Positions 1-64,000 of a stretch of DNA of 64,000 bases are shown here, piece by piece. The stretch covers positions 235,566 to 299,565 of the forward strand of contig CAVYKX010000004.1 in NCBI GenBank assembly GCA_963769215.1, read 5' to 3'. How positions within the stretch are numbered: position 1 is the first letter of the stretch; every line of letters begins with the position of its first letter. A program made the translations under genes and the position numbers. This DNA is from Candidatus Sulfomarinibacteraceae bacterium. GTDB taxonomy: Bacteria; Acidobacteriota; Thermoanaerobaculia; Thermoanaerobaculales; Sulfomarinibacteraceae. A model generated the notes under the pieces. The model saw nothing but the letters and a program-made list of their open reading frames with translations. It was not told where the DNA came from and did not search any database.

Positions 1-1010
1 GACCACCAGTCGAGGCTGCGATCGAAGGATTCTTGAACCGTTTCGAGATTCGAGCGAATTTCCAGACGATCGGCTGAGGCGTCGAGTGCGGCATGCATTC
101 GCCGCAGGCGCTCGAGACGTGCTTCGAGGGCGGCCTCCGGTCGCCGGCTCCCTTCGTGCCACGACTCGAGATCATCGAGCAGCGCACCGATCTTCACAAG
201 CGGGTGAACTCCCGCACCCGCAAGGTCGACATCGCCTGAGGTTTTCGCATCACCCTCGATCAGCGCCGCCGCATCGAGGCGGAAAATCTCGTTCGACTCG
301 GTCGGGCTCCACAGCGACGAATCGGCCAGCAGCTCGACCCAGAGATAGGTGACCGCATCGCGCAGGGTTCCGCGGATCCGCGCCGGGTAGTTGTTTTGCT
401 GAATGTAACGAGACAGTTCACCGAGAGACTCACTCCCCCACCCGGCACGATTCGACCACACCTCGAGAAAGGCTCGGTCGGCCTCCTCGACGATCTGTTC
501 GAGATCCCACTTTTTGAGATCGAGCTCGCCAGACGTCTCGACGCGCTCGCGTTGACGAATTTCCCACGAATAGACGCGGGCGTAGGTGGACAGGGCGTTG
601 GCGTAGTAGAGCTCGAGAACTGCCTGTGAGACGGCGTCGTCAGGCCAGGGTTCTTCTTTCAGAAACCGCACGGCGGTTTCGTAGCCGTGGAGAGCCATCC
701 GCAACTTGGTTTCTTCCACAAGGGCGCGGGTCCACTCGGCGGCATCGCCATCCGATTGCGCCTGCTCACGAATCGACGCCACCGTCTTCGAGGCGGCTTC
801 GAACCTCTGCTCCTTGATCAGGCGATCGACTTCTTCCCAGTTCACTGGATCTCCTCCAGTCATGGTAACCGGGGTTGTCTCGGGGGGCGGCCCCCCGTCC
901 AGCCTCCCAGGCGTCAACGCCTGCAGGGCCGCAGCCGAGACCACCACGACGACGAGGGCGGTGAGAAGGACAATCTGACGCGAGTTGGAACGATTCGATG
1001 TTTTTCGCAT
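1..1010 (-). CDS. Hypothetical exported or membrane-anchored protein, N-terminal 336 aa only (gene runs off the window start)
   Basis: My own translation gives an uninterrupted minus-strand frame from ATG 1010-1008 down to base 1 (MRKTSNRSNSRQIVLLTALVVVVVSAAALQ...NWEEVDRLIKEQRFEAA...). It is missing from the ORF track because it has no in-window stop. The N-terminus is a hydrophobic anchor. No family recognised. Confidence 0.6.
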   Translation of the reverse strand, partial: MRKTSNRSNSRQIVLLTALVVVVVSAAALQALTPGRLDGGPPPETTPVTMTGGDPVNWEEVDRLIKEQRFEAASKTVASIREQAQSDGDAAEWTRALVEETKLRMALHGYETAVRFLKEEPWPDDAVSQAVLELYYANALSTYARVYSWEIRQRERVETSGELDLKKWDLEQIVEEADRAFLEVWSNRAGWGSESLGELSRYIQQNNYPARIRGTLRDAVTYLWVELLADSSLWSPTESNEIFRLDAAALIEGDAKTSGDVDLAGAGVHPLVKIGALLDDLESWHEGSRRPEAALEARLERLRRMHAALDASADRLEIRSNLETVQESFDRSLDWW

Positions 1011-1054
1011 GGCACTAGTTTAGACACGAAGCACTGAAAAAAGTTCCACAACTT

Positions 1055-1083
1055 CATTCCGTTCCCGATCCCATTCCCGTTTC
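1055..1083. repeat. C-tract hexamer array (GGGAAT/GGGATC/GGGAAC on the minus strand) upstream of the minus-strand start at 1010
   Basis: CATTCCGTTCCCGATCCCATTCCCGTTT. Confidence 0.7.
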
Positions 1084-1202
1084 AACGTTGAGTGCTAGTT
1101 AGGCGTGGGATCTGAGGAGTTCGCGTAGCGCTCCAATGTTGATTGCGCCCTCCTGCGGATGCGCTTCCCAGGAGGACGATGCGACGATTGTTTTTTCGGC
1201 GT

Positions 1203-1335
1203 GCTCTTCTGCAAACGGCGTCCCGCGTGGTTGCCACCCCAAACATTGTTCGGAACCTGTCGCCATCCTATTGAGAAGAGTATCCTCCCGAACAATGTTT
1301 GAAGTGGCACGCCCGATCAGCGCGCTGTTTTGCCG
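1203..1335 (-). repeat. Rod-hairpin interspersed element, alpha subtype, copy 1
   Basis: The minus strand reads CAGCGCGCTGATCGGGCGTGCCA-CTTCAAACATTGTTCGG-loop-CCGAACAATGTTTGGGG-TGGCAACCACGCGGGACGCCGTTTGCAGAAGAGC. The stem is 17 bp (2 G:U), plus an outer GCGTG/CACGC helix. Confidence 0.85.
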
Positions 1336-1350
1336 ACGCCATTCGGGGTC

Positions 1351-1388
1351 CAAGCCCCAAGCCTCAAGCCGCAGGGTGGGTGGATGGG
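1351..1388. repeat. CAAGCCN heptamers x3 plus G-box GGGTGGGTGGATGGG, abutting the stop at 1390
   Basis: CAAGCCC CAAGCCT CAAGCCG CA GGGTGGGTGGATGGG. Confidence 0.8.
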
Positions 1389-1389
1389 A

Positions 1390-2819
1390 CTACAGGCTGA
1401 ACTCAGCCGAGTGCCTGCTCACCACCTTGCCATCGCTGGTCATCGTCCAGGAGCAGCTGACGCCCTTGCCGTCCTCTTCGACCTTCACCTTCATGACAAA
1501 CTCGGTCTGGCTTCCGCTCGGGGCGACGAAACCGGTCCGCATGCTCGCCGGGTCGCCGGAGGCAATCGTGAGGTGAGGTTCGCTGAGGATCTGTCCCGTA
1601 TCGAGGTTTGTGACGACCGCGGTGACCAGGTATTGGCCGGGACGGCCCGGCTCGACCTTGATATCGACATCGATGTGCTCTACGGCGCCGATCGAGGCGA
1701 TGACCCGCTGCGGCCCGAAACGCACACCGTAACCGACCACGGCTTCCTGTTTGCGGCCTTCCTCGCTCAAAACGGTACGGAATCGCCAACCTTTGAAGGC
1801 TTCTTCGAGTGCAGAGGCATACGATGATGAGGGTGCAGCCAGGATTTCCGGGTCCCTCAGCCGGCCATCCGTCGTCAACACTCCCCGGAAAACAGCCAGC
1901 TCGCCCATCGATCCGTCAAGATCCTGATCAGTCGGCGCCACCAGTTGGACGTCAATCGCCTGGACAAGGCCGTCGCGCTCGGCCACCAGATTCGGCGGGC
2001 TTTCAACGCTCTCGACGAGAAGTACCACAGTAGGATTGCCGGCATCGCCCCGGCTCGCGATGGTCGCCGATCCCCAGGTCGTCCGCGGGAGATTGATCGT
2101 CGCCTCCGTTCTCACCTTTTTTGTCCTGCTCATCTCTTCGAGCGGCGCCACCTCCAGGACATCACCGTTTTGTGACCAACCGAGCCCGTTGCTCCGCAGC
2201 ACCAGATCGAGTGCCTGGTCCCACGGAACCTGGCGCAGGTCGACGGTGACCGTGCCGGTCACCGAGGGCCCGGCTTCAATCGTGTACGGCGTGATCTGCG
2301 AAAACACCTTCAACACGTCGCGAAGGTCAGCCCCCTGAAGCCGAAGTGAAATCTCCTTGCCGGTGAACTCTGTAGTGCCGGCAGGCCCCTCCGGCTCCAG
2401 GAACTGGACCTTGCACACCGCCCGGTCTCCGGAGAGCCGGATCGGCGTGAAGACGACCCCGATCCGGGGATTGAGGTCGACTGCCGGAAGCACCGCCTTA
2501 TGGCCGACCTTCAAGGGAAGATAGTACTGGCGGGCCAGCAGCGTCGCGAGCCGCATCGACTCTTCGACACCTCGCATGGCCTCGCCGACCATTCGCACCC
2601 GTTTGAGGATCTCCCCATCGATTGCCTTCTGGCCTCGGCGATCAACCTCAGCCTCGGAGTAGACGCCTCCGGCACCAACGTTTCTTCAGCCCGATGCGCA
2701 AACTCCGGGCCGGTCTCCAGGAGTACCGTGACCCGAACCCATTGGATCTCGTCGGCCACAGCACTGCCAGGGGCCAGCACCGCCACCGCCAGTAACGCTG
2801 CATGAATGCGATTCTTCAT
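1390..2819 (-). pseudogene. Exported multidomain protein with a PilQ-N0/STN-like domain and a TonB-C-like domain; one frameshift at about 2600-2690
   Basis: Signal peptide MKNRIHAALLAVAVLAPGSAVA (frame of ORF 2511..3110) joins the 1390..2598 frame. DLRDVLKVFSQITPYTIEAGPSVTGTVTVDLRQVPWDQALDLVLRSNGLG resembles a secretin N0/STN domain. LEEAFKGWRFRTVLSEEGRKQEAVVGYGVRF resembles a TonB C-terminal domain. There is an ATGA overlap with the upstream anti-sigma gene at 2816-2819. Confidence 0.6.
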
Positions 2820-3160
2820 CGGCTCTCTCCCCTGTCTGTCGCCAAGACTTCGGTTGCCAGGTATATGGGTTCTCCGCTCTCGCGCAGCACCAGGATCACG
2901 TTGCCCCCGGTTTCGTGGACCCCGGCCGGTTCTTCCACGGCCATCATTGTCGGTGGTCTGCGAACAGCATCGAAACCAATCAACACCGCGATCAGGGAGG
3001 CTGCCGCCGCAGCGAGAACCACTCTCGGTCGCAGACGTGGACCAGGAATTCGATCCAGGAGGTTCCGTCGAAGCTGGCGCTCGTCTATCGCCGGTTCGGT
3101 CTGGGACCACTCACGCCAACGCTCTTCGAGATCCGGTGTGAGATCGTTCTTCTCATTCAT
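2816..3160 (-). CDS. Putative anti-sigma factor (single-pass membrane protein)
   Basis: 114 aa with one TM segment (VVLAAAAASLIAVLIGF). It is translationally coupled by ATGA overlaps to the ECF sigma gene upstream (3157-3160) and to the downstream gene. Confidence 0.5.
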   Translation of the reverse strand: MNEKNDLTPDLEERWREWSQTEPAIDERQLRRNLLDRIPGPRLRPRVVLAAAAASLIAVLIGFDAVRRPPTMMAVEEPAGVHETGGNVILVLRESGEPIYLATEVLATDRGESR

Positions 3161-3678
3161 GACCAGTTGCCTCCTCTGGCAATTTCTGAAAGCCGCCGCC
3201 GGCCGCGGAGACGGTGCACCCTGACCGACGAACTGGTGATGCCCAATACCTCACCGATCTCGTGATCGGTGAGCCCCTCGACGACAGTGAGGTGCAAGAC
3301 CGCCCGTTGGCGCGGCGCCAGCTTGACGAGCAGACGACCGACGTCGATCCGAGCGTCGACCGAATCCCCGGCAGCCGCTACTGCGATGCCGTCGATGGAG
3401 TCAAAGAACCGCCGCTTTCTGGCCCTGGCAATTGCCGTGTTGGCGACGATTCGGGTCAGCCACGAGGCAAACGCGCCGGGTTCCCGAAGGGTCCGGAGCT
3501 TTTTCCACGCTTTGATGAGCCCATCCTGCACCACGTCCTCGGCCTCCAGATCGGCCACGATCGACCGTGCCAGCGCCACCAGCCGTCGCCAATGGGCGGC
3601 AGCGAGGTCCGAGAAGGCCTCTCGATCCCCATCCATCGCCCGCCGTACCAGCACGGATTCGTCTTTCACTGTTGACAT
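3157..3678 (-). CDS. ECF-type RNA polymerase sigma-70 family factor
   Basis: Region 2 (DVVQDGLIKAWKKLRTLREPGAFASWLTRIVANTAI) and region 4 HTH (LAPRQRAVLHLTVVEGLTDHEIGEVLGITSSSVRVHRLRGRRRL) are both present. Confidence 0.9.
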   Translation of the reverse strand: MSTVKDESVLVRRAMDGDREAFSDLAAAHWRRLVALARSIVADLEAEDVVQDGLIKAWKKLRTLREPGAFASWLTRIVANTAIARARKRRFFDSIDGIAVAAAGDSVDARIDVGRLLVKLAPRQRAVLHLTVVEGLTDHEIGEVLGITSSSVRVHRLRGRRRLSEIARGGNWS

Positions 3679-3720
3679 GATGCACCTACCCGCGCGATTC
3701 GTTTACACATCGCGAACATC

Positions 3721-3855
3721 GGATCCCGATCCCGTTCCCGGATGGGTTTGGGGCTTGGGGCTTGGGGCTTGGTTTTCTGACAGCTGTATACCAATCGAGA
3801 GACTGCAAGCCTCAGGCCTCAGGCCTCAAGCCTCAAACCATGGGCGGGCGGGTGG
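3721..3855. repeat. Composite: C-tract hexamers, GGGGCTT x3, 33-nt spacer, CAAGCCT/CAGGCCT x4, G-box
   Basis: GGATCCCGATCCCGTTCCCGG (3721-3741); GGGGCTT x3 (3750-3772); CAAGCCTCAGGCCTCAGGCCTCAAGCCTCAAACC (3806-3839); ATGGGCGGGCGGGTGG (3840-3855). Confidence 0.85.
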
Positions 3856-3858
3856 ACG

Positions 3859-3885
3859 AAAAAAACCGGGCGTTTTCGCGCCCGG
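3859..3885 (-). terminator. Rho-independent terminator after the 3911..5017 gene
   Basis: The minus strand reads CCGGGCG-CGAAAA-CGCCCGG followed by TTTTTTT, 26 nt past the stop codon. Confidence 0.6.
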
Positions 3886-3910
3886 TCGTAGAATTTTATT
3901 GCCCGGGAAG

Positions 3911-5017
3911 CTACTTCATATTCGCAGGCACCGCCCACTCCTTGAGTTGGTCGGTCTCTGCGTAATTGGTAAGGCTCCACCGCGCGCCTTCAGCGACTTT
4001 CGAGTCAGCAATACCCTCGAGCGCCAGCAACACCTCGAACGCTCGGTCGCCTTCTTCCGGCGTCCCGAGGGTGCGGACGATGTTCAGGCCCAGAATGGCC
4101 TCGCATCGCAACCGCCGGTCGGGCGCGTTCTGCGCCGTTTCCACCAGGACGTCGAGTTTTCCGGGTCGCAATTTGAAGTCGATCTCTCCCCGGTCGTCCA
4201 ACCGGATCGAGTCCATGACATCCGTCGAGGTCAACCGCTGCTTGGTGCCGAGCCGTTGCGCGGGAACCTCGCCAAGAACAACCGAGGCGAGCAGTGCAGT
4301 CTCGAGATCGCCATCTGCGAGGGCACGCTCGTAGACTCCACGGGTTCCGAGGTGGATACAGGCCAGACCCACAAGATCGCTGATCACCACGACATCTTCC
4401 TGCCGCAGCAGCCGGCCGAGCCGGATGGCGCGCCGAAAATCAGCCATCGCGGTCTCACTGTTCTCGGCAGCCAGGCCCCGGGCCACCCACGACCTCACCA
4501 TGTTCAACGGGAGGAGGAGATTCGTGATCCGTGTCGCATATCCATCGAGCGCAAAGATGTCGGGATAGAACGTCATGGTCGCCTGATCGCACCAGGGTTC
4601 GGCTTCGAGCAGCAGCGGATCATCGGGAGGAAGGACCTTTCCCAGCCACTCCGGGCCTTCGACCCGTCGTTCCAAAGCGGCAGTGGCATCGGCGCGTCGG
4701 GGACCGACGTCCTTGGCGAAGAGGGCAAACCACTCCGCCGCGTTGCCGGCGCCGGTGCCCAGCGGCGCCAACAGGTCGAGATCAGTCTGGAATCGTAAAG
4801 CCCAGTCGTTGGCGGACGGGCAACTCCAGCACGGCACCTCGAGTTCCGCTACCCGGAAGGCGACAGGGTCCGGCACTGTTGCGTCAGGCGCTACAACAGC
4901 CGAGACGGGTTGATCACGGGCAATCAAACGCGCGCCCAGCGAGCCCGCCAGCGCCACAATGACGGCGGCCGCGAGCAGCACCGGCAACAACTTCGATTTT
5001 CGGAAAAACGGATTCAT
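3911..5017 (-). CDS. Hypothetical exported protein, third gene of an ECF sigma/anti-sigma operon
   Basis: 368-aa ORF with an N-terminal anchor (LLPVLLAAAVIVALAG). ATGA overlap with the anti-sigma gene at 5014-5017. No family recognised. Confidence 0.6.
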   Translation of the reverse strand: MNPFFRKSKLLPVLLAAAVIVALAGSLGARLIARDQPVSAVVAPDATVPDPVAFRVAELEVPCWSCPSANDWALRFQTDLDLLAPLGTGAGNAAEWFALFAKDVGPRRADATAALERRVEGPEWLGKVLPPDDPLLLEAEPWCDQATMTFYPDIFALDGYATRITNLLLPLNMVRSWVARGLAAENSETAMADFRRAIRLGRLLRQEDVVVISDLVGLACIHLGTRGVYERALADGDLETALLASVVLGEVPAQRLGTKQRLTSTDVMDSIRLDDRGEIDFKLRPGKLDVLVETAQNAPDRRLRCEAILGLNIVRTLGTPEEGDRAFEVLLALEGIADSKVAEGARWSLTNYAETDQLKEWAVPANMK

Positions 5018-5418
5018 GATTGGTTTCCTCCCAGGTCGAGATCGACCGGGTCTGCGGCTGCCGCAAAAAGCCCGACGATCGGTTGCACGTCTTTTGCGAT
5101 TCGTACAGGGCGCAGAAGGTCTGAGAACTGCTGATCAGGGCGGTTTTCCGCAGCCCGGATCGAGTCCGTTCGATCTCCGATCGAACCCTCATGTCGGGCT
5201 ATGAAAACGTTACCGGCCAGGAGCAATATCACTGCTGACGCCCACGCGAGTCGGATGCCCCGGTGGTTCCAGATCCTCGACCACAGGTCGGGGACCACCC
5301 CATCCGCCATCCGTGCACGAGCCGCTGGAACAACCCGCGAACGAAGATCGGACGGCATCTGAATCGGTTCGAGGCCATCAAAAAGGCTCTCGACTTTGGA
5401 GTCTCTCGTATCAGTCAT
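5014..5418 (-). CDS. Putative anti-sigma factor
   Basis: Internal start MTDTRDSKVESLFDG within ORF 5014..5712. One TM segment (LAWASAVILLLAGNVFI). 8-nt overlap with the sigma gene stop at 5411. Confidence 0.5.
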   Translation of the reverse strand: MTDTRDSKVESLFDGLEPIQMPSDLRSRVVPAARARMADGVVPDLWSRIWNHRGIRLAWASAVILLLAGNVFIARHEGSIGDRTDSIRAAENRPDQQFSDLLRPVRIAKDVQPIVGLFAAAADPVDLDLGGNQS

Positions 5419-6142
5419 TGGTCTCGCCCTCCAAGAGGCGCCGGAGCTTTGCGATGCCGGCACGATAACGGCTGGCGGCAGTAAATTTTGGCACCCCGAC
5501 GATGGCGCCGATTTCGGCAAAGGTGCAATCTGCAAAGTGTTTGAGATACACGACATCACGGTGCTTCGAGGGCATACCGGCGAGCAGGGCCGACGCCCTG
5601 GTCGCATCCAATGCCCTCTCGCTGTCATCGTCGACCGCCACCAGGAGCGGGTGTTCTTCAAGCGAGTCGGAGGGTCGGCGGCGGCGACGGCGAATGACGT
5701 CCAAAGCCGCACGATGCGTCACCGTCAACAGCCAAGATTTCGGGTTGCGAATCTTGGCCAGCTTGGCGCCCTGCTCCGCCACCCGCACAAAGACGTCCTG
5801 TACAACATCGGCGGCGTCTTCCCTGGAACCGGTTCGCCACACGGCGAGCCCGTAGACCTGCTGCGCCGCGAGGTTGTAGAGTGCATCGAGGGCCGAAACC
5901 CGGCCCGCCGCCAATGCGTCAAATATTGTGCGCCACTCCCCGCCCGTTCCGGACGAATGGCGATCGTATTCCGATAAAGGGTGCGGCAGGTCTTGGGTCA
6001 CGGCTTCCACGCTTATTCGACGCGCGAGGTCGGTGTTTTTGTCATAACACCCTGTCGGGGGTCTTCCTAGACTCTGAATACAGTCTACAGATTCCTTCTC
6101 GACACCGACGATTGAATCCGTTTCTCGATATTCGCTGCCCAT
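5411..6142 (-). CDS. ECF-type RNA polymerase sigma factor (true start probably downstream of 6142)
   Basis: AADVVQDVFVRVAEQGAKLAKIRNPKSWLLTVTHRAALDVIRRRRR (region 2) and MPSKHRDVVYLKHFADCTFAEIGAIVGVPKFTAASRYRAGIAKLRRLL (region 4). The first 50 aa or so look non-sigma. Confidence 0.85.
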   Translation of the reverse strand: MGSEYRETDSIVGVEKESVDCIQSLGRPPTGCYDKNTDLARRISVEAVTQDLPHPLSEYDRHSSGTGGEWRTIFDALAAGRVSALDALYNLAAQQVYGLAVWRTGSREDAADVVQDVFVRVAEQGAKLAKIRNPKSWLLTVTHRAALDVIRRRRRRPSDSLEEHPLLVAVDDDSERALDATRASALLAGMPSKHRDVVYLKHFADCTFAEIGAIVGVPKFTAASRYRAGIAKLRRLLEGETND

Positions 6143-6159
6143 CTTGATACGATTGATAC

Positions 6160-6792
6160 ATGCTCACCACGATCGTACTCATTGTGGTCATCGCGATTTC
6201 CATTGTCGGCGTATTGCGGGCTGACAAGGTCAAGGAGAAAGCGCCCGAGTTGGTCGCAAAAGCAACCGCCTCAGCGGCGTTCGTGTTTCTCGGGATTCTG
6301 CGCTGGTCCGCGGGGGATACAGTAGGAACGTGGATTCTCGGTGGGCTGGCTCTGTGCGCACTCGGAGACCTCCTGTTGATCGGTAACCGCACCTTTGACG
6401 CGGGTCTGGTCGCATTTCTCCTGGGTCATGTGCTCTACATCTGCGCGTTCAGAGCGGCCGCCCCCATGGGCACCTGGTCCCTCGCCATCCTGACGCCACT
6501 GGCACTCTTGGGAGTCGCCATCGGGTGGTGGCTGTGGCCACACCTCGGAAAACGGAGAGCATCCGTCCTGGCCTACATCGTCGTCATCACGGTTATGGTC
6601 TGGGGGGCCTTCTCGACAACCCTGGCGTCACTTCTGCCGTGGACGGCAGCAACAGGGGCATCCCTCTTTTTCCTCTCCGACATTGGCGTCGCCAGGAAGC
6701 GCTTTGTCAAGGACGAACCCCTCAGCCGTTACTTCAGTCTGCCCGTCTACTACGCCGGGCAGATTCTCCTCGCCCTGACGGTAGGCTCCTAG
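6160..6792 (+). CDS. YhhN-family (lysoplasmalogenase-like) integral membrane protein
   Basis: 210 aa, multi-pass. It carries family-like motifs: LCALGDLLLI, FLLGHVLYICAF, GASLFFLSDIGVA. Confidence 0.65.
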   Translation: MLTTIVLIVVIAISIVGVLRADKVKEKAPELVAKATASAAFVFLGILRWSAGDTVGTWILGGLALCALGDLLLIGNRTFDAGLVAFLLGHVLYICAFRAAAPMGTWSLAILTPLALLGVAIGWWLWPHLGKRRASVLAYIVVITVMVWGAFSTTLASLLPWTAATGASLFFLSDIGVARKRFVKDEPLSRYFSLPVYYAGQILLALTVGS

Positions 6793-6845
6793 CCGTTCGC
6801 AATTGTAGCAATTTGGTGTACCCTCTCGTTCGCCGGGGAGGCTTT

Positions 6846-8147
6846 ATGAAGTTGCGTCTGGTTATCGTTTTCATGTTCTATCACCTCTTGGCTGCCGCCG
6901 CATTCGGGCAGTCCGGTTGGGACGAGCACACCCGAGCCGGGGAGTACGCGTTCGCGCGCGGTAACCTGGACCGAGCGAAAGCCGAGTTCCAGGCCGCACT
7001 CGAAATCGCACAGTCGTTTCCGCAAGGCGATCGCCGTCTCGAAACCAGCATCTCCAACCTCGGGCGCCTCTATGAGCATGAATCGGATTACGACAAAGCC
7101 CAACCCCTCTATCAACTCCTGCTGGCAGCCAAGGAGATGCGCGTCGGGACCGAAGACCCCGCTCTCCTCGAGACGCTGTACGCGGTGGCGCGGGTCAGCC
7201 AACCGACGGGCGACCTTCCCACCGTGGAATCCTCTCTCGAGCGGTATGCGGCCATCGCCGAAAAAAGCGGCGGAGCAGATCCGCGGCAGTGGTGGCAAGC
7301 CCTGGCCATGCTGGCGCGGATGGAGGTCGTGCTCGAAAAGGACGACGATGCGCTGCCCTGGCAGCGCCGAGCCGCGGAAGTCATCGCCGACGATCCGCGG
7401 GCCAGCGACGAAGAACAGGTTATCGTGTTGGAGTCCCTCGCACATATGGAGATCAGGGCGGGTGAAGGCCGAAAGGCGGAGACCATCCTGGTGCAGGTTG
7501 CAGAGCTTCGCGAGAACGAAGACGAGAAGGACGCATACCCCAGGACCATGGCCGCCGGCGCTGAAATCGCGTTTGCCGCAGGCGAGTTCGAAACCGCAGA
7601 ACGCCTCGCTATGAGGACTCTCAACGCTGCACCGGACGAGGCAGCGGAGAGAACCGCACGCAAGGTTCTGGCCGACAGTTCCTGGGCGCAGGTCAACCGC
7701 GGGACCGACGATTTGACCGTCCTCCTCGCGGCTGCCGGAGACAACGAGGAGTTGGATCGCGCCCGCGACCGTCTGCGTGCCTTGACCGTCTTCGAGGATG
7801 AGCAGAACCCGCAGACTCTCCGACGCCTGGTTCAGGTCGAGGCACTGCGGGGCCAACCGGGGACTGCGGCAACGTGGCAGCGCCAGTTACTTGAAGTATC
7901 GACGCTTGACTCGGTGGCCGCGGCGAAGGCTCGTGGTGACCTCGTGACGCTGCTCGCCGCTGCCGGAAATTTCGACGATGCCCTGGCCGAGAACGCTGCG
8001 GTCATCGGAGAAGTTGAGGCCCAATACGGCGAGACCGCCCCACAACTCGTACCCCTGCTCGAGCAACGCCTCGACGTCCTCACCCAGGCCAGCAAGAAGA
8101 AAGAGGCGAAAAAGGTGCGGAAACGGCTGAAAAAACTCTCGCGCTGA
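6846..8147 (+). CDS. Secreted tetratricopeptide-repeat protein
   Basis: Internal ATG with signal peptide MKLRLVIVFMFYHLLAAAAFGQ. It has repeated TPR-like helices (GNLDRAKAEFQAALEIAQ, YDKAQPLYQLLLAA). The longer ORF from 6525 overlaps the YhhN gene. Confidence 0.7.
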   Translation: MKLRLVIVFMFYHLLAAAAFGQSGWDEHTRAGEYAFARGNLDRAKAEFQAALEIAQSFPQGDRRLETSISNLGRLYEHESDYDKAQPLYQLLLAAKEMRVGTEDPALLETLYAVARVSQPTGDLPTVESSLERYAAIAEKSGGADPRQWWQALAMLARMEVVLEKDDDALPWQRRAAEVIADDPRASDEEQVIVLESLAHMEIRAGEGRKAETILVQVAELRENEDEKDAYPRTMAAGAEIAFAAGEFETAERLAMRTLNAAPDEAAERTARKVLADSSWAQVNRGTDDLTVLLAAAGDNEELDRARDRLRALTVFEDEQNPQTLRRLVQVEALRGQPGTAATWQRQLLEVSTLDSVAAAKARGDLVTLLAAAGNFDDALAENAAVIGEVEAQYGETAPQLVPLLEQRLDVLTQASKKKEAKKVRKRLKKLSR

Positions 8148-8211
8148 CCATCCCCCGACCAACCCAGCGCGAATTCGGAAGTCGGAATTAGGAATTTCCA
8201 CCCCGCCCCCC
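8148..8211. repeat. Heptamer array GAANTNG x4 followed by a C-box, just after the stop at 8147
   Basis: CCATCCCCCGACCAACCC...GAATTCG GAAGTCG GAATTAG GAATTTC CACCCCGCCCCCC. Confidence 0.8.
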
Positions 8212-8409
8212 ATGATCGGGTCGTCCGGATCGATGCCTCGTCGACTGTCATCTCGAGGGAGGTCGCCCTGCGGCCGAGTCGAGAGATCCCCCGAAATATG
8301 AGAGTGAGAGATTGCCAGCACCCTCCTGTAGGAGGGGATCCCTCCACTCGCTTCCAGATGCGCTTCCAGCTTCGCCGTGAAAAGCTGCTCGGTCGGGATG
8401 ACAGCGTTT

Positions 8410-8460
8410 GCGGGTGGGCGGGCGGGAAATCCAAAATCTAAAATCCAAATCAAAATCTGG
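8410..8460. repeat. G-box (canonical G4 motif) followed by AAATCNA heptamers, upstream of the start at 8510
   Basis: GCGGGTGGGCGGGCGGG AAATCCA AAATCTA AAATCCA AATCAA AATCTGG. Confidence 0.8.
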
Positions 8461-8509
8461 ACTTCAGGTCCCGCTTGCCCCTCCAGCCAACCTCGTGGAT
8501 GATATCGGC

Positions 8510-10120
8510 ATGACCGATCGTCTCCCTCCAGGTAAAGTTCCATGGGATATCGTCGCCGATTTGGTTTCAGGGACGCTGCCTCCTGAGGTGAAGCTCGGAC
8601 CGGCGGCAGGAGAAGACGCCGCTCTGATCGAAATTGGAAACGAGCTGTGGGCTGTCGCATCGGATCCCATCTCGTTCACAGCTATCGACGCCGGCCGCCT
8701 GGCAGTCATCGTCAACGCAAACGACGTGGCCGTTCGTGGTGCGAAGCCGGTGTTCTTCCTCGCCGTCGGTCTCATCGCGCCTGACGAAGCTTCGGGTCTG
8801 CGCGTTCGGGAGCTGTTGAAGCAAGTGCAGGACGCCTGCCGGGAGGTGGGAGCAACCCTGATCGGTGGTCACACTGAAGTCACGCCGGGCCTCCCGCACA
8901 GCATGATCGTGGGCACCATGCTCGGAAGAGTTGAAAACAGACCCTTGACCACCGGAGGCCTGCGCGAGGGAGACCTGGTGGGCATGACGCGGCACGCGGG
9001 TCTCGAAGGAACTGCCATCCTGCTCTCGGAGTATGGAGATCAGATCGAGAAATTGAAAACCGCGCGGGCCACTCCAAACAATAGGGAAGCCATCTCCGAA
9101 ACCAATCTTCTGGTGGTCGACGAGGCCCTTCGCGCCGCCGCCTGCCGCGGCGTCAGCGCCCTGCACGACGTTACCGAAGGCGGAGTCGGCGAAGCCCTCT
9201 ACGAGATGGCCGTCGCATCGGGCCTCGCGATCGAAGTGCAGCGCGGCGATATCCCCGTGCTCGACGAAACGGCCCGTCTGTGCAGTGATCTCGGACTCGA
9301 CCCTCTCGGTCTGATCGGCTCGGGGTCGATCCTTGTCGGTTGTTCCGAGGACGGTCGCGACGAAGTGGAAAGCGTCTTCAGAGCATCCGGAATTCCCTTC
9401 ACGTGGATTGGTCGAGCGGAACGGGCGAGTGGGGCCGCGCAGGCAACACTGCCACGCTTTCCCCGAGACGAACTCCTCAAGACCAAGGCGATGGATGGAA
9501 TCCGGGGCGTCATCTTCGATATGGACGGCACGCTCGTCGATTCGACCTACGACTGGCCCGAAATCCGACAACGCCTCGGCGTCACCGGATCATCCATCAT
9601 CGACGATCTGAACAGCCTTCCTGAGCCCGACCGGACCCGGCGATGGGCTGAGCTCGAGAAAATCGAGACCGCCGCCACGAACTCCGCAGGACTTCACGAG
9701 GGCGCGCTCAGGCTGCTCACATTGTTGGCCGCCAAGGGTCTCGCCACCGCCCTGGTGACCAACAACAACGACACCAACACCAGCCGGCTGCTCGACCGAT
9801 TCGGGCTGCATTTCGACGTCGTCCTCACCCGCGATTCCGGTTTTTGGAAACCATCCGGTGCGCCGATCATCGAGGCGATTCAACGGCTCGGAATCGATCC
9901 CGGCCACTGCCTCGGAGTCGGCGATTCACATTACGACGTCCTTGCCGCACGGGAGGCGCGCCTGGCCGCCGTCTGCGTCCTCCACAACGGTTCGAGCCGT
10001 CACGCCGCCGAAGCGGAGCTCGCGTTCGACGATATTCCGGCGTTCATCAGATACCTGGAGATTGTCCTGCTGAACTGGATGCTGGATGCTGGATTCTGGA
10101 TGCGAAAAAACTGGCCCTAA
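8510..10120 (+). CDS. AIR-synthase-related (PurM/HypE/ThiL superfamily) protein fused to a HAD-family phosphatase domain
   Basis: N-terminal LPPGKVPWDIVADLV...GEDAALIEIGNELWAVASDPISF and GGHTEVTPG match the superfamily. The C-terminal half carries VIFDMDGTLVDS (HAD motif I), LVTNN and GVGDSHYDVLAA. The last 15 codons or so run into a CTGGATG heptamer array. Confidence 0.7.
   Translation: MTDRLPPGKVPWDIVADLVSGTLPPEVKLGPAAGEDAALIEIGNELWAVASDPISFTAIDAGRLAVIVNANDVAVRGAKPVFFLAVGLIAPDEASGLRVRELLKQVQDACREVGATLIGGHTEVTPGLPHSMIVGTMLGRVENRPLTTGGLREGDLVGMTRHAGLEGTAILLSEYGDQIEKLKTARATPNNREAISETNLLVVDEALRAAACRGVSALHDVTEGGVGEALYEMAVASGLAIEVQRGDIPVLDETARLCSDLGLDPLGLIGSGSILVGCSEDGRDEVESVFRASGIPFTWIGRAERASGAAQATLPRFPRDELLKTKAMDGIRGVIFDMDGTLVDSTYDWPEIRQRLGVTGSSIIDDLNSLPEPDRTRRWAELEKIETAATNSAGLHEGALRLLTLLAAKGLATALVTNNNDTNTSRLLDRFGLHFDVVLTRDSGFWKPSGAPIIEAIQRLGIDPGHCLGVGDSHYDVLAAREARLAAVCVLHNGSSRHAAEAELAFDDIPAFIRYLEIVLLNWMLDAGFWMRKNWP
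10075..10103. repeat. CTGGATG heptamer array inside the last codons of CDS 8510..10120
   Basis: CTGGATG CTGGATG CTGGATT CTGGATG C. Confidence 0.75.
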
Positions 10121-10187
10121 CCTGAAATCGCAGTCAAATTACAATTGAAAGCCGCCCAGCCTCAAATTTTGATTAGCCGTGAGCACA

Positions 10188-10306
10188 CTCGGCGGAGGTG
10201 CAATCTTTTGCATTGTCCGGGTCAGAACGTGCAGAACCTGTTCAGCCAGCTGGTCGGTCAATGCTAAAGGTGGCTCCTTAGCGGGAAGCGCGCACCAGAA
10301 CGGAGC
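10188..10306 (+). repeat. Rod-hairpin element, beta subtype, copy 2
   Basis: CGGCGGAGGTGCAATCTTTTGCATTGTCCGG-loop-GGTCGGTCAATGCTAAAGGTGGCTCC...GCGGGAAGCGCGC. It overlaps the 3' end of CDS 10278..11096. Confidence 0.8.
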
Positions 10307-11096
10307 TGATCATTCCTCGGCTGAAGCGATGCGCCGCTCTCAACTCTCCCAGTTTCGCCTGAATGACGCTGACGTTGTCCGGCCCCATTCGCAGAAAATG
10401 ACGCTGCGCGCCGGAGAGCCCCTCGATTTCCTCATCGGCCCACGCATACGTCACGATCAGCTGGTTCACCTGAGCGGAATCCTCGAGAACAGGAACGGCC
10501 AGCAGTTGATCAAAGGCTGCATCGAGGCGGTCGTCAAAGCTCTTGCCCGCGGGAGCGATCTCGGCAAATGCATCATCGATCAGCGGTTTCAGCTCGCGGT
10601 ACAGTGCGACGGTGCCTTCGGTATCGAGAGAAGAAAACACATCCGCCACGATGTCATAGCGTCTGTAGCTCTTCGAGTCGATCACCGCAACTCCGCCACT
10701 CCGCTTTTTAACCGCGAATCCATCCTTCGGACGGAGAAACTCGAGCTGAGATTTTGGGCTGACTCCTGCAGCGATACTGTTGACCGCCGCGGTGAACCGC
10801 CGAATCAAGTCCTCATTGACCAGCCAGGCTGCGAGCTTGGGATTGGACGAGAGACCTTCCGCCAACTCGCGCACGACGGCGTCGGAGGTTTTCAAGGTCG
10901 TGCCGGCGAGCTTCTGCGAGAGACGCTCCTCGAGTGAGGGCGTGGGTGTCGGCGCCGGCAGCGGTGTCGGAGCAACAACATCCTGCACGACTTCCTCTGC
11001 GGCATCCCGCGAGAAAAACCACCACGCGAATATGGCCACCACGATCAGCAGCAAAACAACGAAGACACCGATGATGGTGCGGTTGCTTTCAGACAT
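10278..11096 (-). CDS. Hypothetical N-terminally membrane-anchored protein (possibly DUF3014-like, not verifiable here)
   Basis: Start MSESNRTIIGVFVVLLLIVVAIFAWWFF, followed by a soluble domain. The 3' end overlaps hairpin repeat copy 10188..10306. Confidence 0.55.
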   Translation of the reverse strand: MSESNRTIIGVFVVLLLIVVAIFAWWFFSRDAAEEVVQDVVAPTPLPAPTPTPSLEERLSQKLAGTTLKTSDAVVRELAEGLSSNPKLAAWLVNEDLIRRFTAAVNSIAAGVSPKSQLEFLRPKDGFAVKKRSGGVAVIDSKSYRRYDIVADVFSSLDTEGTVALYRELKPLIDDAFAEIAPAGKSFDDRLDAAFDQLLAVPVLEDSAQVNQLIVTYAWADEEIEGLSGAQRHFLRMGPDNVSVIQAKLGELRAAHRFSRGMISSVLVRASR

Positions 11097-11196
11097 TGGG
11101 AACCTCCGCCTCACAGGATACACTGACGCGCGTTTTCTAATGGAGAGAGACCATGGATGCCACTGGGAGGATTGAACCGACAGGTTGAATTGTCAG

Positions 11197-11299
11197 TTCT
11201 CAATTTTGAATTTTGAATTCCCCCACCCACCCTTGGACCTTTTCGTTACCGGGGGGAGGAAGGGAATTGAGAATTGAGAATCTGAGAATTGAGAATTTT
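11197..11299. repeat. Palindromic composite: TCAATTT-type heptamers, C-box, 18-nt spacer, G-box, GAATTGA heptamers (divergent promoter region)
   Basis: GTTCTCAATTTTGAATTTTGAATTC CCCCACCCACCC TTGGACCTTTTCGTTACC GGGGGGAGGAAGGG AATTGAGAATTGAGAATCTGAGAATTGAGAATTTT. Confidence 0.85.
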
Positions 11300-11351
11300 G
11301 GGTTCGTAACCTTGAACCCAACGAGACCCAATAGGTACACGAGCGACCGAA

Positions 11352-12890
11352 ATGGAGGCTTCGATGATCGACCCGCAACTGAACCTGGCACCAAGCGATC
11401 AGCACAATACGAAACTGGTGGCCAACGTGCATCCGACGGAATGGCGAAACCCGGTCCCCGATGGACGCTACAACCTGGTGGTCCTCGGTGCCGGAACCGC
11501 AGGCCTGGTCGCGGCGGCCGGCGCCGCCGGCCTGGGGGCCAGGGTCGCGCTCATCGAGCGCTCGCTCATGGGCGGCGACTGCCTCAACGTCGGTTGTGTG
11601 CCTTCGAAGGCCGTCATCCGGTCGGGCCACGCGGCACACGACGTGCGCACCGCGAACCGCTTCGGCGTTCACGTGGAGGGCGATGTGAAAATCGATTTTG
11701 CATCAGTGATGGAACGGATGCGACAGATCCGCGCTGACATCTCCCCGCACGACTCCGCCCAGAGGTTCTCCGAGCATTACGGAATCGACATCTACTTCGG
11801 TTCGGCCCGTTTTTCCGGGCCGGATACGGTGACTGTGGGCGATACAACCCTCCGTTTCAGGAAGGCGGTCATCGCAACCGGAGCGCGCGCGGCCGTGCCG
11901 CCGGTTCCGGGACTCGTCGAGGCCGGATTCCTCACCAACCACAACGTCTTCAATCTCACCGAACAACCGCAGAGGATGGCGGTGATCGGGGGCGGGCCGA
12001 TCGGCTGCGAAATGGCCCAGTCCTTTGCGCGGCTTGGCTCCGACGTGACAATCGTCGAAATGGGTGATCACTTTCTGGCCCGGGAAGACCGGGATGCCGC
12101 AGAAATCCTGAGGGCTTCACTCTCAGCCGACGGCGTCGCTCTTCGGTTGTCCACGACGCTCCGCGAGGTTCAGAGCACAGCGGACGGCAAGCTTCTGCTT
12201 CTCGACACTCCCGACGGTGAGCAGCAACTGACGGTCGACGAAGTTCTCGTCGGAGTCGGACGCGTACCGAATGTCGAGGGACTCGATCTCGAGGCCGCTG
12301 GCGTGGCCTCCGATCGCAGCGGCGTCACCGTTGACGACTTCCTGAGAACCAGCAATCCGAGGATATTCGCCTCCGGGGATGTCTGCCTCCCTTACAAGTT
12401 CACACACACGGCTGACGCCACTTCGCGAGCGGTGATCCAGAACGCCCTGTTCCCCGGGCCGAAAAAGCGCGTCAGCAAGCTGGTGATTCCGTGGTGTACC
12501 TACACGGACCCCGAAATCGCGCACGTCGGCCTCTACCCGCACGAGGCGGAAGAGCAGGGTGTCGAGGTCGACACCTGGGAGGTGCAGATGTCGGAGGTGG
12601 ACAGAGCGCTTACCGACGGCGAGACCGTGGGTTTTCTCAAAGTTCACCTCAAGCGCGGCAGCGACACCATCCTCGGCGCCACAATCGTCGCCCGTCACGC
12701 GGGGGAGATGATCTCCGAGATCACGACCGCGATGGCGGCGGGATTCGGACTCGGATCCTTCTCGAACGTCATCCACCCCTACCCCACCCGGGCGGAAGCC
12801 ATCCGAAAGGCCGCGGACGCCTACAACCGCACCAAACTGACGCCAACGGTCGCAGGCTTGATGAAGCGGTGGTTCGCGTGGACACGATAA
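11352..12890 (+). CDS. Class I pyridine nucleotide-disulfide oxidoreductase (mercuric reductase / dihydrolipoyl dehydrogenase family)
   Basis: FAD fold VVLGAGTAGLVAA, redox-active disulfide GGDCLNVGCVPSK, second Rossmann fold AVIGGGPIGCEMA, and a C-terminal dimerisation region. Confidence 0.85.
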   Translation: MEASMIDPQLNLAPSDQHNTKLVANVHPTEWRNPVPDGRYNLVVLGAGTAGLVAAAGAAGLGARVALIERSLMGGDCLNVGCVPSKAVIRSGHAAHDVRTANRFGVHVEGDVKIDFASVMERMRQIRADISPHDSAQRFSEHYGIDIYFGSARFSGPDTVTVGDTTLRFRKAVIATGARAAVPPVPGLVEAGFLTNHNVFNLTEQPQRMAVIGGGPIGCEMAQSFARLGSDVTIVEMGDHFLAREDRDAAEILRASLSADGVALRLSTTLREVQSTADGKLLLLDTPDGEQQLTVDEVLVGVGRVPNVEGLDLEAAGVASDRSGVTVDDFLRTSNPRIFASGDVCLPYKFTHTADATSRAVIQNALFPGPKKRVSKLVIPWCTYTDPEIAHVGLYPHEAEEQGVEVDTWEVQMSEVDRALTDGETVGFLKVHLKRGSDTILGATIVARHAGEMISEITTAMAAGFGLGSFSNVIHPYPTRAEAIRKAADAYNRTKLTPTVAGLMKRWFAWTR

Positions 12891-12896
12891 CGCCCA

Positions 12897-13003
12897 TTCA
12901 AGTTCTCAATTTTGAATTCTCAATTTTGAATTGCCGCCACCCAACCCAGCAGTAACCTGGAGAGGGTGGGTGGAAATTGAGAATCGAAGGAATTGAGAAT
13001 TCG
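12897..13003. repeat. Palindromic composite with the same GAATTGA heptamer flavour (between convergent genes)
   Basis: TTCAAGTTCTCAATTTTGAATTCTCAATTTTGAATTG CCGCCACCCAACCC AGCAGTAACCTGGAGA GGGTGGGTGG AAATTGAGAATCGAAGGAATTGAGAATTCG. Confidence 0.85.
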
Positions 13004-13017
13004 ATCCGCGGGATTCG

Positions 13018-13545
13018 TCAGAATCCTTCGAGCACCGCAGTCACGAGTGCTCCGGAGAAGTCTCTGGAAAGTTCGTCCATCGCGATATTCTGGCGGTCGA
13101 AATAGTTGACCGCCGACGGATCGACGGCATACGAGGTGCGCCGCGAGAATGCCTTGTCCTCCCACAGGACCTCGGGCTCGTCACCACGCACATCACTGAG
13201 CTGCACCAACGCCTGCAGGCTCATCTGATACTCGTTGGCACGCCCCTGTTCGTCGTAGGAAACCGGAATGACCGCCAAACGCTGAATCGTCCCGCTGAGG
13301 ATCACATCCGCGCTGGCGGAATTATCGACCAGACGAAGCCGGCGGCGGCGAACCCATTCCAGGGTCATCGCCTCCATCAACCGCTGGTCCATATCGACCC
13401 ACTTGGTCTCGTTTCTGAAATTCTCCACGTAGAGGGTCTCGATCTCCTCCGGAAGGAATGACGTGGTGCCGACCAGGTGGTAGCCGCAGGCCGAGAGCTC
13501 AACCATCAGCAGGATCAGGACGATGGGACGGAGAATGGTCTTCAC
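13018..13545 (-). CDS. lptE: LptE-like LPS-assembly lipoprotein (GTG start inferred)
   Basis: Lipobox LLMVELSAC followed by GYHLVG (LptE-like CGxHL). About 175 aa. The ORF-track ATG at 13701 would add a non-hydrophobic leader that reads through the repeat region. Confidence 0.55.
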   Translation of the reverse strand: MKTILRPIVLILLMVELSACGYHLVGTTSFLPEEIETLYVENFRNETKWVDMDQRLMEAMTLEWVRRRRLRLVDNSASADVILSGTIQRLAVIPVSYDEQGRANEYQMSLQALVQLSDVRGDEPEVLWEDKAFSRRTSYAVDPSAVNYFDRQNIAMDELSRDFSGALVTAVLEGF

Positions 13546-13567
13546 GGTTGAAAGGTAACACACGTCG

Positions 13568-13613
13568 TTTAAACGTTGAACGTTGGAACGTTGAAACGTT
13601 TCCGCCCGTCCGC
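13568..13613. repeat. AACGTT-type heptamers plus a C-box (G-box then heptamers on the minus strand, upstream of the lptE start)
   Basis: TTTAAACGTTGAACGTTGGAACGTTGAAACGTTT CCGCCCGTCCGCG. Confidence 0.8.
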
Positions 13614-13695
13614 GCAGGCAATCAACAATGGCGGGTACTGCGAGTGCCGAGCGATCTCGATCTCCCATCACGACAAACCGGCGACGCAGTTCGTT

Positions 13696-13751
13696 ACTCA
13701 ACGTTCTAACGTGTAACCTTTGAACGTTTTAACAGTCTTGAGGGGCGGACC
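13696..13751. repeat. AACGTT-type heptamers plus GGGGCGGACC box, just after the rarA stop
   Basis: ACTCAACGTTCTAACGTGTAACCTTTGAACGTTTTAAC AGTCTTGA GGGGCGGACC. Confidence 0.7.
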
Positions 13752-13754
13752 TTT

Positions 13755-15080
13755 CTACTTCCCCTTCTTCCTCCGCAGCGCCCTGATTTCTTCCATCCGC
13801 TCCCGAATCCTCGACTCCCACCCGTACCCGGTGGGGTGGTAGAAACTGGAGCCGATCAGCTCGTCCGGCAGGCATTCGAGGTCGGAGACCGCACCCTTCT
13901 CATCATGGGCATACCGGTAACCCTCGCCGTAGCCCGCCTCCTTCATCAATTTGGTGGGGGCGTTTCGAATCGCCATCGGTATCGCGAGACCCGGCCGCTT
14001 CGCGACCTCGCGTTTGATCTCCCCGTAGGCCTTGTAAAGAGCGTTCGATTTGGCCGCAAGACAGAGATAGACGGCCGCCTGCGCCAAAGCGAGCTCACAC
14101 TCCGGCATGCCGACGTGCTCCACCGTGTGCGCCGCCGCCACCACCTGTTGCAGGGCTCTGGGGTCCGCCATACCGATGTCCTCGGACGCCATTCGCAACA
14201 TCCTGCGCACGACGAAACGCGGGTCCGCCCCACCCTGGAGCATCCGACCGAGCCAGTAGAGGGCCGCATCCACATCGGAGTTTCTGACCGCCTTGTGGAG
14301 GGCCGATATCAGGTTGAAATGTTCTTCGCCGCCTTTGTCGTAGACCGCAACAACGTTCTGAGCCACGCGCTCGACCAATTCGGCATCGATCTTCTGCACG
14401 CCTTCAGATCTCGCCACCGCGACCGCCAGCTCGAGGTGGTTGAGCGCCTGACGCGCATCTCCGGCAGCCACCGTCGCGATCAGCTCGAGCGCCTCGAGTT
14501 CGACCTTGGCGCCGGCACCGCCGAGGCCTCGATCCTGGTCACCCACAGCCTGGCGGAGAATGCCGAGGAGTTGTTCCGGCGACAGCGGATCGAGGATGTA
14601 GACCTTGACGCGCGACAGCAGAGCGCGATTGAGTTCGAAGGACGGATTCTCGGTGGTCGCACCGACCAGCACGATATCGCCGGCCTCAACATAAGGTAGA
14701 AAGGCATCCTGCTGAGCGCGGTTGAAGCGATGGATCTCGTCGACGAACAATACCGTTCGACGACCCTCCAAACGCCGCAGATTCTGTGCCTCGGCCATCA
14801 CGGACCTGGCTTCTTTGACACCGGAGAGGACCGCTGAAAAAGTGACCATCTGCGCGCCCGCCGCGTCGGCGAGAAGACGGGCGATTGTGGTTTTGCCAGA
14901 GCCCGGCGGGCCCCAGAAAATCATCGACGGGATGTCCCCGCGGCTGAGCAACGAGCGGATGACACCACCTTCTCCCACCAACGCATCTTGACCCACGACA
15001 TCGTCGAGATCCCGCGGTCTCATCCGCTCGGCGAGCGGCGCGGTGGAAGGATCATCGGGGAACAGAGTCGGATCAGACAT
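13755..15080 (-). CDS. rarA: Replication-associated recombination protein A (AAA+ ATPase)
   Basis: LAERMRPRDLDDVVGQDALVGEGGVIRSLL, Walker A WGPPGSGKTT, LFVDEIHRFN, and a MgsA C-terminal region (YDKGGEEHFNLISALHKAVRNSD). Confidence 0.9.
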   Translation of the reverse strand: MSDPTLFPDDPSTAPLAERMRPRDLDDVVGQDALVGEGGVIRSLLSRGDIPSMIFWGPPGSGKTTIARLLADAAGAQMVTFSAVLSGVKEARSVMAEAQNLRRLEGRRTVLFVDEIHRFNRAQQDAFLPYVEAGDIVLVGATTENPSFELNRALLSRVKVYILDPLSPEQLLGILRQAVGDQDRGLGGAGAKVELEALELIATVAAGDARQALNHLELAVAVARSEGVQKIDAELVERVAQNVVAVYDKGGEEHFNLISALHKAVRNSDVDAALYWLGRMLQGGADPRFVVRRMLRMASEDIGMADPRALQQVVAAAHTVEHVGMPECELALAQAAVYLCLAAKSNALYKAYGEIKREVAKRPGLAIPMAIRNAPTKLMKEAGYGEGYRYAHDEKGAVSDLECLPDELIGSSFYHPTGYGWESRIRERMEEIRALRRKKGK

Positions 15081-15084
15081 CAGA

Positions 15085-15640
15085 TCACACCGAGAGCGTG
15101 CGAGTCGCGGCGCGCTCCAAATACAGCATCCGCCGAAGTGCCTGCCCGATCGACGCCCCGACGGTCACCGCCCCGTGCATCGAAAGAACGCAGGCCGAGG
15201 CGTCGACGAGAGCCTCAGCAACCGCTTCAGCAAGCTCTCTGCTGCCCTCCCGAAAGTGGGGAACCTCCACGACCCGTCCGAATGCCTCTTCTCCGTCCTC
15301 GAGGCTCCGTCGGTCGGGCAAACGATCCAGGGCCGCGAGTCGAAGCACCGCCGGCGGATGAGCGTGGACGATGGCGTTGACATCAGGACGCCGACGGTAG
15401 ACGCCCGCGTGAAGGCCGGCCTCGGAGGTCGCGCGATCAGGGATTGCGTCACGGTCCAGGGGAAGTTCTATCGAGTTCGGCATTACGAAGCTGTGCGTTG
15501 GCGGCTCCGGTCGCGGTCACGAGACAGTGCGTTGCATCGAGCCGCGCCGAAAGATTGCCCTCGCTGTCACGCACGAGGCCGGCCGCTGCCAAGCGGGCTC
15601 CGGCTGCCACCAACTGGGCGGGAAGATCACCTTCCAGCAT
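15085..15640 (-). pseudogene. Class II aldolase/adducin-family protein, one frameshift near 15470
   Basis: N-terminal MLEGDLPAQLVAAGARLAAAGLVRDSEGNLSAR (frame of ORF 15449..15913) continues in ORF 15085..15483 (VNAIVHAHPPAV...MHGAVTVGASIGQAL). Confidence 0.6.
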
Positions 15641-15935
15641 GGTCGGATGCGCCCGTCCGGGTACTCTTGCACGATTGGCTGCAGTACACCGCACCGCCGG
15701 CGCTTGACAGCGATCTTCCGGCCGGCACAAAGGTGCCGCAGGCCGTGCACTCCACCAACTCCTCGGCCGCTCCCCCGCCGCCGTTTTTCCACTGTTTGCG
15801 GCGGCGGCGGGCCTCAGGCGAGAATCGGCTGTAGCTGTCTGCACCGGGCGCCCGCTCCGACAGCCGACGGCCGATGGAGGCCAGGACCCGCCATACGACG
15901 AGCAGCACGACAACGATAAGCAGGATTCTCTGCAT
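15627..15935 (-). CDS. Small membrane-anchored zinc-ribbon protein (PP0621-like)
   Basis: Internal start MQRILLIVVVLLVVWRVL, then CTACGTFVP...YCSQSC cysteine pairs. 102 aa. Confidence 0.45.
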   Translation of the reverse strand: MQRILLIVVVLLVVWRVLASIGRRLSERAPGADSYSRFSPEARRRRKQWKNGGGGAAEELVECTACGTFVPAGRSLSSAGGAVYCSQSCKSTRTGASDHAGR

Positions 15936-15980
15936 GACGACCTTCCCGCTCGCGCGGAGGAGATGAGTATACGACAACGA

Positions 15981-16095
15981 GAAATTAGGAATTCGGATTT
16001 TGGATTTCAGATTTTTCGAGCCGGCGCCACGGGCGCTCACCTCATGTGGGTGGGCGGGGCAAATCCAAAATCAAAATTCTGAATTCCAAAATCAG
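15981..16095. repeat. GGATTTN heptamers, 27-nt spacer, G-box, AAATCCN heptamers
   Basis: GAAATTAGGAATTCGGATTTTGGATTTCAGATTTTTCG ... GTGGGTGGGCGGGG CAAATCCAAAATCAAAATTCTGAATTCCAAAATCAG. Confidence 0.8.
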
Positions 16096-16102
16096 GGCGG
16101 TG

Positions 16103-16720
16103 TCAGCCGCCGTGGACTTCTTTCTCGAGGCCGGAAAGGTCGGGAATCTGGGAGTTGCTCTTCTTCAACTCCTGAAGCGTCACAAGGGCTTCGGCCGCGG
16201 CGTCGTGCTCGTGGAGGTCGAATTGGTAGACCACAACCTTGTTGTACCAGGCCTGCCAGTGCTCCGGATCGGACGCAATCGCCTGGTCGAGGAGTTCGAT
16301 CGTGCGCTCAGGCTGACCCAGATTTCGGTACACCACGGCGAGATCGGTCACTACACTGGGATCGCCGCCGGAAATCTGGAGCGCCCGTTCGTACCACTCT
16401 CGCGCATCGTCCCAACGACTTGCGTCGAAATAGACATTTCCCATGGCCGTCAACAGACCGGGATCGTCGGGATTCGCGGCGAGCAGACCCTGGATCTCCG
16501 CTACCTGCTGCTGGAGTTGGGGATTCGGCACACCGACTGAACCCTCGACGGGAGGATGCCCCTCGGGCAGGTCTTCACCCTGACCCTGGGCGCCGGGTGC
16601 GCCGAGGCCGAGTCTGAGCGCCTTACCGGGCGGTACCGGCTGGCTTTCAGCTACGACATAGCCGAGAACGAGACCCACCATCAGGCCGATTACGAGTGTG
16701 AACCACGGGTTGCGATACAT
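16103..16720 (-). CDS. Membrane-anchored TPR-repeat protein
   Basis: N-terminal TM segment WFTLVIGLMVGLVLGYVV. TPR-like helices include WDDAREWYERALQI and PERTIELLDQAIASDP. Confidence 0.65.
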   Translation of the reverse strand: MYRNPWFTLVIGLMVGLVLGYVVAESQPVPPGKALRLGLGAPGAQGQGEDLPEGHPPVEGSVGVPNPQLQQQVAEIQGLLAANPDDPGLLTAMGNVYFDASRWDDAREWYERALQISGGDPSVVTDLAVVYRNLGQPERTIELLDQAIASDPEHWQAWYNKVVVYQFDLHEHDAAAEALVTLQELKKSNSQIPDLSGLEKEVHGG

Positions 16721-16798
16721 GCGTCGATTCCTCCATACGAAACCAGGATTGCCCGGTCGGGAACCGGAACAATAACACGTTCCGCGGAATCTTACCCG

Positions 16799-17506
16799 CT
16801 ATTCCCGAACCCGAGTCGCCGTCCAGGTCCCGGCCGACGGAAGGCCGGAGGCAAGCTGTGTGGCTTCCCAGTTGCCCTGGATCCTGGCGTTCGGTCCACG
16901 GCCAATCAGGCGGCCGTAAAAGATCGCGGCAAATCCGATCTGCGAATCGATCCGTTCGAGCCTCACTTTGCCCGCCACCAGGGTGCCCCGGAACGACCCC
17001 GAGAAATCCCCTGACAGCGCATAGGTTCCGGTGACCAGAGTGCCTTGCTGCTGAAGATAGGCCATACCCTCTTGACCGGGCTCCACGACCATTCGCCAGG
17101 TTCCCGTGAGCGGCGCATCCGCGGCGCCGACGTCAGCTGCGAGACGCAGGACCTCGGTGGAAATCGCGGCCAGCATGGTTCGATTTTCCAACATCGAGCG
17201 GCGCAACTCCTGCGCCCTGGAGACATCGGCCAGAAGCTGCATTTCGACCTGGCGCAACCCCTCGTCGCGAAGGCGGAGGCTGTCGACCGACTCACCTTCG
17301 CGCTGCGCCTGCATCAGGCCTCCGGATTGCTGCTCCAAGCGAGCCCACGCCTCCGTGAGGTCAGCTCGCACCTCGACCATGTCCTCTATTTGGCCGGCGA
17401 GAATGATCTCCCGGATCTTGACCTGCTCGAGAAGGCTATCCGCCACCTGAGCGCTTGCAAGTGCCGGCACCGCCAGTACAACCACCAGTAGAATCAGTCG
17501 TTTCAT
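16799..17506 (-). CDS. Hypothetical secreted protein with a coiled-coil N-terminal half
   Basis: Signal peptide MKRLILLVVVLAVPALASAQ. 4-nt overlap with the upstream transporter gene. No family recognised. Confidence 0.55.
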   Translation of the reverse strand: MKRLILLVVVLAVPALASAQVADSLLEQVKIREIILAGQIEDMVEVRADLTEAWARLEQQSGGLMQAQREGESVDSLRLRDEGLRQVEMQLLADVSRAQELRRSMLENRTMLAAISTEVLRLAADVGAADAPLTGTWRMVVEPGQEGMAYLQQQGTLVTGTYALSGDFSGSFRGTLVAGKVRLERIDSQIGFAAIFYGRLIGRGPNARIQGNWEATQLASGLPSAGTWTATRVRE

Positions 17507-18729
17507 GAGGCGTCCCCTTCAAAGCGATTGACGACCGCTGTTCCTACGAGATCGCTCCACACGTTGGTTGCCGTCCTCATCATGTCGAGGACGCGATCCA
17601 CCGCGATAATTGTCCCGATGCCTTCGAGAGGCAGCCCGACCGCCTGTAAAACAACCACCAGCATCACCAGACCTGCCATCGGAATGCCTGCAGCACCGAC
17701 CGAAGCCAGAAGAGCGGTCAGGAGCACCAGCGCCTGTTGCGGCAACTCGAGCGAAACTCCGTACATCTGGGCGATCGTCAGCGCCGCCACAGCTTCATAA
17801 AGCGCTGTGCCGTCCATGTTCACAGTCGCACCGAGCGGGAGAACGAAGCTCGTCACACCCCGGCGGTTGCCCGCCTTCTCCGAGCAATCCATGCTCAGCG
17901 GCAAGGTCGCCGAAGACGATGCGGTCGAGAAGGCGGTTGCCACCGCCGGCGCCATCTGACGCGCGTAATGCAAGGGCTTTCGCCGGCCAAGAACAAAAAG
18001 CACCAATGGCAGCGTCACTGTGGCGTGAATCAAGAGGCCGGCTCCAACGGTGATGAAGTAGTAGCGAAGATCCCAGATGATTCCCGGGCCGCTGCGCGCC
18101 ACCTCACGGGCGAGCAATGCAAAGATGCCGACCGGCGCGAGTTTGACGATGGCGAGCGTCAACGCCTGGATGATCTCGAGGACCCCGTCCACCACCTTTT
18201 GTACGGCGTCGACGTTGGGCCCGTTGAGACGCGTCAGAAAGAGGCCGAACAAGAGGGCGAAGACGATAACCGGCAATACCTCACCCGAGGCCATAGCCGA
18301 CACGATATTGTCTGGGACCATGCGAAGCAGGAATTCGGGCAGCGTCTGCGAGGTCGTCGAAAACCCCTCCGGTAGCTCGTTCGTTCCCGCGAGTGAGAGT
18401 TCGGACCCCGGCTGGATGAAATTGACCAGGGTGAGGCCCACAGCAATCGCAAGCGTCGTCGACACGGTGTAATAGATGACCGTGCGGACACCCACTCGAC
18501 CCACCGAACGGGCACTCCCGAGGCTCGAAACTCCGCTCACCAGCGACGTGAAGATCAGCGGAATGATGATCATCTTCAACAACCGCAGGAAGAGATCTCC
18601 GAGAAATCCGATCTTTTCGGCGGTAGTGGGCGTGAGCCAACCGAATGCAACACCCGCTACGAGCGCCAGGAGAACCTGCCAGTGGAGCTTGAGATACCAG
18701 GGATTCGAGTTCGCGCTGTTTTCGGTCAT
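17503..18729 (-). CDS. Dicarboxylate/amino acid:cation symporter (DAACS family)
   Basis: 408 aa, multi-pass. Family-typical segments: AFSTASSSATLPLSM, NMDGTALYEAVAAL, AAGIPMAGLVML, DRVLDMMRTATNVWSD. Confidence 0.85.
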   Translation of the reverse strand: MTENSANSNPWYLKLHWQVLLALVAGVAFGWLTPTTAEKIGFLGDLFLRLLKMIIIPLIFTSLVSGVSSLGSARSVGRVGVRTVIYYTVSTTLAIAVGLTLVNFIQPGSELSLAGTNELPEGFSTTSQTLPEFLLRMVPDNIVSAMASGEVLPVIVFALLFGLFLTRLNGPNVDAVQKVVDGVLEIIQALTLAIVKLAPVGIFALLAREVARSGPGIIWDLRYYFITVGAGLLIHATVTLPLVLFVLGRRKPLHYARQMAPAVATAFSTASSSATLPLSMDCSEKAGNRRGVTSFVLPLGATVNMDGTALYEAVAALTIAQMYGVSLELPQQALVLLTALLASVGAAGIPMAGLVMLVVVLQAVGLPLEGIGTIIAVDRVLDMMRTATNVWSDLVGTAVVNRFEGDAS

Positions 18730-18814
18730 TCACCCTCCGCTCAATACGCTGTCGGAGAGGATAGCATCTGCGCGCGGGGAGAATTCACACCGACATGGTT
18801 GATGCGAAGAGTAT

Positions 18815-18862
18815 GGAGGCGGGAATGTTCAACGTTTTAACGTTGAACGTCGAAACGTTGGG
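18815..18862. repeat. G-box plus AACGTT heptamers (stop, heptamers, C-box when read from carD)
   Basis: GGAGGCGGG AATGTTCAACGTTTTAACGTTGAACGTCGAAACGTTGGG. Confidence 0.8.
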
Positions 18863-19366
18863 TTATTCCTCGTCCTGCTTGACGACATTCCCGAGTGCGT
18901 CTTCGACCTGCTGCTCGACCTTTTCGACCGCACGGCCCTCGACTTCAGCAACTTCGAATACCAGAAGTTGGCGCGCGTGATCGTACATCTTGCGCTCTCG
19001 GAAGCTCAGCGTTTTCCGGCCTGCGACTTCGGCAAGGCACAACAGCACGTCGACGATTTCGTCGAGCTCACCGGTCTTGATGCGATCGAGGTTGGCCCGG
19101 TAGCGGTCCTTCCAATCCTCGGCGTTTTCGCCCTCCGTGGCCTTGAGACGCCTCATCGCTTTCTTGACGAGCTTCTTTTCGGCGAGGGGACGGAGGCCGA
19201 CCCGCTCGGAGTTTGTGACCGGAACCATGACCTTCGATTCGGAGCCGATCAGGCGCAGGTGATAGCACTTCATGTCAGTGCCAGCGAGGACCTCATTGGA
19301 GATGCTCTCTACAATCGAAACGCCCTGGCTCGGATAGACAACCTTGTCGCCGACCTTGAACTGCAC
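18863..19366 (-). CDS. carD: CarD-family transcriptional regulator
   Basis: MQFKVGDKVVYPSQGVSIVESI... is a CarD/TRCF RNAP-interacting domain, followed by a helical C-terminal domain. 167 aa. Confidence 0.85.
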   Translation of the reverse strand: MQFKVGDKVVYPSQGVSIVESISNEVLAGTDMKCYHLRLIGSESKVMVPVTNSERVGLRPLAEKKLVKKAMRRLKATEGENAEDWKDRYRANLDRIKTGELDEIVDVLLCLAEVAGRKTLSFRERKMYDHARQLLVFEVAEVEGRAVEKVEQQVEDALGNVVKQDEE

Positions 19367-19445
19367 TGACGCCCCTTTCGTGAACGTCTCAGGTTAACAT
19401 GGCCACCAATAGATTTCCCGTCCAGGAAGTGTATGCGGCGGTGCG

Positions 19446-20126
19446 TCAAATCTTCGCCGAAGTCTCCCCGGCACCTCCGCCGGAATCCTGGTCAGTCCGG
19501 CAATGCGGGCACACCAGGGCGCCAGGCCGGATCGGTTTCCCGCATTCGGCGCATGCAACCCGCTTGCGATCAGCCGCCCTGGTCGTGGAGACGGCAACCG
19601 CAACCAACCCGACTGCCGCCAACGCCGACAGGGGTGGGGCCACCATCGCGGTCCCGGAAAGGGTCGCCGACGCGCCGGCCTCTCCGAGTGACGCCAGCTT
19701 GCCGACCGACTCGTGGGCATCTTCAGCCAGGTCTCTGAACGGTCTTCTGATCTGGTTGCGAATCCAGTGGACCCCGGCCGCGGTTCCACCGCCGAGCACT
19801 CCTGACGTGCCCAGTTGCACAAGATCCTCGTCGAGTTTCCCGGTCACTGCCGCAAAAGCGATGAAGCCGGCCACTACTTTCGGCAGGTAGGCTGCGACGT
19901 CCGAAAATCGACCGAGATCGGGATGAGCATCGACCACGATCTCGACAACGATGAGAACAGCCAACACCGCCATGACCAGCGGATCTGCGATCCAGGCAAA
20001 TCTGGCGGATAGCTCGAAATATTGCGTATAACTGAAGACTCCGAGAGCCAGAATCGGAATGAAGGCCTTGGCGCCTGCTCCGGCTGCGATCCCGAACGCC
20101 GCCATATAGGTTGTGAGGGTTTCCAT
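19446..20126 (-). CDS. DUF4126-like membrane protein with a C-terminal zinc ribbon
   Basis: GAGAKAFIPILALGVF-type N-terminus, multi-pass. C-terminal CAECGKPIRPGALVCPHCRTDQ. Confidence 0.6.
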   Translation of the reverse strand: METLTTYMAAFGIAAGAGAKAFIPILALGVFSYTQYFELSARFAWIADPLVMAVLAVLIVVEIVVDAHPDLGRFSDVAAYLPKVVAGFIAFAAVTGKLDEDLVQLGTSGVLGGGTAAGVHWIRNQIRRPFRDLAEDAHESVGKLASLGEAGASATLSGTAMVAPPLSALAAVGLVAVAVSTTRAADRKRVACAECGKPIRPGALVCPHCRTDQDSGGGAGETSAKI

Positions 20127-20138
20127 TTCGATTTCCTT

Positions 20139-20778
20139 TCAAGGACTCTGCATCCAATCCATGATGGCTGCTGCCGACCAGCCGAAAAGTACCGCCAGCG
20201 CCATACCGACCAACAGCAGGCCAACCGTGAGCACCGCCAGTGCCACCGGCACCAGTTTCTCCCAGACCGCCAGATCTTTGCCCGCTTTCTCCCGTTCGAG
20301 ACCGAACCATGGTTGATACGTGCACCACAGTCGTCAGCAGCGCGAAGGTCCCGACACCCACCAGGATTCCCGCCAGCGGTACGGTCATCGCTCCGTATCC
20401 CGGCAACCCGATCCACAGAAAGGCAAACCTGCCGAGCCACCGGTTGAGAAATTTCCGAACCGGTCGCAGCAACCGCTGCGCATCGCGGACCAGGACCACT
20501 CGTGCCACCACGAGGTGGAGCCCAACCAGCAGCGGCACAACCGCGATCGCTCCGAAATGCACCAGCGGCATGGCGAGAGCGATCGCCGCCGTGATCGGCG
20601 CTCCCCAGATGAGCATTTGCCGGAACGTGGCGGTCTGCGCGGCCTCCACTCTCTCAAAACGCAGTTGACGAGCCTGCAGTTCTCCCATCTCACCGAGCGG
20701 GCGCCCGCAGTGAGGACACACAGCCGGTTTTTCACGAATCGGCAGTTCTTCGAGGCACCAGGGACAGCTGTGCTTCAT
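20139..20778 (-). pseudogene. Multi-pass membrane protein with an N-terminal zinc ribbon; one frameshift near 20315
   Basis: MKHSCPWCLEELPIREKPAVCPHCGRPL, then TM helices. My translation shows the frame continuing as YQPWFGLEREKAGKDLAVWEKLVPVALAVLTVGLLLVGMALAVLFGW...SP-stop at 20139. The long ORF 19723..20778 is read-through in the wrong frame. Confidence 0.5.
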
Positions 20779-20800
20779 CGCTTAAGTATACGCACTACAG

Positions 20801-20872
20801 GGGTTTCGATTCCCTGCTCCCGTCCAAATCCCGTTCCCTTCTCAGTGCCCGTGCCCATGATGCCCATGCCCG
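20801..20872. repeat. Array of about 9 C3 tracts (GGG tracts on the minus strand) upstream of the minus-strand start at 20778
   Basis: The minus strand reads GGGCATGGGCATCATGGGCACGGGCACTGAGAAGGGAACGGGATTTGGACGGGAGCAGGGAATCGAAACCCC. Confidence 0.75.
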
Positions 20873-21127
20873 TTTTTCAGCGGCAGCGCCAGGGTTCGGG
20901 AGTCAGGGACAGCGTCAGCAACCAGCGGCAGTCTTCCGCGGCGGTCTTCAGAGGCAGGGATCAGGTTCCGCGGCGGCGAGCAGTTTCATCCGAACGGTTG
21001 TCAGAACGCTGTCGCTGGCGGCTGCACCTGCCGCTGCCTTCGGCCGCGGTCGCTGTCCACTGTCGCTGTTGCCGGAGTTCCATGGAAATGGATCCACCTC
21101 ACGGAATTCCGGATGAGTCCATCGTTC

Positions 21128-21168
21128 TGACGTTCAACGTTCAACGTTCAAACGTTCAACGATCAACG
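21128..21168. repeat. AACGTT heptamer array spanning the cysteine desulfurase stop codon
   Basis: TGACGTT CAACGTT CAACGTT CAAACGTT CAACGAT CAACG. Confidence 0.8.
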
Positions 21169-22264
21169 CCGCTGCACGATCGATTTCTTCCTCGGTCGTG
21201 AATCGCCCGACCGAGAACCGGACGGTTGATCGTGCAGTGGCCTCATCAACCCCCATCGCTTCGAGAACGTGGGAGACGGCAACGCCCTCCGAGTGGCATG
21301 CCGCCCCGGCTGACGCAGCTACCTCGTCACCCAGGTCGACCAGCAAACGTGAGGCGTCGACGCCGGGGAACGCCACGCTCAAGGTGTTGGGCAGTCGGCT
21401 GGCGGGATCTCCATGCTCCACCACGCCGGTGAAACCCTCGTGGAACAGCCCGAGCAAGCGATTTCGAAGTCCGGCCAGCCGTTCCTGTTCCGCTTCGACT
21501 TCGGCGCCGGCCAACTCGCAGGCAGCACCCAGCCCCACCGCAAGCAAGACGTTCTCGGTACCGGCTCGAAGTCCGCGTTCGTGCGCCGCACCTCGAATCT
21601 GCGGCGTGATCTCGACGCCGTCACGGACAAACAGCGCGCCAACTCCTTTGGGGGCATAGAGCTTGTGGCCGGCGACCGAAAGCAGGTCGACACCCAGCTC
21701 AGCTATATCCACCGGTACTTTCCCGACCGCCTGCGCCGCGTCGGTATGCATCGCGACTCCGCGTTCACGACACAAGGACGCAAGCTCGGCAACCGGCTGC
21801 AAGGTGCCGACCTCGTTGTTGGCGAGCATCAGCGACACCAGCACCGTATCGTCCCGCAATGCTGAGGCCACCGCCGCCGGATCGGCGCGGCCGAAACGAT
21901 CGACCCCGACGATGCTGAGGCTGATGCGCCCCTCGTTCTCGAGGGCCAGAACCACCTCGAGCACGGCCGGGTGCTCAACGGCCGAGGTGATGACGTGGCC
22001 GCCTCCGCGAGCCTCGACCAGCCCTCGAATCGCGAGATTGTTGGACTCCGAACCACCGGAGGTGAAGATCACCTCCGCGGGCCGGCAACCGAGACATCTC
22101 GCAACCCGCTCGCGCGCCTCTTCCAGCGCAGCCTTGGCCCTTCGTCCCTCGACATGGGTCGACGACGGATTTCCGAAACAGCCGGTGAGGTAGGGCCTCA
22201 TGCATTCGGCCACCTTCGGATCGATGGGTGTCGTGGCGTTGTAGTCGAGGTAGATGAAACTCAT
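21134..22264 (-). CDS. Cysteine desulfurase (NifS/IscS family, class V aminotransferase)
   Basis: IYLDYNATTP, TSGGSESNN, PLP-lysine context AGHKLYAPKGVGALFVR, and catalytic Cys context SAGAACHS. The last codons (ERLNVER) lie in an AACGTT heptamer array. Confidence 0.85.
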   Translation of the reverse strand: MSFIYLDYNATTPIDPKVAECMRPYLTGCFGNPSSTHVEGRRAKAALEEARERVARCLGCRPAEVIFTSGGSESNNLAIRGLVEARGGGHVITSAVEHPAVLEVVLALENEGRISLSIVGVDRFGRADPAAVASALRDDTVLVSLMLANNEVGTLQPVAELASLCRERGVAMHTDAAQAVGKVPVDIAELGVDLLSVAGHKLYAPKGVGALFVRDGVEITPQIRGAAHERGLRAGTENVLLAVGLGAACELAGAEVEAEQERLAGLRNRLLGLFHEGFTGVVEHGDPASRLPNTLSVAFPGVDASRLLVDLGDEVAASAGAACHSEGVAVSHVLEAMGVDEATARSTVRFSVGRFTTEEEIDRAAALIVERLNVER

Positions 22265-22280
22265 TTGGGCAGTTTAACTG

Positions 22281-22326
22281 TTCAATTCTCGCCGTCGTAG
22301 CGGAGGCTTCGACGGCGAGAATTGAA
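22281..22326. repeat. Perfect 17-bp inverted repeat with a 12-nt loop between divergent genes
   Basis: TTCAATTCTCGCCGTCG-tagcggaggctt-CGACGGCGAGAATTGAA. The arms combine a GAATTGA-type heptamer with a GC-rich core. Confidence 0.8.
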
Positions 22327-22425
22327 GAAGAGGATTGAAGTCAGAGGCAAGTGTCGTTAACATGCCGAGGCTGGCTGCCGAGCGGCCCGCAATTCACTCC
22401 AACCTAACCCACGTGGAGGTCCAGC

Positions 22426-24086
22426 ATGGCCAATGGAATCGTCCCTGTCCCGAAACCGATCAATGACCCGATCAGTTCTTATGCCCCGGGCTCGCCCGAA
22501 AAGGCGTCGCTCAAGGCGAAAATCAACGAGATGCTGGGCGAGGAGATCGAGATCCCTCTCATCATCGGCGGCAAAGAGGTCCGAACCGGTAACACTGCCA
22601 AGGCTGTGTGCCCCCACGATCATCGGCACGTCCTCGGCGTCTACCACAAGGCCGGCGAGGCCGAAGTCGCAAATGGCCGTCGACGCCGCGGCCGAGGCCT
22701 GGAAGGAGCTGGTCGGAGATGCCCTGGGAGCACCGAGCCGCCGTGATGCTCAAGGCCGCCGAATTGCTGCAGGGTCCATGGCGGGACACGCCTCAACGCC
22801 GCCTCCATGCTCAACCAATCGAAGACGTCGTATCCAGGCTGAAATCGACGCCGCATGCGAGCTCATCGACTTCTGGCGTTTCAATCCCTACTACATGCGT
22901 TTCATCTACGAGCAGCAACCCGAGTCGGCGCTCGGCCATCTGGGACTACGTCGAATATCGCGCCCTCGAAGGATTCGTTTTTGCGGTCACGCCGTTCAAC
23001 TTCGCCTCGATTGCGGGTAATCTGCCGACCGCGCCGGCTCTGATGGGGAACACCGTGCTCTGGAAGCCGGCCTCGTCGACGGTCTTCGTCAACTGGCATT
23101 TGATGAAGCTCATGGAAGCCGCCGGCTTCCCGGCCGGCGTCATCAACTTCGTCCCGGGATCCGGCGGCCAGGTCGGCAACCCGGTCATGGCAAACCCCAA
23201 CTTGGCAGGCATCCACTTCACCGGCTCGACTCCGGTGTTCCAGGGGATGTGGAAAACGATCGGCGACAACATCGCCAACTACCGCACCTATCCCCGCATC
23301 GTCGGCGAAACCGGCGGCAAGGACTTCGTCTTTGCCCACGAGTCAGCAGATCTGGATGCCCTGGCCACAGCTCTCGTTCGCGGAGCCTTCGAATACCAGG
23401 GTCAGAAGTGCTCGGCTGCGTCGCGAGCCTACATCCCGAGCTCGATCTGGCCGAAGGTGAAGGAGCTCGCGCTCGGCCAGATCTCAGAAATCAAAATGGG
23501 ACCACCGACCGATTTCCGGAACTTCTTCAATGCGGTAATCGATGCCGGCGCCTTCCGCGACATTACCGCCTACATCCAGTACGCCAAGGACTCCTCGGAT
23601 GCCGAGATCCTGTGCGGCGGCGAGTGGGATGACTCCGAGGGTTTCTTCATCCAACCGACAGTCGTCCAGACGACCGACCCACACTTCAAATTGATGGAGG
23701 AGGAGATCTTCGGCCCCGTCTTGACGGTCTACGTCTACGACGAGAACGACCTCGACGGCGCCCTCGAGCTCTGCGACACCACCTCGCCCTACGCTCTGAC
23801 CGGTGCGATCTTCGCAGAGGACCGGCTGACGCTCGTGAAGATGGCGGACCGCCTCCGCCACGCCGCGGGGAACTTCTACCTCAACGACAAACCCACCGGC
23901 GCTGTGGTCGGTCAGCAACCGTTCGGCGGCGGCCGGGCGTCGGGCACCAACGACAAAGCGGGCTCGTATCTCAATCTGATCCGCTGGACATCACAGCGCA
24001 CCATCAAGGAGAACTTCATTCCGCCGAAGCACTTCTCGTATCCGTTCATGGGCGAGGAGTGGAACGAATTCGGAATTTGGATTTAG
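22426..24086 (+). pseudogene. pruA: L-glutamate gamma-semialdehyde (1-pyrroline-5-carboxylate) dehydrogenase, at least 5 frameshifts between about 22660 and 22935
   Basis: The pieces read MANGIVPVPKPINDPISSYAPGSPEKASLKAKI... / AVDAAAEAWKE / WSEMPWEHRAAVMLKAAELLQGPWRDT / LNAASMLNQSKT / QAEIDAACELIDFWRFN / EYRALEGFVFAVTPFNFASIAGNLPTAPALMGNTVLWKP...EYQGQKCSAASR. Each piece is in a different frame. Confidence 0.8.
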
Positions 24087-24133
24087 AATTTGGATTTGCC
24101 CCCACCTGGGTAGGAATTCCCACCCACCCTCCC
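24066..24133. repeat. GGATTTN/GAATTCG heptamers spanning the pruA stop, followed by C-boxes (canonical G4 motif on the minus strand)
   Basis: GAATTCGGAATTTGGATTTAGAATTTGGATTTG CCCCCACC TGGGTAGGAATT CCCACCCACCCTCCC. Confidence 0.85.
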
Positions 24134-24152
24134 GGTGAAACTCAGAACCACA

Positions 24153-24181
24153 CCCCCGCCTGACCGGCGGGGGTTTTCTTT
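24153..24181 (+). terminator. Rho-independent terminator downstream of pruA
   Basis: CCCCCGCC-TGACC-GGCGGGGG followed by TTTTCTTT. Confidence 0.6.
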
Positions 24182-24249
24182 CCCGGTGCCCGGCATGGTT
24201 TTCGGCAGATACGGATTTGACGACCTACCTGGAAGCACCGTCCTCAGAA

Positions 24250-24327
24250 CCACGGAGCCACAAAGATCACAGAGTGCAACACGGAGAAAGATCTCTGTGC
24301 GACTCCGTGCCCTCTGTGTCTCTGTGG
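24250..24327. repeat. Imperfect CACAGAG-type inverted repeat
   Basis: CCACGGAGCCACAAAGATCACAGAGTGCAACACGGAG-AAAGATCT-CTGTGCGACTCCGTGCCCTCTGTGTCTCTGTGG. Confidence 0.6.
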
Positions 24328-24554
24328 TGAATATCGGTTCCAGATCAGAATCTGAATGAGTTCCTCCGAACAAACACTCCCGGGGTGACCACGTCGCCCT
24401 CGCGATCCCTGTTCGCTGCCACTGGATCTACCGCTGCCACCGGTCTCTGAATCTGTACCTGAATTCTGCCACTGCTTCTGTCACCAGCTTCGTATGAATC
24501 TCCATCACCCCAATTTCCGGATGAACCTCTAATTGATACGTACAGGGCCATTCT

Positions 24555-25765
24555 TCATGCGATCGCCGGTTCCAGCACATCGGCCAGGACGCGCCCCAAA
24601 CGGCGGATGCCTTCGGCGATGCGGTCCTCCGGCATGGCCGAGAAGTTGAGGCGCATCGTATTCTCGTGCCCGCCGTTGGCGAAGAACGCGCCACCGGGGA
24701 CAAAGGCGACGATCTTCCTCGAGGCTGAGCTCGAGCAGCTTTCGGGCATCGACGCCGGCCGGCAGCTCCACCCAGAGGAACAGTCCACCGGCGGGTCTGG
24801 TGAAGCGGATATCTTCAGGGAAGTTCTCCTCGATCGCGGCCACCATCGCCCGGCATCGGGACCGGTAGACCTGTCGAATCCGCGCGATGTGGCCTTCGAA
24901 GTCGCACTCAGTGATGAATCGCTCGGCGAGAAGTTGGGAAAGGCTCGAGGTGTGAAGGTCTGCGCCCTGTTTGGCGAGCACGTACTTCCGTACCAGAGAG
25001 CTTTCGGCCACCACCCACCCGAGCCGCATACCGGGCGAAAGGAGCTTCGAAAGCGTTCCCAGGCGCACGACGACGCCTTGATCGTCAAACGTCGCCACCG
25101 CGGGAAGCGGTGTCCCTTCGAAACACAGCTCGGCATATGGCGAGTCCTCGATGACGGTGACGCCGTACCGTGTCCCGAGCTCGACCAGCTCTCGACGGCG
25201 GTCGAGCGACCACCTCCTGCCGCTCGGGTTCTGAAAATCAGGCACCGTGTAGATGAGTTTCACGCGGTCCGTCTCGGCGAGGCGTCGCTCCAGGTCCGCG
25301 GGAATCATCCCGTCGTCGTCGGTCGCCACCTCCACGAAACGCGGTTGGTAGGCCCGAAAGGCGTTGATTGCTCCGAGGTATGTCGGGCTTTCACACAGAA
25401 TGGCGTCGCCTTCGTCGAGAAAGACCTTGCCGGTCAGATCGAGGGCCTGTTGCGAGCCGCTGACCACCAACACCATGTCCCGAGTCACCGCCTCGTTCGA
25501 CTGCCTTTGTACTCGTTCCGCGATGATGTCCCTGAGCGTGGGTAAGCCTTCGGTGGGCGCATACTGCAGGGCCCGCACGCCGTCCTCGAGCAGACAGCTG
25601 CTTTGCCAACTCCGCCATCTCACGCGCAGGCAGGAGTTCGGAAGCCGGCAAACCACCGGCAAATGAAATCACCTCCGGCCGCTGCGTGACTTTGAGGATC
25701 TCACGGATATCCGAGGCCCGCAGGTGCCGCATCCGTCTGGCGAAACGTTTCTCTGGATTGTTCAT
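24555..25765 (-). pseudogene. PLP-dependent aminotransferase (class I/II, 2-aminoadipate/aromatic type), 2 frameshifts (about 25640 and about 24720)
   Basis: N-terminal MNNPEKRFARRMRHLRASDIREILKVTQRPEVISFAGGLP. Core LQYAPTEGLPTLRDIIAE...SGSQQALDL...NPSGRRWSLDRRRELVEL...LGTLSKLLSPGMRLGW. C-terminal VAFVPGGAFFANGGHENTMRLNFS in a third frame. Confidence 0.7.
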
Positions 25766-25782
25766 ACAAAGCCCTCCCAGTC

Positions 25783-27321
25783 TCAGACGATCGGCGATGT
25801 GGCCACACCATCGACTCGGCGCCGCTGAACCCGAGCCGTCTCCCGAAGAGCATCGCACAGCCGTTCCACGCCCTCTCCAATCGATTCCTCGCAGCAGTGA
25901 GTGAAATTCAGCCGGATCGCGTTCTCCGGCGGATCCGCGGCGAAACACGCCCTTCCCGGCAGAAAACTGACGCCGCGAGCTGCTGCGTGGGCCATCAGTG
26001 TCGATTGCTCGATTCCGTCGGGGAGTTTGCACCAGATATAAAAGCCACCACGAGGGACATCAAAGCGAAGTTCCATGGATTCTTCCCGCCCCAAAGCTCC
26101 AGCCATGGCATCCCGGCGTCGGCAGTAGGCACCCTTCAAACGTTCGACATGGGCGGCAAAATGCCCGTTGCTGACGAAACGTTCGAGCAGATACTGGCCG
26201 AAGCTGTTGGAGTGCAGGTCCGCACTCTGCTTCACCTGGACCAGCTGCCGGAGGACTACCGGCGGGACGACGAAGTAGCCGATCCGGAGGCCGGGCAGCA
26301 CGACCTTTGAAAAGGTGCTGAGGTACAGCACCTGGTCGTGCTCGTCGAGGGCCTTGAGCGACGGAAGGGCATCACCTTGATACCGCAGTTCCGAGTACGG
26401 GTCATCCTCGAGGATCGGCACCTGCCAGCGCGCTGCCAACTCGAGCAGACAACGCCGTCGATCGAGGCTCATCACGGCTCCGGACGGATTCTGGAAGGTG
26501 GGCAGTGTGTAGATGAGCTTCGGACGGTGGTGCTCCAGAACGGAGGCCAGAATGTCGGTGCGCATGCCGTCCTTGTCCAGGGGAACTCCGATGACCCTGG
26601 CCTGCGCAGCACGAAATGCCTGGAGCGCCCCGACGTAGGTCGGCTCCTCCACCACGACGACATCACCCGGATCGATGAATACCCTGGAAGCCAGATCGAG
26701 CCCCTGCTGTGAGCCGGAGAGAACGAGCACCTCAGAAGTCTTGGCGTGAATTCCGCGCGAGGTCACCCACCGAGCCAGCGTCTCGCGAAGCGGCGTATGA
26801 CCTTCGGTCGGGCAATGGAGGAATGGCGCAGAGCCTGAATCTCGCATGATCTCGGCCGTCAGCCCCTCCAGTGTTTCCAAAGGCAGCAATTCCGGCGCCG
26901 GCAACCCGATCGAAAAGGAGATCACGTCTTTTCGCTCCGCCGCAGCGAGCAGTTCTGCGATGATCGGATCGTACGAACGCGCTGCGCTCTCGCGAAAGAG
27001 CTGGCGCCACGGCACACCGACGGCTTGAAGCGGAGCCGAAGGCGGTCGAATGACCGCTGTTCCACGGCCCACGTGGGAGTCTACGAGACCGAGCGCCTTG
27101 AGCTCGCGGTAGGCGTTCAGCACGGTGGAACGATTCACCCCCAACGAGTCAGCCAAGCGCCGTTCCGGAGGCAGCCTGAAACCCTCCGGCAACGCACCGG
27201 TGTGGATCATCTCCTGGATTCGACGTACGACCTGGCGGTAGATCGGTTCATCGCTGGACCTGTCGATTGAGATATCCAAATCCCCCTCCATGTCAACCGT
27301 GTTGGGTTGCGGTTCGGCCAC
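25783..27321 (-). CDS. MocR/PdxR-type GntR-family transcriptional regulator with an aminotransferase-like domain
   Basis: N-terminal wHTH PIYRQVVRRIQEMIHTGALPEGFRLPPERRLADSLGVNRSTVLNAYRELKALGLV. The C-terminal domain is fold-type I PLP (SGSQQGLDL, NPSGAVMSLDRRR, STFSKVVLPGLRIGY). Confidence 0.85.
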   Translation of the reverse strand: MAEPQPNTVDMEGDLDISIDRSSDEPIYRQVVRRIQEMIHTGALPEGFRLPPERRLADSLGVNRSTVLNAYRELKALGLVDSHVGRGTAVIRPPSAPLQAVGVPWRQLFRESAARSYDPIIAELLAAAERKDVISFSIGLPAPELLPLETLEGLTAEIMRDSGSAPFLHCPTEGHTPLRETLARWVTSRGIHAKTSEVLVLSGSQQGLDLASRVFIDPGDVVVVEEPTYVGALQAFRAAQARVIGVPLDKDGMRTDILASVLEHHRPKLIYTLPTFQNPSGAVMSLDRRRCLLELAARWQVPILEDDPYSELRYQGDALPSLKALDEHDQVLYLSTFSKVVLPGLRIGYFVVPPVVLRQLVQVKQSADLHSNSFGQYLLERFVSNGHFAAHVERLKGAYCRRRDAMAGALGREESMELRFDVPRGGFYIWCKLPDGIEQSTLMAHAAARGVSFLPGRACFAADPPENAIRLNFTHCCEESIGEGVERLCDALRETARVQRRRVDGVATSPIV

Positions 27322-27774
27322 TCACGCGCAGGTATTCTCGATGGGAGACCGGAGAGTCTTCTGAAGCCCCGCTCCCGGATCGTCGTAACCGAGCAAACCC
27401 CAGCAGTGCCCGCAGCTCCACTGTTCCAGGGACGGCGCCACGCGAACCCGCCTGCAGCCATTGATCCGGGCGATACCCTCGGCGAACCGAACCAACCGCG
27501 AACCAAATCCGCGGTCATTGTGGTCGGGATCGACAGCCAGGACTCGGATCGTGGCCTGCACGAGCCGACCGCTTCCGGCCCAGACCATCTCCAGACCGAG
27601 CACCGCTCGCGGCTCGCTCTCTTCTTCCGCAATCAGGATCCGACCGTTTGGGTGTTCCGGAAACCGGCGCAAATTCTCACAGACCTCCGCCACCCACGGC
27701 CGTCGATCATTGAGGTGCCTGTTTTCAAGCTCTTGCCGACTTGCGTGTCGTATTTGCATCGCAGCACCTCCCAT
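27322..27774 (-). CDS. GNAT-family N-acetyltransferase (start may be the MQIRH methionine)
   Basis: VLAVDPDHNDRGFGSRLVRFAEGIARINGCRRV is an acetyl-CoA-binding-like motif. About 145 aa. Confidence 0.7.
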   Translation of the reverse strand: MGGAAMQIRHASRQELENRHLNDRRPWVAEVCENLRRFPEHPNGRILIAEEESEPRAVLGLEMVWAGSGRLVQATIRVLAVDPDHNDRGFGSRLVRFAEGIARINGCRRVRVAPSLEQWSCGHCWGLLGYDDPGAGLQKTLRSPIENTCA

Positions 27775-27935
27775 CTCAGAACATTGGCATCATCCATTTA
27801 TGAAGATATACCCTTGATTTCGGACGTCAACCTCCAATATCTGCAAATTGGAACCAGCCAATTCGCGAATCTCACCGTCCAATTCACACAGATCGGCGGT
27901 TTCCTGCACCAGCCCGGCCGGGTTAGGATCACAGT

Positions 27936-28781
27936 ATGGACTCGACAATCCTCGACGGCATCCGGAACGCGGCCTCGGCGGTCCAGGGCGCGGAAGCACT
28001 GCTCATCACTGCCGGTGCAGGAATGGGAGTGGACTCCGGCCTCCCGGACTTTCGCGGCGACAAGGGCTTCTGGCGCGCCTACCCGCCGATGGAGCGGCTC
28101 GGAATCTCGTTCTTCGATATGGCCAACCCGCTGTGGTTCTCTCGTGATCCCGAGCTCGCATGGGGCTTTTATGGGCACCGGCTGAACCTCTACCGCGGGA
28201 CAACACCACATGCCGGCTTCGACATCCTCAGGGCCTGGGGCGAAACCGCCAGGCACAGTTGTTTCATTTTCACCTCGAATGTCGACGGCCAGTTTCAAAC
28301 CGCCGGATTCGACCGGGACCACATTCTCGAGTGCCACGGATCGATCCACCACCTCCAGTGCACGACGCCGTGCACCCAGGAGATCTGGGACACCGAATCT
28401 TTCGAGATCGCGGTTGAAGAAGAGAGCTTTCGCGCTCTGTCGGTCTTGCCGGAATGTCCGCGATGCGGCTCCCTCGCCCGTCCAAACGTGCTCATGTTCA
28501 ACGACTGGCACTGGATTCCCCACCGCACCTCCTCACAAGAACGCCATTTCGAAACCTGGCTCGACAGAGCCGCCGGGTCGAAGGTCGTCGTCGTGGAACT
28601 CGGGGCCGGTTCAGCGGTCCCAACCGTCCGTATGACCTCGGAACGCGCGGCCACCCGCTTGGGCGGCACCCTGATTCGAATCAACCCCCGCGAACCCCAG
28701 GTCCCACACGGCCACATCGGCATTCCGCTGAATGCGCTGGAGGCGCTGCAGGCAATTGACGACCATCTGAGTTTAGACTGA
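27936..28781 (+). CDS. SIR2-family NAD-dependent protein deacylase (sirtuin)
   Basis: ITAGAGMGVDSGLPDFRG, FTSNVDGQF, ECHGS, zinc-ribbon cysteines (CTTPC...CPRCG), and VVELGAGSAVPTVR. Confidence 0.8.
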   Translation: MDSTILDGIRNAASAVQGAEALLITAGAGMGVDSGLPDFRGDKGFWRAYPPMERLGISFFDMANPLWFSRDPELAWGFYGHRLNLYRGTTPHAGFDILRAWGETARHSCFIFTSNVDGQFQTAGFDRDHILECHGSIHHLQCTTPCTQEIWDTESFEIAVEEESFRALSVLPECPRCGSLARPNVLMFNDWHWIPHRTSSQERHFETWLDRAAGSKVVVVELGAGSAVPTVRMTSERAATRLGGTLIRINPREPQVPHGHIGIPLNALEALQAIDDHLSLD

Positions 28782-28784
28782 ACT

Positions 28785-28826
28785 GAAATTTCGGATTTCG
28801 GATTTCGGATTTTCGCCCGCCTTCCC
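28785..28826. repeat. GGATTTC heptamers plus a C-box, just after the sirtuin stop
   Basis: GAAATTTCG GATTTCG GATTTCG GATTTTCG CCCGCCTTCCC. Confidence 0.8.
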
Positions 28827-28848
28827 ATAGTCAGCACTGAGTTTGCCG

Positions 28849-28980
28849 GCAGAAGAGCACGATCGGCGGAGGTGCCATCTTTTGCATTGTCCGAACTTCA
28901 AATTTCCAGTTGCGAGATCGATGTGGTCGGTCAATGCTAAAGGTGGCTCCGCGCGGGAAGCGCAATCGCAGAAGAACGCG
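28849..28980 (+). repeat. Rod-hairpin element, beta subtype, copy 3
   Basis: GCAGAAGAGCACGATCGGCGGAGGTGCCATCTTTTGCATTGTCCG-loop-GGTCGGTCAATGCTAAAGGTGGCTCCGCGCGGGAAGCGCAATCGCAGAAGAACGCG. Confidence 0.85.
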
Positions 28981-29024
28981 TTCAAAAATGGAGCGCCTAC
29001 CCTCAGCAACGATTGCGGACAATC

Positions 29025-29067
29025 GGGATTGGAACGGGATCGGAATCGGGATCGGGATCGGGATCGG
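29025..29067. repeat. GGGATC-type hexamer array upstream of the start at 29099
   Basis: GGGATTGGAACGGGATCGGAATCGGGATCGGGATCGGGATCGG. Confidence 0.8.
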
Positions 29068-29098
29068 ACAAGGTATGATGCCGCACTGGAGGACTGAG

Positions 29099-29443
29099 AT
29101 GGCAAAACTCTGGATTTTACGGGGTGACCACGAGGCTCCCGGGTGGAACGAGTTGCGAAAGGCCTACGAGGACGAAAAGGTCGATATCATTCACCTTGAC
29201 GCCAAAGTCTGGGCAATTGTCAATGCCGAGGATGAACCTGCCGGCTACGAAGGCCTGCACGCCGAGGAGCCGGCCGACGGCATGTACATCGACCCGAATG
29301 GGTCGCCTCTCTATCTGCTCGGTGGCGCCGTCGTCACCACGGCGGAAGAACTCATCGACGGCCTCGGCGACAAGGCTCAAGAAGTGCTGAGCGCGACGGG
29401 CGATGCCGAGACCACTCTCACCCGGCTCGGTCGGGTCTACTGA
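29099..29443 (+). CDS. Hypothetical small acidic protein
   Basis: Internal ATG (MAKLWILRGDHEAPGWNELRKAYEDEKV...), 114 aa, directly followed by the OmpW-like gene. The upstream part of ORF 28910.. lies in repeats. Confidence 0.4.
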   Translation: MAKLWILRGDHEAPGWNELRKAYEDEKVDIIHLDAKVWAIVNAEDEPAGYEGLHAEEPADGMYIDPNGSPLYLLGGAVVTTAEELIDGLGDKAQEVLSATGDAETTLTRLGRVY

Positions 29444-29451
29444 AGTTCGTC

Positions 29452-30099
29452 ATGCGGCGTCGCATCATCACGTTGGTCTTGGTCTGGTCCATCGGGGCTG
29501 CAGGAATGGCCGCAGCGCAAACCGTCGAGTGGCAATATGGGGGACGCCTGCTCTATCTCAACACCGACGCCTCCAGCGACATGCTCGGCGACACCGGCTA
29601 CTCCTTCGACGTCAGCTCGAGCCTGGGAATTGACTTCGACGCCACAGTGAAGTTTTCGAATCTCTTCGCTGCAGAGTTTTCGATCGGAGGTTCAGCACCC
29701 CGGCTGCAAGCCGTTGGGGGAGACTGCTGTGCAACGATCGACGCCGGTAGGCTCTGGCTGGTTCCGCTGACGGCAACCGTGCAATACCACCTGCAGATCT
29801 ACGGACCCTGGGATCCCTATGTGGGCCTCGGCTTCACGTGGATCGTTCCGTTTTACAGTCTATCGGACGATCTTCGCGCAGCCGGTCTGACTGATGTCTC
29901 ATTCGAGGGCGGCCCGGGGATTGCAGCCCAGGTGGGCTTCAACTACCAGATGGACAACCGCTGGTATGTCAATTTCGATCTGAGATATCTCGGCGCGTCT
30001 CTCGAAGCGCGAGCCAAAACTGACGAGGAAGATATCCCGACGGTAGATGTGGACATCAACCCGTTCGTGATCGGCCTCGGGATCGGCTATAGGTTCTAG
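29452..30099 (+). CDS. OmpW-family outer-membrane beta-barrel protein
   Basis: Signal peptide ...GAAGMAAAQ, alternating beta-strand pattern, and C-terminal IGLGIGYRF with a terminal Phe. Confidence 0.7.
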   Translation: MRRRIITLVLVWSIGAAGMAAAQTVEWQYGGRLLYLNTDASSDMLGDTGYSFDVSSSLGIDFDATVKFSNLFAAEFSIGGSAPRLQAVGGDCCATIDAGRLWLVPLTATVQYHLQIYGPWDPYVGLGFTWIVPFYSLSDDLRAAGLTDVSFEGGPGIAAQVGFNYQMDNRWYVNFDLRYLGASLEARAKTDEEDIPTVDVDINPFVIGLGIGYRF

Positions 30100-30165
30100 C
30101 CAGCAGGTTCTGACCGTCTCCGTACCCGACGATTCAGCGGCAGTTCAGGTTCTACCGATTTGGAC

Positions 30166-30303
30166 GCCCTCTTTTGCGAGCGCTGTCCCGCGTGGTTGCC
30201 CCCCTTGACGATCTTATGGACCTGATGCCTTAGCCACTTGAAAGTCAGTACTCCCAAAATCGTCAAGGACGGCACGCCCGATCAGCGCGCTTTTCTGCGA
30301 GAG
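30166..30303 (-). repeat. Rod-hairpin element, alpha subtype, copy 4
   Basis: The minus strand reads GCAGAAAAGCGCGCTGATCGGGCGTGCC-GTCCTTGACGATTTTGG-loop-CCATAAGATCGTCAAGGGG-GGCAACCACGCGGGAC. The stem core TTGACGAT/ATCGTCAA differs from copy 1, but pairing is kept. Confidence 0.85.
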
Positions 30304-30523
30304 TCTTCCCGCGGCTTGATCGCGGCGGAGCCCAAAGCGCTCTGCGCACTGTGGATTGCCTGGGAAGGTCGAGGGCGAGGATTTTCTCAATGACGCTTCA
30401 GGATCCGAAATAGCTCCAGCTGATGGCGATTGAGATTCTGTGTCCTCTTGCACCGTGTCCTGTGGTGGTTCGGGACCCGCCTCATCGACTCCGGGATGAG
30501 CCGAACGCGCCGTTGTTTCGACG

Positions 30524-31045
30524 TTATTGCGCGACCGGCTCGTCGGCAAAATCATCTGGATCGAACTCGCCGCCATCGGCGTGCTTCTTCATCTGCTCGC
30601 GCACCATCTGGATGTGCTCGACCTCTTCCTGCCGCAGCTCGGTAAAGAGCTCGCGGACTTCGGGATCTTCAACCTCGGGGAGGGCGCCGTCGAAGAACTC
30701 GAAGGCCTTGGTCTCGGCAGCCAACGCCACATCGAGCGCATCCTGCATGGTCATGAAGGTCTTGGCAACTTCATACCCAGGTGCTTCCACATCCCACAAC
30801 ATCGAACGATCGACAGTCACCGCCTGGTCGCCGAAGAGCTCCCGCCGTTTCGCGCCCAACTCCTCTCCGTGCTTGGCCTCGCAATCGACCATGAATCGGA
30901 AGAATCTGGCAGCGTCTTTCGTGTTGTGAAGCTCCAGATTCTCTGCGAGCTCACGATAACGCTCTTCTGCTTCCTCTTCGACCAACACGGCGAGGTCGAG
31001 GGCGTCCTTGATCGACAGACTCCCGAAATCGATATCTACGCTCAT
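30524..31045 (-). CDS. Ferritin-like / rubrerythrin-family di-iron protein
   Basis: There are two ExxH-type helices: EEEAEERYRELA...DCEAKHGEE and AAETKAFEFF...RQEEVEHIQM. Confidence 0.65.
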   Translation of the reverse strand: MSVDIDFGSLSIKDALDLAVLVEEEAEERYRELAENLELHNTKDAARFFRFMVDCEAKHGEELGAKRRELFGDQAVTVDRSMLWDVEAPGYEVAKTFMTMQDALDVALAAETKAFEFFDGALPEVEDPEVRELFTELRQEEVEHIQMVREQMKKHADGGEFDPDDFADEPVAQ

Positions 31046-31098
31046 GCTTTCCCTATCCTCCTGTGGCGTCTCGGCGCTTCAGATCTGGCCAGCTGGCA

Positions 31099-31884
31099 TC
31101 ACCCGAGGATGACGCCGCGCTGTGAGGTCGAAATGAACTCGAGCACCAGATCGACGTCCTCCTGGCCTGCGAGCTCTGCAGAGATGAGTTCCATCGCTTG
31201 CGACGTATTGAGTTTCGGATCACGCAGGAGCCGCCACATTTTCTTGAGCGCCTGGCGGCTCTCAGGAGAAAAACCCTTGCGTTCGAGACCAATCGTGTTC
31301 GGCCCATAGCACTTGGCAGGCCGGTTACCGACCGTGCTCATGTAGGGCAGGCAGTCCTTGTTCGCAGCGGTGAAGCCTCCGAGAAACGCGTGTGGTCCCA
31401 CGCGCGTGAATTGGTGGATCGCCGAAAATGCGCCGACGGTCGCATGATCGCCAACCTCGACATGGCCGGCCAGGGTGGCGCTGTTGGCGAAAACCGTATT
31501 CGAACCTACATGGCAATCGTGGGCAACGTGCGCATAGGCCATGAAAAGGCTGCCGCCGCCGATGGTCGTGATGCCTCCCCCGCCCGGCGTCCCACGGTGG
31601 AGAGTCACGAATTCGCGAAAAAAATTATCGTCACCAATATCGAGCATCGTAGCCTCGCCCGCATACTTGAGATCCTGGGGCGGTGCTCCCACCGAACAGT
31701 GACTTTCGAATCTATTGCCGGCACCAACTGAAGTTCCGCTCGCGAACCGGCAGAACGGTCCGATCTGGCACCCGGCGCCAATCTTCACTCCGCCTTCGAT
31801 GACGGTGTAAGGCCCCACCACAACGCCGTCGCCGATATCCGCCGTAGCGTCCACAATCGCTGTTGGATGGACATCCGAACTCAT
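31099..31884 (-). CDS. lpxA: Acyl-ACP--UDP-N-acetylglucosamine O-acyltransferase
   Basis: [36 protein letters not shown] hexapeptide repeats and the LpxA C-terminal helical domain. ATGA overlap with fabZ at 31882-31886. Confidence 0.9.
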   Translation of the reverse strand: MSSDVHPTAIVDATADIGDGVVVGPYTVIEGGVKIGAGCQIGPFCRFASGTSVGAGNRFESHCSVGAPPQDLKYAGEATMLDIGDDNFFREFVTLHRGTPGGGGITTIGGGSLFMAYAHVAHDCHVGSNTVFANSATLAGHVEVGDHATVGAFSAIHQFTRVGPHAFLGGFTAANKDCLPYMSTVGNRPAKCYGPNTIGLERKGFSPESRQALKKMWRLLRDPKLNTSQAMELISAELAGQEDVDLVLEFISTSQRGVILG

Positions 31885-32312
31885 CAACGATCTCCGAGAG
31901 CAGACATCATATCCGCCTCGCACACGACCTCATTTTCTACCAGTGCCCGGCCGTGGATCTTCGCGAAATTGCTCCGCTTCGCGATGACCTCGACTTCGAA
32001 AATCACCTGGTCGCCGGGCACCACGGGTTTGCGGAAGCGGCAGTTGTCGATGCCGGTGAAGAAAATGAGTTTGTCCGAACGATCTTCCACCTGGCTGAAA
32101 AGCAGATAGCCACCCGCCTGGGCCATCGCCTCGACGAGAAGCACTCCCGGCATGACGGGAGCCCCTGGAAAATGGCCAAGGAAATGGGGCTCGTTGATGG
32201 TGACGTTCTTGACAGCCCGAATCGTTGACTCACCCATTTCCAGCACCCGATCGATCAGCAGGAAGGGATACCGGTGCGGCATCACGCTCAAGATATCGGT
32301 GATGTCGTTCAT
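31884..32312 (-). CDS. fabZ: 3-hydroxyacyl-ACP dehydratase
   Basis: [25 protein letters not shown]...[27 protein letters not shown]. 142 aa, intact. Confidence 0.9.
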
Positions 32313-33349
32313 CTCTTGGACTCCTCGAGGTCTGAAAGTCGCGCCTCGAGCTCCTTGACCTGTTGTCGAAGCCCATCGAGACGCTGAATATTGGCGTTGG
32401 TTTTCAACCATTCGCGGTGGGGCCGACCCGGATGACCCGACAACATCACACCGTCGGGGACGTCCTTCGTGGCCACGGCCCGCGCAGCCAGAACGACACC
32501 ACTGCCGATATCTATGTGACCGACGCATCCGGCCTGGCCGGCAATGACCGTATGGTGGCCGATCTTGGTCGAACCCGAGATCCCCGACTGCGCCACCAGC
32601 AGGCAGCGCTTCACCGACCTGGACGTTGTGGGCGATCTGCACCAGATTGTCCACCTTGGTGCCGCGTCCGATTCGGGTTTCCCCGAGGGCGGCACGGTCT
32701 ACGCAGACGTTGGCGCCGAGCTCCACGTCGTCTTCGAGCACGACGATGCCCACTTGCGGAACCTTGTGGTGCATCCCGTCGACCGTTGCGAACCCGAAAC
32801 CGTCGGACCCGATCACCGTCCCGGAGTGGATCACGCAGCGGTCGCCGATCCGGCATCCGTCCTCGACCACAACCCGTGGGTGCAAGACACTGCCGTCGCA
32901 CCGACCACGACATCCAGGCCGAGCACACATCCGGCGCCGATCGCACTGCCGGCCCCAATCGAAGATCCCGCTCCGACGTACAGCCAGTGGGCCGACGCTG
33001 GCGTCTTCGCCAAGCTCGACGTCCTCCGCCACCACCGCCGACGGATGGACTCCAGGCGGAGGCGACTCGCTGCGGGTAGAAGTACTCGAGAGCGCGTGCC
33101 AACGCCAGATAAGGTTCCGGGCACACCAGGAGATTCCTACCCGGTAGCAACGAAGCGTCGGCAACCAAAATGGCGCCGGCTCGCGAAGAAACGCGCCTCC
33201 TCCACGTATTTCGGGTTGTGGAGGAAGCTCAGGTGCTCCTGCTCCGCGGTGTCCAGGGGGCGCACACCTTTGATCTCATGGTTTCCATCCCCGACGATTT
33301 CCGCACCGAGAAGGTCAGCGAGGTCCGAGATGCGCGCTGAACGACTCAC
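32309..33349 (-). pseudogene. lpxD: UDP-3-O-acylglucosamine N-acyltransferase, at least 4 frameshifts
   Basis: The fragments lie in different frames: [42 protein letters not shown] / [21 protein letters not shown] / [20 protein letters not shown]...[41 protein letters not shown] / [27 protein letters not shown]. Overlaps the fabZ start. Confidence 0.8.
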
Positions 33350-33874
33350 TGGCGGTGTTGAATCGCCGGATCACTTCATCGGTGATGTCGATCGTCTCGT
33401 CAGCGTAGACCAGTCCGGACTGGAACTTGTTGAAGATCAGGGTGATGCCCCTGCTCCTTGCCAACCTGGTTGATGATCGGCAGGATCCGCTGCTTCGAGC
33501 CCGCCGAGCTCGCGGCGGCGCGCATCGTCGAGCTCGCGCTTGGCATCGTCCTCGAATCTGCGGATGCGCGATGCGTCTTGTCCTCGATCTCCTTGTTCAG
33601 CTCCGCGAGCCGCTCCTCGGACAGGGTGAAGCGTTGCTTGTTGAACTGGTCTTGAAGGGTCGCGAGCTCCTGCTGCAGGTGCCGGCCTTCCTCGACCTTG
33701 GCGTCCGGCAACGCTCTTTCAGCTTCTGGAGCGCCTCCTTGCCCGGATCGGACTCGGTCACCACCCGTTGCACGTCGATCACCGCGATCTTTGATCTGCG
33801 CGGCGGCCGGAACGGCAACCGCGATGGCCGAGCGCGACCATCACCGCTCGCTACGAATCACTGAACGATGTCAT
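33346..33874 (-). pseudogene. skp: OmpH/Skp periplasmic chaperone, several frameshifts
   Basis: Fragments IAVIDVQRVVTESDPGKEALQKLKE, LQQELATLQDQFNKQRFTLSEERLAELNKEIEDK and KEQGITLIFNKFQSGLVYADETIDITDEVIRRFN (my translation). The inferred stop forms a GTGA overlap with the lpxD start. Confidence 0.6.
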
Positions 33875-33900
33875 TTCTATCCTCCAGATTGATCTTGGTT

Positions 33901-36318
33901 CTAGAATGTCGTTCCGATCGAGAACTGGAAGTCGCTGTTCTTCTCGTCCGGGAACGGATCGAGATTGATAGCCATAAATGAAGCGGATCGGGGCCTGGAA
34001 GATCGGCAGGAAGATCCTCAACTCGACCCGGTCGGTCCTACGCCAGAGGCTGAAATCCCAACCCTGCTCCGCGTCGTAGGTGTTTCCCATATCGGAGAAG
34101 AACACCAGCTTCACCGGCCCACCGACCCTGAACTGGTACTCCAGATTGAACAGCCAGTAGCGATCGCCACCGATCCGCGATCCTCCCGGTCAGTAAAGAA
34201 ATATTCGCCCGTCTGCGGTCCGCGGCAGGACCGAGTAGTACGGCAAACCGCGCAGGGTGCGATCGCCGCCGAGGCGGTACAGCTCATAGACCGGTATCTC
34301 CGAATCGTCGTAGGTGAAGAACTGGCCGACCTCGGCGTTGAAGGCGAAGGTGAACTTCTTGCTCATCGGGATGAACAGGGTGAAGGTGACCTCCGGGCGG
34401 ACGTAGTCGAAATCTCCGCCGAGGGGCCGCCGGCCATGCGGAGCCGGCCGTGAACGTCTGTCCGCGGTTGGGGTCGAAGGGGTCGTCGCGACTGTCTATG
34501 TTGTAGCCGGGCGTGAACGAATCGGTCTTCCCGCTGAAGACCTCGAAGGCCCGCTCGAAGGTCGCTCCATCGACCGGCGGAATGTCGATCGGGGCGCACG
34601 TGGCCGCCTGTCGGTCACCCGACTGCCCGACGCTGGTGACGCGATACCGCGAGTAGACATCCTCGAAACGCCAGGAATCCGGAAACCGACGAAAAGGTCC
34701 GACACCGAGACCCATCGAGACGGTCAGGCCCGGTCGTCTCTCGCGATACGATGATCCGCCGACTGTCGAGTAGTCGATGGCGCTTGAAGATCGACGCCGC
34801 CGAGCAGGATCCGCCGATCGAGGAAGTAGGGCTCGGTGAAGGACAGCGTGTAGTAGTCCGCTCGGCGGCCGATCTGCACCGACACTCCCAGGGTCTTGCC
34901 GCGGCCCAGGAAGTTCCGGGTGTTGAACTGGCCTGGGCGAAGAAGCCGTCGAGCTCGGAGTATCCGGCGCCGAACTGGATGTCGTTGCGGCCCGACCTCG
35001 TTGCCCTTGACCGTGACGTTGACCTCTTGTTCTCGTCGTCGAAGTCGAACTCGAGAGGCTCTTCTTCGAGCTTCCAGTAGCCGAGGGCGTTGACCTTGAA
35101 GACCGACGCGCGGAAGATCGCCCATGGTCATGTAGTCGCCCTCCGAGATGCGAAACTCCCGCCGCAGCACCTTGTCCCTGGTGGTCGTGTTGCCGACGAA
35201 CTCGAGCCGGCCGAGTCGGAAGCGGTCGCCCTCGAAGACGTCGATGACGACGTCGACGATGTGTTCCTCGCCCTCACGGTCCGTCAGCACCTGGTTGGTG
35301 TAGGCGTAGATGTAGCCCGAGTTGTGGTACAGTCGCGGACCTTCTCCATGCCCGCTTCGATCACCTTGTGGTTGTAGGTCTGCCCGTGCTTGACCTCGAA
35401 GATGCTGCGCGAGGCGCTCGGCGTTGAAGATCGTCGACGCCTTCGACCTCGAGATCGCCGAGCATGTAGGGCTCGCCCTCCTCCACCGGGATGGTGATGT
35501 GCAGCCGGTAATTCTTCTTCTTCAGCGTCTCGGCGTCGGGCTTCTTGGCGACGAGCTCGAGCTCGGGCTGGCCGACCTTGATGTCCTTGTAGCCGTGATT
35601 CATGTAGAACTTACGCAGGTTGTCGCGATCCTCGTCCCACGCCTCCTCGGAGTAGATGATCTTGTCGCCGAACACTGTAGAGCTCTGTCTTCTTGGTCTT
35701 CTTGAGGGCGCCGCGGAGCTTCGAGTCGGAGAAGACCTCGTTGCCGACGAAGTCGATCACGTCGATCTTGACCTTGCCGCCCTCGTCGATCTGAAGACCA
35801 CCTTGCGCTTGTTCGGTGGGACTCCTCGACCTGATAGGCGATCCGGCCGAACGGTAACCCTCGACGTCGTAGATCTCCTTGATGGCGGTCTCGATACGCG
35901 ACAGCTGCGCCATCTTCAGGGGCACGTTGCGCGGCACCTCGACGCCCCGCTCGTCGAGCTTGTCCTTGAGGTCCGGTGGTCTTGATCTTCTTGTTGCCCT
36001 CGAACACGACCGATCGTCACGAAGGGCCGCTCCTCGACGACGATGTACAGGATGACCTCGCCGTCCTCCATCTCCTCCAGCTCGATCCGCACGTCCTCGA
36101 AGAGGCCCGAGTCCCACAGCCGGTGAAAGCCCTCGGCGATCGAGCTCGAGATCGAGCGGATCGCCCGGCTCGAGCCCGAGGTAATAGGACACCGTGTCCA
36201 GCGGTCAGGGTCATGCCGCCCTCGACGACGATGTCGGCGATGATCGGCAGCTCGTCTCGTGCTGCAGCTGCCGGCGCGCTGGGCCGACCGAAAGCGAGCA
36301 GCACGACGCAGCAATCAT
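33901..36318 (-). pseudogene. bamA: Outer-membrane protein assembly factor BamA, many frameshifts
   Basis: POTRA fragments ([69 protein letters not shown]..., IDVIDFVGNEVFSDSKLRGALKTKK). Barrel fragments and a C-terminal ...NSDFQFSIGTTF-stop (my translation). The pieces are spread over all three frames. Confidence 0.8.
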
Positions 36319-36332
36319 AACGCCGGCAGCTC

Positions 36333-38778
36333 TCACGGGCTCTCCTGGACCTGAGCCACGACGTCGCGATCGCTCTCGACGACCGGCCGCCGTCCTCGAG
36401 CCGACATCTTCAAGTGGACGCTCTGGCACCGCGGTGCTGATCAGATAATCCGCCACCGCATCCTCGACCCACAGCTTGACCAGTCGCCGCAACGGCCGGG
36501 CGCCGGCCTGCGGATCCATCCCGCACTGCTCCATCAACCATGCCGGCAACGTCGGGATCGAACTCGAGAGTCGATCTTTTGCCGGCAAGAACTCCGCGGT
36601 CTCCTGCAGCAGGATGCCGCGCGACCTCCAGCATGCTGTCTTCGCTCGAGAGCATCGAAGACGATGACGTCGTCCAGCCGGTTGAGGAACTCGGGTGGAA
36701 AGTGGCGCCGGAGCTCCCGGTCGACGATCTCGCGAACTCTGCGCGACTCGCATGCGCCTGCCCTCGCCAAAACCCATTCGGTCGTCGTCGACGATGTCGC
36801 GGCTGCCGAGGTTGGAGGTCATGATGATCAGCGTATTCGTGAAGTCGACCACGTTGCCGTAGTTGTCGGTGAGGCGGCCGTCCTCGAGCACCTGCAGCAG
36901 CAGGTTGTAGATATCCGGGTGGGCCTTCTCGATCTCGTCGAGCAGAATCACCGAGTAGGGGTTGCGGCGCACCTGCTCGGACAGCTGGCCGCCCTCCTCG
37001 AAACCCACATAGCCCGGAGGCGAACCGATCAGCCGCGACACCGTGTGCTTCTCCATGTACTCGGACATGTCGAAGCGCACCAGTCGGCGGGGATCCTGGA
37101 ACAGGAAGCCGGCGAGCTGCCGGGCCACCTCGGTCTTGCCGACCCCCGAGGGCCCGAGGAAGATGAACGATCCGATCGGCCGGTCGGGACTGGTCACCCC
37201 GAGCCGGCTGCGGCGGATGGCGCGGGCCACGGCCTCGATGGCGTCGTCCTGACCGACGACCCGCTGGCGCAGAATCTCCTCCATCCGCTGCAGCCGTTCG
37301 GCCTCGTCCTCCTCGAGGGCGGTGACCGGAATGCCGGTCCAGGAGGACACCACCTCCTCGATGTCGGCGCGGTCGACGACGCCTGCTCGGGCGGCTCGTC
37401 GGCATGGGTGCTCTCGAGCATCTCGAGCTCTTCGCGCAGCCGCAGCTCCTCCTCCCGCAGATCAACGGCGACGCTCGAAGTCCTTGCGCGAGATCGCGTC
37501 CTTCATCTGCGCCACCACTCGGCGGATCTCCGTGTTGCACCCGGCGACAGCGACGTGGTCGAGGACACCTGCCGCAGCTTGACCCGCGCCCCGGCCTCGT
37601 CGATGACGTCGATGGCCTTGTCCGGAAACGACCGGTCGGTGATGTAGCGCGCCGGCATGGGCAACCGCGGCCGCGATGGCCTCGTCGCGTGTAGCGAACG
37701 CCGTGGAACTCCTCGTAGCGGGACTGCACGCCGCGCAGGATCTCGACGGTCTCCTCTTCGGTCGGCTGGCGGATCGTGACCGCCTGAAAACGCCGCGACA
37801 AGCGCCCGGTCCTTCTCCACGTACTTGCGATACTCGCGCACGGTGGTGGCGCCGATGCAGGTGATCTCGCCGCGCGACAGGGCCGGCTTGAGAATATTGG
37901 CGGCATCGAGCGAGCCCTCGGCCGAACCGGTGCCGATCAGCGAGTGGATCTCGTCGATGAAGATGATGATCTCAGGGTGGTCCTGCAGCTCCTTGAGCAG
38001 GCCCTTGAGCCGCTCCTCGAACTGGCCACGGTACTTGGTGCCGGCCACCAGCAACGACAGGTCGAGGGCGAGGATGCGCCGATCCGCCAGCAGCGTCGGC
38101 ACCGATCCATCGACGATGCGGGTCGCCAGACCCTCGACGATGGCGGTCTTGCCGACGCCGGCCTCGCCCAGCAGCAGCGGGTTGTTCTTGGTCCGGCGGC
38201 AGAGGATCTGGATGATCCGCTCGACCTCCTGTCGCGGCCGATCAGAGGATCGAAGCCCCCTTCGGCAGCCAGCATGGTGAGATCGCGCGAGTACTCGGCG
38301 ATATGCGGCGTGGCCTGCGTCGGTCGCTTCGGCCTCGAGCTCGCGGCCGCGCCGGACGACCTCCTCGCGAAGCTCGAAGAGCTCGAAGCCGTCGCGCGTT
38401 CAGGTACTGAGCCGCGGTGCAGTCCTCGGCCCGCAGCAACCCGAGCAGCAGGTGCTCAGATCCCGACGCTCGCGTGGCCCATGCTCTCTGCCTCGTGAAC
38501 CGCAAAAGCGAGGGCCTTCTTGGTCTCTTCGGCCAAGCGGCAGGTCCGGCGAGGTGCTCACCCGTTCCAGCGTGACTCGATCGCCGAGCAGCTCCTCCCG
38601 AAGCTCGCGCGCGTCCACGCCCTGTTTCGTCGAGCAACTCGCTGAAGGCAGGATCCGCCTCGCGCAGCATGCCCAGCAGCAGGTGCTCCGAGCCGATCGA
38701 CCTGCTACTCGTCCGGCTCGCTTCGTAGCGAGCAAAGAACAGGCTGCGGCGGACGTGCTCGTTAAATCTTTCGAACAT
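36333..38778 (-). pseudogene. clpC: ClpC-like AAA+ unfoldase (Clp_N repeats, D1, UVR-like motif, D2), many frameshifts
   Basis: MFERFNEHVRRSLFFARYEA...GSEHLLLGML and a second GSEHLLLGLL repeat. D1 is [21 protein letters not shown]...[34 protein letters not shown]. The UVR-like motif is IRRVVAQMKDAISRKDFER. D2 is [17 protein letters not shown]...[30 protein letters not shown]. Confidence 0.75.
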
Positions 38779-39464
38779 GGTCGAAATTTTCGCCCGCAGG
38801 CGCGAGGCGGAAGACGCGGTCGCACATGCGGGCCATGTCCTCGTCGTGGGTCACTATAATTGATGTCAATCCTGCCATCAAATGCAGCTCCCGCACGAGG
38901 TCGAAGACCTGCTCGGAGTTGGCGCGATCGAGATTGCCGGTCGGTTCGTCCGCGAGCAGCAGCCGCGGCTTCATGGCCAGCGCTCTGAGCCACGGCGACC
39001 CGCTGCTGCTCACCACCCGAAAGCTGGTCCGGGAAGTGGTGTGCGCGGTCACTCGAGCCCCACCGCGTCGAGCAGCTCGCCGGCCCGCGCTCGTGCTGCC
39101 GTGGCGCCCTGCACCACCGATCCGCAGCGGCAGCGCCACGTTGTCCAGAGCATCCAGCTCGTCGAGCAGGTGGTGATGCTGGAAGACGAAGCCGATCATC
39201 CGATTCCGGATTCGGGCGCGCTCTTCGCCGTCGAGCTCGCCGATCGTCTCGTCCGTCGAGCTCGAGATACCCCTCATCCGGCCGATCGAGCAGGCCGATG
39301 AGATGCAGCAGCGTGCTCTTGCCGACCCCTGAAGGCCCGACAACGGCCAGCAGTCTCGCCCTGCCTGATCGTCGAGATCGAGGTCCTTCGAGACCTCGAC
39401 CCGGGTGGCGCCGGTGCCGTAGCCCTTGCTCACGCCCACGCAGCTCGACCAGGCGGTCGCTCAC
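38762..39464 (-). pseudogene. lolD: Lipoprotein-releasing ABC transporter ATP-binding protein, frameshifted
   Basis: VVGPSGVGKSTLLHLIG (Walker A), IGFVFQHHHLL, LSGGEQQRVA (signature), LLLADEPTGNLD (Walker B), IIVTHDEDMA. GTGA overlap with the permease stop. Confidence 0.75.
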
Positions 39465-40618
39465 TCATAGCGCAGTCCCTCGGCCGGCTCTCGGCGCGCG
39501 ACCAGCCGCGACGGCAGCCACGAGGCCGCTGCCGCGAGAGCCCAGCGCCGACGAGCCATCACCAACGCGACCATCCGGGTCCACCCGGAACGGCACCGAC
39601 GAAACCACGAACACCCCGCGCGGCAGCGGCAGCGCCCGGATGCGATCGAGCGCCAACGATATGGCAGACACCCAGGACGGCACCGACCACCGACCCGACC
39701 ATCCCGATGCCGAGACCGAGCAGCGAGGAAGAGCCGCCGGAGCGCGTTCGGCACCATGCCGAGCCTGGCCAGCACCGCGAGATCGGTTCGTTTCTCGGCC
39801 GCCACCATGGCCACGTTGCAGAGCAGATTGAGGGCGGCCACGACCAGCATCAGCCCCACGGCCACGAAGATCATCACCCGCTCGAGGGCCAGGGCGAGCA
39901 GCAGCGGCCGGTGAAGCTCTTCGAGACCCTCGCACCTCAACGGTCTTGCAGCTCGCCGGCCAGCACCTCTCGCAACCCGCGCGCCCAAGCCCCAGGGATC
40001 GTCAGGATCACGAAGCTCGATGGCCTCGACCACTGCCTCACCCCACAACAGACGCTGCGCCAGCTCGAGGGGAAGCCGAACCGCGCCCGACTCCGCTCCG
40101 GGTTCCGGTGATGCACGCCGGCGACCTCGACCCGCAGCCCGAACCGGCAGCGGCCCCATAGGGGTCAGCCGCTGGCGGGGCGAGATCACCTGCACCTCGT
40201 CGCCCCTGCCGACCCCGAGCCGGGCGGCAAGGATCGTGGTCGATCGCCACATCGAGGGCGTCAGAGCGGCCGACCACCGATGCCGGAACGGCATCCGTCG
40301 GCGACGAAACCAGGCACGTACCACGCACGACCTGCACCATCTCCACATGCCGGCAAGCTCGTCTTGCAAGACCGAGGCCAACTTCGACGGATCTTGCGAG
40401 CCGCCGGCCATCCGCCGGGACGACACGGGCGTGGGCGCGCGGCCGACGATCTCGGCACGGATGCTCGACTGAAAGCCCTCGAGCAGGGCCAGGGTGACCA
40501 CCAGGGCCATGACGCCAAGACCGAGACCGACCAGCGAAATCAGGGTCACCGTCGCGACGTGGGTCCGTCGGCGAAGCCCGATCAGGTAGCGCCGCGCAAG
40601 GTGCAGTTCAGCGGACAC
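39461..40618 (-). pseudogene. lolE: LolC/LolE-type lipoprotein-release permease (FtsX-like), frameshifted; start uncertain
   Basis: [56 protein letters not shown] at the N-terminus, and C-terminal ...[10 protein letters not shown]-stop. Confidence 0.65.
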
Positions 40619-40734
40619 GTTTCCCGGCCCCTTCTCCAAGAACCCGGATTGACGTCCGGCTGGCCGCACTGCCCGGCCCGAAGCGCAGCCTCGCTCGCCG
40701 GTGTTCACTCCGCACCGCACCGACGGCTCCGGTC

Positions 40735-42227
<1,493 letters not shown>

Positions 42228-42317
42228 AATACCTCCCCGCGGGCACGTCTGCGGGCGCGTGATTCTACCATGGCAATACGCCTTCAGCGAATTGCAGAGA
42301 GCATGTTTTTCAGTGGT

Positions 42318-43148
42318 TTAGCGTTTTTGCCTCGGTCCGCCAGAGCGCGATCGAGGACGCTTTCCCTCGTCAACGGAGCGCGGTCGCCGGCGGCGAGATG
42401 AGCTCGGTTTCTTTGCTTTCGCGGTCAAGCGTCGAAGAGCCCGCACCTCAGCATCGGTCACAGTGCGAAATTCACCCGGCTTCAAGGTGTCGTCCCGGAG
42501 TTCTCCGATGGCGGACCGGCGCAGCCGCTGTACGTGATGGCCGGCCTTGAAAAAAAGTTCCCGCACCTCGTGAGTCCGGCCTTCGGTGACTTCCACCTTC
42601 CACCAGGTCGTCTTCCCTCCACGATTGACCGAAACGCGCTCTGCGCGCCGCGGTTTGACATGGCGGCCTTCGACGACCGTGCCGGCCAGGAGTTTGCGGT
42701 GTTCGGCGTCCGTCAAATCACCGCGAATCTTGACCATATATTCCCGCACCACGCCGTGCCGCGGGTGCGAAACCCGGGCCGCGAGTTCGCCGTCGTTGGT
42801 CAGCAGCAGCAATCCTTCGGAGTGGTAGTCGAGCCGACCGACCGGGTAGATCCGCTCGCGGATAACCGGTTTGATGATGTCGAGAACCGTCTTCCGCTCC
42901 TCGGGGTCGTCACAGGTCGTCATCACCTGCCGCGGTTTGTAGAGCAGGATGTATCGCAGCGCCTCCGGCGCCTTCAGCATCTTGCCGTCGACTTTGATGT
43001 GGACGTGCGCCGGATCAACCTTCAGGCCTGGTTCGGCCACCCGGCCGTCGACCGTTACGCGGCCTTCGTTGACCGCTCGATCGGCATCGCGCCGCGAACA
43101 CAGACCCGAGCGCGCAATAATCTTCTGGAGTCTCTCTTCAGCCATCAT
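42318..43148 (-). CDS. rluB: RluB/RsuA-family rRNA pseudouridine synthase
   Basis: S4 domain (RLQKIIARSGLCSRRDADRAVNEGRVTVDG) and catalytic PVGRLDYHSEGLLLLTNDGELA. Intact, with a basic C-terminal tail. Confidence 0.85.
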   Translation of the reverse strand: MMAEERLQKIIARSGLCSRRDADRAVNEGRVTVDGRVAEPGLKVDPAHVHIKVDGKMLKAPEALRYILLYKPRQVMTTCDDPEERKTVLDIIKPVIRERIYPVGRLDYHSEGLLLLTNDGELAARVSHPRHGVVREYMVKIRGDLTDAEHRKLLAGTVVEGRHVKPRRAERVSVNRGGKTTWWKVEVTEGRTHEVRELFFKAGHHVQRLRRSAIGELRDDTLKPGEFRTVTDAEVRALRRLTAKAKKPSSSRRRRPRSVDEGKRPRSRSGGPRQKR

Positions 43149-43226
43149 TCCCCCGATTTCTGGGATACTCCGCCTCTCGGCGGGGAGAGGGAATGTATCA
43201 CAGGCAATCGAAGTGGTTCATCTTTC

Positions 43227-43404
43227 GGCGCGCTCTTCTGCACATGCCACACCGCGTGATTGCCACCCTTGACATTGATCGGACCGTTCGGCCAAGCGAT
43301 TTCAGCCTATGAGATCCCGACAATGTCAAAAGTGGCACGTCCGATCAACGCGCTCTTCTGCGGGCGCGCTTCCCGCAAAGAAGCCACCTTGAGCATTGAC
43401 CGAC
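43227..43404 (-). repeat. Rod-hairpin element, alpha subtype, copy 5, plus an adjoining truncated beta half-unit
   Basis: The minus strand reads GCAGAAGAGCGCGTTGATCGGACGTGCCACTTTTGACATTGTCGG-loop-CCGATCAATGTCAAGGGTGGCAATCACGCGG...GCAGAAGAGCGCGCC. Positions 43362-43404 equal only the 3' arm of a beta unit (GTCGGTCAATGCTCAAGGTGGCTTCTTTGCGGGAAGCGCGCCC on the minus strand). Confidence 0.8.
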
Positions 43405-43409
43405 TCACT

Positions 43410-43460
43410 GGGAGGGTGGGCGGGAATTCCTAATTCCAAAATCCTAATTCCTGATTCAAT
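43410..43460. repeat. Canonical G4 box plus AATTCCT heptamers, upstream of the start at 43479
   Basis: GGGAGGGTGGGCGGG AATTCCT AATTCCA AAATCCT AATTCCT GATTCAATC. Confidence 0.85.
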
Positions 43461-43478
43461 CGTCTATCCTGTCGAAGC

Positions 43479-44721
43479 AATGCCCAACATCGACACCTCC
43501 GCTCTCAAACGCGATCTCCTGCTTCGCGGCGTGTGGGAGGCACTCGGCACGCCCCTATGTCATGTGACGGGGGGGTATGTTCGCGATCTCCTGCTCGGCC
43601 GGGAAAGTGCCGACCTCGATCTCGTGCTTCCCGGCAATCTCGACGCAGTCAGGGGACCGGCGCGCCGGTTGGCGGCCCGGCTCGATGCCGGCGCGCACAT
43701 CCTCGGCCGGGACGAGAAGCGCGTGTGGCGGATCGAGACCGAGCATCTCAAGGTCGAACTCTGGCCGCTCGGTAGCCTCGATCTCGGCAGCGATATCCGG
43801 CGTCGCGATTTCACCTGCAACGCACTCATGTGGCAGATGCCCGACGGTCCCCTCATCGATCAGGTCGGTGGTATCACGGACCTCGAGACCGGAACCCTGC
43901 GAGCCGTCAAGAAATCCAACCTCGAGAGGGACCCCGTGCGTCTGGTTCGCGCGGCTCGCTTTCTGGCTCAGTTCCCCGATTTCGAAATTGACCAGACAAC
44001 GGCCGGGTGGCTTCGATCCCTTGCGTCTCGGGTGTTGCGCTCGCCCAGCGAGCGCCTCGGTCAGGAACTACTCAAGCTGGTTGCGGCATCAGACCTCGAA
44101 CGCGGTTTTCGAGCACTCCTGGACTTCGGCCTGATGCGGCACATGGTGCGGCCCGCGGCTCGTTTTGACGACGCATGGATGACCGCCAACCTCGATGCTT
44201 CCACCCGAATGCAACTGTCAACACATCCATCACGTGCCGCCCTCGCAGCGGCAGGCGACGCTGCTCCTCTTGCCATGCTCTTGCGCGCCTGGGGCTCACC
44301 ACATCCTGACGCCACCGCACCCTATGCCTGGCCGCGCAGCCTTCGGACGCACGCGGCCCTCGCCGCACAGTTGCTCGACCAGGTCATACCCGCGGTTGAC
44401 GGCCCGGTCGGAAACCGACGCGCCTTGATCCATCGAGCAGGACACGCCTTCCCTGCCGCCCTCGCCTTCGCGGCCGCCATCGAACCCGAGCACAATTGGG
44501 ATCGATGGTGGCGTTTGTGGCGTCAACGCGGCCCGGAATTGGTTGATCCCGAGCCGCTTCTTTCCGGCAACGAAATGTCCGCCGCGCTCGGCATCCCTCC
44601 TGGCCCCTCCCTCGGCCGCGCCATCGACGCTCTCACCAAGGCGCAGGTCCGCGGGAAAATCCATACGGCCGGTGGTGCGAGGAGATGGCTCAAAAAGAAC
44701 GTTGAAACGTTAGAACGTTGA
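43479..44721 (+). CDS. CCA-adding enzyme / poly(A) polymerase-family nucleotidyltransferase
   Basis: GGYVRDLLLGRESADLDLV and RRDFTCNAL head-domain motifs, plus DPVRLVRAARF. The last 8 codons or so lie in an AACGTT heptamer array. Confidence 0.75.
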
Positions 44722-44797
44722 ACGTTAGAACGTTCCGACCACCCACCCAGGCTATGGGCTATAGGCTATGAGCTATGGGCACCTCCCACCCGCCCGG
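44697..44797. repeat. Double unit: AACGTT heptamers, C-box, GGCTATG heptamers, C-box; spans the stop at 44721
   Basis: GAACGTTGAAACGTTAGAACGTTGAACGTTAGAACGTT CCGACCACCCACCC AGGCTATGGGCTATAGGCTATGAGCTATGGGC ACCTCCCACCCGCCCGG. Confidence 0.85.
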
Positions 44798-44807
44798 TTG
44801 ACCAAAG

Positions 44808-45058
44808 GCTGAACGGCACGCTCAGCGGAGGTGCCATTTTTTGCATTGTCCGGATCGTGACGCCTCTAACGGTCTGGCATCATGGTCGGTCAATGCTAAA
44901 GGTGGCTCCTTTGCGGCAAGCGCGCCCGCAGAACAGCGCGCTCGCCGGAGCGTGCCAGTTTTCGCATTGTCCGGAGAGTCGACTGCAACTGAGATGTCGG
45001 TTGGGTCGGTCAATGCGAAGGCTGGCAACTCTCGGGAAGCGCGTTTGCAGAAGGGCGC
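44808..45058 (+). repeat. Two tandem rod-hairpin elements (beta subtype, copies 6 and 7) sharing a GCAGAACAGCGCGC junction
   Basis: Unit 1 is ...GGAGGTGCCATTTTTTGCATTGTCCGG...GGTCGGTCAATGCTAAAGGTGGCTCC.... Unit 2 is GCAGAACAGCGCGCTCGCCGGAGCGTGCCAGTTTTCGCATTGTCCGG...GGTCGGTCAATGCGAAGGCTGGCAACTCTCGGGAAGCGCGTTTGCAGAAGGGCGC. Confidence 0.85.
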
Positions 45059-45113
45059 ATTGAAGGAGTGAGCGCGGTCCAGAATTGGTATCGGGCTCCA
45101 AGACGGGCACGGG

Positions 45114-45518
45114 TTACGAGCCAGAGAACTCCAGCAACTCGACCGGCATGCCATTGTGCAGAATCATCGCGACCCGGATGCCCTCCATCGGCGACGAAAC
45201 CTCGCCGATGAGCTCCTTGCCGGTGACGGCGGCATCGAGGTCGTCGACCTCGAAGGCGATGTGGGGCACGGTTCGGACAAGCTCGGAAACCGGACTGTGG
45301 TCGTCGAATCGCATCCACTCGACCCCGTAAGGACTGGTACCGAAACCGGAGACGTGCATCCCGAGCTCCGCGAGATGAATCTCCCCTTCTCGCGGAGTAT
45401 CGGTGGGGATGCCGAGGTGGTGGTAGCGCCAGCCCCAGTCGGCAACCGCTGCCGGCGGGTCGGTCTCGTGACGGATCTCGAGGTCGGCGTCTCTGTTCGA
45501 ATCATCGCGTTCGTTCAT
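45114..45518 (-). CDS. VOC (glyoxalase/bleomycin-resistance) family protein
   Basis: 134 aa. YHHLGIPT...HIAFEVDDLDAAV...GIRVAMILHNGMPVELLEF follows the beta-alpha-beta-beta-beta pattern. Confidence 0.6.
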   Translation of the reverse strand: MNERDDSNRDADLEIRHETDPPAAVADWGWRYHHLGIPTDTPREGEIHLAELGMHVSGFGTSPYGVEWMRFDDHSPVSELVRTVPHIAFEVDDLDAAVTGKELIGEVSSPMEGIRVAMILHNGMPVELLEFSGS

Positions 45519-45577
45519 GTCTGCTCCACCTGGTCGGGTGATCGCCGTCGGTCAATGGTACTCCGACCTGCACATCT

Positions 45578-45635
45578 GGATTCGGCCGAATTCGGATTTC
45601 GGAATTCGGAATTCAGAATTCCCACCACCCCACCC
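45578..45635. repeat. GAATTCG/GGATTTC heptamers plus a C-box (G-box then heptamers toward the VOC gene start on the minus strand)
   Basis: GGATTCGGCCGAATTCGGATTTCGGAATTCGGAATTCAGAATT CCCACCACCCCACCC. Confidence 0.8.
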
Positions 45636-45690
45636 ATGAGGAACTGCAGATAAACACAGATCGAATTCGAAGATCTGTAGGGAGTGCGAC

Positions 45691-45817
45691 GGCAGAAAAG
45701 CGCTTTGATCGGGCGTGCCACTTTGAACAATGTCGGAACCTCTCGGGCTGAAATCGTTTCGGCGAATGGCCCGATCATTGTTAAGGGTGGCAAACCGCCG
45801 GCGGCTGCGATTTGCGG
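45691..45817 (+). repeat. Rod-hairpin element, alpha subtype, copy 8
   Basis: GGCAGAAAAGCGCTTTGATCGGGCGTGCCACTTTGAACAATGTCGG-loop (GGCTGAAATCGTTT, as in copy 5)-CCGATCATTGTTAAGGGTGGCAAACCGCCGG. Confidence 0.8.
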
Positions 45818-45913
45818 CCCAGGATTCGTCGTCAGGCGAATCCATGGGCCGCGCGCAGGCGACGGTGCTTCACGGCGGCCCCGGGCCGCCAGTAACCACG
45901 CGGTAGGGCGTCC

Positions 45914-46042
45914 GCAGAAGAGCGCGCTCGCCGGAGCGTGCCAGTTTTCGCAATGTCCGGAGAGTCAATCTGAAATGAGATGCCGGCCGGGTCGGTCAAT
46001 GCGAAGGCTGGCAACTCTCGGGGAGTGCGTTTGGAGAACAGC
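45914..46042 (+). repeat. Rod-hairpin element, beta subtype, copy 9 (preceded by a degenerate 3' end of another unit at about 45870-45913)
   Basis: GCAGAAGAGCGCGCTCGCCGGAGCGTGCCAGTTTTCGCAATGTCCGG...GGTCGGTCAATGCGAAGGCTGGCAACTCTCGGGGAGTGCGTTTGGAGAACAGC. Confidence 0.85.
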
Positions 46043-46085
46043 TCGGTCAACCTTGGAGCGCCAAGCCAACAGTGATGATTTCGTT

Positions 46086-46109
46086 GGGATCGGGATCGGT
46101 ATCGGGACC
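46086..46109. repeat. GGGATC hexamer array upstream of the cstA start
   Basis: GGGATCGGGATCGGTATCGGGACC, 23 nt before the ATG at 46132. Confidence 0.75.
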
Positions 46110-46131
46110 GAAGGCGCGTAGAATACCCCTC

Positions 46132-47821
46132 ATGGTTTCAATTCTCGCGGTTCTGACATGCTTCGCGATGTACTTTGCCGGGTACCTGTTCTACTCGCGG
46201 TATCTGGCGCAGAAGGTCTTTGCGTTGCGGGCGGATGCGGTCACGCCCGCAAACAGCTTGAGGGACGGAATCGACTACGTGCCGACACCTCCGCTGGTGC
46301 TCTTCGGCCACCACTACGCGTCGATCACCGGGCTTTCACCGATGCTCGGACCCGCCATCGCGGTGGTCTGGGGCTGGCTGCCGGCGATGCTGTGGGTGGT
46401 CTTCGGATCGATTCTGATCGGCTGCGTCCACGACTTCGGCGCCCTTGTCATCTCGGTCCGTGCCAAGGGCTTGTCGATCGGCGCGATCGCCGAAGGCCTG
46501 ATGGGGAAACGTGCAAAAGCACTGATGCACGCCATCATCTTCTTCGCCATCGCCCTGGCGATGGGCGTCTTCGCCTACGTCGTCGGTCTCCTCTTCTCGG
46601 CCGACTACTACCCCGAGTCAGTGGTCCCATCCGGCGCCATCCTGGTCGCCGCGCTCCTCATCGGATGGCTGGTACGCAAACGGGGGCGCAAGCTCACGCC
46701 GCTGATCTCGGTGGCGTTCGTCGTCATTCTGATCGTTGTCATCGCCTCGCCCCACCTGCCAGTGCGGTGGGCCTCGTCAGAAGGGTGGACGTGGATCCTG
46801 CTCGCCTACGCCTGGCTGGCCTCGGTACTGCCCGTGTGGTCGCTGCTTCAGCCGCGCGACTTTCTCAACTCACTGCTCCTCTATGTCGGGCTCGGACTGA
46901 CCTATATCGGGTTCTTCATCCTCCGCCCAGAATTCGCATCGCCGGTCGTGGACACCCACCCGCCCGGTGCGCCGCCCATGTACCCCTTCGTTTTCATCGT
47001 CATCGCCTGCGGCGCGGCCTCCGGCTTCCATTCGCTGGTTTCTTCGGGCACTACCGCCAAGCAACTCGATCGCGAGCCCCAGGCACGGCCGATCGGCTAC
47101 GGCGCCATGATCGGTGAGTCACTGCTCGGTCTGGCCGCCGTCCTCGCCTGCACCGCCGGTTTCGTTTCACCCGCGGCGTGGAAACACCACTACGCCGATT
47201 GGGCGTCGATCCAGGGCCTCGGCAGCAGCATGAGCGCCTTCATCGAAGGTGCGACGCGCTTCGTCTCGGTCGTCGGACTGCCCGAGCAGACCGCACGAAC
47301 TCTGATCGCCGTGGTGGTCGTGAGCTTCGCCCTGACCACCCTCGACTCGGCAACCCGCCTGTTGCGCTACAACATCGAGGAGATCGCCACATCCATAAAA
47401 TTCGCGCCCGCTGCGGAACCGCTATCTCTCGTCGACGCTGGCCGTCATCGCGATCTCCTTCTTCGCCTTTTATCGAATCGAGGGCCAGTCGGCAGGTCTG
47501 GTGCTGTGGCAGCTCTTCGGTTCCACCAATCAGCTGCTTGCCGGGCTCGCCCTGCTCACGGTCTCGCTCTATCTCCTCGAACGCAAGCGCCCTGCCCTGC
47601 CCTATCTCGTGCCGATGGTCTTCATGATGGTCACGACTCTCATCGCCATGGGCATCAAGCTGCGGTCATTTTGGCGGGACGGCAACACCACCCTCCTGAT
47701 CGTTGGAGGCGCCATTTCGATCATTGCCGTGTGGCTGGTGGTCGAGGCGGCGTTCGCGATTCGGCGCTATACCCGCACTCCCCCGGTTCGAGAGCTCGAT
47801 ATCGCCCTCCCCGAGTCGTGA
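46132..47821 (+). pseudogene. cstA: Carbon starvation protein A (CstA-family transporter), one frameshift near 47400-47500
   Basis: LFGHHYASITGLSPMLGPAIAVVWGWLPAMLWVVFGSILIGCVHDF and CGAASGFHSLVSSGTTAKQL are CstA-like. The C-terminus continues in ORF 47501..47821 (WQLFGSTNQLLAGLALL). Confidence 0.8.
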
Positions 47822-47920
47822 ATTCGGGTGCGATATCGAAGGTCGCGAGGTCCAAGATTTCGTGCCCAACCAGTCCGCCCGCAGGGGAGATATAATCAGC
47901 CCTCCATTCGGGAGGCAATC

Positions 47921-49105
47921 ATGACTCGATTCGAGGACCTCGACCTGTATCACATCGATCATCTCCTCAGCGACGAGGAGCGGATGGTTCGCAAATCGGT
48001 GCACGCGTGGGTGCGCGACCGTGTCCTGCCCGATATCGAGGAGTGGGCCTGGGAGAGCGTGTTTCCCCGCCACCTCATCAAGGAGATGGGCGACCTTCAC
48101 CTCCTCGGCGCCAGCTTCTCCGAGTACGATCTCGCCGGCCTGAGCAACGTCGCCTACGGTCTGATCTGCCAGGAGTTGGAACGCGGCGACTCCGGAATAC
48201 GCTCGTTTGTGTCGGTGCAGAACTCCCTGGTCATGTACCCCATACTCATGTGGGGGACACAGGAGCAGAAGGACCACTGGATCCCGAAGCTCGGAAACGG
48301 TGAGAGCATCGGTTGCTTCGGTCTGACCGAGCCCGATTTCGGCTCAAATCCGGGCTCCATGAGAACCCGCGCCGTGCGCGACGGCAACAGCTGGATTCTC
48401 AACGGCGAAAAGGCCTGGATCACCAACGGCGGCATCGCCGACGTGGCGGTCGTCTGGGCGCGCACCGACGAGGGAATCCGCGGCTTCCTGGTCGAACGCG
48501 GCACCCCCGGCTTCTCCACGGTCGAGCACAAGGGCAAGTACTCCCTGCGTGTGTCGGTCACCTCGCAGCTGGTGTTCGAGGACTGCCGGTTGCCGGCCGA
48601 GGGCATGCTGCCTGGGACGACCGGCCTGAGGAACCCGCTGATGTGCCTCACCCAGGCTCGATACGGCATCGCGTGGGGGGCCATCGGCTCGGCGATGGCC
48701 ACCTTCACCGCGGCTCTCAACTACGCCAAGAATCGCATCCAGTTCGGCGGCCGGCCAATCGCCGCACAACAGATCCAGCAGCAGAAGCTGGTATGGATGT
48801 ACAACGAGATCGTCAAATCTCAGCTCCTCGTGCTGCAACTCGGCCGGATGAAGGACGCCGGGAACATGGCTCACGAGGCGGTGTCGCTGGCCAAGCGCAA
48901 CAACGTGTGGGTGGCGCGGGAGTGCGCCAAGCTCGCCCGGGAGATCCACGGAGCCAACGGGATCGTCAACGAGTACCCGATCATGCGACACCTCATGAAC
49001 ATCGAGTCGGTCCACACCTACGAGGGCACCCACGACATGCACACCCTGGCAGTCGGGGCCTATCTGACCGGGATCCCGTCCTTCGATCCTCCGCCCACCG
49101 ACTAG
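47921..49105 (+). CDS. gcdH: Glutaryl-CoA dehydrogenase-type acyl-CoA dehydrogenase
   Basis: Internal ATG MTRFEDLDLYHIDHLLSDEERMV. Then GCFGLTEPDFGSNPGSM, KAWITNGGIADVAVVWA, ARYGIAWGAIG, and IMRHLMNIESVHTYEGTHDMHTL. Confidence 0.8.
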   Translation: MTRFEDLDLYHIDHLLSDEERMVRKSVHAWVRDRVLPDIEEWAWESVFPRHLIKEMGDLHLLGASFSEYDLAGLSNVAYGLICQELERGDSGIRSFVSVQNSLVMYPILMWGTQEQKDHWIPKLGNGESIGCFGLTEPDFGSNPGSMRTRAVRDGNSWILNGEKAWITNGGIADVAVVWARTDEGIRGFLVERGTPGFSTVEHKGKYSLRVSVTSQLVFEDCRLPAEGMLPGTTGLRNPLMCLTQARYGIAWGAIGSAMATFTAALNYAKNRIQFGGRPIAAQQIQQQKLVWMYNEIVKSQLLVLQLGRMKDAGNMAHEAVSLAKRNNVWVARECAKLAREIHGANGIVNEYPIMRHLMNIESVHTYEGTHDMHTLAVGAYLTGIPSFDPPPTD

Positions 49106-49198
49106 AGTGCCTCCGGCCAAGCAGCAAACACGCATATCCTCCAACTCCTCGATGATCCTGGGGACCACCTGAACCGGCAGGCCGCCGACGCGGATCAA
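49106..49198 (-). pseudogene. Remnant of a second DUF35-type gene (C-terminal roughly 25 codons)
   Basis: The minus strand encodes IRVGGLPVQVVPRIIEELEDMRV, matching EIGMPVQVVPRIFEELEDIRV at the C-terminus of the intact gene 50037..50483. No N-terminal part is present. Confidence 0.4.
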
Positions 49199-49253
49199 AA
49201 TTTGACTTCGGGACCATGCTCCTCAAAACTCTTTCTCAACCGAGGAGGTCACC

Positions 49254-49973
49254 ATGAAACGCGCCCTGTTTTTCGTCCTTGTTGTCATCCTCCTGGCTCA
49301 CCCATCGGTGAGCAGTGGGCAGAACAATCTGGTAGCGAACGGTGACTTCGAGGGCGGCGCCGCGTCGTGGTCGGAGTGGTCGAGCCCGGGCGGATGGACC
49401 ACCGATGTGTTTGCCCACGACTACGCATCCGGAGTCCCGATCTGGATGCCGGTGCCTTATCCATATGCTGGAGTCGGCAGTCACGGCCAGCACGTCGGCA
49501 CCAACAACGTGCACGGTGGGTTCTTCCAGGTGGTGAACGTCCAGGCAGGGATGAGCTACATCGTCTCGGGCATGTGGTCCGGCGGTATCGGCGAAAGCGG
49601 TTCGTTGCCATTCGACGTCGCCTGGTTCGAGGTCACGGTCTATCAGGGCGCCGTCGGGCAGGCGGAGATCGATGGTGCGCCCGGCCCCGGCGATGTGGTG
49701 ATCGCGAAACGGGAGTATACGAACGACTCGATCATTTCTTTCGCTTGGGAACAGTTCAGCGGGTCGTTTGTCGCAGAACAAGACCAGGTGACGCTCGCAT
49801 TCAAGACCGGCAAGGTGAGTCCGAACTGGCATCCGATCGCCGCCTTCCACGATGATGTCAGCGTACGACTTCTGGCCGAAGAGATACCGGCCCTCGGCCC
49901 CGCTGGAGTCCTGGTGTTCTTTGTTGTTCTGGCAGCGATCGGCGCGGCGATCCTGTCGCGCCGGACCGGCTGA
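49254..49973 (+). CDS. Secreted protein with a CBM-like N-terminal domain and an IPTL-CTERM-like sorting tail
   Basis: Signal peptide MKRALFFVLVVILLAHPSVSSGQ, then NLVANGDFEGGAASW. C-terminal EEIPALGPAGVLVFFVVLAAIGAAILSRR (motif, TM segment, basic residues). Confidence 0.55.
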   Translation: MKRALFFVLVVILLAHPSVSSGQNNLVANGDFEGGAASWSEWSSPGGWTTDVFAHDYASGVPIWMPVPYPYAGVGSHGQHVGTNNVHGGFFQVVNVQAGMSYIVSGMWSGGIGESGSLPFDVAWFEVTVYQGAVGQAEIDGAPGPGDVVIAKREYTNDSIISFAWEQFSGSFVAEQDQVTLAFKTGKVSPNWHPIAAFHDDVSVRLLAEEIPALGPAGVLVFFVVLAAIGAAILSRRTG

Positions 49974-50036
49974 GAGTTTGACCTGACCCGATCCCGACGT
50001 GCCACACCGCAGACTGAAGAGCCAAGCCGGGCCTCG

Positions 50037-50483
50037 CTACGAAGCTTGCGGAGCCTTGCCCCAGGTGGTGCCTGGCTGCTCGACGGTGTAGTAGACCCGG
50101 ATGTCTTCCAACTCTTCGAAGATTCGTGGGACCACCTGGACCGGCATGCCGATCTCGGCTTCGTCGATCGAGTCGCCGAGCCAGGCCAGGAGCCGTCCGC
50201 CTTCCTCGAGGTCGACCAACGCCACGGTGTACGGGGCGATGTCGTCGAAGCCGGTCGGTGCCGCGGCCACCGTCGAGTGGGTGTAGATCGTTCCCCGGCC
50301 GCTGATCTCTTTGAACTCGAAGCTGCCGCTCAGGCACTCGGAGCAGTCGGCGCGCGGCGGAAAGCTGAAATCTCCGCACTCCGAGCAGACCGAACCCATG
50401 AGCCGCCCATCCTTGAGATGGACTGCGAAGTCCGAGACCTTCGAGTACGGCACGAAGTTGACTTTTCCGAACCAGCTCGGCAT
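50037..50483 (-). CDS. Zn-ribbon/OB-fold protein (DUF35 family, thiolase partner)
   Basis: CSECGDFSFPPRADCSECLS rubredoxin-like knuckle followed by an OB fold. It sits immediately downstream of the thiolase-like gene. Confidence 0.75.
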   Translation of the reverse strand: MPSWFGKVNFVPYSKVSDFAVHLKDGRLMGSVCSECGDFSFPPRADCSECLSGSFEFKEISGRGTIYTHSTVAAAPTGFDDIAPYTVALVDLEEGGRLLAWLGDSIDEAEIGMPVQVVPRIFEELEDIRVYYTVEQPGTTWGKAPQAS

Positions 50484-50486
50484 GGC

Positions 50487-51636
50487 TCAGTCCCTCCTGA
50501 AGAGATTGACAAAGGTGTACTGGCCGATGCCGCCGACGTTGTGGGTCAGACCCACGGCGGCGTCCGGCACCTGGCGGTCGCCCGCGTCACCTCGCAGTTG
50601 GGTGACGATCTCGTAGGCCATCGACACGCCGGTGGCGCCGATCGGATGGCCCTTCGCCTTGAGGCCACCGTCGACGTTCACCGCCACGTCGCCGCCGATG
50701 TACGAGCGCTTCTCCTCGATGAACGGACCGCCCTCACCCTTGGCGCAGAAACCGAGGTCCTCATAGGCCATGATCTCGGCGATGGTGAAGCAGTCGTGGA
50801 CCTCGGCCACATCCACGTCCGCGGCGCCGACGCCGGCCATCTCGTAGGCCTGGCGGGCCGCGTCCTGCGCCGAGGGCAGACCCACCAGATGCGGTCGCCG
50901 GAGCACCGACATGCTGGCGGTGGCGCACCCGACACCATCGAGCCACACCACCTTGTCGCCGTGCTCGGCGGCCCGCTCCTCGTCGGCGAGGATGACGCAG
51001 GCCGCGCCGTCGGCGTTGGCGCAGCAGTCGTAGACGCAGAAGGGCGACGCCACGGGATCCGAGGCGAGCGCCTTCTCCATCGTGATCTCTTTGCGGAAGA
51101 GGGCGTTGGGGTTCATGGCGCCGTAGTGGTGGTTCTTGATCGCGACCTCGAGAAGCTGCTCCCGGGTGGTGCCGAACTCGTGCATGTGGCGGTTGGCGAA
51201 CATGGCGTAGTACGAAGGGAAGGTGGTCCCGAAGACCGACTCCCACTGGACCTCGCCGACCCGCCCCATCAGCGCGAGGATCTCGGCGGTGCTGAGCTCG
51301 GTCATCTTCTGGCAGCCGATCACCGCCACCACATTGTGCAGGCCCGGATTGGATCGCCATCCACGCGGTGCGGATGGCGGCGCTCCCCGACGCGCAGGCG
51401 ACCTCGGTCAGCCAAGTGGGTTTGGGGTTGAGACCGAGGTACTCCTGGACCACCCCGGCAACCGATCGCTGCTTGTGGTACTCGGGCACCGCGCCGATGA
51501 CCGAGGCGTCGATCACGCTCGCGGATCGATGCCGGCATCCTCGATCGCCGCGCGAAACGCCTCGAAGGCGAGCTCCTGCACGGTGGCGTCACCGCCTGCG
51601 CCCGTGCCCGATACCGATGACTCCGACTCGCGTCAT
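50487..51636 (-). pseudogene. Thiolase-domain (SCP-x-type) acetyl-CoA acetyltransferase-like protein, 3 frameshifts (about 51350, 51525, 51590)
   Basis: MTRVGVIGIGHG / ATVQELAFEAFRAAIEDAGIDP / VIGAVPEYHKQRSVAGVVQEYLGLNPKPTWLTEVACASGSAAIRTAWMAIQSG / VAVIGCQKMT...VHDCFTIAEIMAYEDLGF...GGLKAKGHPIGATG. Confidence 0.75.
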
Positions 51637-51672
51637 GCCTGTCCTCCGATGACTCCCATCACCCTAGCGTCA

Positions 51673-51723
51673 GAGCGGGCGGGTGGAATTCCTAATCCGA
51701 ATCCTAACTCTCAACTTCAAATG
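51673..51723. repeat. G-box plus AATCCT-type heptamers spanning the SDR gene stop (stop, heptamers, C-box on the coding strand)
   Basis: GAGCGGGCGGGTGG AATTCCT AATCCG AATCCT AACTCT CAACTTC AAATG. Confidence 0.8.
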
Positions 51724-52467
51724 TACTGTCCCCCATCGATCTTGATGACCTCGCCGGTGATGTGCCGCGACCGGTCGGAGCACAGGAAGCACACCAGGTG
51801 GGCCACATCCTCGGGCGTCGCGAATCGACCCACCACGGTCTCGGCGAGGGCCGCGTTCTTGAACTCGGGCGGGATCTTCTCCATCATCTCGGTCAGCACC
51901 ATCCCGGGCGCGACCGCGTTGACGTTGACGTTGAACTTGCCCAGCTCCTTGGCGAGCGACTTCGTCATCGCGATCTCGCCACCCTTCGATGCCGCGTAGT
52001 TCGCCTGCGCAAACTTTCCGCGGATCCCGTTGATGGAGGAGATGTTGACGATCTTGCCGTACTTCTGGTCCTTGAAGTGGAGCGCCGCCGCCTTGTTGTA
52101 GTTGAAGTAGCCCTTGAGGTTGACGTTGATGACCGCGTCCCACTGCTCCTCGGTCATCTTCCAGATCACCCCGTCCCAGGTGATGCCGGCGTTGCAGACC
52201 AGGATGTCGAAGCGGCCGAAAGTCTCTCCGACCTTCTCCACCATCGCCTCGGCGTCGGCGTAGCTCGACACATCGGCCTTGACCGCCAGACCCTTGCGAC
52301 CCATCTCCTCGATCTCCGCCACCACCGGCCTTCGCCTCGTCATCGTGGCGCCGGTAGTTGACGGCCACGTTGGCGCCCTCGCGCGCCAGCTCGAGCGCGA
52401 TCGCCCGCCCGATGCCGAGACTGCCGCCGGTGACGATGGCCCCTTTTCCCTCGAGATCAAAATTCAC
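51717..52467 (-). pseudogene. Short-chain dehydrogenase/reductase (3-oxoacyl-ACP reductase-like), one frameshift near 52320
   Basis: GGAGG, then GTG; NFDLEGKGAIVTGGSLGIGRAIALELAREGANVAVNYRRHDDEAKA joins VVAEIEEMGRKGLAVKADVS...NAG...YAASKGG.... Confidence 0.8.
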
Positions 52468-52499
52468 TTTCCGCCTCCTTGTCACCGCGAGAGACCATC

Positions 52500-53332
52500 C
52501 TACAGTGCCCTCAGAAATTCCTCGATCACACGGGCAAGCTCAGAGGGCCGCTCCATCGGCAGGAAATGCGAGCTTTCAGCAACCACCGCCGTGCGGGATG
52601 CCGGCACCTCCCTCTCCACCCTCGCCCGCGCGGCGTCGAGGAAGGTGTCACTGTGCTCACCCTGCACAAAGAGGGTCGGCACCGACACCTTCCGGAGCTC
52701 CGCCCACAGGTCGTGCGGCGCCGCTGAAAAAATCGTCGCCTCCCACTCCCTGGGGTAGCGCAGGCGCACCCCACCCTGAGGCAGGTCGACCAACCCAGCG
52801 TCCAGATAGTCGTCGAGGACCTCGGAGTCCCAGCTTGCGAACACCTTCTTGCTCGAGTAGGTCTTTCGAGCCTCGCCACGGTCCGACCACAGCTCGCGTC
52901 GGCGACGGGCGCCACGCACGAGCCTTATCCGCCCACCCAGACCAACCGCTTTTACCGCCCCCCAGAAGAGCGAGTGCGCACCGGTGAGCACGAGGGGGTC
53001 CACCGCGACCACGGCCGAGAACAGCCCCGGGTCGGCGGCCACGGCGAGCAGCGATATGACCGCCCCCAGACTGTGCCCGACCCCGACGATGCCGCGCAGA
53101 TCGCGACGTCCGAGCTCCGCCCGCAGGTCGTCTCCAAATACCGACCAGTCCCGCAGCGCTATGGGCTTCATGTCCGGCCACAGGGGTCGTGCAGACATCG
53201 AGACGACGTGGTGGCTCTTGGCGAGGTCTCCGATCAGCCTGCGGTAGGTGCCGGGGGGAAAGCCGTTGGCATGAGCGAAGTGGAGCGCCGGACCGGTCCC
53301 CCCCAATCGTGCCAGGCAGAGTCCACCCCCAT
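52500..53332 (-). pseudogene. Alpha/beta-fold hydrolase, frameshift in a homopolymer at 53298-53304
   Basis: MGVDSAWHDWGG is joined to TGPALHFAHANGFPPGTY only if the 7-G run (minus strand) is 8 long. Nucleophile elbow GVGHSLGA. Confidence 0.7.
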
Positions 53333-53363
53333 CGCATTCACTTCGGCGCCCATCTTCGCTACC

Positions 53364-54218
53364 TCACGACGACTCTGCCTGCTCGCCGTCCGCCTGCAAT
53401 CGGCCCACCAGCTGCCGCCAGCGCTCGATGTACTCGGGCTTTTCTTCTCGCCAGAGTGTCCCGACAACGATTTTGCGGTTTGCGGCTCGCTCGTCGGGGC
53501 TCAGCTTGGCGAGATCGAGGCGCGTGATCGTGTTCTTCTTGTACCAATCCCAGTTGGCAGGAGCATCCTGCAGCTCGTTGGCCTTTCCGTAGCCCGTCGG
53601 ACACGGCGCGAGGATTTCGACGAAGCCGAAGCCCTTTGTTCGAATGGCCGACTCGACGGCGGCGATGGTCTCGTACGGGAACCCCATCGTCCACCGCGCT
53701 ACGAAGGGGGCGCCGGCGCCAATGGCGAGACGGCACAGGTCGAAGGGCTCCTCGAGGTTGCCATATGGTGTGGTTGTCGACAGGTCCTGAGCCGGCGTCG
53801 TGGGTGAGACCTGACCGCCGGTCATGCCGTAGTTGTAATTGTTGATGCAGATGACCGTCATGTCGACGTTGCGCCGGGCGGCGTGGATGAAGTGGTTGCC
53901 GCCGATGCCGGCCATGTCGCCGTCGCCCGTGAAGACGATGACCGAGAGCTCGGGCTTGTAGACCTTGACGCCGGTGGCGAAGGCGATCGCGCGGCCGTGA
54001 GTGGTGTGGAGGCCGTCGGCCTCGATGTATCCGGGAAGCCGGGATGAGCACCCGATCCCCGAACAGAAGACCGTCCGGTCGATGTCGAGGCCGATGCTGT
54101 CGATTGCCCTCAAGGTGTAGTTGAGGACGTTTCCAATGCCACAACCCGTGCAGAAGATGGAAGGCCACATCTCGTCGCGGATGTACTTTTCGCGGATCTT
54201 CTTTGCCTGGTTGAACAT
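53364..54218 (-). CDS. 2-oxoacid:ferredoxin oxidoreductase beta subunit (TPP-binding), set 2
   Basis: FCTGCGIG, SGIGCSSR, HGRAIAFATG, GDGDMAGIGGNHFIHAARRN, YGMTGGQ. Confidence 0.85.
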   Translation of the reverse strand: MFNQAKKIREKYIRDEMWPSIFCTGCGIGNVLNYTLRAIDSIGLDIDRTVFCSGIGCSSRLPGYIEADGLHTTHGRAIAFATGVKVYKPELSVIVFTGDGDMAGIGGNHFIHAARRNVDMTVICINNYNYGMTGGQVSPTTPAQDLSTTTPYGNLEEPFDLCRLAIGAGAPFVARWTMGFPYETIAAVESAIRTKGFGFVEILAPCPTGYGKANELQDAPANWDWYKKNTITRLDLAKLSPDERAANRKIVVGTLWREEKPEYIERWRQLVGRLQADGEQAESS

Positions 54219-55403
54219 TCAGACCTTCTCCCCTCCCTCGATCAGCGCTCTCACGATCTCCTCCGGCGGGATGATCTCGCCGCCGATCCTCGACACTCGT
54301 TCGACGGCAGACCCTCCCTCGAGAGCTTCCCGCACCACGTGGCAGATCTGTCCCAAGTTCATTTCGGGCACTACAACGCGCTCGAGGCCGCTTGCGAAAC
54401 TCTGCACCGCGCGTTCGGGGAACGGGAACACCGAGATCAGCCGCAGGTGACTGATCTTCCTTCCTTCAGCGCGGGCGATCCTTCACGGCGCCTGCAGCCG
54501 ACCGGGCCGAGATTCCGTACGACACGATGCCCACTTTGGCATCTTCCTCGCCGTCGATTTCGACTCGGGTCAGTCGGTCCGCGTCATCTCGGATCTTGCC
54601 CACCAACCGCCCTACGAGCCGCGTGTGCTCGTCGGCGTCGTCGGTAGTCGGAAGGCCCCTCTCGTTGTGGGTGAGACCGGTCACGTAGGTGTGGAAGCCG
54701 GTCCCGAAAGCCGCCATCTCGGGAACCGCCCCATCCACCGCGCGGAACGGGAAGTGGGTCCCCGGCTCGCATGACGGTCTGCATCTCTCCACCAGTTCGA
54801 TTTCTTCCTGCGCAGGCAAGACGATCTTCTCGCGCATGTGGCCGACCTCGCCGTCGGTCATGACCAGGACGGGGTTCCGGTACTCCTCGGCAAGGTTGAA
54901 GGCGAGCCGGGTCAGGTCGAGGCACTCCTGCACCGATGCCGGCGCCAAGGCGATGATCTCGTGGTCGCCGTGGGTGCCCCAGCGTGCCTGCATCATGTCG
55001 CCCTGCGCGGGTTCCGTGGGTTGGCCGGTGGACGGTCCTGATCGTTGGACATTGATGATCACGCACGGTGTCTCGGTCATGCAGGCGTAGCCGATCCCCT
55101 CCTGCATCAACGAGAACCCCGGTCCGCTGGTGGCGGTGAGCGCCCGGCCGCCGGCCCAGGCGCACCGATGACGGCCGACAAGGAGGCGATCTCGTCCTCC
55201 ATCTGCATCACCGCACCGCCCAGCCGCGGCAGAAGTCCCGCCATCGTCTCCGCCACCTCGGTTGCAGGAGTGATGGGGTAGCCGGCGAAGAAATCGCAGC
55301 CACCGAGGATGGCGCCGTAGACACACGCGACATCTCCCTGCGCGAACTTCTCCCGCGATCCCAGGACCTTCATGACACGGTTGTAGTCGACCTCACGAGT
55401 CAT
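54219..55403 (-). pseudogene. 2-oxoacid:ferredoxin oxidoreductase alpha subunit, set 2, 2 frameshifts (about 55160, about 54450)
   Basis: GYPITPATEVAE...MQMEDEIASLSAVIGA / TATSGPGFSLMQEGIGYACMTETPCVIINVQRSGPSTGQPT / FPFPERAV...VVVPEMNLGQ. Confidence 0.8.
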
Positions 55404-55929
55404 TGTGCCCCTTTCCGCGACTCAGCCACAGGTCACGACCGGCCTGAACCGCTCGACGGTTCAGGTCCTCGGTTCCTGTTGGAATATTGTCCAGCACCGT
55501 ACTTTCGAGCACATCGTGGGGGATGACATCGATGAGGGCGCCGAGGTAGCCCAGCATGACGATGTTGGAGACGATCTTGCGGCCCACCTCTTCCGCCGTC
55601 TCGGTGAAGGGTGCCGACATCACGTTCTCGGCGTCCACGAGGGTCTCGTCGACCAGAACCACGCCGTCATCAGCCACCTCCCGGCCAAACTTGTCGTAGC
55701 CGGCCTGCGACAGAGCGACCACCACGTCGGCCCGTGAGACCCTCGGATAGTCGATGGGTTCTGAGGAGATCACAACCTCGGCGCGGGCCGCGCCGCCACG
55801 GGACTCGGGACCGTAGGACTGGGTCTGAACCGCCCAGTATCCGGCCCGTGTCGCCGCCTCGCCGAGGATGACGCCGGAGAGGATGATGCCCTGGCCTCCG
55901 AATCCGCAGATCCGAATCTCCTTCTTCAT
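55393..55929 (-). CDS. 2-oxoacid:ferredoxin oxidoreductase gamma subunit, set 2
   Basis: Internal start MKKEIRICGFGGQGIILSGVILGEAA...QSYGPESRGGAARAEVVIS. 178 aa. Confidence 0.8.
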   Translation of the reverse strand: MKKEIRICGFGGQGIILSGVILGEAATRAGYWAVQTQSYGPESRGGAARAEVVISSEPIDYPRVSRADVVVALSQAGYDKFGREVADDGVVLVDETLVDAENVMSAPFTETAEEVGRKIVSNIVMLGYLGALIDVIPHDVLESTVLDNIPTGTEDLNRRAVQAGRDLWLSRGKGHNDS

Positions 55930-55945
55930 CTCAACGACCTCGATC

Positions 55946-56491
55946 TCATGACTTCTCCAAGCCCATCTGTGCTGATGCGTACCGGATTCCCATTTCGAGT
56001 GCCGCGGTGTTTTTTTCCTCGGTCCCCGGTGGAACGCTCGCTCTGATGGTTTGCAGGAGGCACTCGTGCGTGACGAGCCCCGCAATCTCGTTAACGAATC
56101 CGATCATCAGCATGTTGGCGATGATCTTGCGACCAAATTCCTTGTGGGCGATGTCGGTGGCCCGCAGACCGTACTTTCGAGCGGGGTCATCCTCGGCCGG
56201 CGTGACCAGGTCCGACTCGTAACACAGCAGGCCGCCATCCACCAGTGCACCGCGGTACGCGTCGTAGGACTGCTGTGACATCGTCACCAACACGTCCACT
56301 TCGTCGTGGATAAGATCGTAGATCTCGCCGCTCTCGATTGCGACATCGCTCTTGGTCAGCCCGCCCCGCGAAGCGCTCCCGTACGACTGTGTGTGGATCG
56401 AGTTGAGGCCCTCGAACATGGCGGCCTTGCCGAAGACAAAGCCGCACAGCACCACACCCTGGCCCCCGAAGCCGGCAAAACGGAGTTTCAT
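55946..56491 (-). CDS. 2-oxoacid:ferredoxin oxidoreductase gamma subunit, set 1
   Basis: MKLRFAGFGGQGVVLCGFVFGKAA...QSYGSASRGGLTKSDVAIE. 181 aa. Confidence 0.8.
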   Translation of the reverse strand: MKLRFAGFGGQGVVLCGFVFGKAAMFEGLNSIHTQSYGSASRGGLTKSDVAIESGEIYDLIHDEVDVLVTMSQQSYDAYRGALVDGGLLCYESDLVTPAEDDPARKYGLRATDIAHKEFGRKIIANMLMIGFVNEIAGLVTHECLLQTIRASVPPGTEEKNTAALEMGIRYASAQMGLEKS

Positions 56492-57510
56492 CGTCCCGTT
56501 TCCAGAGCCGAGGTGTCCTGGCGCAGATCACCTTCGGTTCGCAGCGATTCACGACGCCGGGCGATGAGTTGCTGCAGTCCGTCACCGAACTCGGCCCGCT
56601 GCCTCTCGACGAGCTTGCCGACGACGAAAGCCCGGTCCAGCTCCTCCTCCGACAGTCCCTTGGAGTCATCGACGTGGATCGAGGCATCACGAAGTTGTTG
56701 GAGCATGGTGACCGGATCGCTCGTACCGGTCATCTTGCCGTAGCTCACCGGGCACTGACTGATGATCTCGACAAAGGAGAAGCCCTTCTTGTGGATGGCA
56801 TTCTGCATCGACTCCATCAGTTGGAACACGTGGTAGGTCGTCCATCGCGCAACATAGCTCCCGCCCGCCGCTGCGACCACGTCTGCGATCTTGAACGGGT
56901 GTTCCAGGTTGAGATACGGCGTCGTCGTGGTGCGTGTGCCGAACGGGGTGGTGGGCGACACCTGGCCGCCGGTCATGCCGTAGATGAAGTTGTTGACCAG
57001 GAAGACCGTCAGATCGAGATTACGGCGGGCCGCGTGTATCAGGTGATTGCCGCCGATCCCGGCGAGGTCACCGTCGCCGGCGATGACGATCACCTTCATG
57101 TCGGGCCGCATCACTTTGACGCCGCTGGCAAAGGCGATCGCCCGACCGTGGGTGGTGTGCAGGGTGTCGCACAGAAAGTACGGGCTCGGGATCCACGAAG
57201 AGCAACCGATGCCGGTGACGCACACGATCTCGCGCGGGTCGATATGCATCTCGTCGATGGCATGGGCAAAGGCGTTGAGTACGGTTCCCCCACCGCAGCC
57301 CACACAGAAGGTGGTTGGAAGAACCTCTTCTCGCAGATAGCGCAGGAGTCGGTGACGGGTAGGCCCGGGTCGATCCACTACCTCGTCCGGGCACAGGCCG
57401 AGCAACGGGTCGCGAGTTCCGTACTGGGGGAAAGACGGCGTCTCCTGGGCTTCGACCTCGGAGGGGGCGGCTGCCTCGAAGTACTCGGGGTCGATCAGTC
57501 GCCTCAGCAT
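56488..57510 (-). CDS. 2-oxoacid:ferredoxin oxidoreductase beta subunit, set 1 (N-terminal extension)
   Basis: FCVGCGGG, TGIGCSSW, HGRAIAFASG, GDGDLAGIGGNHLIHAARRN, YGMTGGQ. Confidence 0.85.
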   Translation of the reverse strand: MLRRLIDPEYFEAAAPSEVEAQETPSFPQYGTRDPLLGLCPDEVVDRPGPTRHRLLRYLREEVLPTTFCVGCGGGTVLNAFAHAIDEMHIDPREIVCVTGIGCSSWIPSPYFLCDTLHTTHGRAIAFASGVKVMRPDMKVIVIAGDGDLAGIGGNHLIHAARRNLDLTVFLVNNFIYGMTGGQVSPTTPFGTRTTTTPYLNLEHPFKIADVVAAAGGSYVARWTTYHVFQLMESMQNAIHKKGFSFVEIISQCPVSYGKMTGTSDPVTMLQQLRDASIHVDDSKGLSEEELDRAFVVGKLVERQRAEFGDGLQQLIARRRESLRTEGDLRQDTSALETGR

Positions 57511-58670
57511 GCTGCGACGGCCTCGACGATTTCTGCGTGGATCTCCCGGGAGGAGTGAACCACACCACCGATCTTCGACAGCGGTACCACCTCGCAGTCG
57601 ACGAATCGCTCCACCTCGCGGGCCAGCTGCCCGAGGTTCATTTCCGGCACGAGCAGCCGATCAAGGCCTCGGCACGCCTCCTGAATCCTGGCGATCGGGA
57701 ACGGCCAGATGGTCACCGGCCGGCAGAAATTGACCCGGTGGCCATCGCCCCTGGCCCGGAGCACGGCCCCTTTGGCGGGGCGGGCCGTGGCGCCGTAGGC
57801 GAGGACGCCCACTCCGGCGCCTTCCTCCACATCAACATCCACCAGGGAGATCTCCTCTCGCGCCCCTTCGATTTTGGCCACCAGCCGGCGGACGAGCCGG
57901 TCGTGGACCGACTGCGTCTGCACATCGCGCAGCCCGTCTTCCTTGTGGGTGGACCCGGTAACATGCACGAAGCCGCCGTCGCCGAACTCCATCATCGGCG
58001 GAATGGTCTCGCCGCCGAACACGAGCTCCCCTTCGTCGGCCTTCCTGCGATCTCTTCGGTGAACCGTGCTCGGATCGGGCAGGATGACGCGCTCCCGGAG
58101 ATGACCGATTTCACCATCCATCAGGAGGATAACCGGTGTACGGTACTCCTCGGAGAGATTGAAGCAATGGATCACCAGATCGAAACACTCCTGCGCTGAG
58201 GAGGGCGCGACGGCGATGATTTCGTGGTCGCCATGGGTTCCCCATCGCGCCTGCATGACGTCGCCCTGGGCCGGCAGCGTCGCCTGCCCGGTCGACGGGC
58301 CCGAACGCTGTACATCGATGATGACGCACGGTGTTTCGGTCATGCAGGCGTAGCCGATGTTCTCCTGCATGAGGGAGAACCCGGGGCCGCTGGTGGCGGT
58401 CATCGCCCGGGCGCCGGCCCACGCCGCACCAATCACCGCAGAGATGGAAGCGAGTTCGTCCTCGTACTGGACGTAATAACCGCCGATGTTCGGCAGCTCT
58501 CGTGCCATCACCTCGGCGATTTCCGATGCAGGCGTGATCGGATAGCCGCCGAAAAAGGAGCAGCCGGCGAAAATGGCGCCGAACGCGGCCGCCTCGTCAC
58601 CCTGAATGAAATGCTCCTCCCTCGCCAGTCTGGCCAAGTAGAGGTCGGTAAGCTCGATGTCAGACCGCAC
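57504..58670 (-). CDS. 2-oxoacid:ferredoxin oxidoreductase alpha subunit, set 1
   Basis: GYPITPASEIAE, YEDELASISAVIGAAWAG, TATSGPGFSLMQENIGYACMTETPCVIIDVQRSGPSTGQAT, PEMNLGQL. Intact, 388 aa. Confidence 0.85.
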   Translation of the reverse strand: MRSDIELTDLYLARLAREEHFIQGDEAAAFGAIFAGCSFFGGYPITPASEIAEVMARELPNIGGYYVQYEDELASISAVIGAAWAGARAMTATSGPGFSLMQENIGYACMTETPCVIIDVQRSGPSTGQATLPAQGDVMQARWGTHGDHEIIAVAPSSAQECFDLVIHCFNLSEEYRTPVILLMDGEIGHLRERVILPDPSTVHRRDRRKADEGELVFGGETIPPMMEFGDGGFVHVTGSTHKEDGLRDVQTQSVHDRLVRRLVAKIEGAREEISLVDVDVEEGAGVGVLAYGATARPAKGAVLRARGDGHRVNFCRPVTIWPFPIARIQEACRGLDRLLVPEMNLGQLAREVERFVDCEVVPLSKIGGVVHSSREIHAEIVEAVAAC

Positions 58671-58841
58671 TTCTCACCAGCTTTCTACTCCGGCCGATGA
58701 TGCGCAATACCCAGCGTCGTTTTCTCATTTCGAGGGGCTCGACGTACCGTCAAGTACGCCTCCACGCCTCTCAAGTCGAAAACGCCACCGGGCACAGCAC
58801 CTCGCCTACCTTGTGACGAAACCTCGTGAGAAGAGCGGGCT

Positions 58842-59063
58842 TCAGGAGACCTGTTCATCAAGCCACTCGTTCGCGATGAAAATCGCGAACTCCGGGCAGA
58901 GGAGCTCGCAGAGTCTGCAGCCGTGGCACTCGTGCTCCTGGACCACCACCGGCGGGTAGTAGCCCTTGCGATTGAGAGTGTCGGACTCTCCGAGGACTCC
59001 CGTCGGGCAGAACTCAGAGCAGATCCGGCATCCCTTGCAGAACTCTTCGTCGATATAGATCAT
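58842..59063 (-). CDS. 4Fe-4S dicluster ferredoxin-type delta subunit
   Basis: CKGCRICSEFCP and CHGCRLCELLCP cluster motifs. 73 aa. Confidence 0.8.
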   Translation of the reverse strand: MIYIDEEFCKGCRICSEFCPTGVLGESDTLNRKGYYPPVVVQEHECHGCRLCELLCPEFAIFIANEWLDEQVS

Positions 59064-59196
59064 GCATCATCCCTCGAATGTCGCCGATGTGCAGTGCTGA
59101 CAACGAATTTAGCAATTCCACCGACCCCGGTCAACGCGGCGGCCGCGCGCCGCCGACGCTGAATGCTGCATACTCAAAGGCGAGGAGCACCAACCG

Positions 59197-60783
59197 ATGA
59201 CGCTTTCGGAAATCCTGCCGCGCGCCGCCTCCCTGTGGCCGAACCAGACGGCGGTGATCTGCGGATCACACGAGTTCACCTACCGCGAGGTCAGCGACAG
59301 GGTCGGTCGATTGGTCGCCGCTCTGGCGAAGCTTGGGGTCAGAGCGGGAGATCGGGTCGCGGTCCTGCACCGGAACTGCCACCGGATGCTCGAGGCGTAC
59401 TTTGCGGCGGTTCACGCCGGGGCGATTCTGGTGCCCATGAATCACCGGCTCACCGCAGGGGACCTGGCGTACATTCTCGACGACACCTCGTGCAGGGTGA
59501 TGATCGCTGACGACGGCTGGTCCGACCTCGCCGCGAATGCGATCGCAACCGCGCACATCCCGTGCACTCCCATCTGGAGCAGAATGGACGGGCGGACCGA
59601 GCCAGGCGTCGAGGGGCCGGACTATGAGAGTCTGCTGGAGGAGGTCGGCGAGCAGCAGCTCCCCGACCCCACCTCGAACGAAGACGACCCGGCCAATGTG
59701 TACTACACGAGCGGCACCACCGGCCATCAGAAAGGGGTCGTGCTCACCCACCGCAATATCTCGAGCCACGCCCTCTCGACCATCGCCGAGCTCGCTCTGG
59801 CCGACAGCGACACATGGGGGCACGTGGCGCCCATGTTCCACCTCGCCGACGCCTGGGCCACCTGGGCGATCACCTGGGTCGGCGGGCGTCACGTAATGGT
59901 GGGCGCTTTCGATCCCGCCCCGGTGTTCCAAACCCTGGCCGAGTGCGAGGTGACGGTGACGAATCTGGTCCCGACCATGCTCAACGATCTGGTCAACCAC
60001 CCGGACTCGCGGGCCATCCGGCTGCCGGCGTTTCGCCTCGTGATGAGCGGAGGAGCGCCTATCTCGCCGCAGCTCGTGGAGCGGGTCATCGACACCTTCC
60101 GTTGCGAATACGTACAGACCTACGGCCTCACCGAAACCAGCCCCTACCTCACCTTCTCCCTCCTCAAGGAGCATCTCCGGCGCCTGCCGCCGGACGAACA
60201 GATGCGCTACCGCTCGATGACCGGCCGGCCCGCCCTCGGCGTCGAGCTGCGACTGGTCGACGAGGAGGGACATGATGTTCCCGCGGATGGGTGCACCGTT
60301 GGGGAGATCATCGCTCGCGGTGACCGCATCACCCCTGGTTACTGGCAATTGCCCGACGCCACCGCCGAGGCGTTTCGCGACGGATGGTTCCACACCGGCG
60401 ACCTCGCCACCGTCGAGGGCGAAGGCTACTTCAACATCGTCGACCGAAAGAAGGACGTGATCCTCACCGGCGGCGAGCTGGTCTACTCCACCGAGGTGGA
60501 GAACGCCCTCTACGACCATCCGGCTGTCTTCGAGGCGGCGGTGATCGGAGTCGCCGACGATCGCCTGGGCGAGAGCGTCGCCGCCTTCGTTGTGCTCAGG
60601 AGCGGCGAATCGTGCGGCGCCGACGAGCTGGCGCGACACTGCCATGACCGGCTCGCCCACTACAAGTGCCCCCGCACGGTCGGCATCGTCGAGGCCCTGC
60701 CGAAGACCGGTTCCGGCAAGATCTCGAAGAAGACTCTGCGGGAGCGGGCTAGCCGGACGACTCCTTCTCATCGAGGGCTTTGA
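59197..60783 (+). CDS. AMP-dependent acyl-CoA synthetase/ligase (long-chain fatty-acid--CoA ligase-like)
   Basis: YYTSGTTGHQKGV (AMP-binding P-loop), QTYGLTETS, WFHTGDLA, DRKKDVILTGGE, GKISKK. Confidence 0.85.
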   Translation: MTLSEILPRAASLWPNQTAVICGSHEFTYREVSDRVGRLVAALAKLGVRAGDRVAVLHRNCHRMLEAYFAAVHAGAILVPMNHRLTAGDLAYILDDTSCRVMIADDGWSDLAANAIATAHIPCTPIWSRMDGRTEPGVEGPDYESLLEEVGEQQLPDPTSNEDDPANVYYTSGTTGHQKGVVLTHRNISSHALSTIAELALADSDTWGHVAPMFHLADAWATWAITWVGGRHVMVGAFDPAPVFQTLAECEVTVTNLVPTMLNDLVNHPDSRAIRLPAFRLVMSGGAPISPQLVERVIDTFRCEYVQTYGLTETSPYLTFSLLKEHLRRLPPDEQMRYRSMTGRPALGVELRLVDEEGHDVPADGCTVGEIIARGDRITPGYWQLPDATAEAFRDGWFHTGDLATVEGEGYFNIVDRKKDVILTGGELVYSTEVENALYDHPAVFEAAVIGVADDRLGESVAAFVVLRSGESCGADELARHCHDRLAHYKCPRTVGIVEALPKTGSGKISKKTLRERASRTTPSHRGL

Positions 60784-60862
60784 GGATCTTCTGCGGCGTG
60801 ATGGGCAGCTCGGTCATGCGGACGCCGATAGCGTCGTAGATGGCGTTGGCGATCGAGCCGCA
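60749..60862 (-). pseudogene. C-terminal fragment (about 37 codons) of a CoxL/XdhA-type molybdopterin hydroxylase large subunit
   Basis: My minus-strand translation gives GSIANAIYDAIGVRMTELPITPQKILKALDEKESSG-stop, which is the typical C-terminus of this family. There is no upstream body. It overlaps the ligase stop convergently. Confidence 0.45.
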
Positions 60863-60865
60863 GCT

Positions 60866-61214
60866 TCGTTTTCGCCTCGGCGAGACATTCTTCGCGGAAC
60901 TGAGCTGGAGCTATAACGATATTGATATCCCGGCAGGAGCCTTCACCACCAATCTGGGGCGCATACGGCTCTCATACAACTTTACGACGCTGGTCTCCCT
61001 CCAGGCACTGATTCAGTACAACGATCGCGACGAAGTCTGGGCCGCCAACCTCCGATTCACGTGGCTTCGCGAAGCCGGAAGCGGCCTTCACGTTGTCCAT
61101 AACGAAATCCAGGACTTGTACGGCGATCTCGAAATGGGTGACCTCGGCGGGGCGAGAGCCGCCAGTCGAAGCCTGATCATCAAGTACAGTTATCTCTTCG
61201 ATCTCCTCAAGTAA
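60866..61214 (+). pseudogene. C-terminal fragment of a DUF5916-type outer-membrane/carbohydrate-binding-family protein
   Basis: FAELSWSYNDIDIPAGAFTTNLGRIRLSYNFTTLVSLQALIQYNDRDEVWAANLRFTWLREAGSGLHVVHNE...SLIIKYSYLFDLLK resembles the last 110 aa or so of roughly 750-aa proteins. There is no N-terminal part or signal peptide. Confidence 0.5.
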
Positions 61215-61420
61215 ACCCGGCTGAGCGTCCACCATATGGTCGGGAGCCTTCAGCTGCCGCTGTTGGTGTCGATTGTCCCTATAACCGGCACGCTTGCGGT
61301 TTCCGCCGCCCGTAATTGTCCCCGTTCCCTGACAACAAATGAACGCCGTGCAGGAGGGATGTTCCTCCTCACTCCATTGATTCCGCGCATAAGATTGGAA
61401 AGGGTGTTGGAGGCCCGGGC

Positions 61421-61801
61421 CATGGGAGATTTCGAAATCAGGTCGGACGCTCCAAAGAACGCCTCTACATTCGTCTGCTCGGTTTCTTCAAGAAGGGTGA
61501 TGCGGAGCCGGCGATCGACCGACTTCGTCTGGAACTCGAGAACCTCCCGCCACCCTTCGATGTCATAACCGACATTTCCAGTTTCATGCCGGGCTCGACC
61601 AAGGCTGCGGAGGCGTTACGAATCGGCGGGGAACTTGTCAAGGAACGCGGACGGCGCCGGGCGGTCCGCGTCACCGGCGGCATTGTGACCGGGCTGATGC
61701 AATTCAAGCGCATGCTGGGTGGTGTCTTCGACGAAGACGAGAACGTTCGGTACGCCAGGTCCATCGAAGAGGTCGATGAAATCCTCGACGGCTGGGACTG
61801 A
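61421..61801 (+). pseudogene. Small STAS/SpoIIAA-like protein, one frameshift near 61455
   Basis: MGDFEIRSDAPKNA joins (my translation) LYIRLLGFFKKGDAEPAIDRLRLELENLPPPFDVITDISSFMPGSTKAAEALRIGGELVKERG.... The family call is tentative. Confidence 0.4.
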
Positions 61802-61807
61802 CGACGA

Positions 61808-64000
61808 TCAGTTCCGGATTTCTTCGTCCGCCCGGTCGGCGTTCTTGCGGTGGCGGGTACCAATCAATAGCAACGCGAGACAACCGAAAGCGCCGGCAAG
61901 CCCGATGAAGTTTGCCGCGGTTGTGTTCGGATCGTCGTACTGCAACTCGACCAAATGTTTTCCAGGTTCGATCCACAGTCCGGTCAGGCTGATTTCGCAG
62001 CGCTCGAGATCCACGGGGTTTCCGTCCACCGTCGCCCGCCAATACCGGTCCCACGTTTGAGTTACGACCACGAAGGATCTTTCAGGTCCAACGGCTTCCA
62101 CGTCGAATCTGCGGTGATCCGCTGCCAACTCGGTCTCATTGATGCGACACGGTGAAACCTCGCCGATCGGCCCGGGGTCCTTACGATCCACGATCACCGT
62201 GCGCCGTATCTCAGCTGGTGTGATGTCGCGAACGATCCTGGACCAGCCGGTCCTGCCGTCGGCAGCAATCACGACCTCTGCACACGAAATGCCGGGTCGG
62301 GGTGATCGGACGGGGCTCAATACCGGACGCGGCTCCGCCGCCTCATTTTCGGAACACGAAAAAACCGCTGTGACACCGCGGTTCGCCAGGACACCGGGCA
62401 GCAGGTCCGGCCGGTCGGAGCCCAATCCCGCGACCGCCTGCACGGCGCCGTCGGTGTGAAGGAGCTGAGTGAGATCGTAGGAATGATTGAGCGCGAGGGG
62501 AATGCCCCACTGCACCGGGCGGGGCGGGAGAGCGGGGTGCGCACTCCTGCAGCCGGGCTGCCAGGACGCGAGGTCGAAGAGCCGCTCGGGGCGGCCTGAG
62601 GTGAGCAAGACTTCGAGGTCGGCGGGGACCCTGTCGAGACTCTCCGGTGTTTGGGTGGAAATCAGAGAGTTGCCGAATATCCCGAGATCAACGGCGAGGA
62701 CCGCTGCCAGCACGAGCACACCCCGTCTCCAACCAATCAAAGGCGCCAGTTGCCACGCGACAAGGGTCACGATCGCTGCACCTGCGGTGAGCGCCGAAGC
62801 GACGACGAATGAACGGGTGAGCGCTGAATCGTCGAGGTCCACGAGAGTGCCGCTTCCGGGCAGCGCCGCTCCTACAGACACCGCCAGGAAGACGGCGAAA
62901 AGGGCCGCAGCCATGAGGCACGTCGACACAGCCTTTCGGGTCCACCGATCGCCGTTCCTCGCGTTGTCGAGAGCGGATGCTGCAAGCACCACCGCCGTGA
63001 TGACTGGAAGTACGATCCATTTCTCCGGGTACCGGACTCCACCGATGAGGGGCAGGCGGGAGACCACCGCACCCCAGACCGGAGTTGCCGAACCGAGAGC
63101 CGCGATGGCCCCGGCGGACGCAGCCGCAATCCACGGCCAGGTTGATTTTCTTCGCGTGACCGCCCCGGCCAGCGCGAGGGCCGAGACGAGCATGCCGGAA
63201 TACAGCGAGAGGATCAGTGGTGAGCCTGAACGTTCTGCATAGGTCGTTCCAGACCACGCCCATCGAGTCTGTTTGGGATCTCCTGCAATCCTCGGGTGCC
63301 ACGGTTCGAGGAGTCGGAGAGCGGGCAATGACCACTCCGCGGCCCTGTCGAAGGCGTCGGGTGAGACGCGGACAGACCGTTGGGAGAGAGCGGCCCCGGG
63401 CAGAACCACCGGTGCGGCCAGGGCGGCCGCGAGCAGAACAACCCCGCCAAGGCGAAGAAGCGTCATTCTTCCGGAGAGTCCGGTTCCGGTACGAAGGTCC
63501 TTGTCGATTCTTGCGCTCCAAATTGCGGCGAGAACCACAACTGCAGCTGCGACGATGGAAACGGGGGCGCCGCCCGCGATGCACAGTGCCGTGCCGGCTG
63601 CGGCAAGAATCAGAGATATGGTCGACGACCCCGAAACCGCCCTCAATACGAAAGCTGCGGCCCCCGGAGCCAGCATGGCGGTCCAGGCCACCGGAGGCAT
63701 GACGACGGTGGAGAGGGCGAAGCCGCCGAATGCCCACGCCGCTGCAATCAAAATTGAGGTGTCGCGGCTCCTTCCCAACTCGCGGAGGAGGAGGTACATG
63801 CCGGCCGCACCCAGCGGCAGGGGCAACAGAACCCAGATGAGGAAAGCGAGATCGAATGGCAGCACTCGGAAGAGGAGTGTGCTCGGGTGGCCGGCGCCGA
63901 AGTGAGGATTTGCGCGAAACGGCTGGCCCGATGCCAGGTAGGGTGCCCAACCCGGGGTGACCCCGTCGTTCTCGGCCCAGAGGCGAAGCATCATGGCCTT
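61808..64000 (-). CDS. YfhO-like large polytopic membrane protein (probably continues beyond the window end)
   Basis: At least 728 aa with many TM helices. N-terminal W..GWAPYLASGQPFRANPHFGAGHPSTLLF resembles the YfhO motif. The frame stays open to base 64000. Confidence 0.6.
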   Translation of the reverse strand, partial: KAMMLRLWAENDGVTPGWAPYLASGQPFRANPHFGAGHPSTLLFRVLPFDLAFLIWVLLPLPLGAAGMYLLLRELGRSRDTSILIAAAWAFGGFALSTVVMPPVAWTAMLAPGAAAFVLRAVSGSSTISLILAAAGTALCIAGGAPVSIVAAAVVVLAAIWSARIDKDLRTGTGLSGRMTLLRLGGVVLLAAALAAPVVLPGAALSQRSVRVSPDAFDRAAEWSLPALRLLEPWHPRIAGDPKQTRWAWSGTTYAERSGSPLILSLYSGMLVSALALAGAVTRRKSTWPWIAAASAGAIAALGSATPVWGAVVSRLPLIGGVRYPEKWIVLPVITAVVLAASALDNARNGDRWTRKAVSTCLMAAALFAVFLAVSVGAALPGSGTLVDLDDSALTRSFVVASALTAGAAIVTLVAWQLAPLIGWRRGVLVLAAVLAVDLGIFGNSLISTQTPESLDRVPADLEVLLTSGRPERLFDLASWQPGCRSAHPALPPRPVQWGIPLALNHSYDLTQLLHTDGAVQAVAGLGSDRPDLLPGVLANRGVTAVFSCSENEAAEPRPVLSPVRSPRPGISCAEVVIAADGRTGWSRIVRDITPAEIRRTVIVDRKDPGPIGEVSPCRINETELAADHRRFDVEAVGPERSFVVVTQTWDRYWRATVDGNPVDLERCEISLTGLWIEPGKHLVELQYDDPNTTAANFIGLAGAFGCLALLLIGTRHRKNADRADEEIRN

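Follow-up and report, generated by a model that had tools for sequence, protein, structure and literature searches.

Box-plus-heptamer modules form a lineage-specific family of extragenic repeats with a polarity towards the flanking gene

Introduction

Judged by unit sequence and placement, the closest described relatives of the elements analysed here appear to be the intergenic heptamers GGGAATC of Xanthomonas and GGGGAYT of Nostoc, the latter of which we take to be the STRR1 heptamer. Both occur outside the phylum of the present modules. Rehm et al. (2015) described intergenic heptamers that share several features with ours: they are tandem 7-nt units, strongly intergenic and with a preferred length of about four, they lie 0-50 nt from gene ends and sometimes overlap the stop, the nearest ORF is found on the 5′ side of the strand that contains the G-runs, whichever way that ORF is oriented, and inverted pairs are present (PMC4692102). 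The strand reading into the gene is GATTCCC in Xanthomonas/Nostoc and AATTCCK here, with a common ATTCC core (PMC4692102). However, in Xanthomonas/Nostoc the G-runs lie within each unit, the array itself forms a G-quadruplex (G4) and copy number ranges from 2 to 26 (PMC4692102), whereas a unit here holds at most two G, the G-runs are set apart in a tetramer-repeat box, which is on the opposite strand and at the array end away from the gene, and copy number is tightly 4-5.

TAACTGA direct repeats of marine Beggiatoaceae, cyanobacteria and Bacteroidetes (MacGregor 2015, PMC4679880) are likewise tandem heptamers, in 2-6 copies at hundreds of intergenic sites near gene starts, independent of gene function and proposed to be protein-binding sites. 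They have one unit sequence without an adjoining G-box, and on the coding strand most of them precede a start codon by a few nucleotides (PMC4679880), whereas 60% of the modules here are at stops. The REP/BIME elements of enterobacteria and pseudomonads resemble the modules in being high-copy and extragenic, enriched at convergent and 3′ positions, combined in modular or mosaic fashion, host to insertions of other small elements and able to form hairpins as pairs; the modules, in contrast, lack the 20-40-nt REP palindrome with its GTAG/CGTC tag, are made of tandem short repeats and keep a strict polarity to the flanking gene. At mitochondrial CSBII, termination involves a G4 plus a weak hybrid. 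The architectures of CSBII and of G4PromFinder (PMC5801747) both place a G-run motif beside an A/T-rich tract in GC-rich DNA, as here, but in the modules the tract is a periodic 33-nt array with a conserved core, and their equal presence at stops puts them outside the G4PromFinder promoter model (PMC5801747). The original prediction had recognised no described repeat family; the Xanthomonas/Nostoc heptamers are similar (PMC4692102), but a separate G-box cap beside heptamers was not found described in the literature searched, which included a 2025 short-tandem-repeat survey.

Results

The window, the whole 64,000-nt stretch of DNA analysed, contains about 19 box-plus-array modules. All sites named in the original prediction were recovered, with coordinates that agree exactly or to within a few bases, and the proposed two-part architecture of G-box and heptamers holds in the window and in related contigs. 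For the suggested comparison with shuffled intergenic DNA, the window's intergenic segments were dinucleotide-shuffled 100 times: the real segments hold 12 arrays of period 7/8, whereas the shuffles averaged 0.09 (maximum 2). A degenerate 30-nt module pattern matched twice with 0.00 matches expected. Nor are the modules confined to one contig: our detector found ~220 in 566 kb (120 related metagenome contigs), whereas 80 other genomes, scanned over 1.26 Mb, gave a single, spurious one. The related contigs were gathered with a module pattern, so the evidence for conservation is partly biased, and genes were called with our own crude codon-bias caller, for which stops are safe and starts approximate. 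Box-plus-heptamer modules are a lineage-specific family of repetitive extragenic elements, and their hosts, sediment bacteria, belong to an uncultured lineage of Acidobacteriota, probably within the Thermoanaerobaculia.

A whole module measures ~48 nt and consists of a G-run box, a G3N1-type repeat of 11-17 nt, and 4-5 units of 7 nt (array ~33 nt) that begin 0-3 nt 3′ of the box in a fixed register. This order, with the array 3′ of the box on the G strand, was termed class A; in the reverse order the array is followed by the box and then the gene. The period was 7 in 145 of 151 arrays, 121 of the 151 had 4-5 units, and the periodic consensus stopped sharply at about 33 nt. A unit consensus, MAWTYCN with an AAWTC core, is common to the arrays, which are near-G-free on the box strand (G at 0-8% in unit positions 1-6); the seventh position shows 2-3 times the variation of positions 3 and 5. 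Heptamer sequence had been thought to vary between loci, which was taken to argue against a sequence-specific binder. It does not vary freely, as the consensus is phase-locked to the box, and the argument is undercut by the core and the fixed register: phase-locked consensus units leave room for a sequence-specific reader. Several unit families (AACGTTC, CATAGCC, CAGCATC) depart from the core. The heptamers had also been called AT-rich, which fits class A arrays, with 58-78% AT, and does not fit CAAGCCT, GGCTATG and CTGGATG units. Four G3 runs are present in only about 40% of boxes, and weak boxes occur among the window modules, for example at 13601 and 18826.

The expected placement of heptamers next to the gene was borne out. 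In the window, the array was turned towards the nearest gene end in 16 of 16 class A modules. Among related contigs 151 modules had their array 3′ of the box and 33 had the opposite order, and the array side was nearer the gene than the box side by 99:17 for starts and stops together and by 49:12 for modules independent of the search pattern, with median distances to the gene of 29 nt for the array and 201 nt for the box. Exceptions were mostly missed genes or stacked modules, and in reverse-order modules the G strand was still directed at the nearest gene (9:2). Neighbouring modules formed 25 head-to-head pairs and 36 same-orientation stacks; facing arrays were seen in none of the 61 pairs. 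Sixty per cent of modules abut stop codons, directed into the gene, with array-to-stop distances of -30 to +25 nt. Starts and stops are occupied at similar rates, and occupancy is highest at convergent junctions (48% vs 22% for tandem ones). At starts and stops alike, the G-box strand runs 5′ to 3′ into the nearest gene, and on this strand the array is G-poor with C>G. Modules at start codons match those at stop codons in unit profile and in base composition, and sense mRNA therefore carries opposite module strands at its two ends.

At gene 3′ ends in the window, class A modules include 8171-8211 (-), with array GAATTCGGAAGTCGGAATTAGGAATTT and C-box CCACCCCGCCCCCC 24 nt past the stop at 8147; 28788-28826 (-), with (ATTTCGG)x3.6 and a C-box 7 nt past the stop at 28781; 18826-18866 (+), with the weak box GGAGGCGGG and an AACGTT-type array overlapping the stop of 18863-19366 (-); and 51677-51716 (+), with GGGCGGGTGG and an AATTCCT-type array ending 1 nt off the stop of 51717-52460 (-). 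The module at 16048-16093 (+) has GGGTGGGCGGGG and (AAATCCA-type)x4.7, its array ending 10 nt off the stop of 16103-16720 (-). At 24070-24133 (-) the box is split and the array overlaps the final 17 nt of ORF 22608-24086; the ortholog in contig L121 begins directly past the stop, and a canonical terminator (24152-24174) lies downstream. A stack of two same-orientation class A modules at 44696-44795 (-) (44696-44748 and 44750-44795), identical in contig L117, follows and overlaps the stop at 44721 and consists of (AGAACGTT)x5 with a C-box, then (GGCTATG)x4.4 with a C-box.

Among class A modules on the start side, 8412-8457 (+) carries GGGTGGGCGGGCGGG and (AAATCCA-type)x4-5 upstream of an AIR-synthase/HAD gene; 43410-43459 (+) carries GGGAGGGTGGGCGGG and (AATTCCT-type)x4.7, followed 3′ by a -10-like TATCCT and an ATG at 43480; and 45588-45635 (-) carries (GAATTCG)x4.9 and C-box CCCACCACCCCACCC and precedes the start at 45518 (-) by 70 nt. 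The class A module at 13572-13609 (-), (AACGTTG)x3.8 with weak C-box CCGCCCGTC, is 9 nt off the lptE start, which we called at 13563 and the original prediction at 13545. Two junctions hold head-to-head pairs of class A halves. The divergent one at 11198-11297 (halves 11198-11232 (-) and 11251-11297 (+)) reads array, C-box CCCCCACCCACCC, 18-nt loop, G-box, (GAATTGA)x4.7; the convergent lpd/lptE junction at 12898-13005 (12898-12947 (-) and 12964-13005 (+)) reads array, C-box, 16-nt loop, G-box, array, an architecture retained in contig L198 at 78% flank identity.

The exceptions with a gene-proximal box were found as predicted. At 1350-1388 (+), (CCAAGCC)x3 precedes G-box GGGTGGGTGGATGGG, 2 nt off the stop of ORF 1390-2598 (-). 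A composite at 3722-3855 (+) comprises C-rich hexamers (GATCCC)3, (GGGGCTT)4, a 33-nt spacer, inverted (CAAGCCT)4 and G-box GGGCGGGCGGGTGG; its reverse-order part is 3806-3855, and a canonical terminator at 3864-3887 (-) lies between its G-box and the stop at 3911. At 13700-13750 (+), an inverted AACGTT-type array is followed by GGGGCGGACC, 5 nt off the rarA stop. The predicted arrays without a box were likewise present: (CTGGATG)x4 at 10075-10103, within the final 45 nt of ORF 8408-10120; 15983-16016, which is the inverted partner of array 16061-16093 and differs at unit level from the 99%-identical strains L081 and L082; and (ACGTTCA)x5.4 at 21130-21168, overlapping the stop of 21134-22264 (-).

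For canonical four-run boxes an RNA G4 is predicted (-40 vs -11.5 kcal/mol; -40 kcal/mol for module 8412-8457), with the array staying unpaired. Head-to-head pairs, 12 of 25 of which have loops of 10-24 nt, are predicted to form hairpins of -42 to -47 kcal/mol, the pair at 11198-11297 a long one of -47 kcal/mol; 6-mers are common to both arrays in only 7 of the 25. A complementary C-box lies within 80 nt of 46 of 211 boxes (22%), compared with 3 of 211 after shuffling. Canonical terminators were not above chance within the window, and across the lineage just 13 of 250 and 6 of 89 gene 3′ ends had one. Of the start-side modules, 39% have a -10-like TANNNT no more than 30 nt past the array, with a background of 5.7%; no enrichment of sigma-70-like sites was found.

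At orthologous junctions with 78-87% flank identity, modules persist while loops and spacers decay; interior parts vary between orthologs and gene-adjacent modules persist. In some orthologs only, inserts resembling X, a 150-nt palindrome, separate the C-box from the G-box or a box from its array. Strains 97% identical differ by a 118-nt indel, the spacer after lptE is quite different and repeat-filled in a 99%-identical strain, and stacks can be strongly asymmetric (contig L124). Slippage or gene conversion probably maintains the form of the arrays, within limits set on their length and on the AAWTC core.

Discussion

From their sequence and placement, the modules could be a direction-dependent, one-way boundary whose target is either the DNA or transcription that comes into the gene from outside, a reading that we prefer but only tentatively. 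Because they are alike at starts and stops, their action would not be via the sense mRNA; a module would act on DNA, or on any polymerase moving into the gene, whose transcript would be antisense at the gene 3′ end and the upstream neighbour's read-through at the 5′ end. Such a transcript would first form a very stable structure, either a G4 or a hairpin with a facing C-box, and then a tract that stays unstructured and is A/U-rich and poor in G, with C>G. Such an order would be that expected of a terminator or of a site that loads Rho; rut sites have been described as YC-rich and poor in G, with C>G and U>G (PMC9499579). On the start side, the -10 of the gene itself is often found directly past the array, which would let the gene's transcript escape. 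The boundary reading is supported by polarity, the defined element, the predicted structure followed by a weak tract, terminator scarcity, convergent occupancy, the -10-like motifs past start-side arrays and persistence. It is weakened by the scarcity of four-run boxes (about 40%) and facing C-boxes (22%), by a fixed 33-nt length and conserved core that exceed the needs of a weak hybrid, by the unconventional position of a stop signal by the following gene rather than after a gene's own stop codon, and by the similar rates at starts and stops, as for generic filler. Its Rho part is weakened by the 7-nt period, as Rho in E. coli is reported to cover roughly 9-10 nt per subunit (PMC12360218). 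Moreover, Nostoc heptamers have the array geometry seen here, though cyanobacteria lack Rho; as the Xanthomonas/Nostoc G-runs are also on the opposite strand, a cause common to the three lineages would be neither Rho nor G4 polarity.

The main rival, which we consider nearly as likely, is a selfish or neutral repeat with nested growth. Its base element would be a palindrome (array, C-box, loop, G-box, array) landing in short intergenic spacers; later insertions of modules or of X in or beside the boxes would separate the halves and leave arrays against genes, all directed outward, and core and fixed length would reflect the needs of a mobilising or converting enzyme, not a cellular function. 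Such growth would fit the head-to-head pairs and their short loops, the stacks and the lack of facing arrays, the X-like inserts, the 118-nt indel, the altered lptE spacer and the variable interior beside persistent gene-adjacent modules. Array-to-stop distances are consistent with insertion into ~56-80-nt spacers, convergent junctions, as safe sites, are the most occupied, and the family is limited to one lineage. However, no target-site duplication was seen by eye at the two window pairs inspected, we linked no transposase to the modules, single modules are the majority, the two arrays of a pair frequently consist of unlike units, strongly asymmetric stacks are not what symmetric nesting would yield, and 4-5-unit length with an intact period at 78-85% flank identity requires continuing maintenance. 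A conserved core with a free seventh position and a fixed unit number would also suit an iteron-like binding array, an improbable alternative in which a protein reads AAWTC cores 7 nt apart and the G-box is a stop or nucleation point. Proposed readers are a nucleoid-associated protein, the RNA polymerase alpha-CTD (UP element) or a cold-shock-domain single-strand binder. The ATTCC-type core recurs in Xanthomonas and Nostoc heptamers, the array covers the promoter -35/UP region at gene starts, an AT-rich element with a G4 is used to predict promoters in GC-rich bacteria (PMC5801747), and cold-shock, S1 and CsrA proteins were proposed for TAACTGA heptamers (PMC4679880). But a promoter role leaves unexplained the 60% of modules at stops and directed into the gene, sigma-70-like sites are not enriched, several unit families depart from the core, and no candidate protein is named.

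Two further readings place the function in the sense transcript. The original prediction had suggested, as speculation, that C-rich, G-poor, unstructured RNA after stops would resemble Rho loading sites. Such loading on the sense transcript is very unlikely: although the C-box (CCCNCCCNCCC) is C-rich and without G, canonical terminators are rare and arrays without a partner are predicted to be unpaired, the C-box spans just 11-15 nt and is the only C-rich part, the post-stop array on the coding strand has about 27% G and 9% C, the opposite of a rut site, and the identical gene-relative orientation is found upstream of starts, where the sense strand has the G-box. Since the post-stop array RNA is G-rich, a Rho role fits only the opposite, gene-directed strand. 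A UTR element for stability or translation, through 5′-3′ UTR pairing or REP-like 3′ hairpins, is disfavoured and barely probable. It would draw on the complementary arrays at both ends of lpd (11352-12890) and on the long hairpins predicted for head-to-head pairs, but in 5 genes the arrays at the two ends resembled each other no more than randomly paired arrays did (mean 0.19 vs 0.26), a complementary partner exists for just 22% of boxes, and the identical start and stop profiles make the sense RNA differ between gene ends.

Altogether, the interpretation first offered for these sites is partly supported. The modules are real and lineage-wide, a variant of bacterial heptamer repeats, and a lineage with almost no canonical hairpin-plus-U terminators would provide the setting in which they might serve as boundaries.

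Modules have a fixed anatomy and register

The two-part module of the original prediction, a G3N1-type G-box next to a tandem heptamer array, was plainly visible on reading the sites that had been named, and the accompanying lists of stops, starts and exceptions were correct. In a regular-expression list of strong intergenic boxes of the form GGGNGGGNGG(G), nearly all were followed directly 3' on the same strand by tandem 7-8-mers. The window contained 16 modules with the array 3' of the box on the G strand (class A), 3 with the array 5' of the box (reverse-order modules) and 3 arrays without a box. TRF identified 12 intergenic period-7/8 arrays with at least 2.9 copies each, whereas 100 dinucleotide shuffles of the intergenic segments yielded 0.09 on average and never more than 2, and a degenerate 30-nt module pattern matched the window twice against 0.00 matches expected. 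The module is a real feature, and statistically an overwhelming one.

Across contigs of the lineage, 151 arrays were located 3' of their G-box and 33 were located 5', 13 of the latter being the array of the preceding box in a stack. The period was 7 in 145 of the 151 arrays, and 121 of them had 4-5 units, a sharp mode within a range of 3-13. Box loops consisted of a single T, C or A, in this order of frequency, and 60 of the 151 boxes had four G3 runs with 1-2-nt loops, the remainder having three G3 runs or GG runs. In the 49 nt 3' of the box of the 106 modules not picked by our search pattern, the arrays followed a 7-nt periodic consensus, M-A-W-T-Y-C-N, in a register fixed to the box; G accounted for 0-8% at unit positions 1-6, and the periodicity stopped sharply at ~33 nt. 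Within an array, units differed at the seventh position 2-3 times as often as at positions 3 and 5. The unit is therefore not freely variable, and the different heptamers of the original prediction mostly consist of an AAWTC core plus two free bases (variants GAATTGA, GGATTTC, AAATCCA, AATTCCT and GAATTCG). Reverse-order arrays formed a second unit group (CAAGCCT, CATAGCC, CAGCATC and ATCGAGC). Base composition of the arrays on the box strand was A 0.33, C 0.26-0.27, G 0.09 and T 0.31, and their units carried at most GG on the strand opposite the box, G3 runs being confined to the separate box. Two simple roles were discarded: as all-frame stop-codon suppliers, several common units, such as AATTCCG/CGGAATT and AAATCCA/TGGATTT, were seen by eye to have no stop triplet, and a Chi-like or DNA-uptake-sequence function of the G-box was set aside because boxes are mostly intergenic and their orientation flips within 50-100 nt.

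We also analyzed predicted RNA structures. Boxes with four G3 runs were predicted to form a very stable RNA quadruplex that leaves the array unpaired, and three-run boxes were not; in the window, boxes 8412 and 43410 were predicted to form a quadruplex, and boxes 28816 and 51677 were not. Within 80 nt upstream, 46/211 boxes had a C-box complementary at 9 or more of 11 bases, vs 3/211 after shuffling. The loops of these C-box/G-box pairs were mostly 5-29 nt, and the predicted hairpins had energies of -42 to -47 kcal/mol. With a partner in only 22% of boxes the hairpin is frequent, not obligatory, and the arrays of only 7/25 pairs shared a unit type. An mRNA 5'/3' panhandle, a candidate prompted by lpd, was rejected, as arrays at the two ends of one gene were unmatched.

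A second dispersed repeat, X, accompanies the modules. X is an imperfect palindrome of ~150 nt with the motifs GCTCTTCTGC ... GTTGCCACCCTTAGCATTGACCGACC ... CGGACAATGC.AAAA.TGGCACCTCCG ... GCGCT.TTCTGC, always in the intergenic interior and with no match in Rfam. It was located on the plus strand at window positions 1185-1350, 30150-30320 and 43215-43410, and on the minus strand at 10165-10300, 28835-29000, 44800-45080 (two tandem units) and 45685-46065 (two units); a box/array module lay on its 3' side in 6/7 loci. Hexamer arrays of (GGGATC)n / (CCCGAT)n at 1064-1078, 3722-3740, 29021-29068 and 46086-46107 direct their G-run strand toward the nearest gene start and seem to stand in for a G-box on the far side of X elements.

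Modules are restricted to one lineage

The window is a segment of a bacterial chromosome with 62% G+C and ordinary housekeeping and metabolic genes, as called by our own caller with codon log-odds trained on the window. These include lpd, rarA, a predicted lptE, aldehyde dehydrogenase, cstA, acyl-CoA dehydrogenase, a poly(A) polymerase-family nucleotidyltransferase (possibly the CCA-adding enzyme) and two 2-oxoacid:ferredoxin oxidoreductase operons. The latter are tandem paralogous gene sets at 52500-55326 and 55393-58670 that carry POR_N and TPP_enzyme_C domains and share DNA segments of 77-81% identity. A tRNA scan of the window found none, and Rfam 15, in gathering and E-value modes, returned 0 families, with only a meaningless match to a miRNA hairpin (E=0.059). 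The region 36000-42000 has 66-68% G+C (62% elsewhere), 0 modules and two long ORFs without a Pfam match, and gene calls within it are unreliable. The best genome match of RarA was a Thermoanaerobaculales (Acidobacteriota) MAG at 75% amino-acid identity, followed by an Acidobacteriota MAG at 69%, every other match being at most 57%. An identical RarA was encoded on three short metagenome contigs from the same species, 99% identical to the window; exact-protein look-ups of lpd and ORF 17503-18729 gave no match.

Modules were not confined to this contig, a possibility raised with the original prediction. When metagenome contigs were scanned with the pattern GGGNGGGNGGGAAWTYNNAAWTYNNAAWTY, which fits only 2 of the window's own modules, at least 120 contigs matched; among the matches listed, nearly all contigs had 58-68% G+C and many came from one JGI sample series. 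We then used a pattern-independent detector that requires a box and, no more than 3 nt away, three or more units of period 7/8. These contigs (566 kb, 408 boxes) yielded 220 modules, and the sequence around rarA in 80 other genomes (1.26 Mb, 172 boxes) yielded 1, which was spurious; the 80 included 49 with at least 55% G+C, many of these from Acidobacteriota. In the nearest genome relative (L001, a Thermoanaerobaculales MAG), a (TCGAGAA)5 array and a (GGGATC)3 run were all that was present. At L001:18560-18680, inverted TCTCGAT/ATCGAGA arrays flank a short C-run and the G3N1 box is absent, an arrangement that may be a simpler form of the module. The modules are thus restricted to one lineage. 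A phage origin was rejected on the basis of 0 module matches in 2.9 million viral contigs.

The G strand runs into the nearest gene

In the window, the array faced the nearest gene end and the box faced the spacer interior in 16/16 class A modules; the array-to-gene distance ranged from -3 to 24 nt for stops and from 9 to 131 nt for starts. Across the lineage, 116 class A modules were flanked by called genes, and the array side was the nearer one in 99 of them (99:17), and in 49/61 modules not picked by the search pattern; the 17 exceptions were mainly missed genes or complex stacks. The median distance to the gene was 29 nt for the array and 201 nt for the box. On the stop side, the array started -30 to +25 nt from the stop in 52/85 modules, and on the start side it ended 10-100 nt from the start in 37/57. 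In reverse-order modules the box was nearer to the gene (9:2), and therefore the G strand runs into the nearest gene in both classes. Boxes of neighbouring modules faced each other 25 times and had the same orientation 36 times, and arrays faced each other 0 times. Modules occupied 48% of convergent, 31% of divergent and 22% of tandem junctions.

Start-side and stop-side arrays did not differ in unit profile or base composition. In sense mRNA, the 5' end therefore has the G-box strand and the 3' end the C-box strand. As opposite strands are present in sense mRNA at the two gene ends, a function common to all modules must be confined to DNA, or to the direction of travel relative to the gene, outside the sense transcript.

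Gene-adjacent modules persist and spacer interiors vary

Low-complexity arrays align with one another whether they are orthologous or not. This inflates percent identities between modules, and conservation was therefore judged on positional persistence. Between 99%-identical strains, 2/3 modules were identical and one array had unit-level changes; orthologous arrays differed by 0-1 unit. At 96-97% identity, the stacked pair at 44696-44795 was identical, and a 118-nt X unit near it was present in one and absent from the other of two 97%-identical strains. At 83% identity (contig L121), the aldehyde dehydrogenase ortholog retained box and array at its stop, with homogenised units. At 78% identity, in a case outside the search-pattern selection, the lpd/lptE convergent spacer retained array, C-box, loop, G-box and array around an unrelated loop. 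The other ortholog sets, partly biased as both orthologs were retrieved by the search pattern, likewise had conserved gene-adjacent modules and variable interiors, in which other repeats were inserted between boxes or between box and array; the polymorphisms found were X units and interior parts.

Four window ORFs (22608-24086, 43396-44721, 8408-10120 and 21134-22264) have their last 3-45 nt inside arrays. In L121 the stop lies directly before the array, and window ORF 22608-24086, which runs 17 nt into the array, appears on this comparison to have been extended into the repeat. Two further loci were conspicuous: between L143:6840-7036 and L158:1543-1987, contigs of relatives, identity jumps from 79% to 98% exactly at the module, and at L081:5354-5822, from a 99%-identical strain, an unrelated repeat-filled spacer follows directly after the lptE stop that in the window lies at 13018. 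Breakpoints of recombination or rearrangement, or ends of contigs, thus seem to fall at modules.

Several known repeat types were compared with these patterns. Copying and pasting of whole arrays, suggested by a shared GTTATGA variant, was rejected, as the variant unit lies at a different position in each locus. Phase-variation SSRs were likewise rejected: copy number is stable between strains and the flanking genes are housekeeping genes (lpd, rarA, lptE, aldehyde dehydrogenase and the poly(A) polymerase-family nucleotidyltransferase). The modules have no 20-40-nt palindrome with a GTAG/CGTC end, and in this respect differ from REP/BIME elements. With respect to MITEs, there were 25 inverted pairs, yet most modules were single and paired arrays were often different; by eye, no target-site duplication was seen at two window pairs.

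Transcription signals lie beside the modules

Sigma-70-like and hairpin-plus-T sites in the window were not above the chance level expected from shuffled sequence. Only two canonical terminators were convincing, at 3864-3887 (minus strand) and 24152-24174 (plus strand), each beside a module and not inside it. The module is thus not itself a canonical terminator or promoter. Furthermore, in the lineage contigs L085-L203 a canonical terminator was present within 160 nt of 13/250 module-free and 6/89 module-bearing gene 3' ends; canonical hairpin-plus-T-run terminators are rare in the lineage, at ~5-7% of gene 3' ends. An intrinsic terminator was found downstream of 2/60 stop-side modules, and directly 3' of the box the sequence is AATTCC, with no T-run of the kind that defines such terminators.

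A -10-like TANNNT was present at most 30 nt past the array in 39% of start-side and 22% of stop-side modules, against a background of 5.7%; by our own estimate, much of the stop-side 22% is probably the TA of reverse-complemented stop codons. At start-side modules TANNNT often lay just 7-12 nt before the ATG, which suggests leaderless or very short-leadered mRNAs. The hexamers TATCCT, TATACT, TACCAT and TACACT directly follow the array at window 43460-43482 and in contigs L117, L137, L162, L150 and L110. From the position of these sites, the gene's own transcript, often with a short leader, appears to start past the array. RNA read toward the gene contains 26-27% C and 9% G across the array, a rut-like composition, but in a tract of 33 nt with a period of 7, not 9-10.

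A new form of the bacterial heptamer repeats

Bacterial heptamer repeats were first described around 1990, and the Nostoc unit GGGGAYT is the reverse complement of STRR1 (CCCCAGT). The STRR, GGGAATC and TAACTGA heptamers have long been known at gene ends, and their function is not established. The repeats that Rehm et al. reported from Xanthomonas (GGGAATC) and Nostoc (GGGGAYT) are intergenic, prefer four units and lie within 50 nt of ORFs, with function unknown; whichever way the closest ORF is oriented, it lies 5' of the G-rich strand (PMC4692102). MacGregor reported TAACTGA heptamers just upstream of start codons and proposed binding of S1, Csp or CsrA (PMC4679880), and a G4 combined with an AT-rich element has been used as a promoter predictor in GC-rich bacteria (PMC5801747).

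The modules share with the STRR/GGGNATC repeats their 7-nt units, non-coding location near gene ends, ~4 units and the ORF rule for the G-containing array strand. The units are almost the same as well, the other strand of the Xanthomonas repeat, GATTCCC, pointing into the gene exactly as AATTCCK does here. However, in Xanthomonas and Nostoc every unit carries a G-tract and the array itself can form a G4, whereas here the G-runs form a separate tetramer-repeat box on the opposite strand; and while STRR/GGGNATC copy number ranges from 2 to 26 units, array length here is tightly fixed, with a mode of 4-5. No description of the box-plus-array module was found in the literature searched, including a 2025 survey of short tandem repeats. 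The modules are a new form of the known, unexplained bacterial heptamer repeats, set apart by the separate box and the tightly fixed length. Their placement also matches that in Xanthomonas and Nostoc, and this comparison suggests that what the lineages have in common is an array with its C>G strand turned toward the gene rather than a G-quadruplex.

Possible function of the modules

Beyond the anatomy, polarity, one-lineage restriction and persistence described here, we infer a mechanism, and the reading we favour is that the modules may act as a direction-dependent boundary. RNA transcribed from box to array would present a strong structure and then an unstructured, A/U-rich, G-poor tract with C>G, and would resemble the logic of a terminator or a rut site in a lineage with few canonical terminators; rut sites are described as YC-rich and poor in G, with C>G and U>G (PMC9499579). 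A Rho site had been proposed before, as speculation, for the sense strand after stops. We disfavour this version because the post-stop array is G-rich: as sense RNA it has ~27% G and 9% C, and the C-rich part is the 11-15-nt C-box only. The boundary reading has weaknesses of its own. A period of 7 nt is at odds with the ~9-10 nt that each Rho subunit takes up, cyanobacteria have no Rho and yet the same array geometry, a G4 or hairpin is predicted to be possible in only some boxes, and a 33-nt array with a conserved core exceeds what a weak hybrid would need.

The leading alternative is a selfish, palindromic repeat enlarged by nested insertions at the boxes. It would explain the geometry without any function; single modules, asymmetric stacks and maintained length are less well explained by it. 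An iteron array for protein binding is a third option. The strongest form of the direction-dependent boundary, which we regard as rather unlikely, is an orientation-coded punctuation system that replaces canonical terminators by a one-way stop (a G4 or hairpin box plus a G-poor, A/U-rich tract, intrinsic or Rho-loading) at every guarded gene end. Such a stop would end read-through and antisense transcripts on the threshold of the gene, and the gene's own promoter would fire just beyond the array.

On the practical side, the modules mark gene boundaries, break assemblies and seem to coincide with recombination breakpoints in MAGs. The rule for the gene-pointing strand is near-absolute, at starts and stops alike, and this symmetry leaves a DNA-level effect, an effect that depends on which way transcription runs, or a selfish repeat with nested insertions. 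The lineage is an unusually clean case of heptamer repeats at gene ends, as it has hundreds of copies of a short element whose length is defined, whose register is fixed and whose G-runs form a separate cap. If the punctuation system were real, the polarity common to Xanthomonas and Nostoc would point to a general function for bacterial heptamer repeats.

Follow-up and report, generated by a model that had tools for sequence, protein, structure and literature searches.

In the small number of phyla where interspersed hairpin repeats have been investigated, elements such as REPINs, ERIC and Correia influence how genes are transcribed, how stable mRNAs are and how genomes rearrange. For Acidobacteriota, to our knowledge, almost nothing is known about such repeats. 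REPINs, which are mobilised by the RAYT (TnpA-REP) enzyme, are extragenic, and each consists of two inverted arms with a spacer between them that is less conserved. Head-tail dimers of REPs are uncommon (PMC3733652). Class-3 Y1 HUH genes have been reported from Acidobacteria, where atypical hairpins with a CnGA foot flank them; class-3 TnpA-Y1 hairpins are also found in Planctomycetes, and Solibacter usitatus carries ~600 of them per genome (PMC6006769). These hairpins are 26–29 nt long with the consensus CnGAGCCGCGACCGTNAGGGAGCG (PMC6006769, supplementary Table S1).

The family considered here was found in a 64,000-nt stretch of DNA from a Candidatus Sulfomarinibacteraceae bacterium (the window). 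Its behaviour is that of small mobile DNA without coding capacity, a type of element familiar from other bacteria, but its layout is unusual. It is probably a lineage-specific, non-coding, non-autonomous interspersed hairpin repeat of uncultured Acidobacteriota, which acts like a REPIN, an ERIC element or a MITE and spreads via a single-stranded intermediate.

Occurrence of the Family in the Window

A covariance model was built from the nine copies of the initial annotation, which had proposed this check, and was run against the whole window with filters off. Exactly nine full copies were recovered (95–134 bits, E 1e-19 to 1e-27), and their coordinates and strands agreed with the annotation to within a few bases. 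One partial copy (43370–43503, minus strand) was the sole further match above noise. The opposite strand of the nine sites scored only 20–38 bits, so that the repeat is polar. The end motif GCAGAAGAGCGCGC, with up to two mismatches allowed, occurs 11 times in the window vs. 1.55 expected, and none of 100 shuffles gave 11.

Each of the nine copies folds into a long imperfect hairpin (−40 to −68 kcal/mol), with the stem pairs quoted earlier and, in the copies at 43227 and 45691, the common loop word GGCTGAAATCG. The division into alpha and beta holds, but the number of subtypes does not: there are at least three subfamilies (alpha, beta1 and beta2) and an alpha variant with a 101-nt module. All copies in the window are intergenic and bordered by genes of ordinary housekeeping type. 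They lie on both strands, spread across 45 kb, with one unit in roughly every 7 kb. The host's CCA-adding enzyme has its closest named relatives in Acidobacteriota and Thermoanaerobaculales MAGs. The units, tails and leaders in the window are listed below.

1117..1156, minus strand: remnant direct repeat and 3' tail, downstream of the 1195–1336 unit (nhmmer with the 3'-tail profile, E 4e-6)
1195..1336, minus strand: alpha-type unit (direct repeat, hairpin, direct repeat); 126.5 bits, hairpin −55 kcal/mol
1337..1383, minus strand: leader-like module directly 5' of the 1195–1336 unit; CCACCCACCC block, then (GAGGCTT)n
10173..10313, plus strand: beta1 unit with a degenerate 5' direct repeat; 95.5 bits
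28846..29003, plus strand: beta1 unit with 3' tail (GCAGAAGAACGCGTTCAAAAATGGAGCGCC); 126.8 bits, tail match 28968–29003
30160..30301, minus strand: alpha unit, antisense to both flanking genes by gene context; 125.7 bits
43224..43364, minus strand: alpha unit; 133.1 bits
43345..43411, minus strand: partial beta unit (3' arm only), with a direct repeat in common with the 43224 unit
43412..43460, minus strand: leader 5' of the array; 7-nt-period repeat (GGAATTA type) and CCCGCCCACCCTCCC
44695..44804, plus strand: leader 5' of the array; two modules, each of a 7-nt repeat and a C-block (AACGTTG type and GGCTATG type)
44805..44924, plus strand: beta1 unit, first in a head-to-tail pair; 99.3 bits
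44925..45113, plus strand: beta2 unit with ~45 nt of 3' tail; 134.4 bits
45575..45688, plus strand: leader; (GAATTCG)n, then CCACCCCACCC, then CAGAT-type repeats
45689..45913, plus strand: alpha unit with a 101-nt GC-rich module in the 3' arm and a 3' direct repeat common with the next unit; 103.8 bits for 45689–45825
45911..46070, plus strand: beta2 unit with 3' tail; 129.5 bits, tail match 46034–46070

Unit Anatomy and Arrays

Unit anatomy was drawn from the window copies and 65 further copies on related metagenome contigs; 83 matches were obtained in 63 such contigs. Units are 117–123 nt long, with the direct repeat GCAGAAGAGCGCG on both sides. From this repeat each runs through a conserved 5' arm, a variable apex of ~35 nt and a conserved 3' arm to the next direct repeat; the repeat-to-repeat distance is 119–122 nt in all copies except one. 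In the consensus of 76 copies with their flanks, conservation begins at GCAGAAGAGCGCG and is strong in the arms and poor in the apex. The common ends reported earlier represent a single 13-nt direct repeat, which bounds every unit and is common to tandem neighbours. Solitary copies possess an additional 3' tail of 35–50 nt resembling the start of another unit.

Another unit adjoins 20 of 63 copies. Tandem neighbours, spaced 117–123 nt, stand head to tail with one direct repeat in common. Sixteen adjacencies join unlike types (alpha-beta or beta-alpha) and five join like with like, and therefore the arrays are not explained by local duplication. An oriented leader of 7-nt repeats and a CCCACCC block is present at 20 of 43 array starts, i.e., in about half of the arrays. 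Its elements follow in the order of a locus-specific 7-nt microsatellite, the CCCACCC block (G-quadruplex/i-motif type) and (CGCAGAT)n iteron-like repeats.

Stem Pairing and Strand Asymmetry

In the stem, 87% of cells are paired vs. ~42% when the partners are slid, and two-sided changes are found in 16 pairs (136 cells vs. 41 in shuffles); the consensus hairpin has 27 core pairs and is 89% paired. The compensatory stem changes claimed in the initial annotation are upheld. Most of the two-sided changes separate subfamilies and therefore reflect few independent events. Palindromic DNA repeats give the same compensatory signal, and for this reason the signal alone is no argument for RNA.

G·U cells outnumber A·C cells about five to one (269 vs. 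52); therefore, one strand folds better, the sense strand being stabler in 72 of 76 copies (−59.6 vs. −50.6 kcal/mol). This asymmetry fits RNA and single-stranded DNA equally well. T·T mismatches are conserved at two stem positions.

Variation among Strains and Relatives

Between strains with 95–98% identity in the flanking genes, entire units have been gained, lost or exchanged. In strain L125, one additional unit of 118 nt, running exactly from repeat to repeat, stands between the 44805..44924 unit and the next one. Unit ends and the adjacent intergenic DNA diverge where flanking genes are 94–98% identical. According to the strain comparison, the 5' direct repeat of the 10173..10313 unit is intact in the strain represented by L144. 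The orthologue of the 28846..29003 unit in L134 shows three differences, two in the apex and one just 5' of the 5' direct repeat, and none in the arms. In the alignment of the 43224 unit, situated at the pseudouridine synthase/CCA-enzyme locus, with its 98% relative L116, the first ~35 nt are identical and the remainder is a 30160-like variant, which places the breakpoint inside the 5' arm. The 45911..46070 unit is identical in strains L125 and L179, and the 101-nt GC-rich module (45794–45894) is found again in L164, L165 and L176. Chimeric assembly may account for some of the contig-level 'rearrangements' seen at units.

Dozens of copies occur at unrelated loci in related genomes. The 44925..45113 beta2 unit with its 45-nt tail has 89–94% identity to copies in L122 and L152, at loci with no genes in common with the window. 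In a relative with only 77% nucleotide identity in the CCA gene, a beta2 copy is still ~90% identical, apex included. In relatives with 66–69% CCA-enzyme identity, diverged copies are present at some syntenic intergenic sites and absent at others; their terminal repeats have another sequence, yet still match each other. No variable target-site duplication was seen, nor a clean empty site opposite a site filled by the unit only; the sole empty and filled sites compared differ by more than the unit.

Comparison with Known Elements

Like REPINs, the family is extragenic, high-copy and non-coding, its two inverted arms form one long hairpin round a less conserved spacer (here the ~35 nt apex), its clusters consist mostly of unlike partners, and a single-copy enzyme is presumed to act on single-stranded DNA in trans. 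Unlike the REP unit of 20–40 nt, the arms here are 45–50 nt long and are not stem-loops themselves; a 13-nt direct repeat delimits the units, which stack head to tail. The consensus of 76 copies contains neither GTAG/CTAC nor a conserved CGTC, GTAG or CGTC being the REP head. The single-copy RAYT of REPIN systems is flanked by repeats; no RAYT was found in the sequence searched here, which is not a complete genome.

ERIC/IRU elements of Enterobacteria, which are 127-bp imperfect palindromes, are similar in size, long imperfect hairpin, intergenic position in either orientation and presence or absence among strains. They lack a bounding 13-nt direct repeat and arrays around a common repeat, and belong to another phylum. 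No sequence homology was detected by distant-mode blastn against 5,426 complete E. coli genomes (0 matches), and searches of plasmids, phages, viral contigs and E. coli genomes gave no match to the family.

Correia/NEMIS, RUP and MITEAba12 elements are likewise short, non-coding, dispersed and strain-polymorphic, with inverted repeats forming hairpins. The 120-nt units between genes share with MITEs the terminal inverted repeats and the lack of coding capacity. Unlike in MITEs, the direct repeats do not vary in sequence and are part of the element: in the flanks of 60 copies, only the constant 13-nt repeat is present and no copy-specific target-site duplication. A search with arm profiles for pairs up to 4 kb apart in related sequence revealed no parent insertion sequence with the same ends, as 105 of 106 arm pairs were <80 nt apart and no long pair was found. 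The BIMEs of E. coli and the present family are both intergenic mosaics in which a number of small repeat types combine regularly and unit types alternate. Their components have unrelated sequences, the units here are direct and not of alternating orientation, and the accompanying modules are 7-nt repeats and C-rich blocks.

Class-3 TnpA-Y1 hairpins resemble the family in phylum, high copy number and atypical secondary structure. The CAGA within GCAGAAGAGCGCG, just 5' of the hairpin, recalls the CnGA foot, a 4-nt match being weak evidence. The Solibacter hairpin CnGAGCCGCGACCGTNAGGGAGCG has no match in the window with up to three mismatches, and a motif scan of 379 kb of related sequence yielded no class-3 gene. 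Integron attC sites and CALIN arrays are comparable in their imperfect hairpins (57–141 nt in attC), structure conserved more than sequence, reading of one strand and a common core in arrays. The attC R'' (RYYYAAC) and R' (GTTRRRY) cores are absent from the consensus, which has GTGCCA...TGGC(A/T); beta1 has no AAC, and GTTGCCA is misplaced and does not fit RRR. Integron arrays consist of ORF cassettes in one direction, usually beside intI; here, copies occupy both strands over 45 kb, with no ORF between tandem units and no integrase found in the window.

Rfam gave no match in the window at gathering thresholds, as the initial annotation had asked to be checked, and the best matches on 43150–46150 had E ≥ 1. 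The family lies outside each of the named families. The earlier MITE/REP-like reading therefore stands as regards a repeat element, in view of the unrelated loci, strain turnover, lack of orientation bias and lack of an Rfam match; it does not stand as strict MITE or REP membership, in view of the missing variable target duplication and GTAG/CGTC tag and of the searches, which found no partner transposase.

Possible Mechanism of Spread

From these patterns we infer a single-stranded intermediate, targeting of the direct repeat and an enzyme acting in trans. One specific strand would fold into the long hairpin as single-stranded nucleic acid, and an enzyme encoded elsewhere in the genome would recognise the arms and the direct repeat. 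New units would preferentially enter at the direct repeat of a resident unit, which could produce head-to-tail arrays whose neighbours have one common repeat. Arrays of like units may be lost via recombination or slippage, so that unlike neighbours survive, and ectopic recombination between copies could swap unit types at a locus.

The leading guess for the mobilising enzyme is an HUH/Y1 transposase of RAYT or class-3 type. A RAYT/IS200-like transposase had been suggested earlier; a Pfam search of 40 window ORFs revealed no transposase, integrase or HUH protein and no Y1_Tnp match, and no HUH...Y motif was present when 379 kb of related sequence was translated in all six frames. As the genome is incomplete, such a gene may lie outside the sequence searched. 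Conserved arms with a diverged apex are expected under purifying selection on function and not after a recent transposition burst, which counts against the mobile repeat. The negative searches for an enzyme and for a parent insertion sequence, the missing variable target duplication and clean empty site, the possible assembly chimeras and the lack of the Solibacter consensus in the window likewise weigh against it.

Alternative Explanations

It is unlikely that the hairpins primarily constitute a family of structured non-coding RNAs, with single units, arrays or copies in the UTRs of neighbours being transcribed and spread being secondary. The hairpins could then be stabilisers, processing sites or protein sponges, for example, and the single-stranded GCAGAAGAG linkers would be binding or cleavage sites. 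Compensatory pairing, conserved arms with a drifting apex, the G·U excess and the better folding of the sense strand agree with RNA, but single-stranded DNA accounts equally for the strand asymmetry. Many copies lie 50–100 nt after a stop codon; however, units between co-directional genes show no orientation bias (10 sense, 12 antisense). The oriented leader could hold a promoter, but in about half of the copies the sequence before the direct repeat is not conserved, and the densest region yielded neither a sigma-70-like promoter nor an intrinsic terminator. Rfam holds no relative, and gain, loss and swapping of units among near-identical strains are unexpected for a needed regulator.

Strain-difference breakpoints inside homologous arms, collapsed units with the hairpin deleted between repeats (L174) and an apex far more diverged than the arms could point to relics that are no longer mobile, kept alike and reshuffled solely by homologous recombination, gene conversion and slippage between copies. 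This is improbable: gene conversion alone makes no copies at new loci, whereas near-identical unit-plus-tail copies are found at unrelated loci, and the beta2 copy has kept its ~90% identity despite the divergence of the CCA gene.

There is a similarly small chance that units, common direct repeats and oriented leader form one previously undescribed array-building system, with a dedicated enzyme adding or exchanging repeat-bounded units directionally beside the leader. If true, the system would formally resemble cassette or CRISPR-type arrays in its organisation, with structured 100-nt hairpins as the payload.

Array building by site-specific recombination at the direct repeat, as for integron cassettes, with a small circular unit bearing one GCAGAAGAGCGCG core being integrated and excised at resident cores by a tyrosine or serine recombinase that reads the folded hairpin as IntI reads attC, would suit the head-to-tail units with exactly one common repeat and a fixed period, the unlike neighbours, the clean repeat-to-repeat difference between strains, the strand-specific folding with T·T mismatches and the terminal repeats changing together in relatives, but it is very improbable given the window without a recombinase gene, copies dispersed over the chromosome instead of one array, units without ORF cassettes between them, the missing attC cores and a 120-nt circle plausible only as a single strand.

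Significance

The family is dense, and one unit per ~7 kb would amount to several hundred units per genome, if the density holds. The hairpin units are the main source of difference among otherwise near-identical strains. The combination of a direct repeat of constant sequence at the unit borders, unlike units arrayed head to tail, folding of one strand and an oriented leader of a microsatellite and a G-quadruplex-type block is not known to have been described, and the mobilising enzyme, once found, could define a new element-enzyme pair. In this lineage, the repeats interrupt metagenome assemblies, and they could be used to mark strains.

Hairpin Units of the Window and Their Distribution

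The nine copies of a rod-hairpin family claimed in the initial annotation were all found, in the same places and on the same strands. A covariance model trained on these nine copies (R1) and run across the whole window with filters off recovers exactly nine full-length copies (95–134 bits) and one partial copy (43370-43503, minus strand), the rest being noise. With two mismatches permitted, the window contains 11 occurrences of the end motif GCAGAAGAGCGCGC, versus 1.55 expected. The hairpin family is real and well above chance. Every window copy folds into the long imperfect hairpin that had been proposed (−40 to −68 kcal/mol). The unit has polarity, since R1 gives no more than 20–38 bits on the opposite strand of each copy.

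Judged by an approximate gene map together with Pfam scans, all window copies are intergenic and located among ordinary chromosomal genes, including those for a sigma factor, an AIR-synthase-related/HAD fusion protein, DUF3014, Sir2, OmpW, pseudouridine synthase, CCA-adding enzyme, CstA, aminotransferases and 2-oxoacid oxidoreductases. The region from 46 to 64 kb is free of hairpin units. The subunit genes of 2-oxoacid:ferredoxin oxidoreductase are present as two paralogous sets side by side (53793-55161 and 56944-58424), with 77–81% identity across stretches of 226–249 nt.

Homologues of the CCA-adding enzyme assign the window to Acidobacteriota; the closest named ones belong to Acidobacteriota and Thermoanaerobaculales MAGs (63–67% identity). 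A scan of a genome collection (596 Gb) with the 15-base pattern GGTCGGTCAATGCNAA gave 115 loci in unrelated taxa, all of them chance matches on checking with nhmmer, because the pattern is too short for a collection of this size. A metagenome collection scanned with a 23-base degenerate pattern yielded 65 loci, of which 63 are real, all from one JGI series of sediment samples (Ga0316187-Ga0316201); two (L160 and L167) were dropped, since the pattern matches AT-rich coding sequence there by chance. R1 detects 83 copies on the metagenome loci. Contigs L125, L134, L144 and L179 are orthologues of parts of the window (95–98% identical). Contigs of relatives at 98% (L116, L117), 76% (L119) and 66–69% identity (L118, L185-L188) were also compared.

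Unit Anatomy and Arrays

In 76 non-redundant copies with flanks, conservation begins sharply at GCAGAAGAGCGCG and ends at a second GCAGAAGAGCGCG. It is high in the 5' arm (~45 nt), collapses in the apex (~35 nt) and is high again in the 3' arm; the repeat-to-repeat distance is 119–122 nt with one exception. Solitary units extend into a tail, (A/T)TCAA-N3-5-GGAGCGCC, which is similar to the start of another unit. The alpha and beta subtypes distinguished initially both exist, but there are at least three subfamilies (alpha, beta1 and beta2); in beta2 the dispersed unit takes in ~45 nt past the 3' repeat.

An alpha variant carries a 101-nt GC-rich module, which recurs at other loci. In the window this module (45794-45894) is located within the 3' arm of an alpha unit and has its own small palindromes. 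Parts of it occupy the same position at L164/L165 and L176, which makes it either an alpha subtype or one more small repeat. At L174 (21-78, minus strand) a collapsed alpha unit consists of a repeat, CTGATCG fused to CACGCGGGAC, and a repeat; the hairpin is lost precisely between the arms, as slippage across a palindrome would give.

Units adjoining another unit account for 20 of 63 copies. Tandem neighbours have one direct repeat in common and a spacing of 117–123 nt. Alpha-beta or beta-alpha neighbours (16) outnumber like-with-like ones (5), even though no more than roughly one unit in four is alpha. Since adjacent units are of different subfamilies, local tandem duplication does not account for the arrays. 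Simple repeats (ATCGGG)n/(CACGGG)n often follow the array tail on its 3' side (window 46083-46115, L131, L181, L132, L125).

Covariation, Strand Asymmetry and the RNA Reading

Covariation was assessed on 74 copies, aligned with MAFFT without fitting to the model, and a 32-pair structure from averaged pairing probabilities. Standard pairs occupy 87% of cells versus 41–43% with partners slid by 1–3 columns. Sixteen pairs are changed on both sides, and two-sided changes amount to 136 cells versus 41 ± 5 in shuffles; the number of further pair types in this alignment is not above shuffles. The excess thus bears out the compensatory stem changes noticed initially, but the independent events are few, because most two-sided changes separate subfamilies.

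G·U cells exceed A·C cells (269 versus 52), and G·U is common, in 5 or more copies, at eight core-stem positions, A·C at two; two T·T mismatches are conserved. The sense strand therefore folds better than its complement, being more stable in 72 of 76 copies (−59.6 versus −50.6 kcal/mol, Wilcoxon p = 7e-13). This points to selection acting on one strand in single-stranded form, as RNA or DNA.

Counts based on crude gene calls give 10 sense and 12 antisense units between co-directional genes, and convergent contexts (12) are more frequent than divergent ones (5). The densest region was also scanned for promoters and terminators, and neither a sigma-70-like promoter nor an intrinsic terminator turned up. 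These observations speak against a cis-acting element, whether leader or 3'-UTR, needing fixed orientation; independent transcription is compatible with them. The comparison with Rfam proposed at the outset gave no match at gathering or permissive thresholds. A structured-RNA function of the units, one of the two readings offered initially, would fit the strand asymmetry as well as single-stranded DNA does and is considered unlikely.

Turnover between Strains and Loci

At the pseudouridine synthase/CCA locus of the 98% relative L116, the flanks and the first ~35 nt of the unit are identical to those of the window, and from there on the unit belongs to another alpha variant (30160-like). The partial beta copy at this locus is absent from L117. 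On the 3' side of the CCA gene, L125 has an extra 118-nt unit, exactly repeat to repeat, between the two units of the window, and a divergent copy replaces the second unit together with its 3' flank. At 10.1 kb the 5' repeat is intact in L144 and degenerate in the window, the upstream intergenic DNA being unrelated. Retained orthologous units have 0–4 differences, the internal ones mostly in the apex; the exception is the pair 10173/L144 with degenerate ends (15 differences).

Copies of the beta2 unit with its tail are 89–94% identical at L122 and L152, loci without genes in common with the window. The beta2 copy of the 76% relative L119 is ~90% identical to that of the window, apex included, and the CCA genes are 77% identical (DNA). 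In relatives at 66–69%, some of the syntenic intergenic sites hold diverged copies (40–63 bits) and others are without a copy; the spacer between CCA and cstA measures 28 nt in L118 and bears a unit in L185 and L186. Terminal repeats in these relatives are GGAAACGGCCCGCG-like, and the mechanism of spread would seem to keep the two repeats matched, because they have changed in sequence yet resemble each other at both ends. Purely recombinational maintenance of units, under which resident copies would only be exchanged and retained, is improbable.

Two apparent replacements at one locus (L171/L182 and L129/L133) were set aside as possible chimeric assemblies, because homology stops within the unit and does not extend to the far flank, which is unrelated. 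The comparison of an empty and a filled site (L118 versus L185/L186) was also rejected: the difference of ~215 nt exceeds the unit, so a target duplication is unreadable there.

Leader and Heptamer Modules

Of 43 array starts, 20 have a leader, located within the 80 nt that precede the first repeat and on the same strand. It includes an imperfect microsatellite of 7-nt period, whose unit changes from locus to locus, a C-block, CC(R)CCC(R)CCC, and, often, GAAAC with two or three CGCAGAT repeats. The period is 7 in all 28 strongly periodic cases. The opposite orientation occurs once, and C-blocks downstream of arrays are rare. Such a fixed relative orientation is consistent either with directional insertion beside the modules or with transcription from them.

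Heptamer and C-block modules also occur without hairpin units, some as inverted pairs between convergent genes. They form a second and more numerous class of intergenic repeats, in which 4–6 imperfect copies of a 7-nt unit precede the constant C-block. The heptamer varies by locus (GGATTTT, GAATTCG, AACGTTG, GGCTATG, GGATACC and others), and the modules differ between near-identical strains. About half of the hairpin arrays have such modules as an oriented leader on the 5' side. The complement of the C-block is a G-quadruplex-type motif, and that of the leader GGGTGGGTGGG is a putative G-quadruplex former.

Heptamer and C-block modules
8171-8209, plus strand, window
11190-11232, plus strand, window
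12903-12947, plus strand, window
24080-24129, plus strand, window
44695-44791, plus strand, window
45591-45635, plus strand, window
8416-8460, minus strand, window
12964-13005, minus strand, window
16048-16095, minus strand, window
43414-43460, minus strand, window
51677-51720, minus strand, window
L119:2735-2900, relative

In L119 three modules, each with its own heptamer, stand 5' of the beta2 unit. At 11190-11290 and 12903-13005 of the window, modules face inverted partners (G-block and complementary heptamers), giving very long hairpins in the short spacers on either side of gene 11352-12890. Iteron-like CGCAGATNA direct repeats (2–3 copies, 9–10 nt spacing, often preceded by GAAAC) come after the C-block and ahead of the first hairpin unit (window 45640-45670; 5' of units in L177, L170, L136, L181, L183 and L144); GCAGA is common to them and the direct repeat of the unit.

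Partner Enzyme and Known Families

Pfam scans of 40 window ORFs revealed no transposase or integrase, a motif scan for HUH-Y1 found no HUH...Y motif in six-frame translations of 379 kb of related sequence, and no long-range or orphan arm pairs mark a parent insertion sequence. A gene for a 134-aa protein (45114-45518, minus strand) lies between the CCA-enzyme and cstA genes with hairpin arrays on both sides. Its product has no family match, an exact-sequence look-up was also empty, and its motifs are what we take to be typical of the VOC/glyoxalase fold. At its place L187 has a 129-aa ORF, and in L118 the CCA and cstA genes are 28 nt apart.

E. coli genomes carry ERIC and REP/BIME elements; the units had no match in plasmids, phages, viral contigs or all complete E. 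coli genomes. The initial comparison with MITE/REP-like elements holds for behavior, the units being extragenic, non-coding, hairpin-forming, dispersed and strain-variable, as are REPINs, ERIC elements and MITEs, but a defining feature of each named family is missing. The GTAG or CGTC head of REP is lacking, and head-to-tail order is the rule here, whereas REP head-tail dimers are described as rare (PMC3733652). Unlike MITEs, the units have no variable target duplication, and no parent insertion sequence was found. Cassette-like site-specific recombination would account for units bounded by direct repeats; the units lack the core sites of integron attC, and this reading is improbable. No description of these repeats was found in the literature.

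The main hosts of class-3 Y1 HUH genes are Planctomycetes, Acidobacteria and Proteobacteria. Atypical hairpins that have a CnGA foot flank these genes, and Solibacter usitatus has ~600 such hairpins (PMC6006769). CAGA is present in the direct repeat here, just 5' of the hairpin. The link is a lead and not membership, because the Solibacter class-3 REP consensus (26–29 nt) is absent from the window. The sense-strand DNA hairpin may be cleaved at or near a candidate site, the GCAGA/AGAGCGCG junction in the direct repeat.

Proposed Mode of Spread

The family is most likely, and we hold this with moderate confidence, a lineage-specific non-autonomous hairpin repeat, spread via a strand-specific single-stranded intermediate with a preference for resident direct repeats. 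The units would both spread and be reshuffled through this intermediate, and the direct repeat of resident units would be the preferred landing site. The parts of the system most worth attention are the association with the leader and the logic of the arrays.
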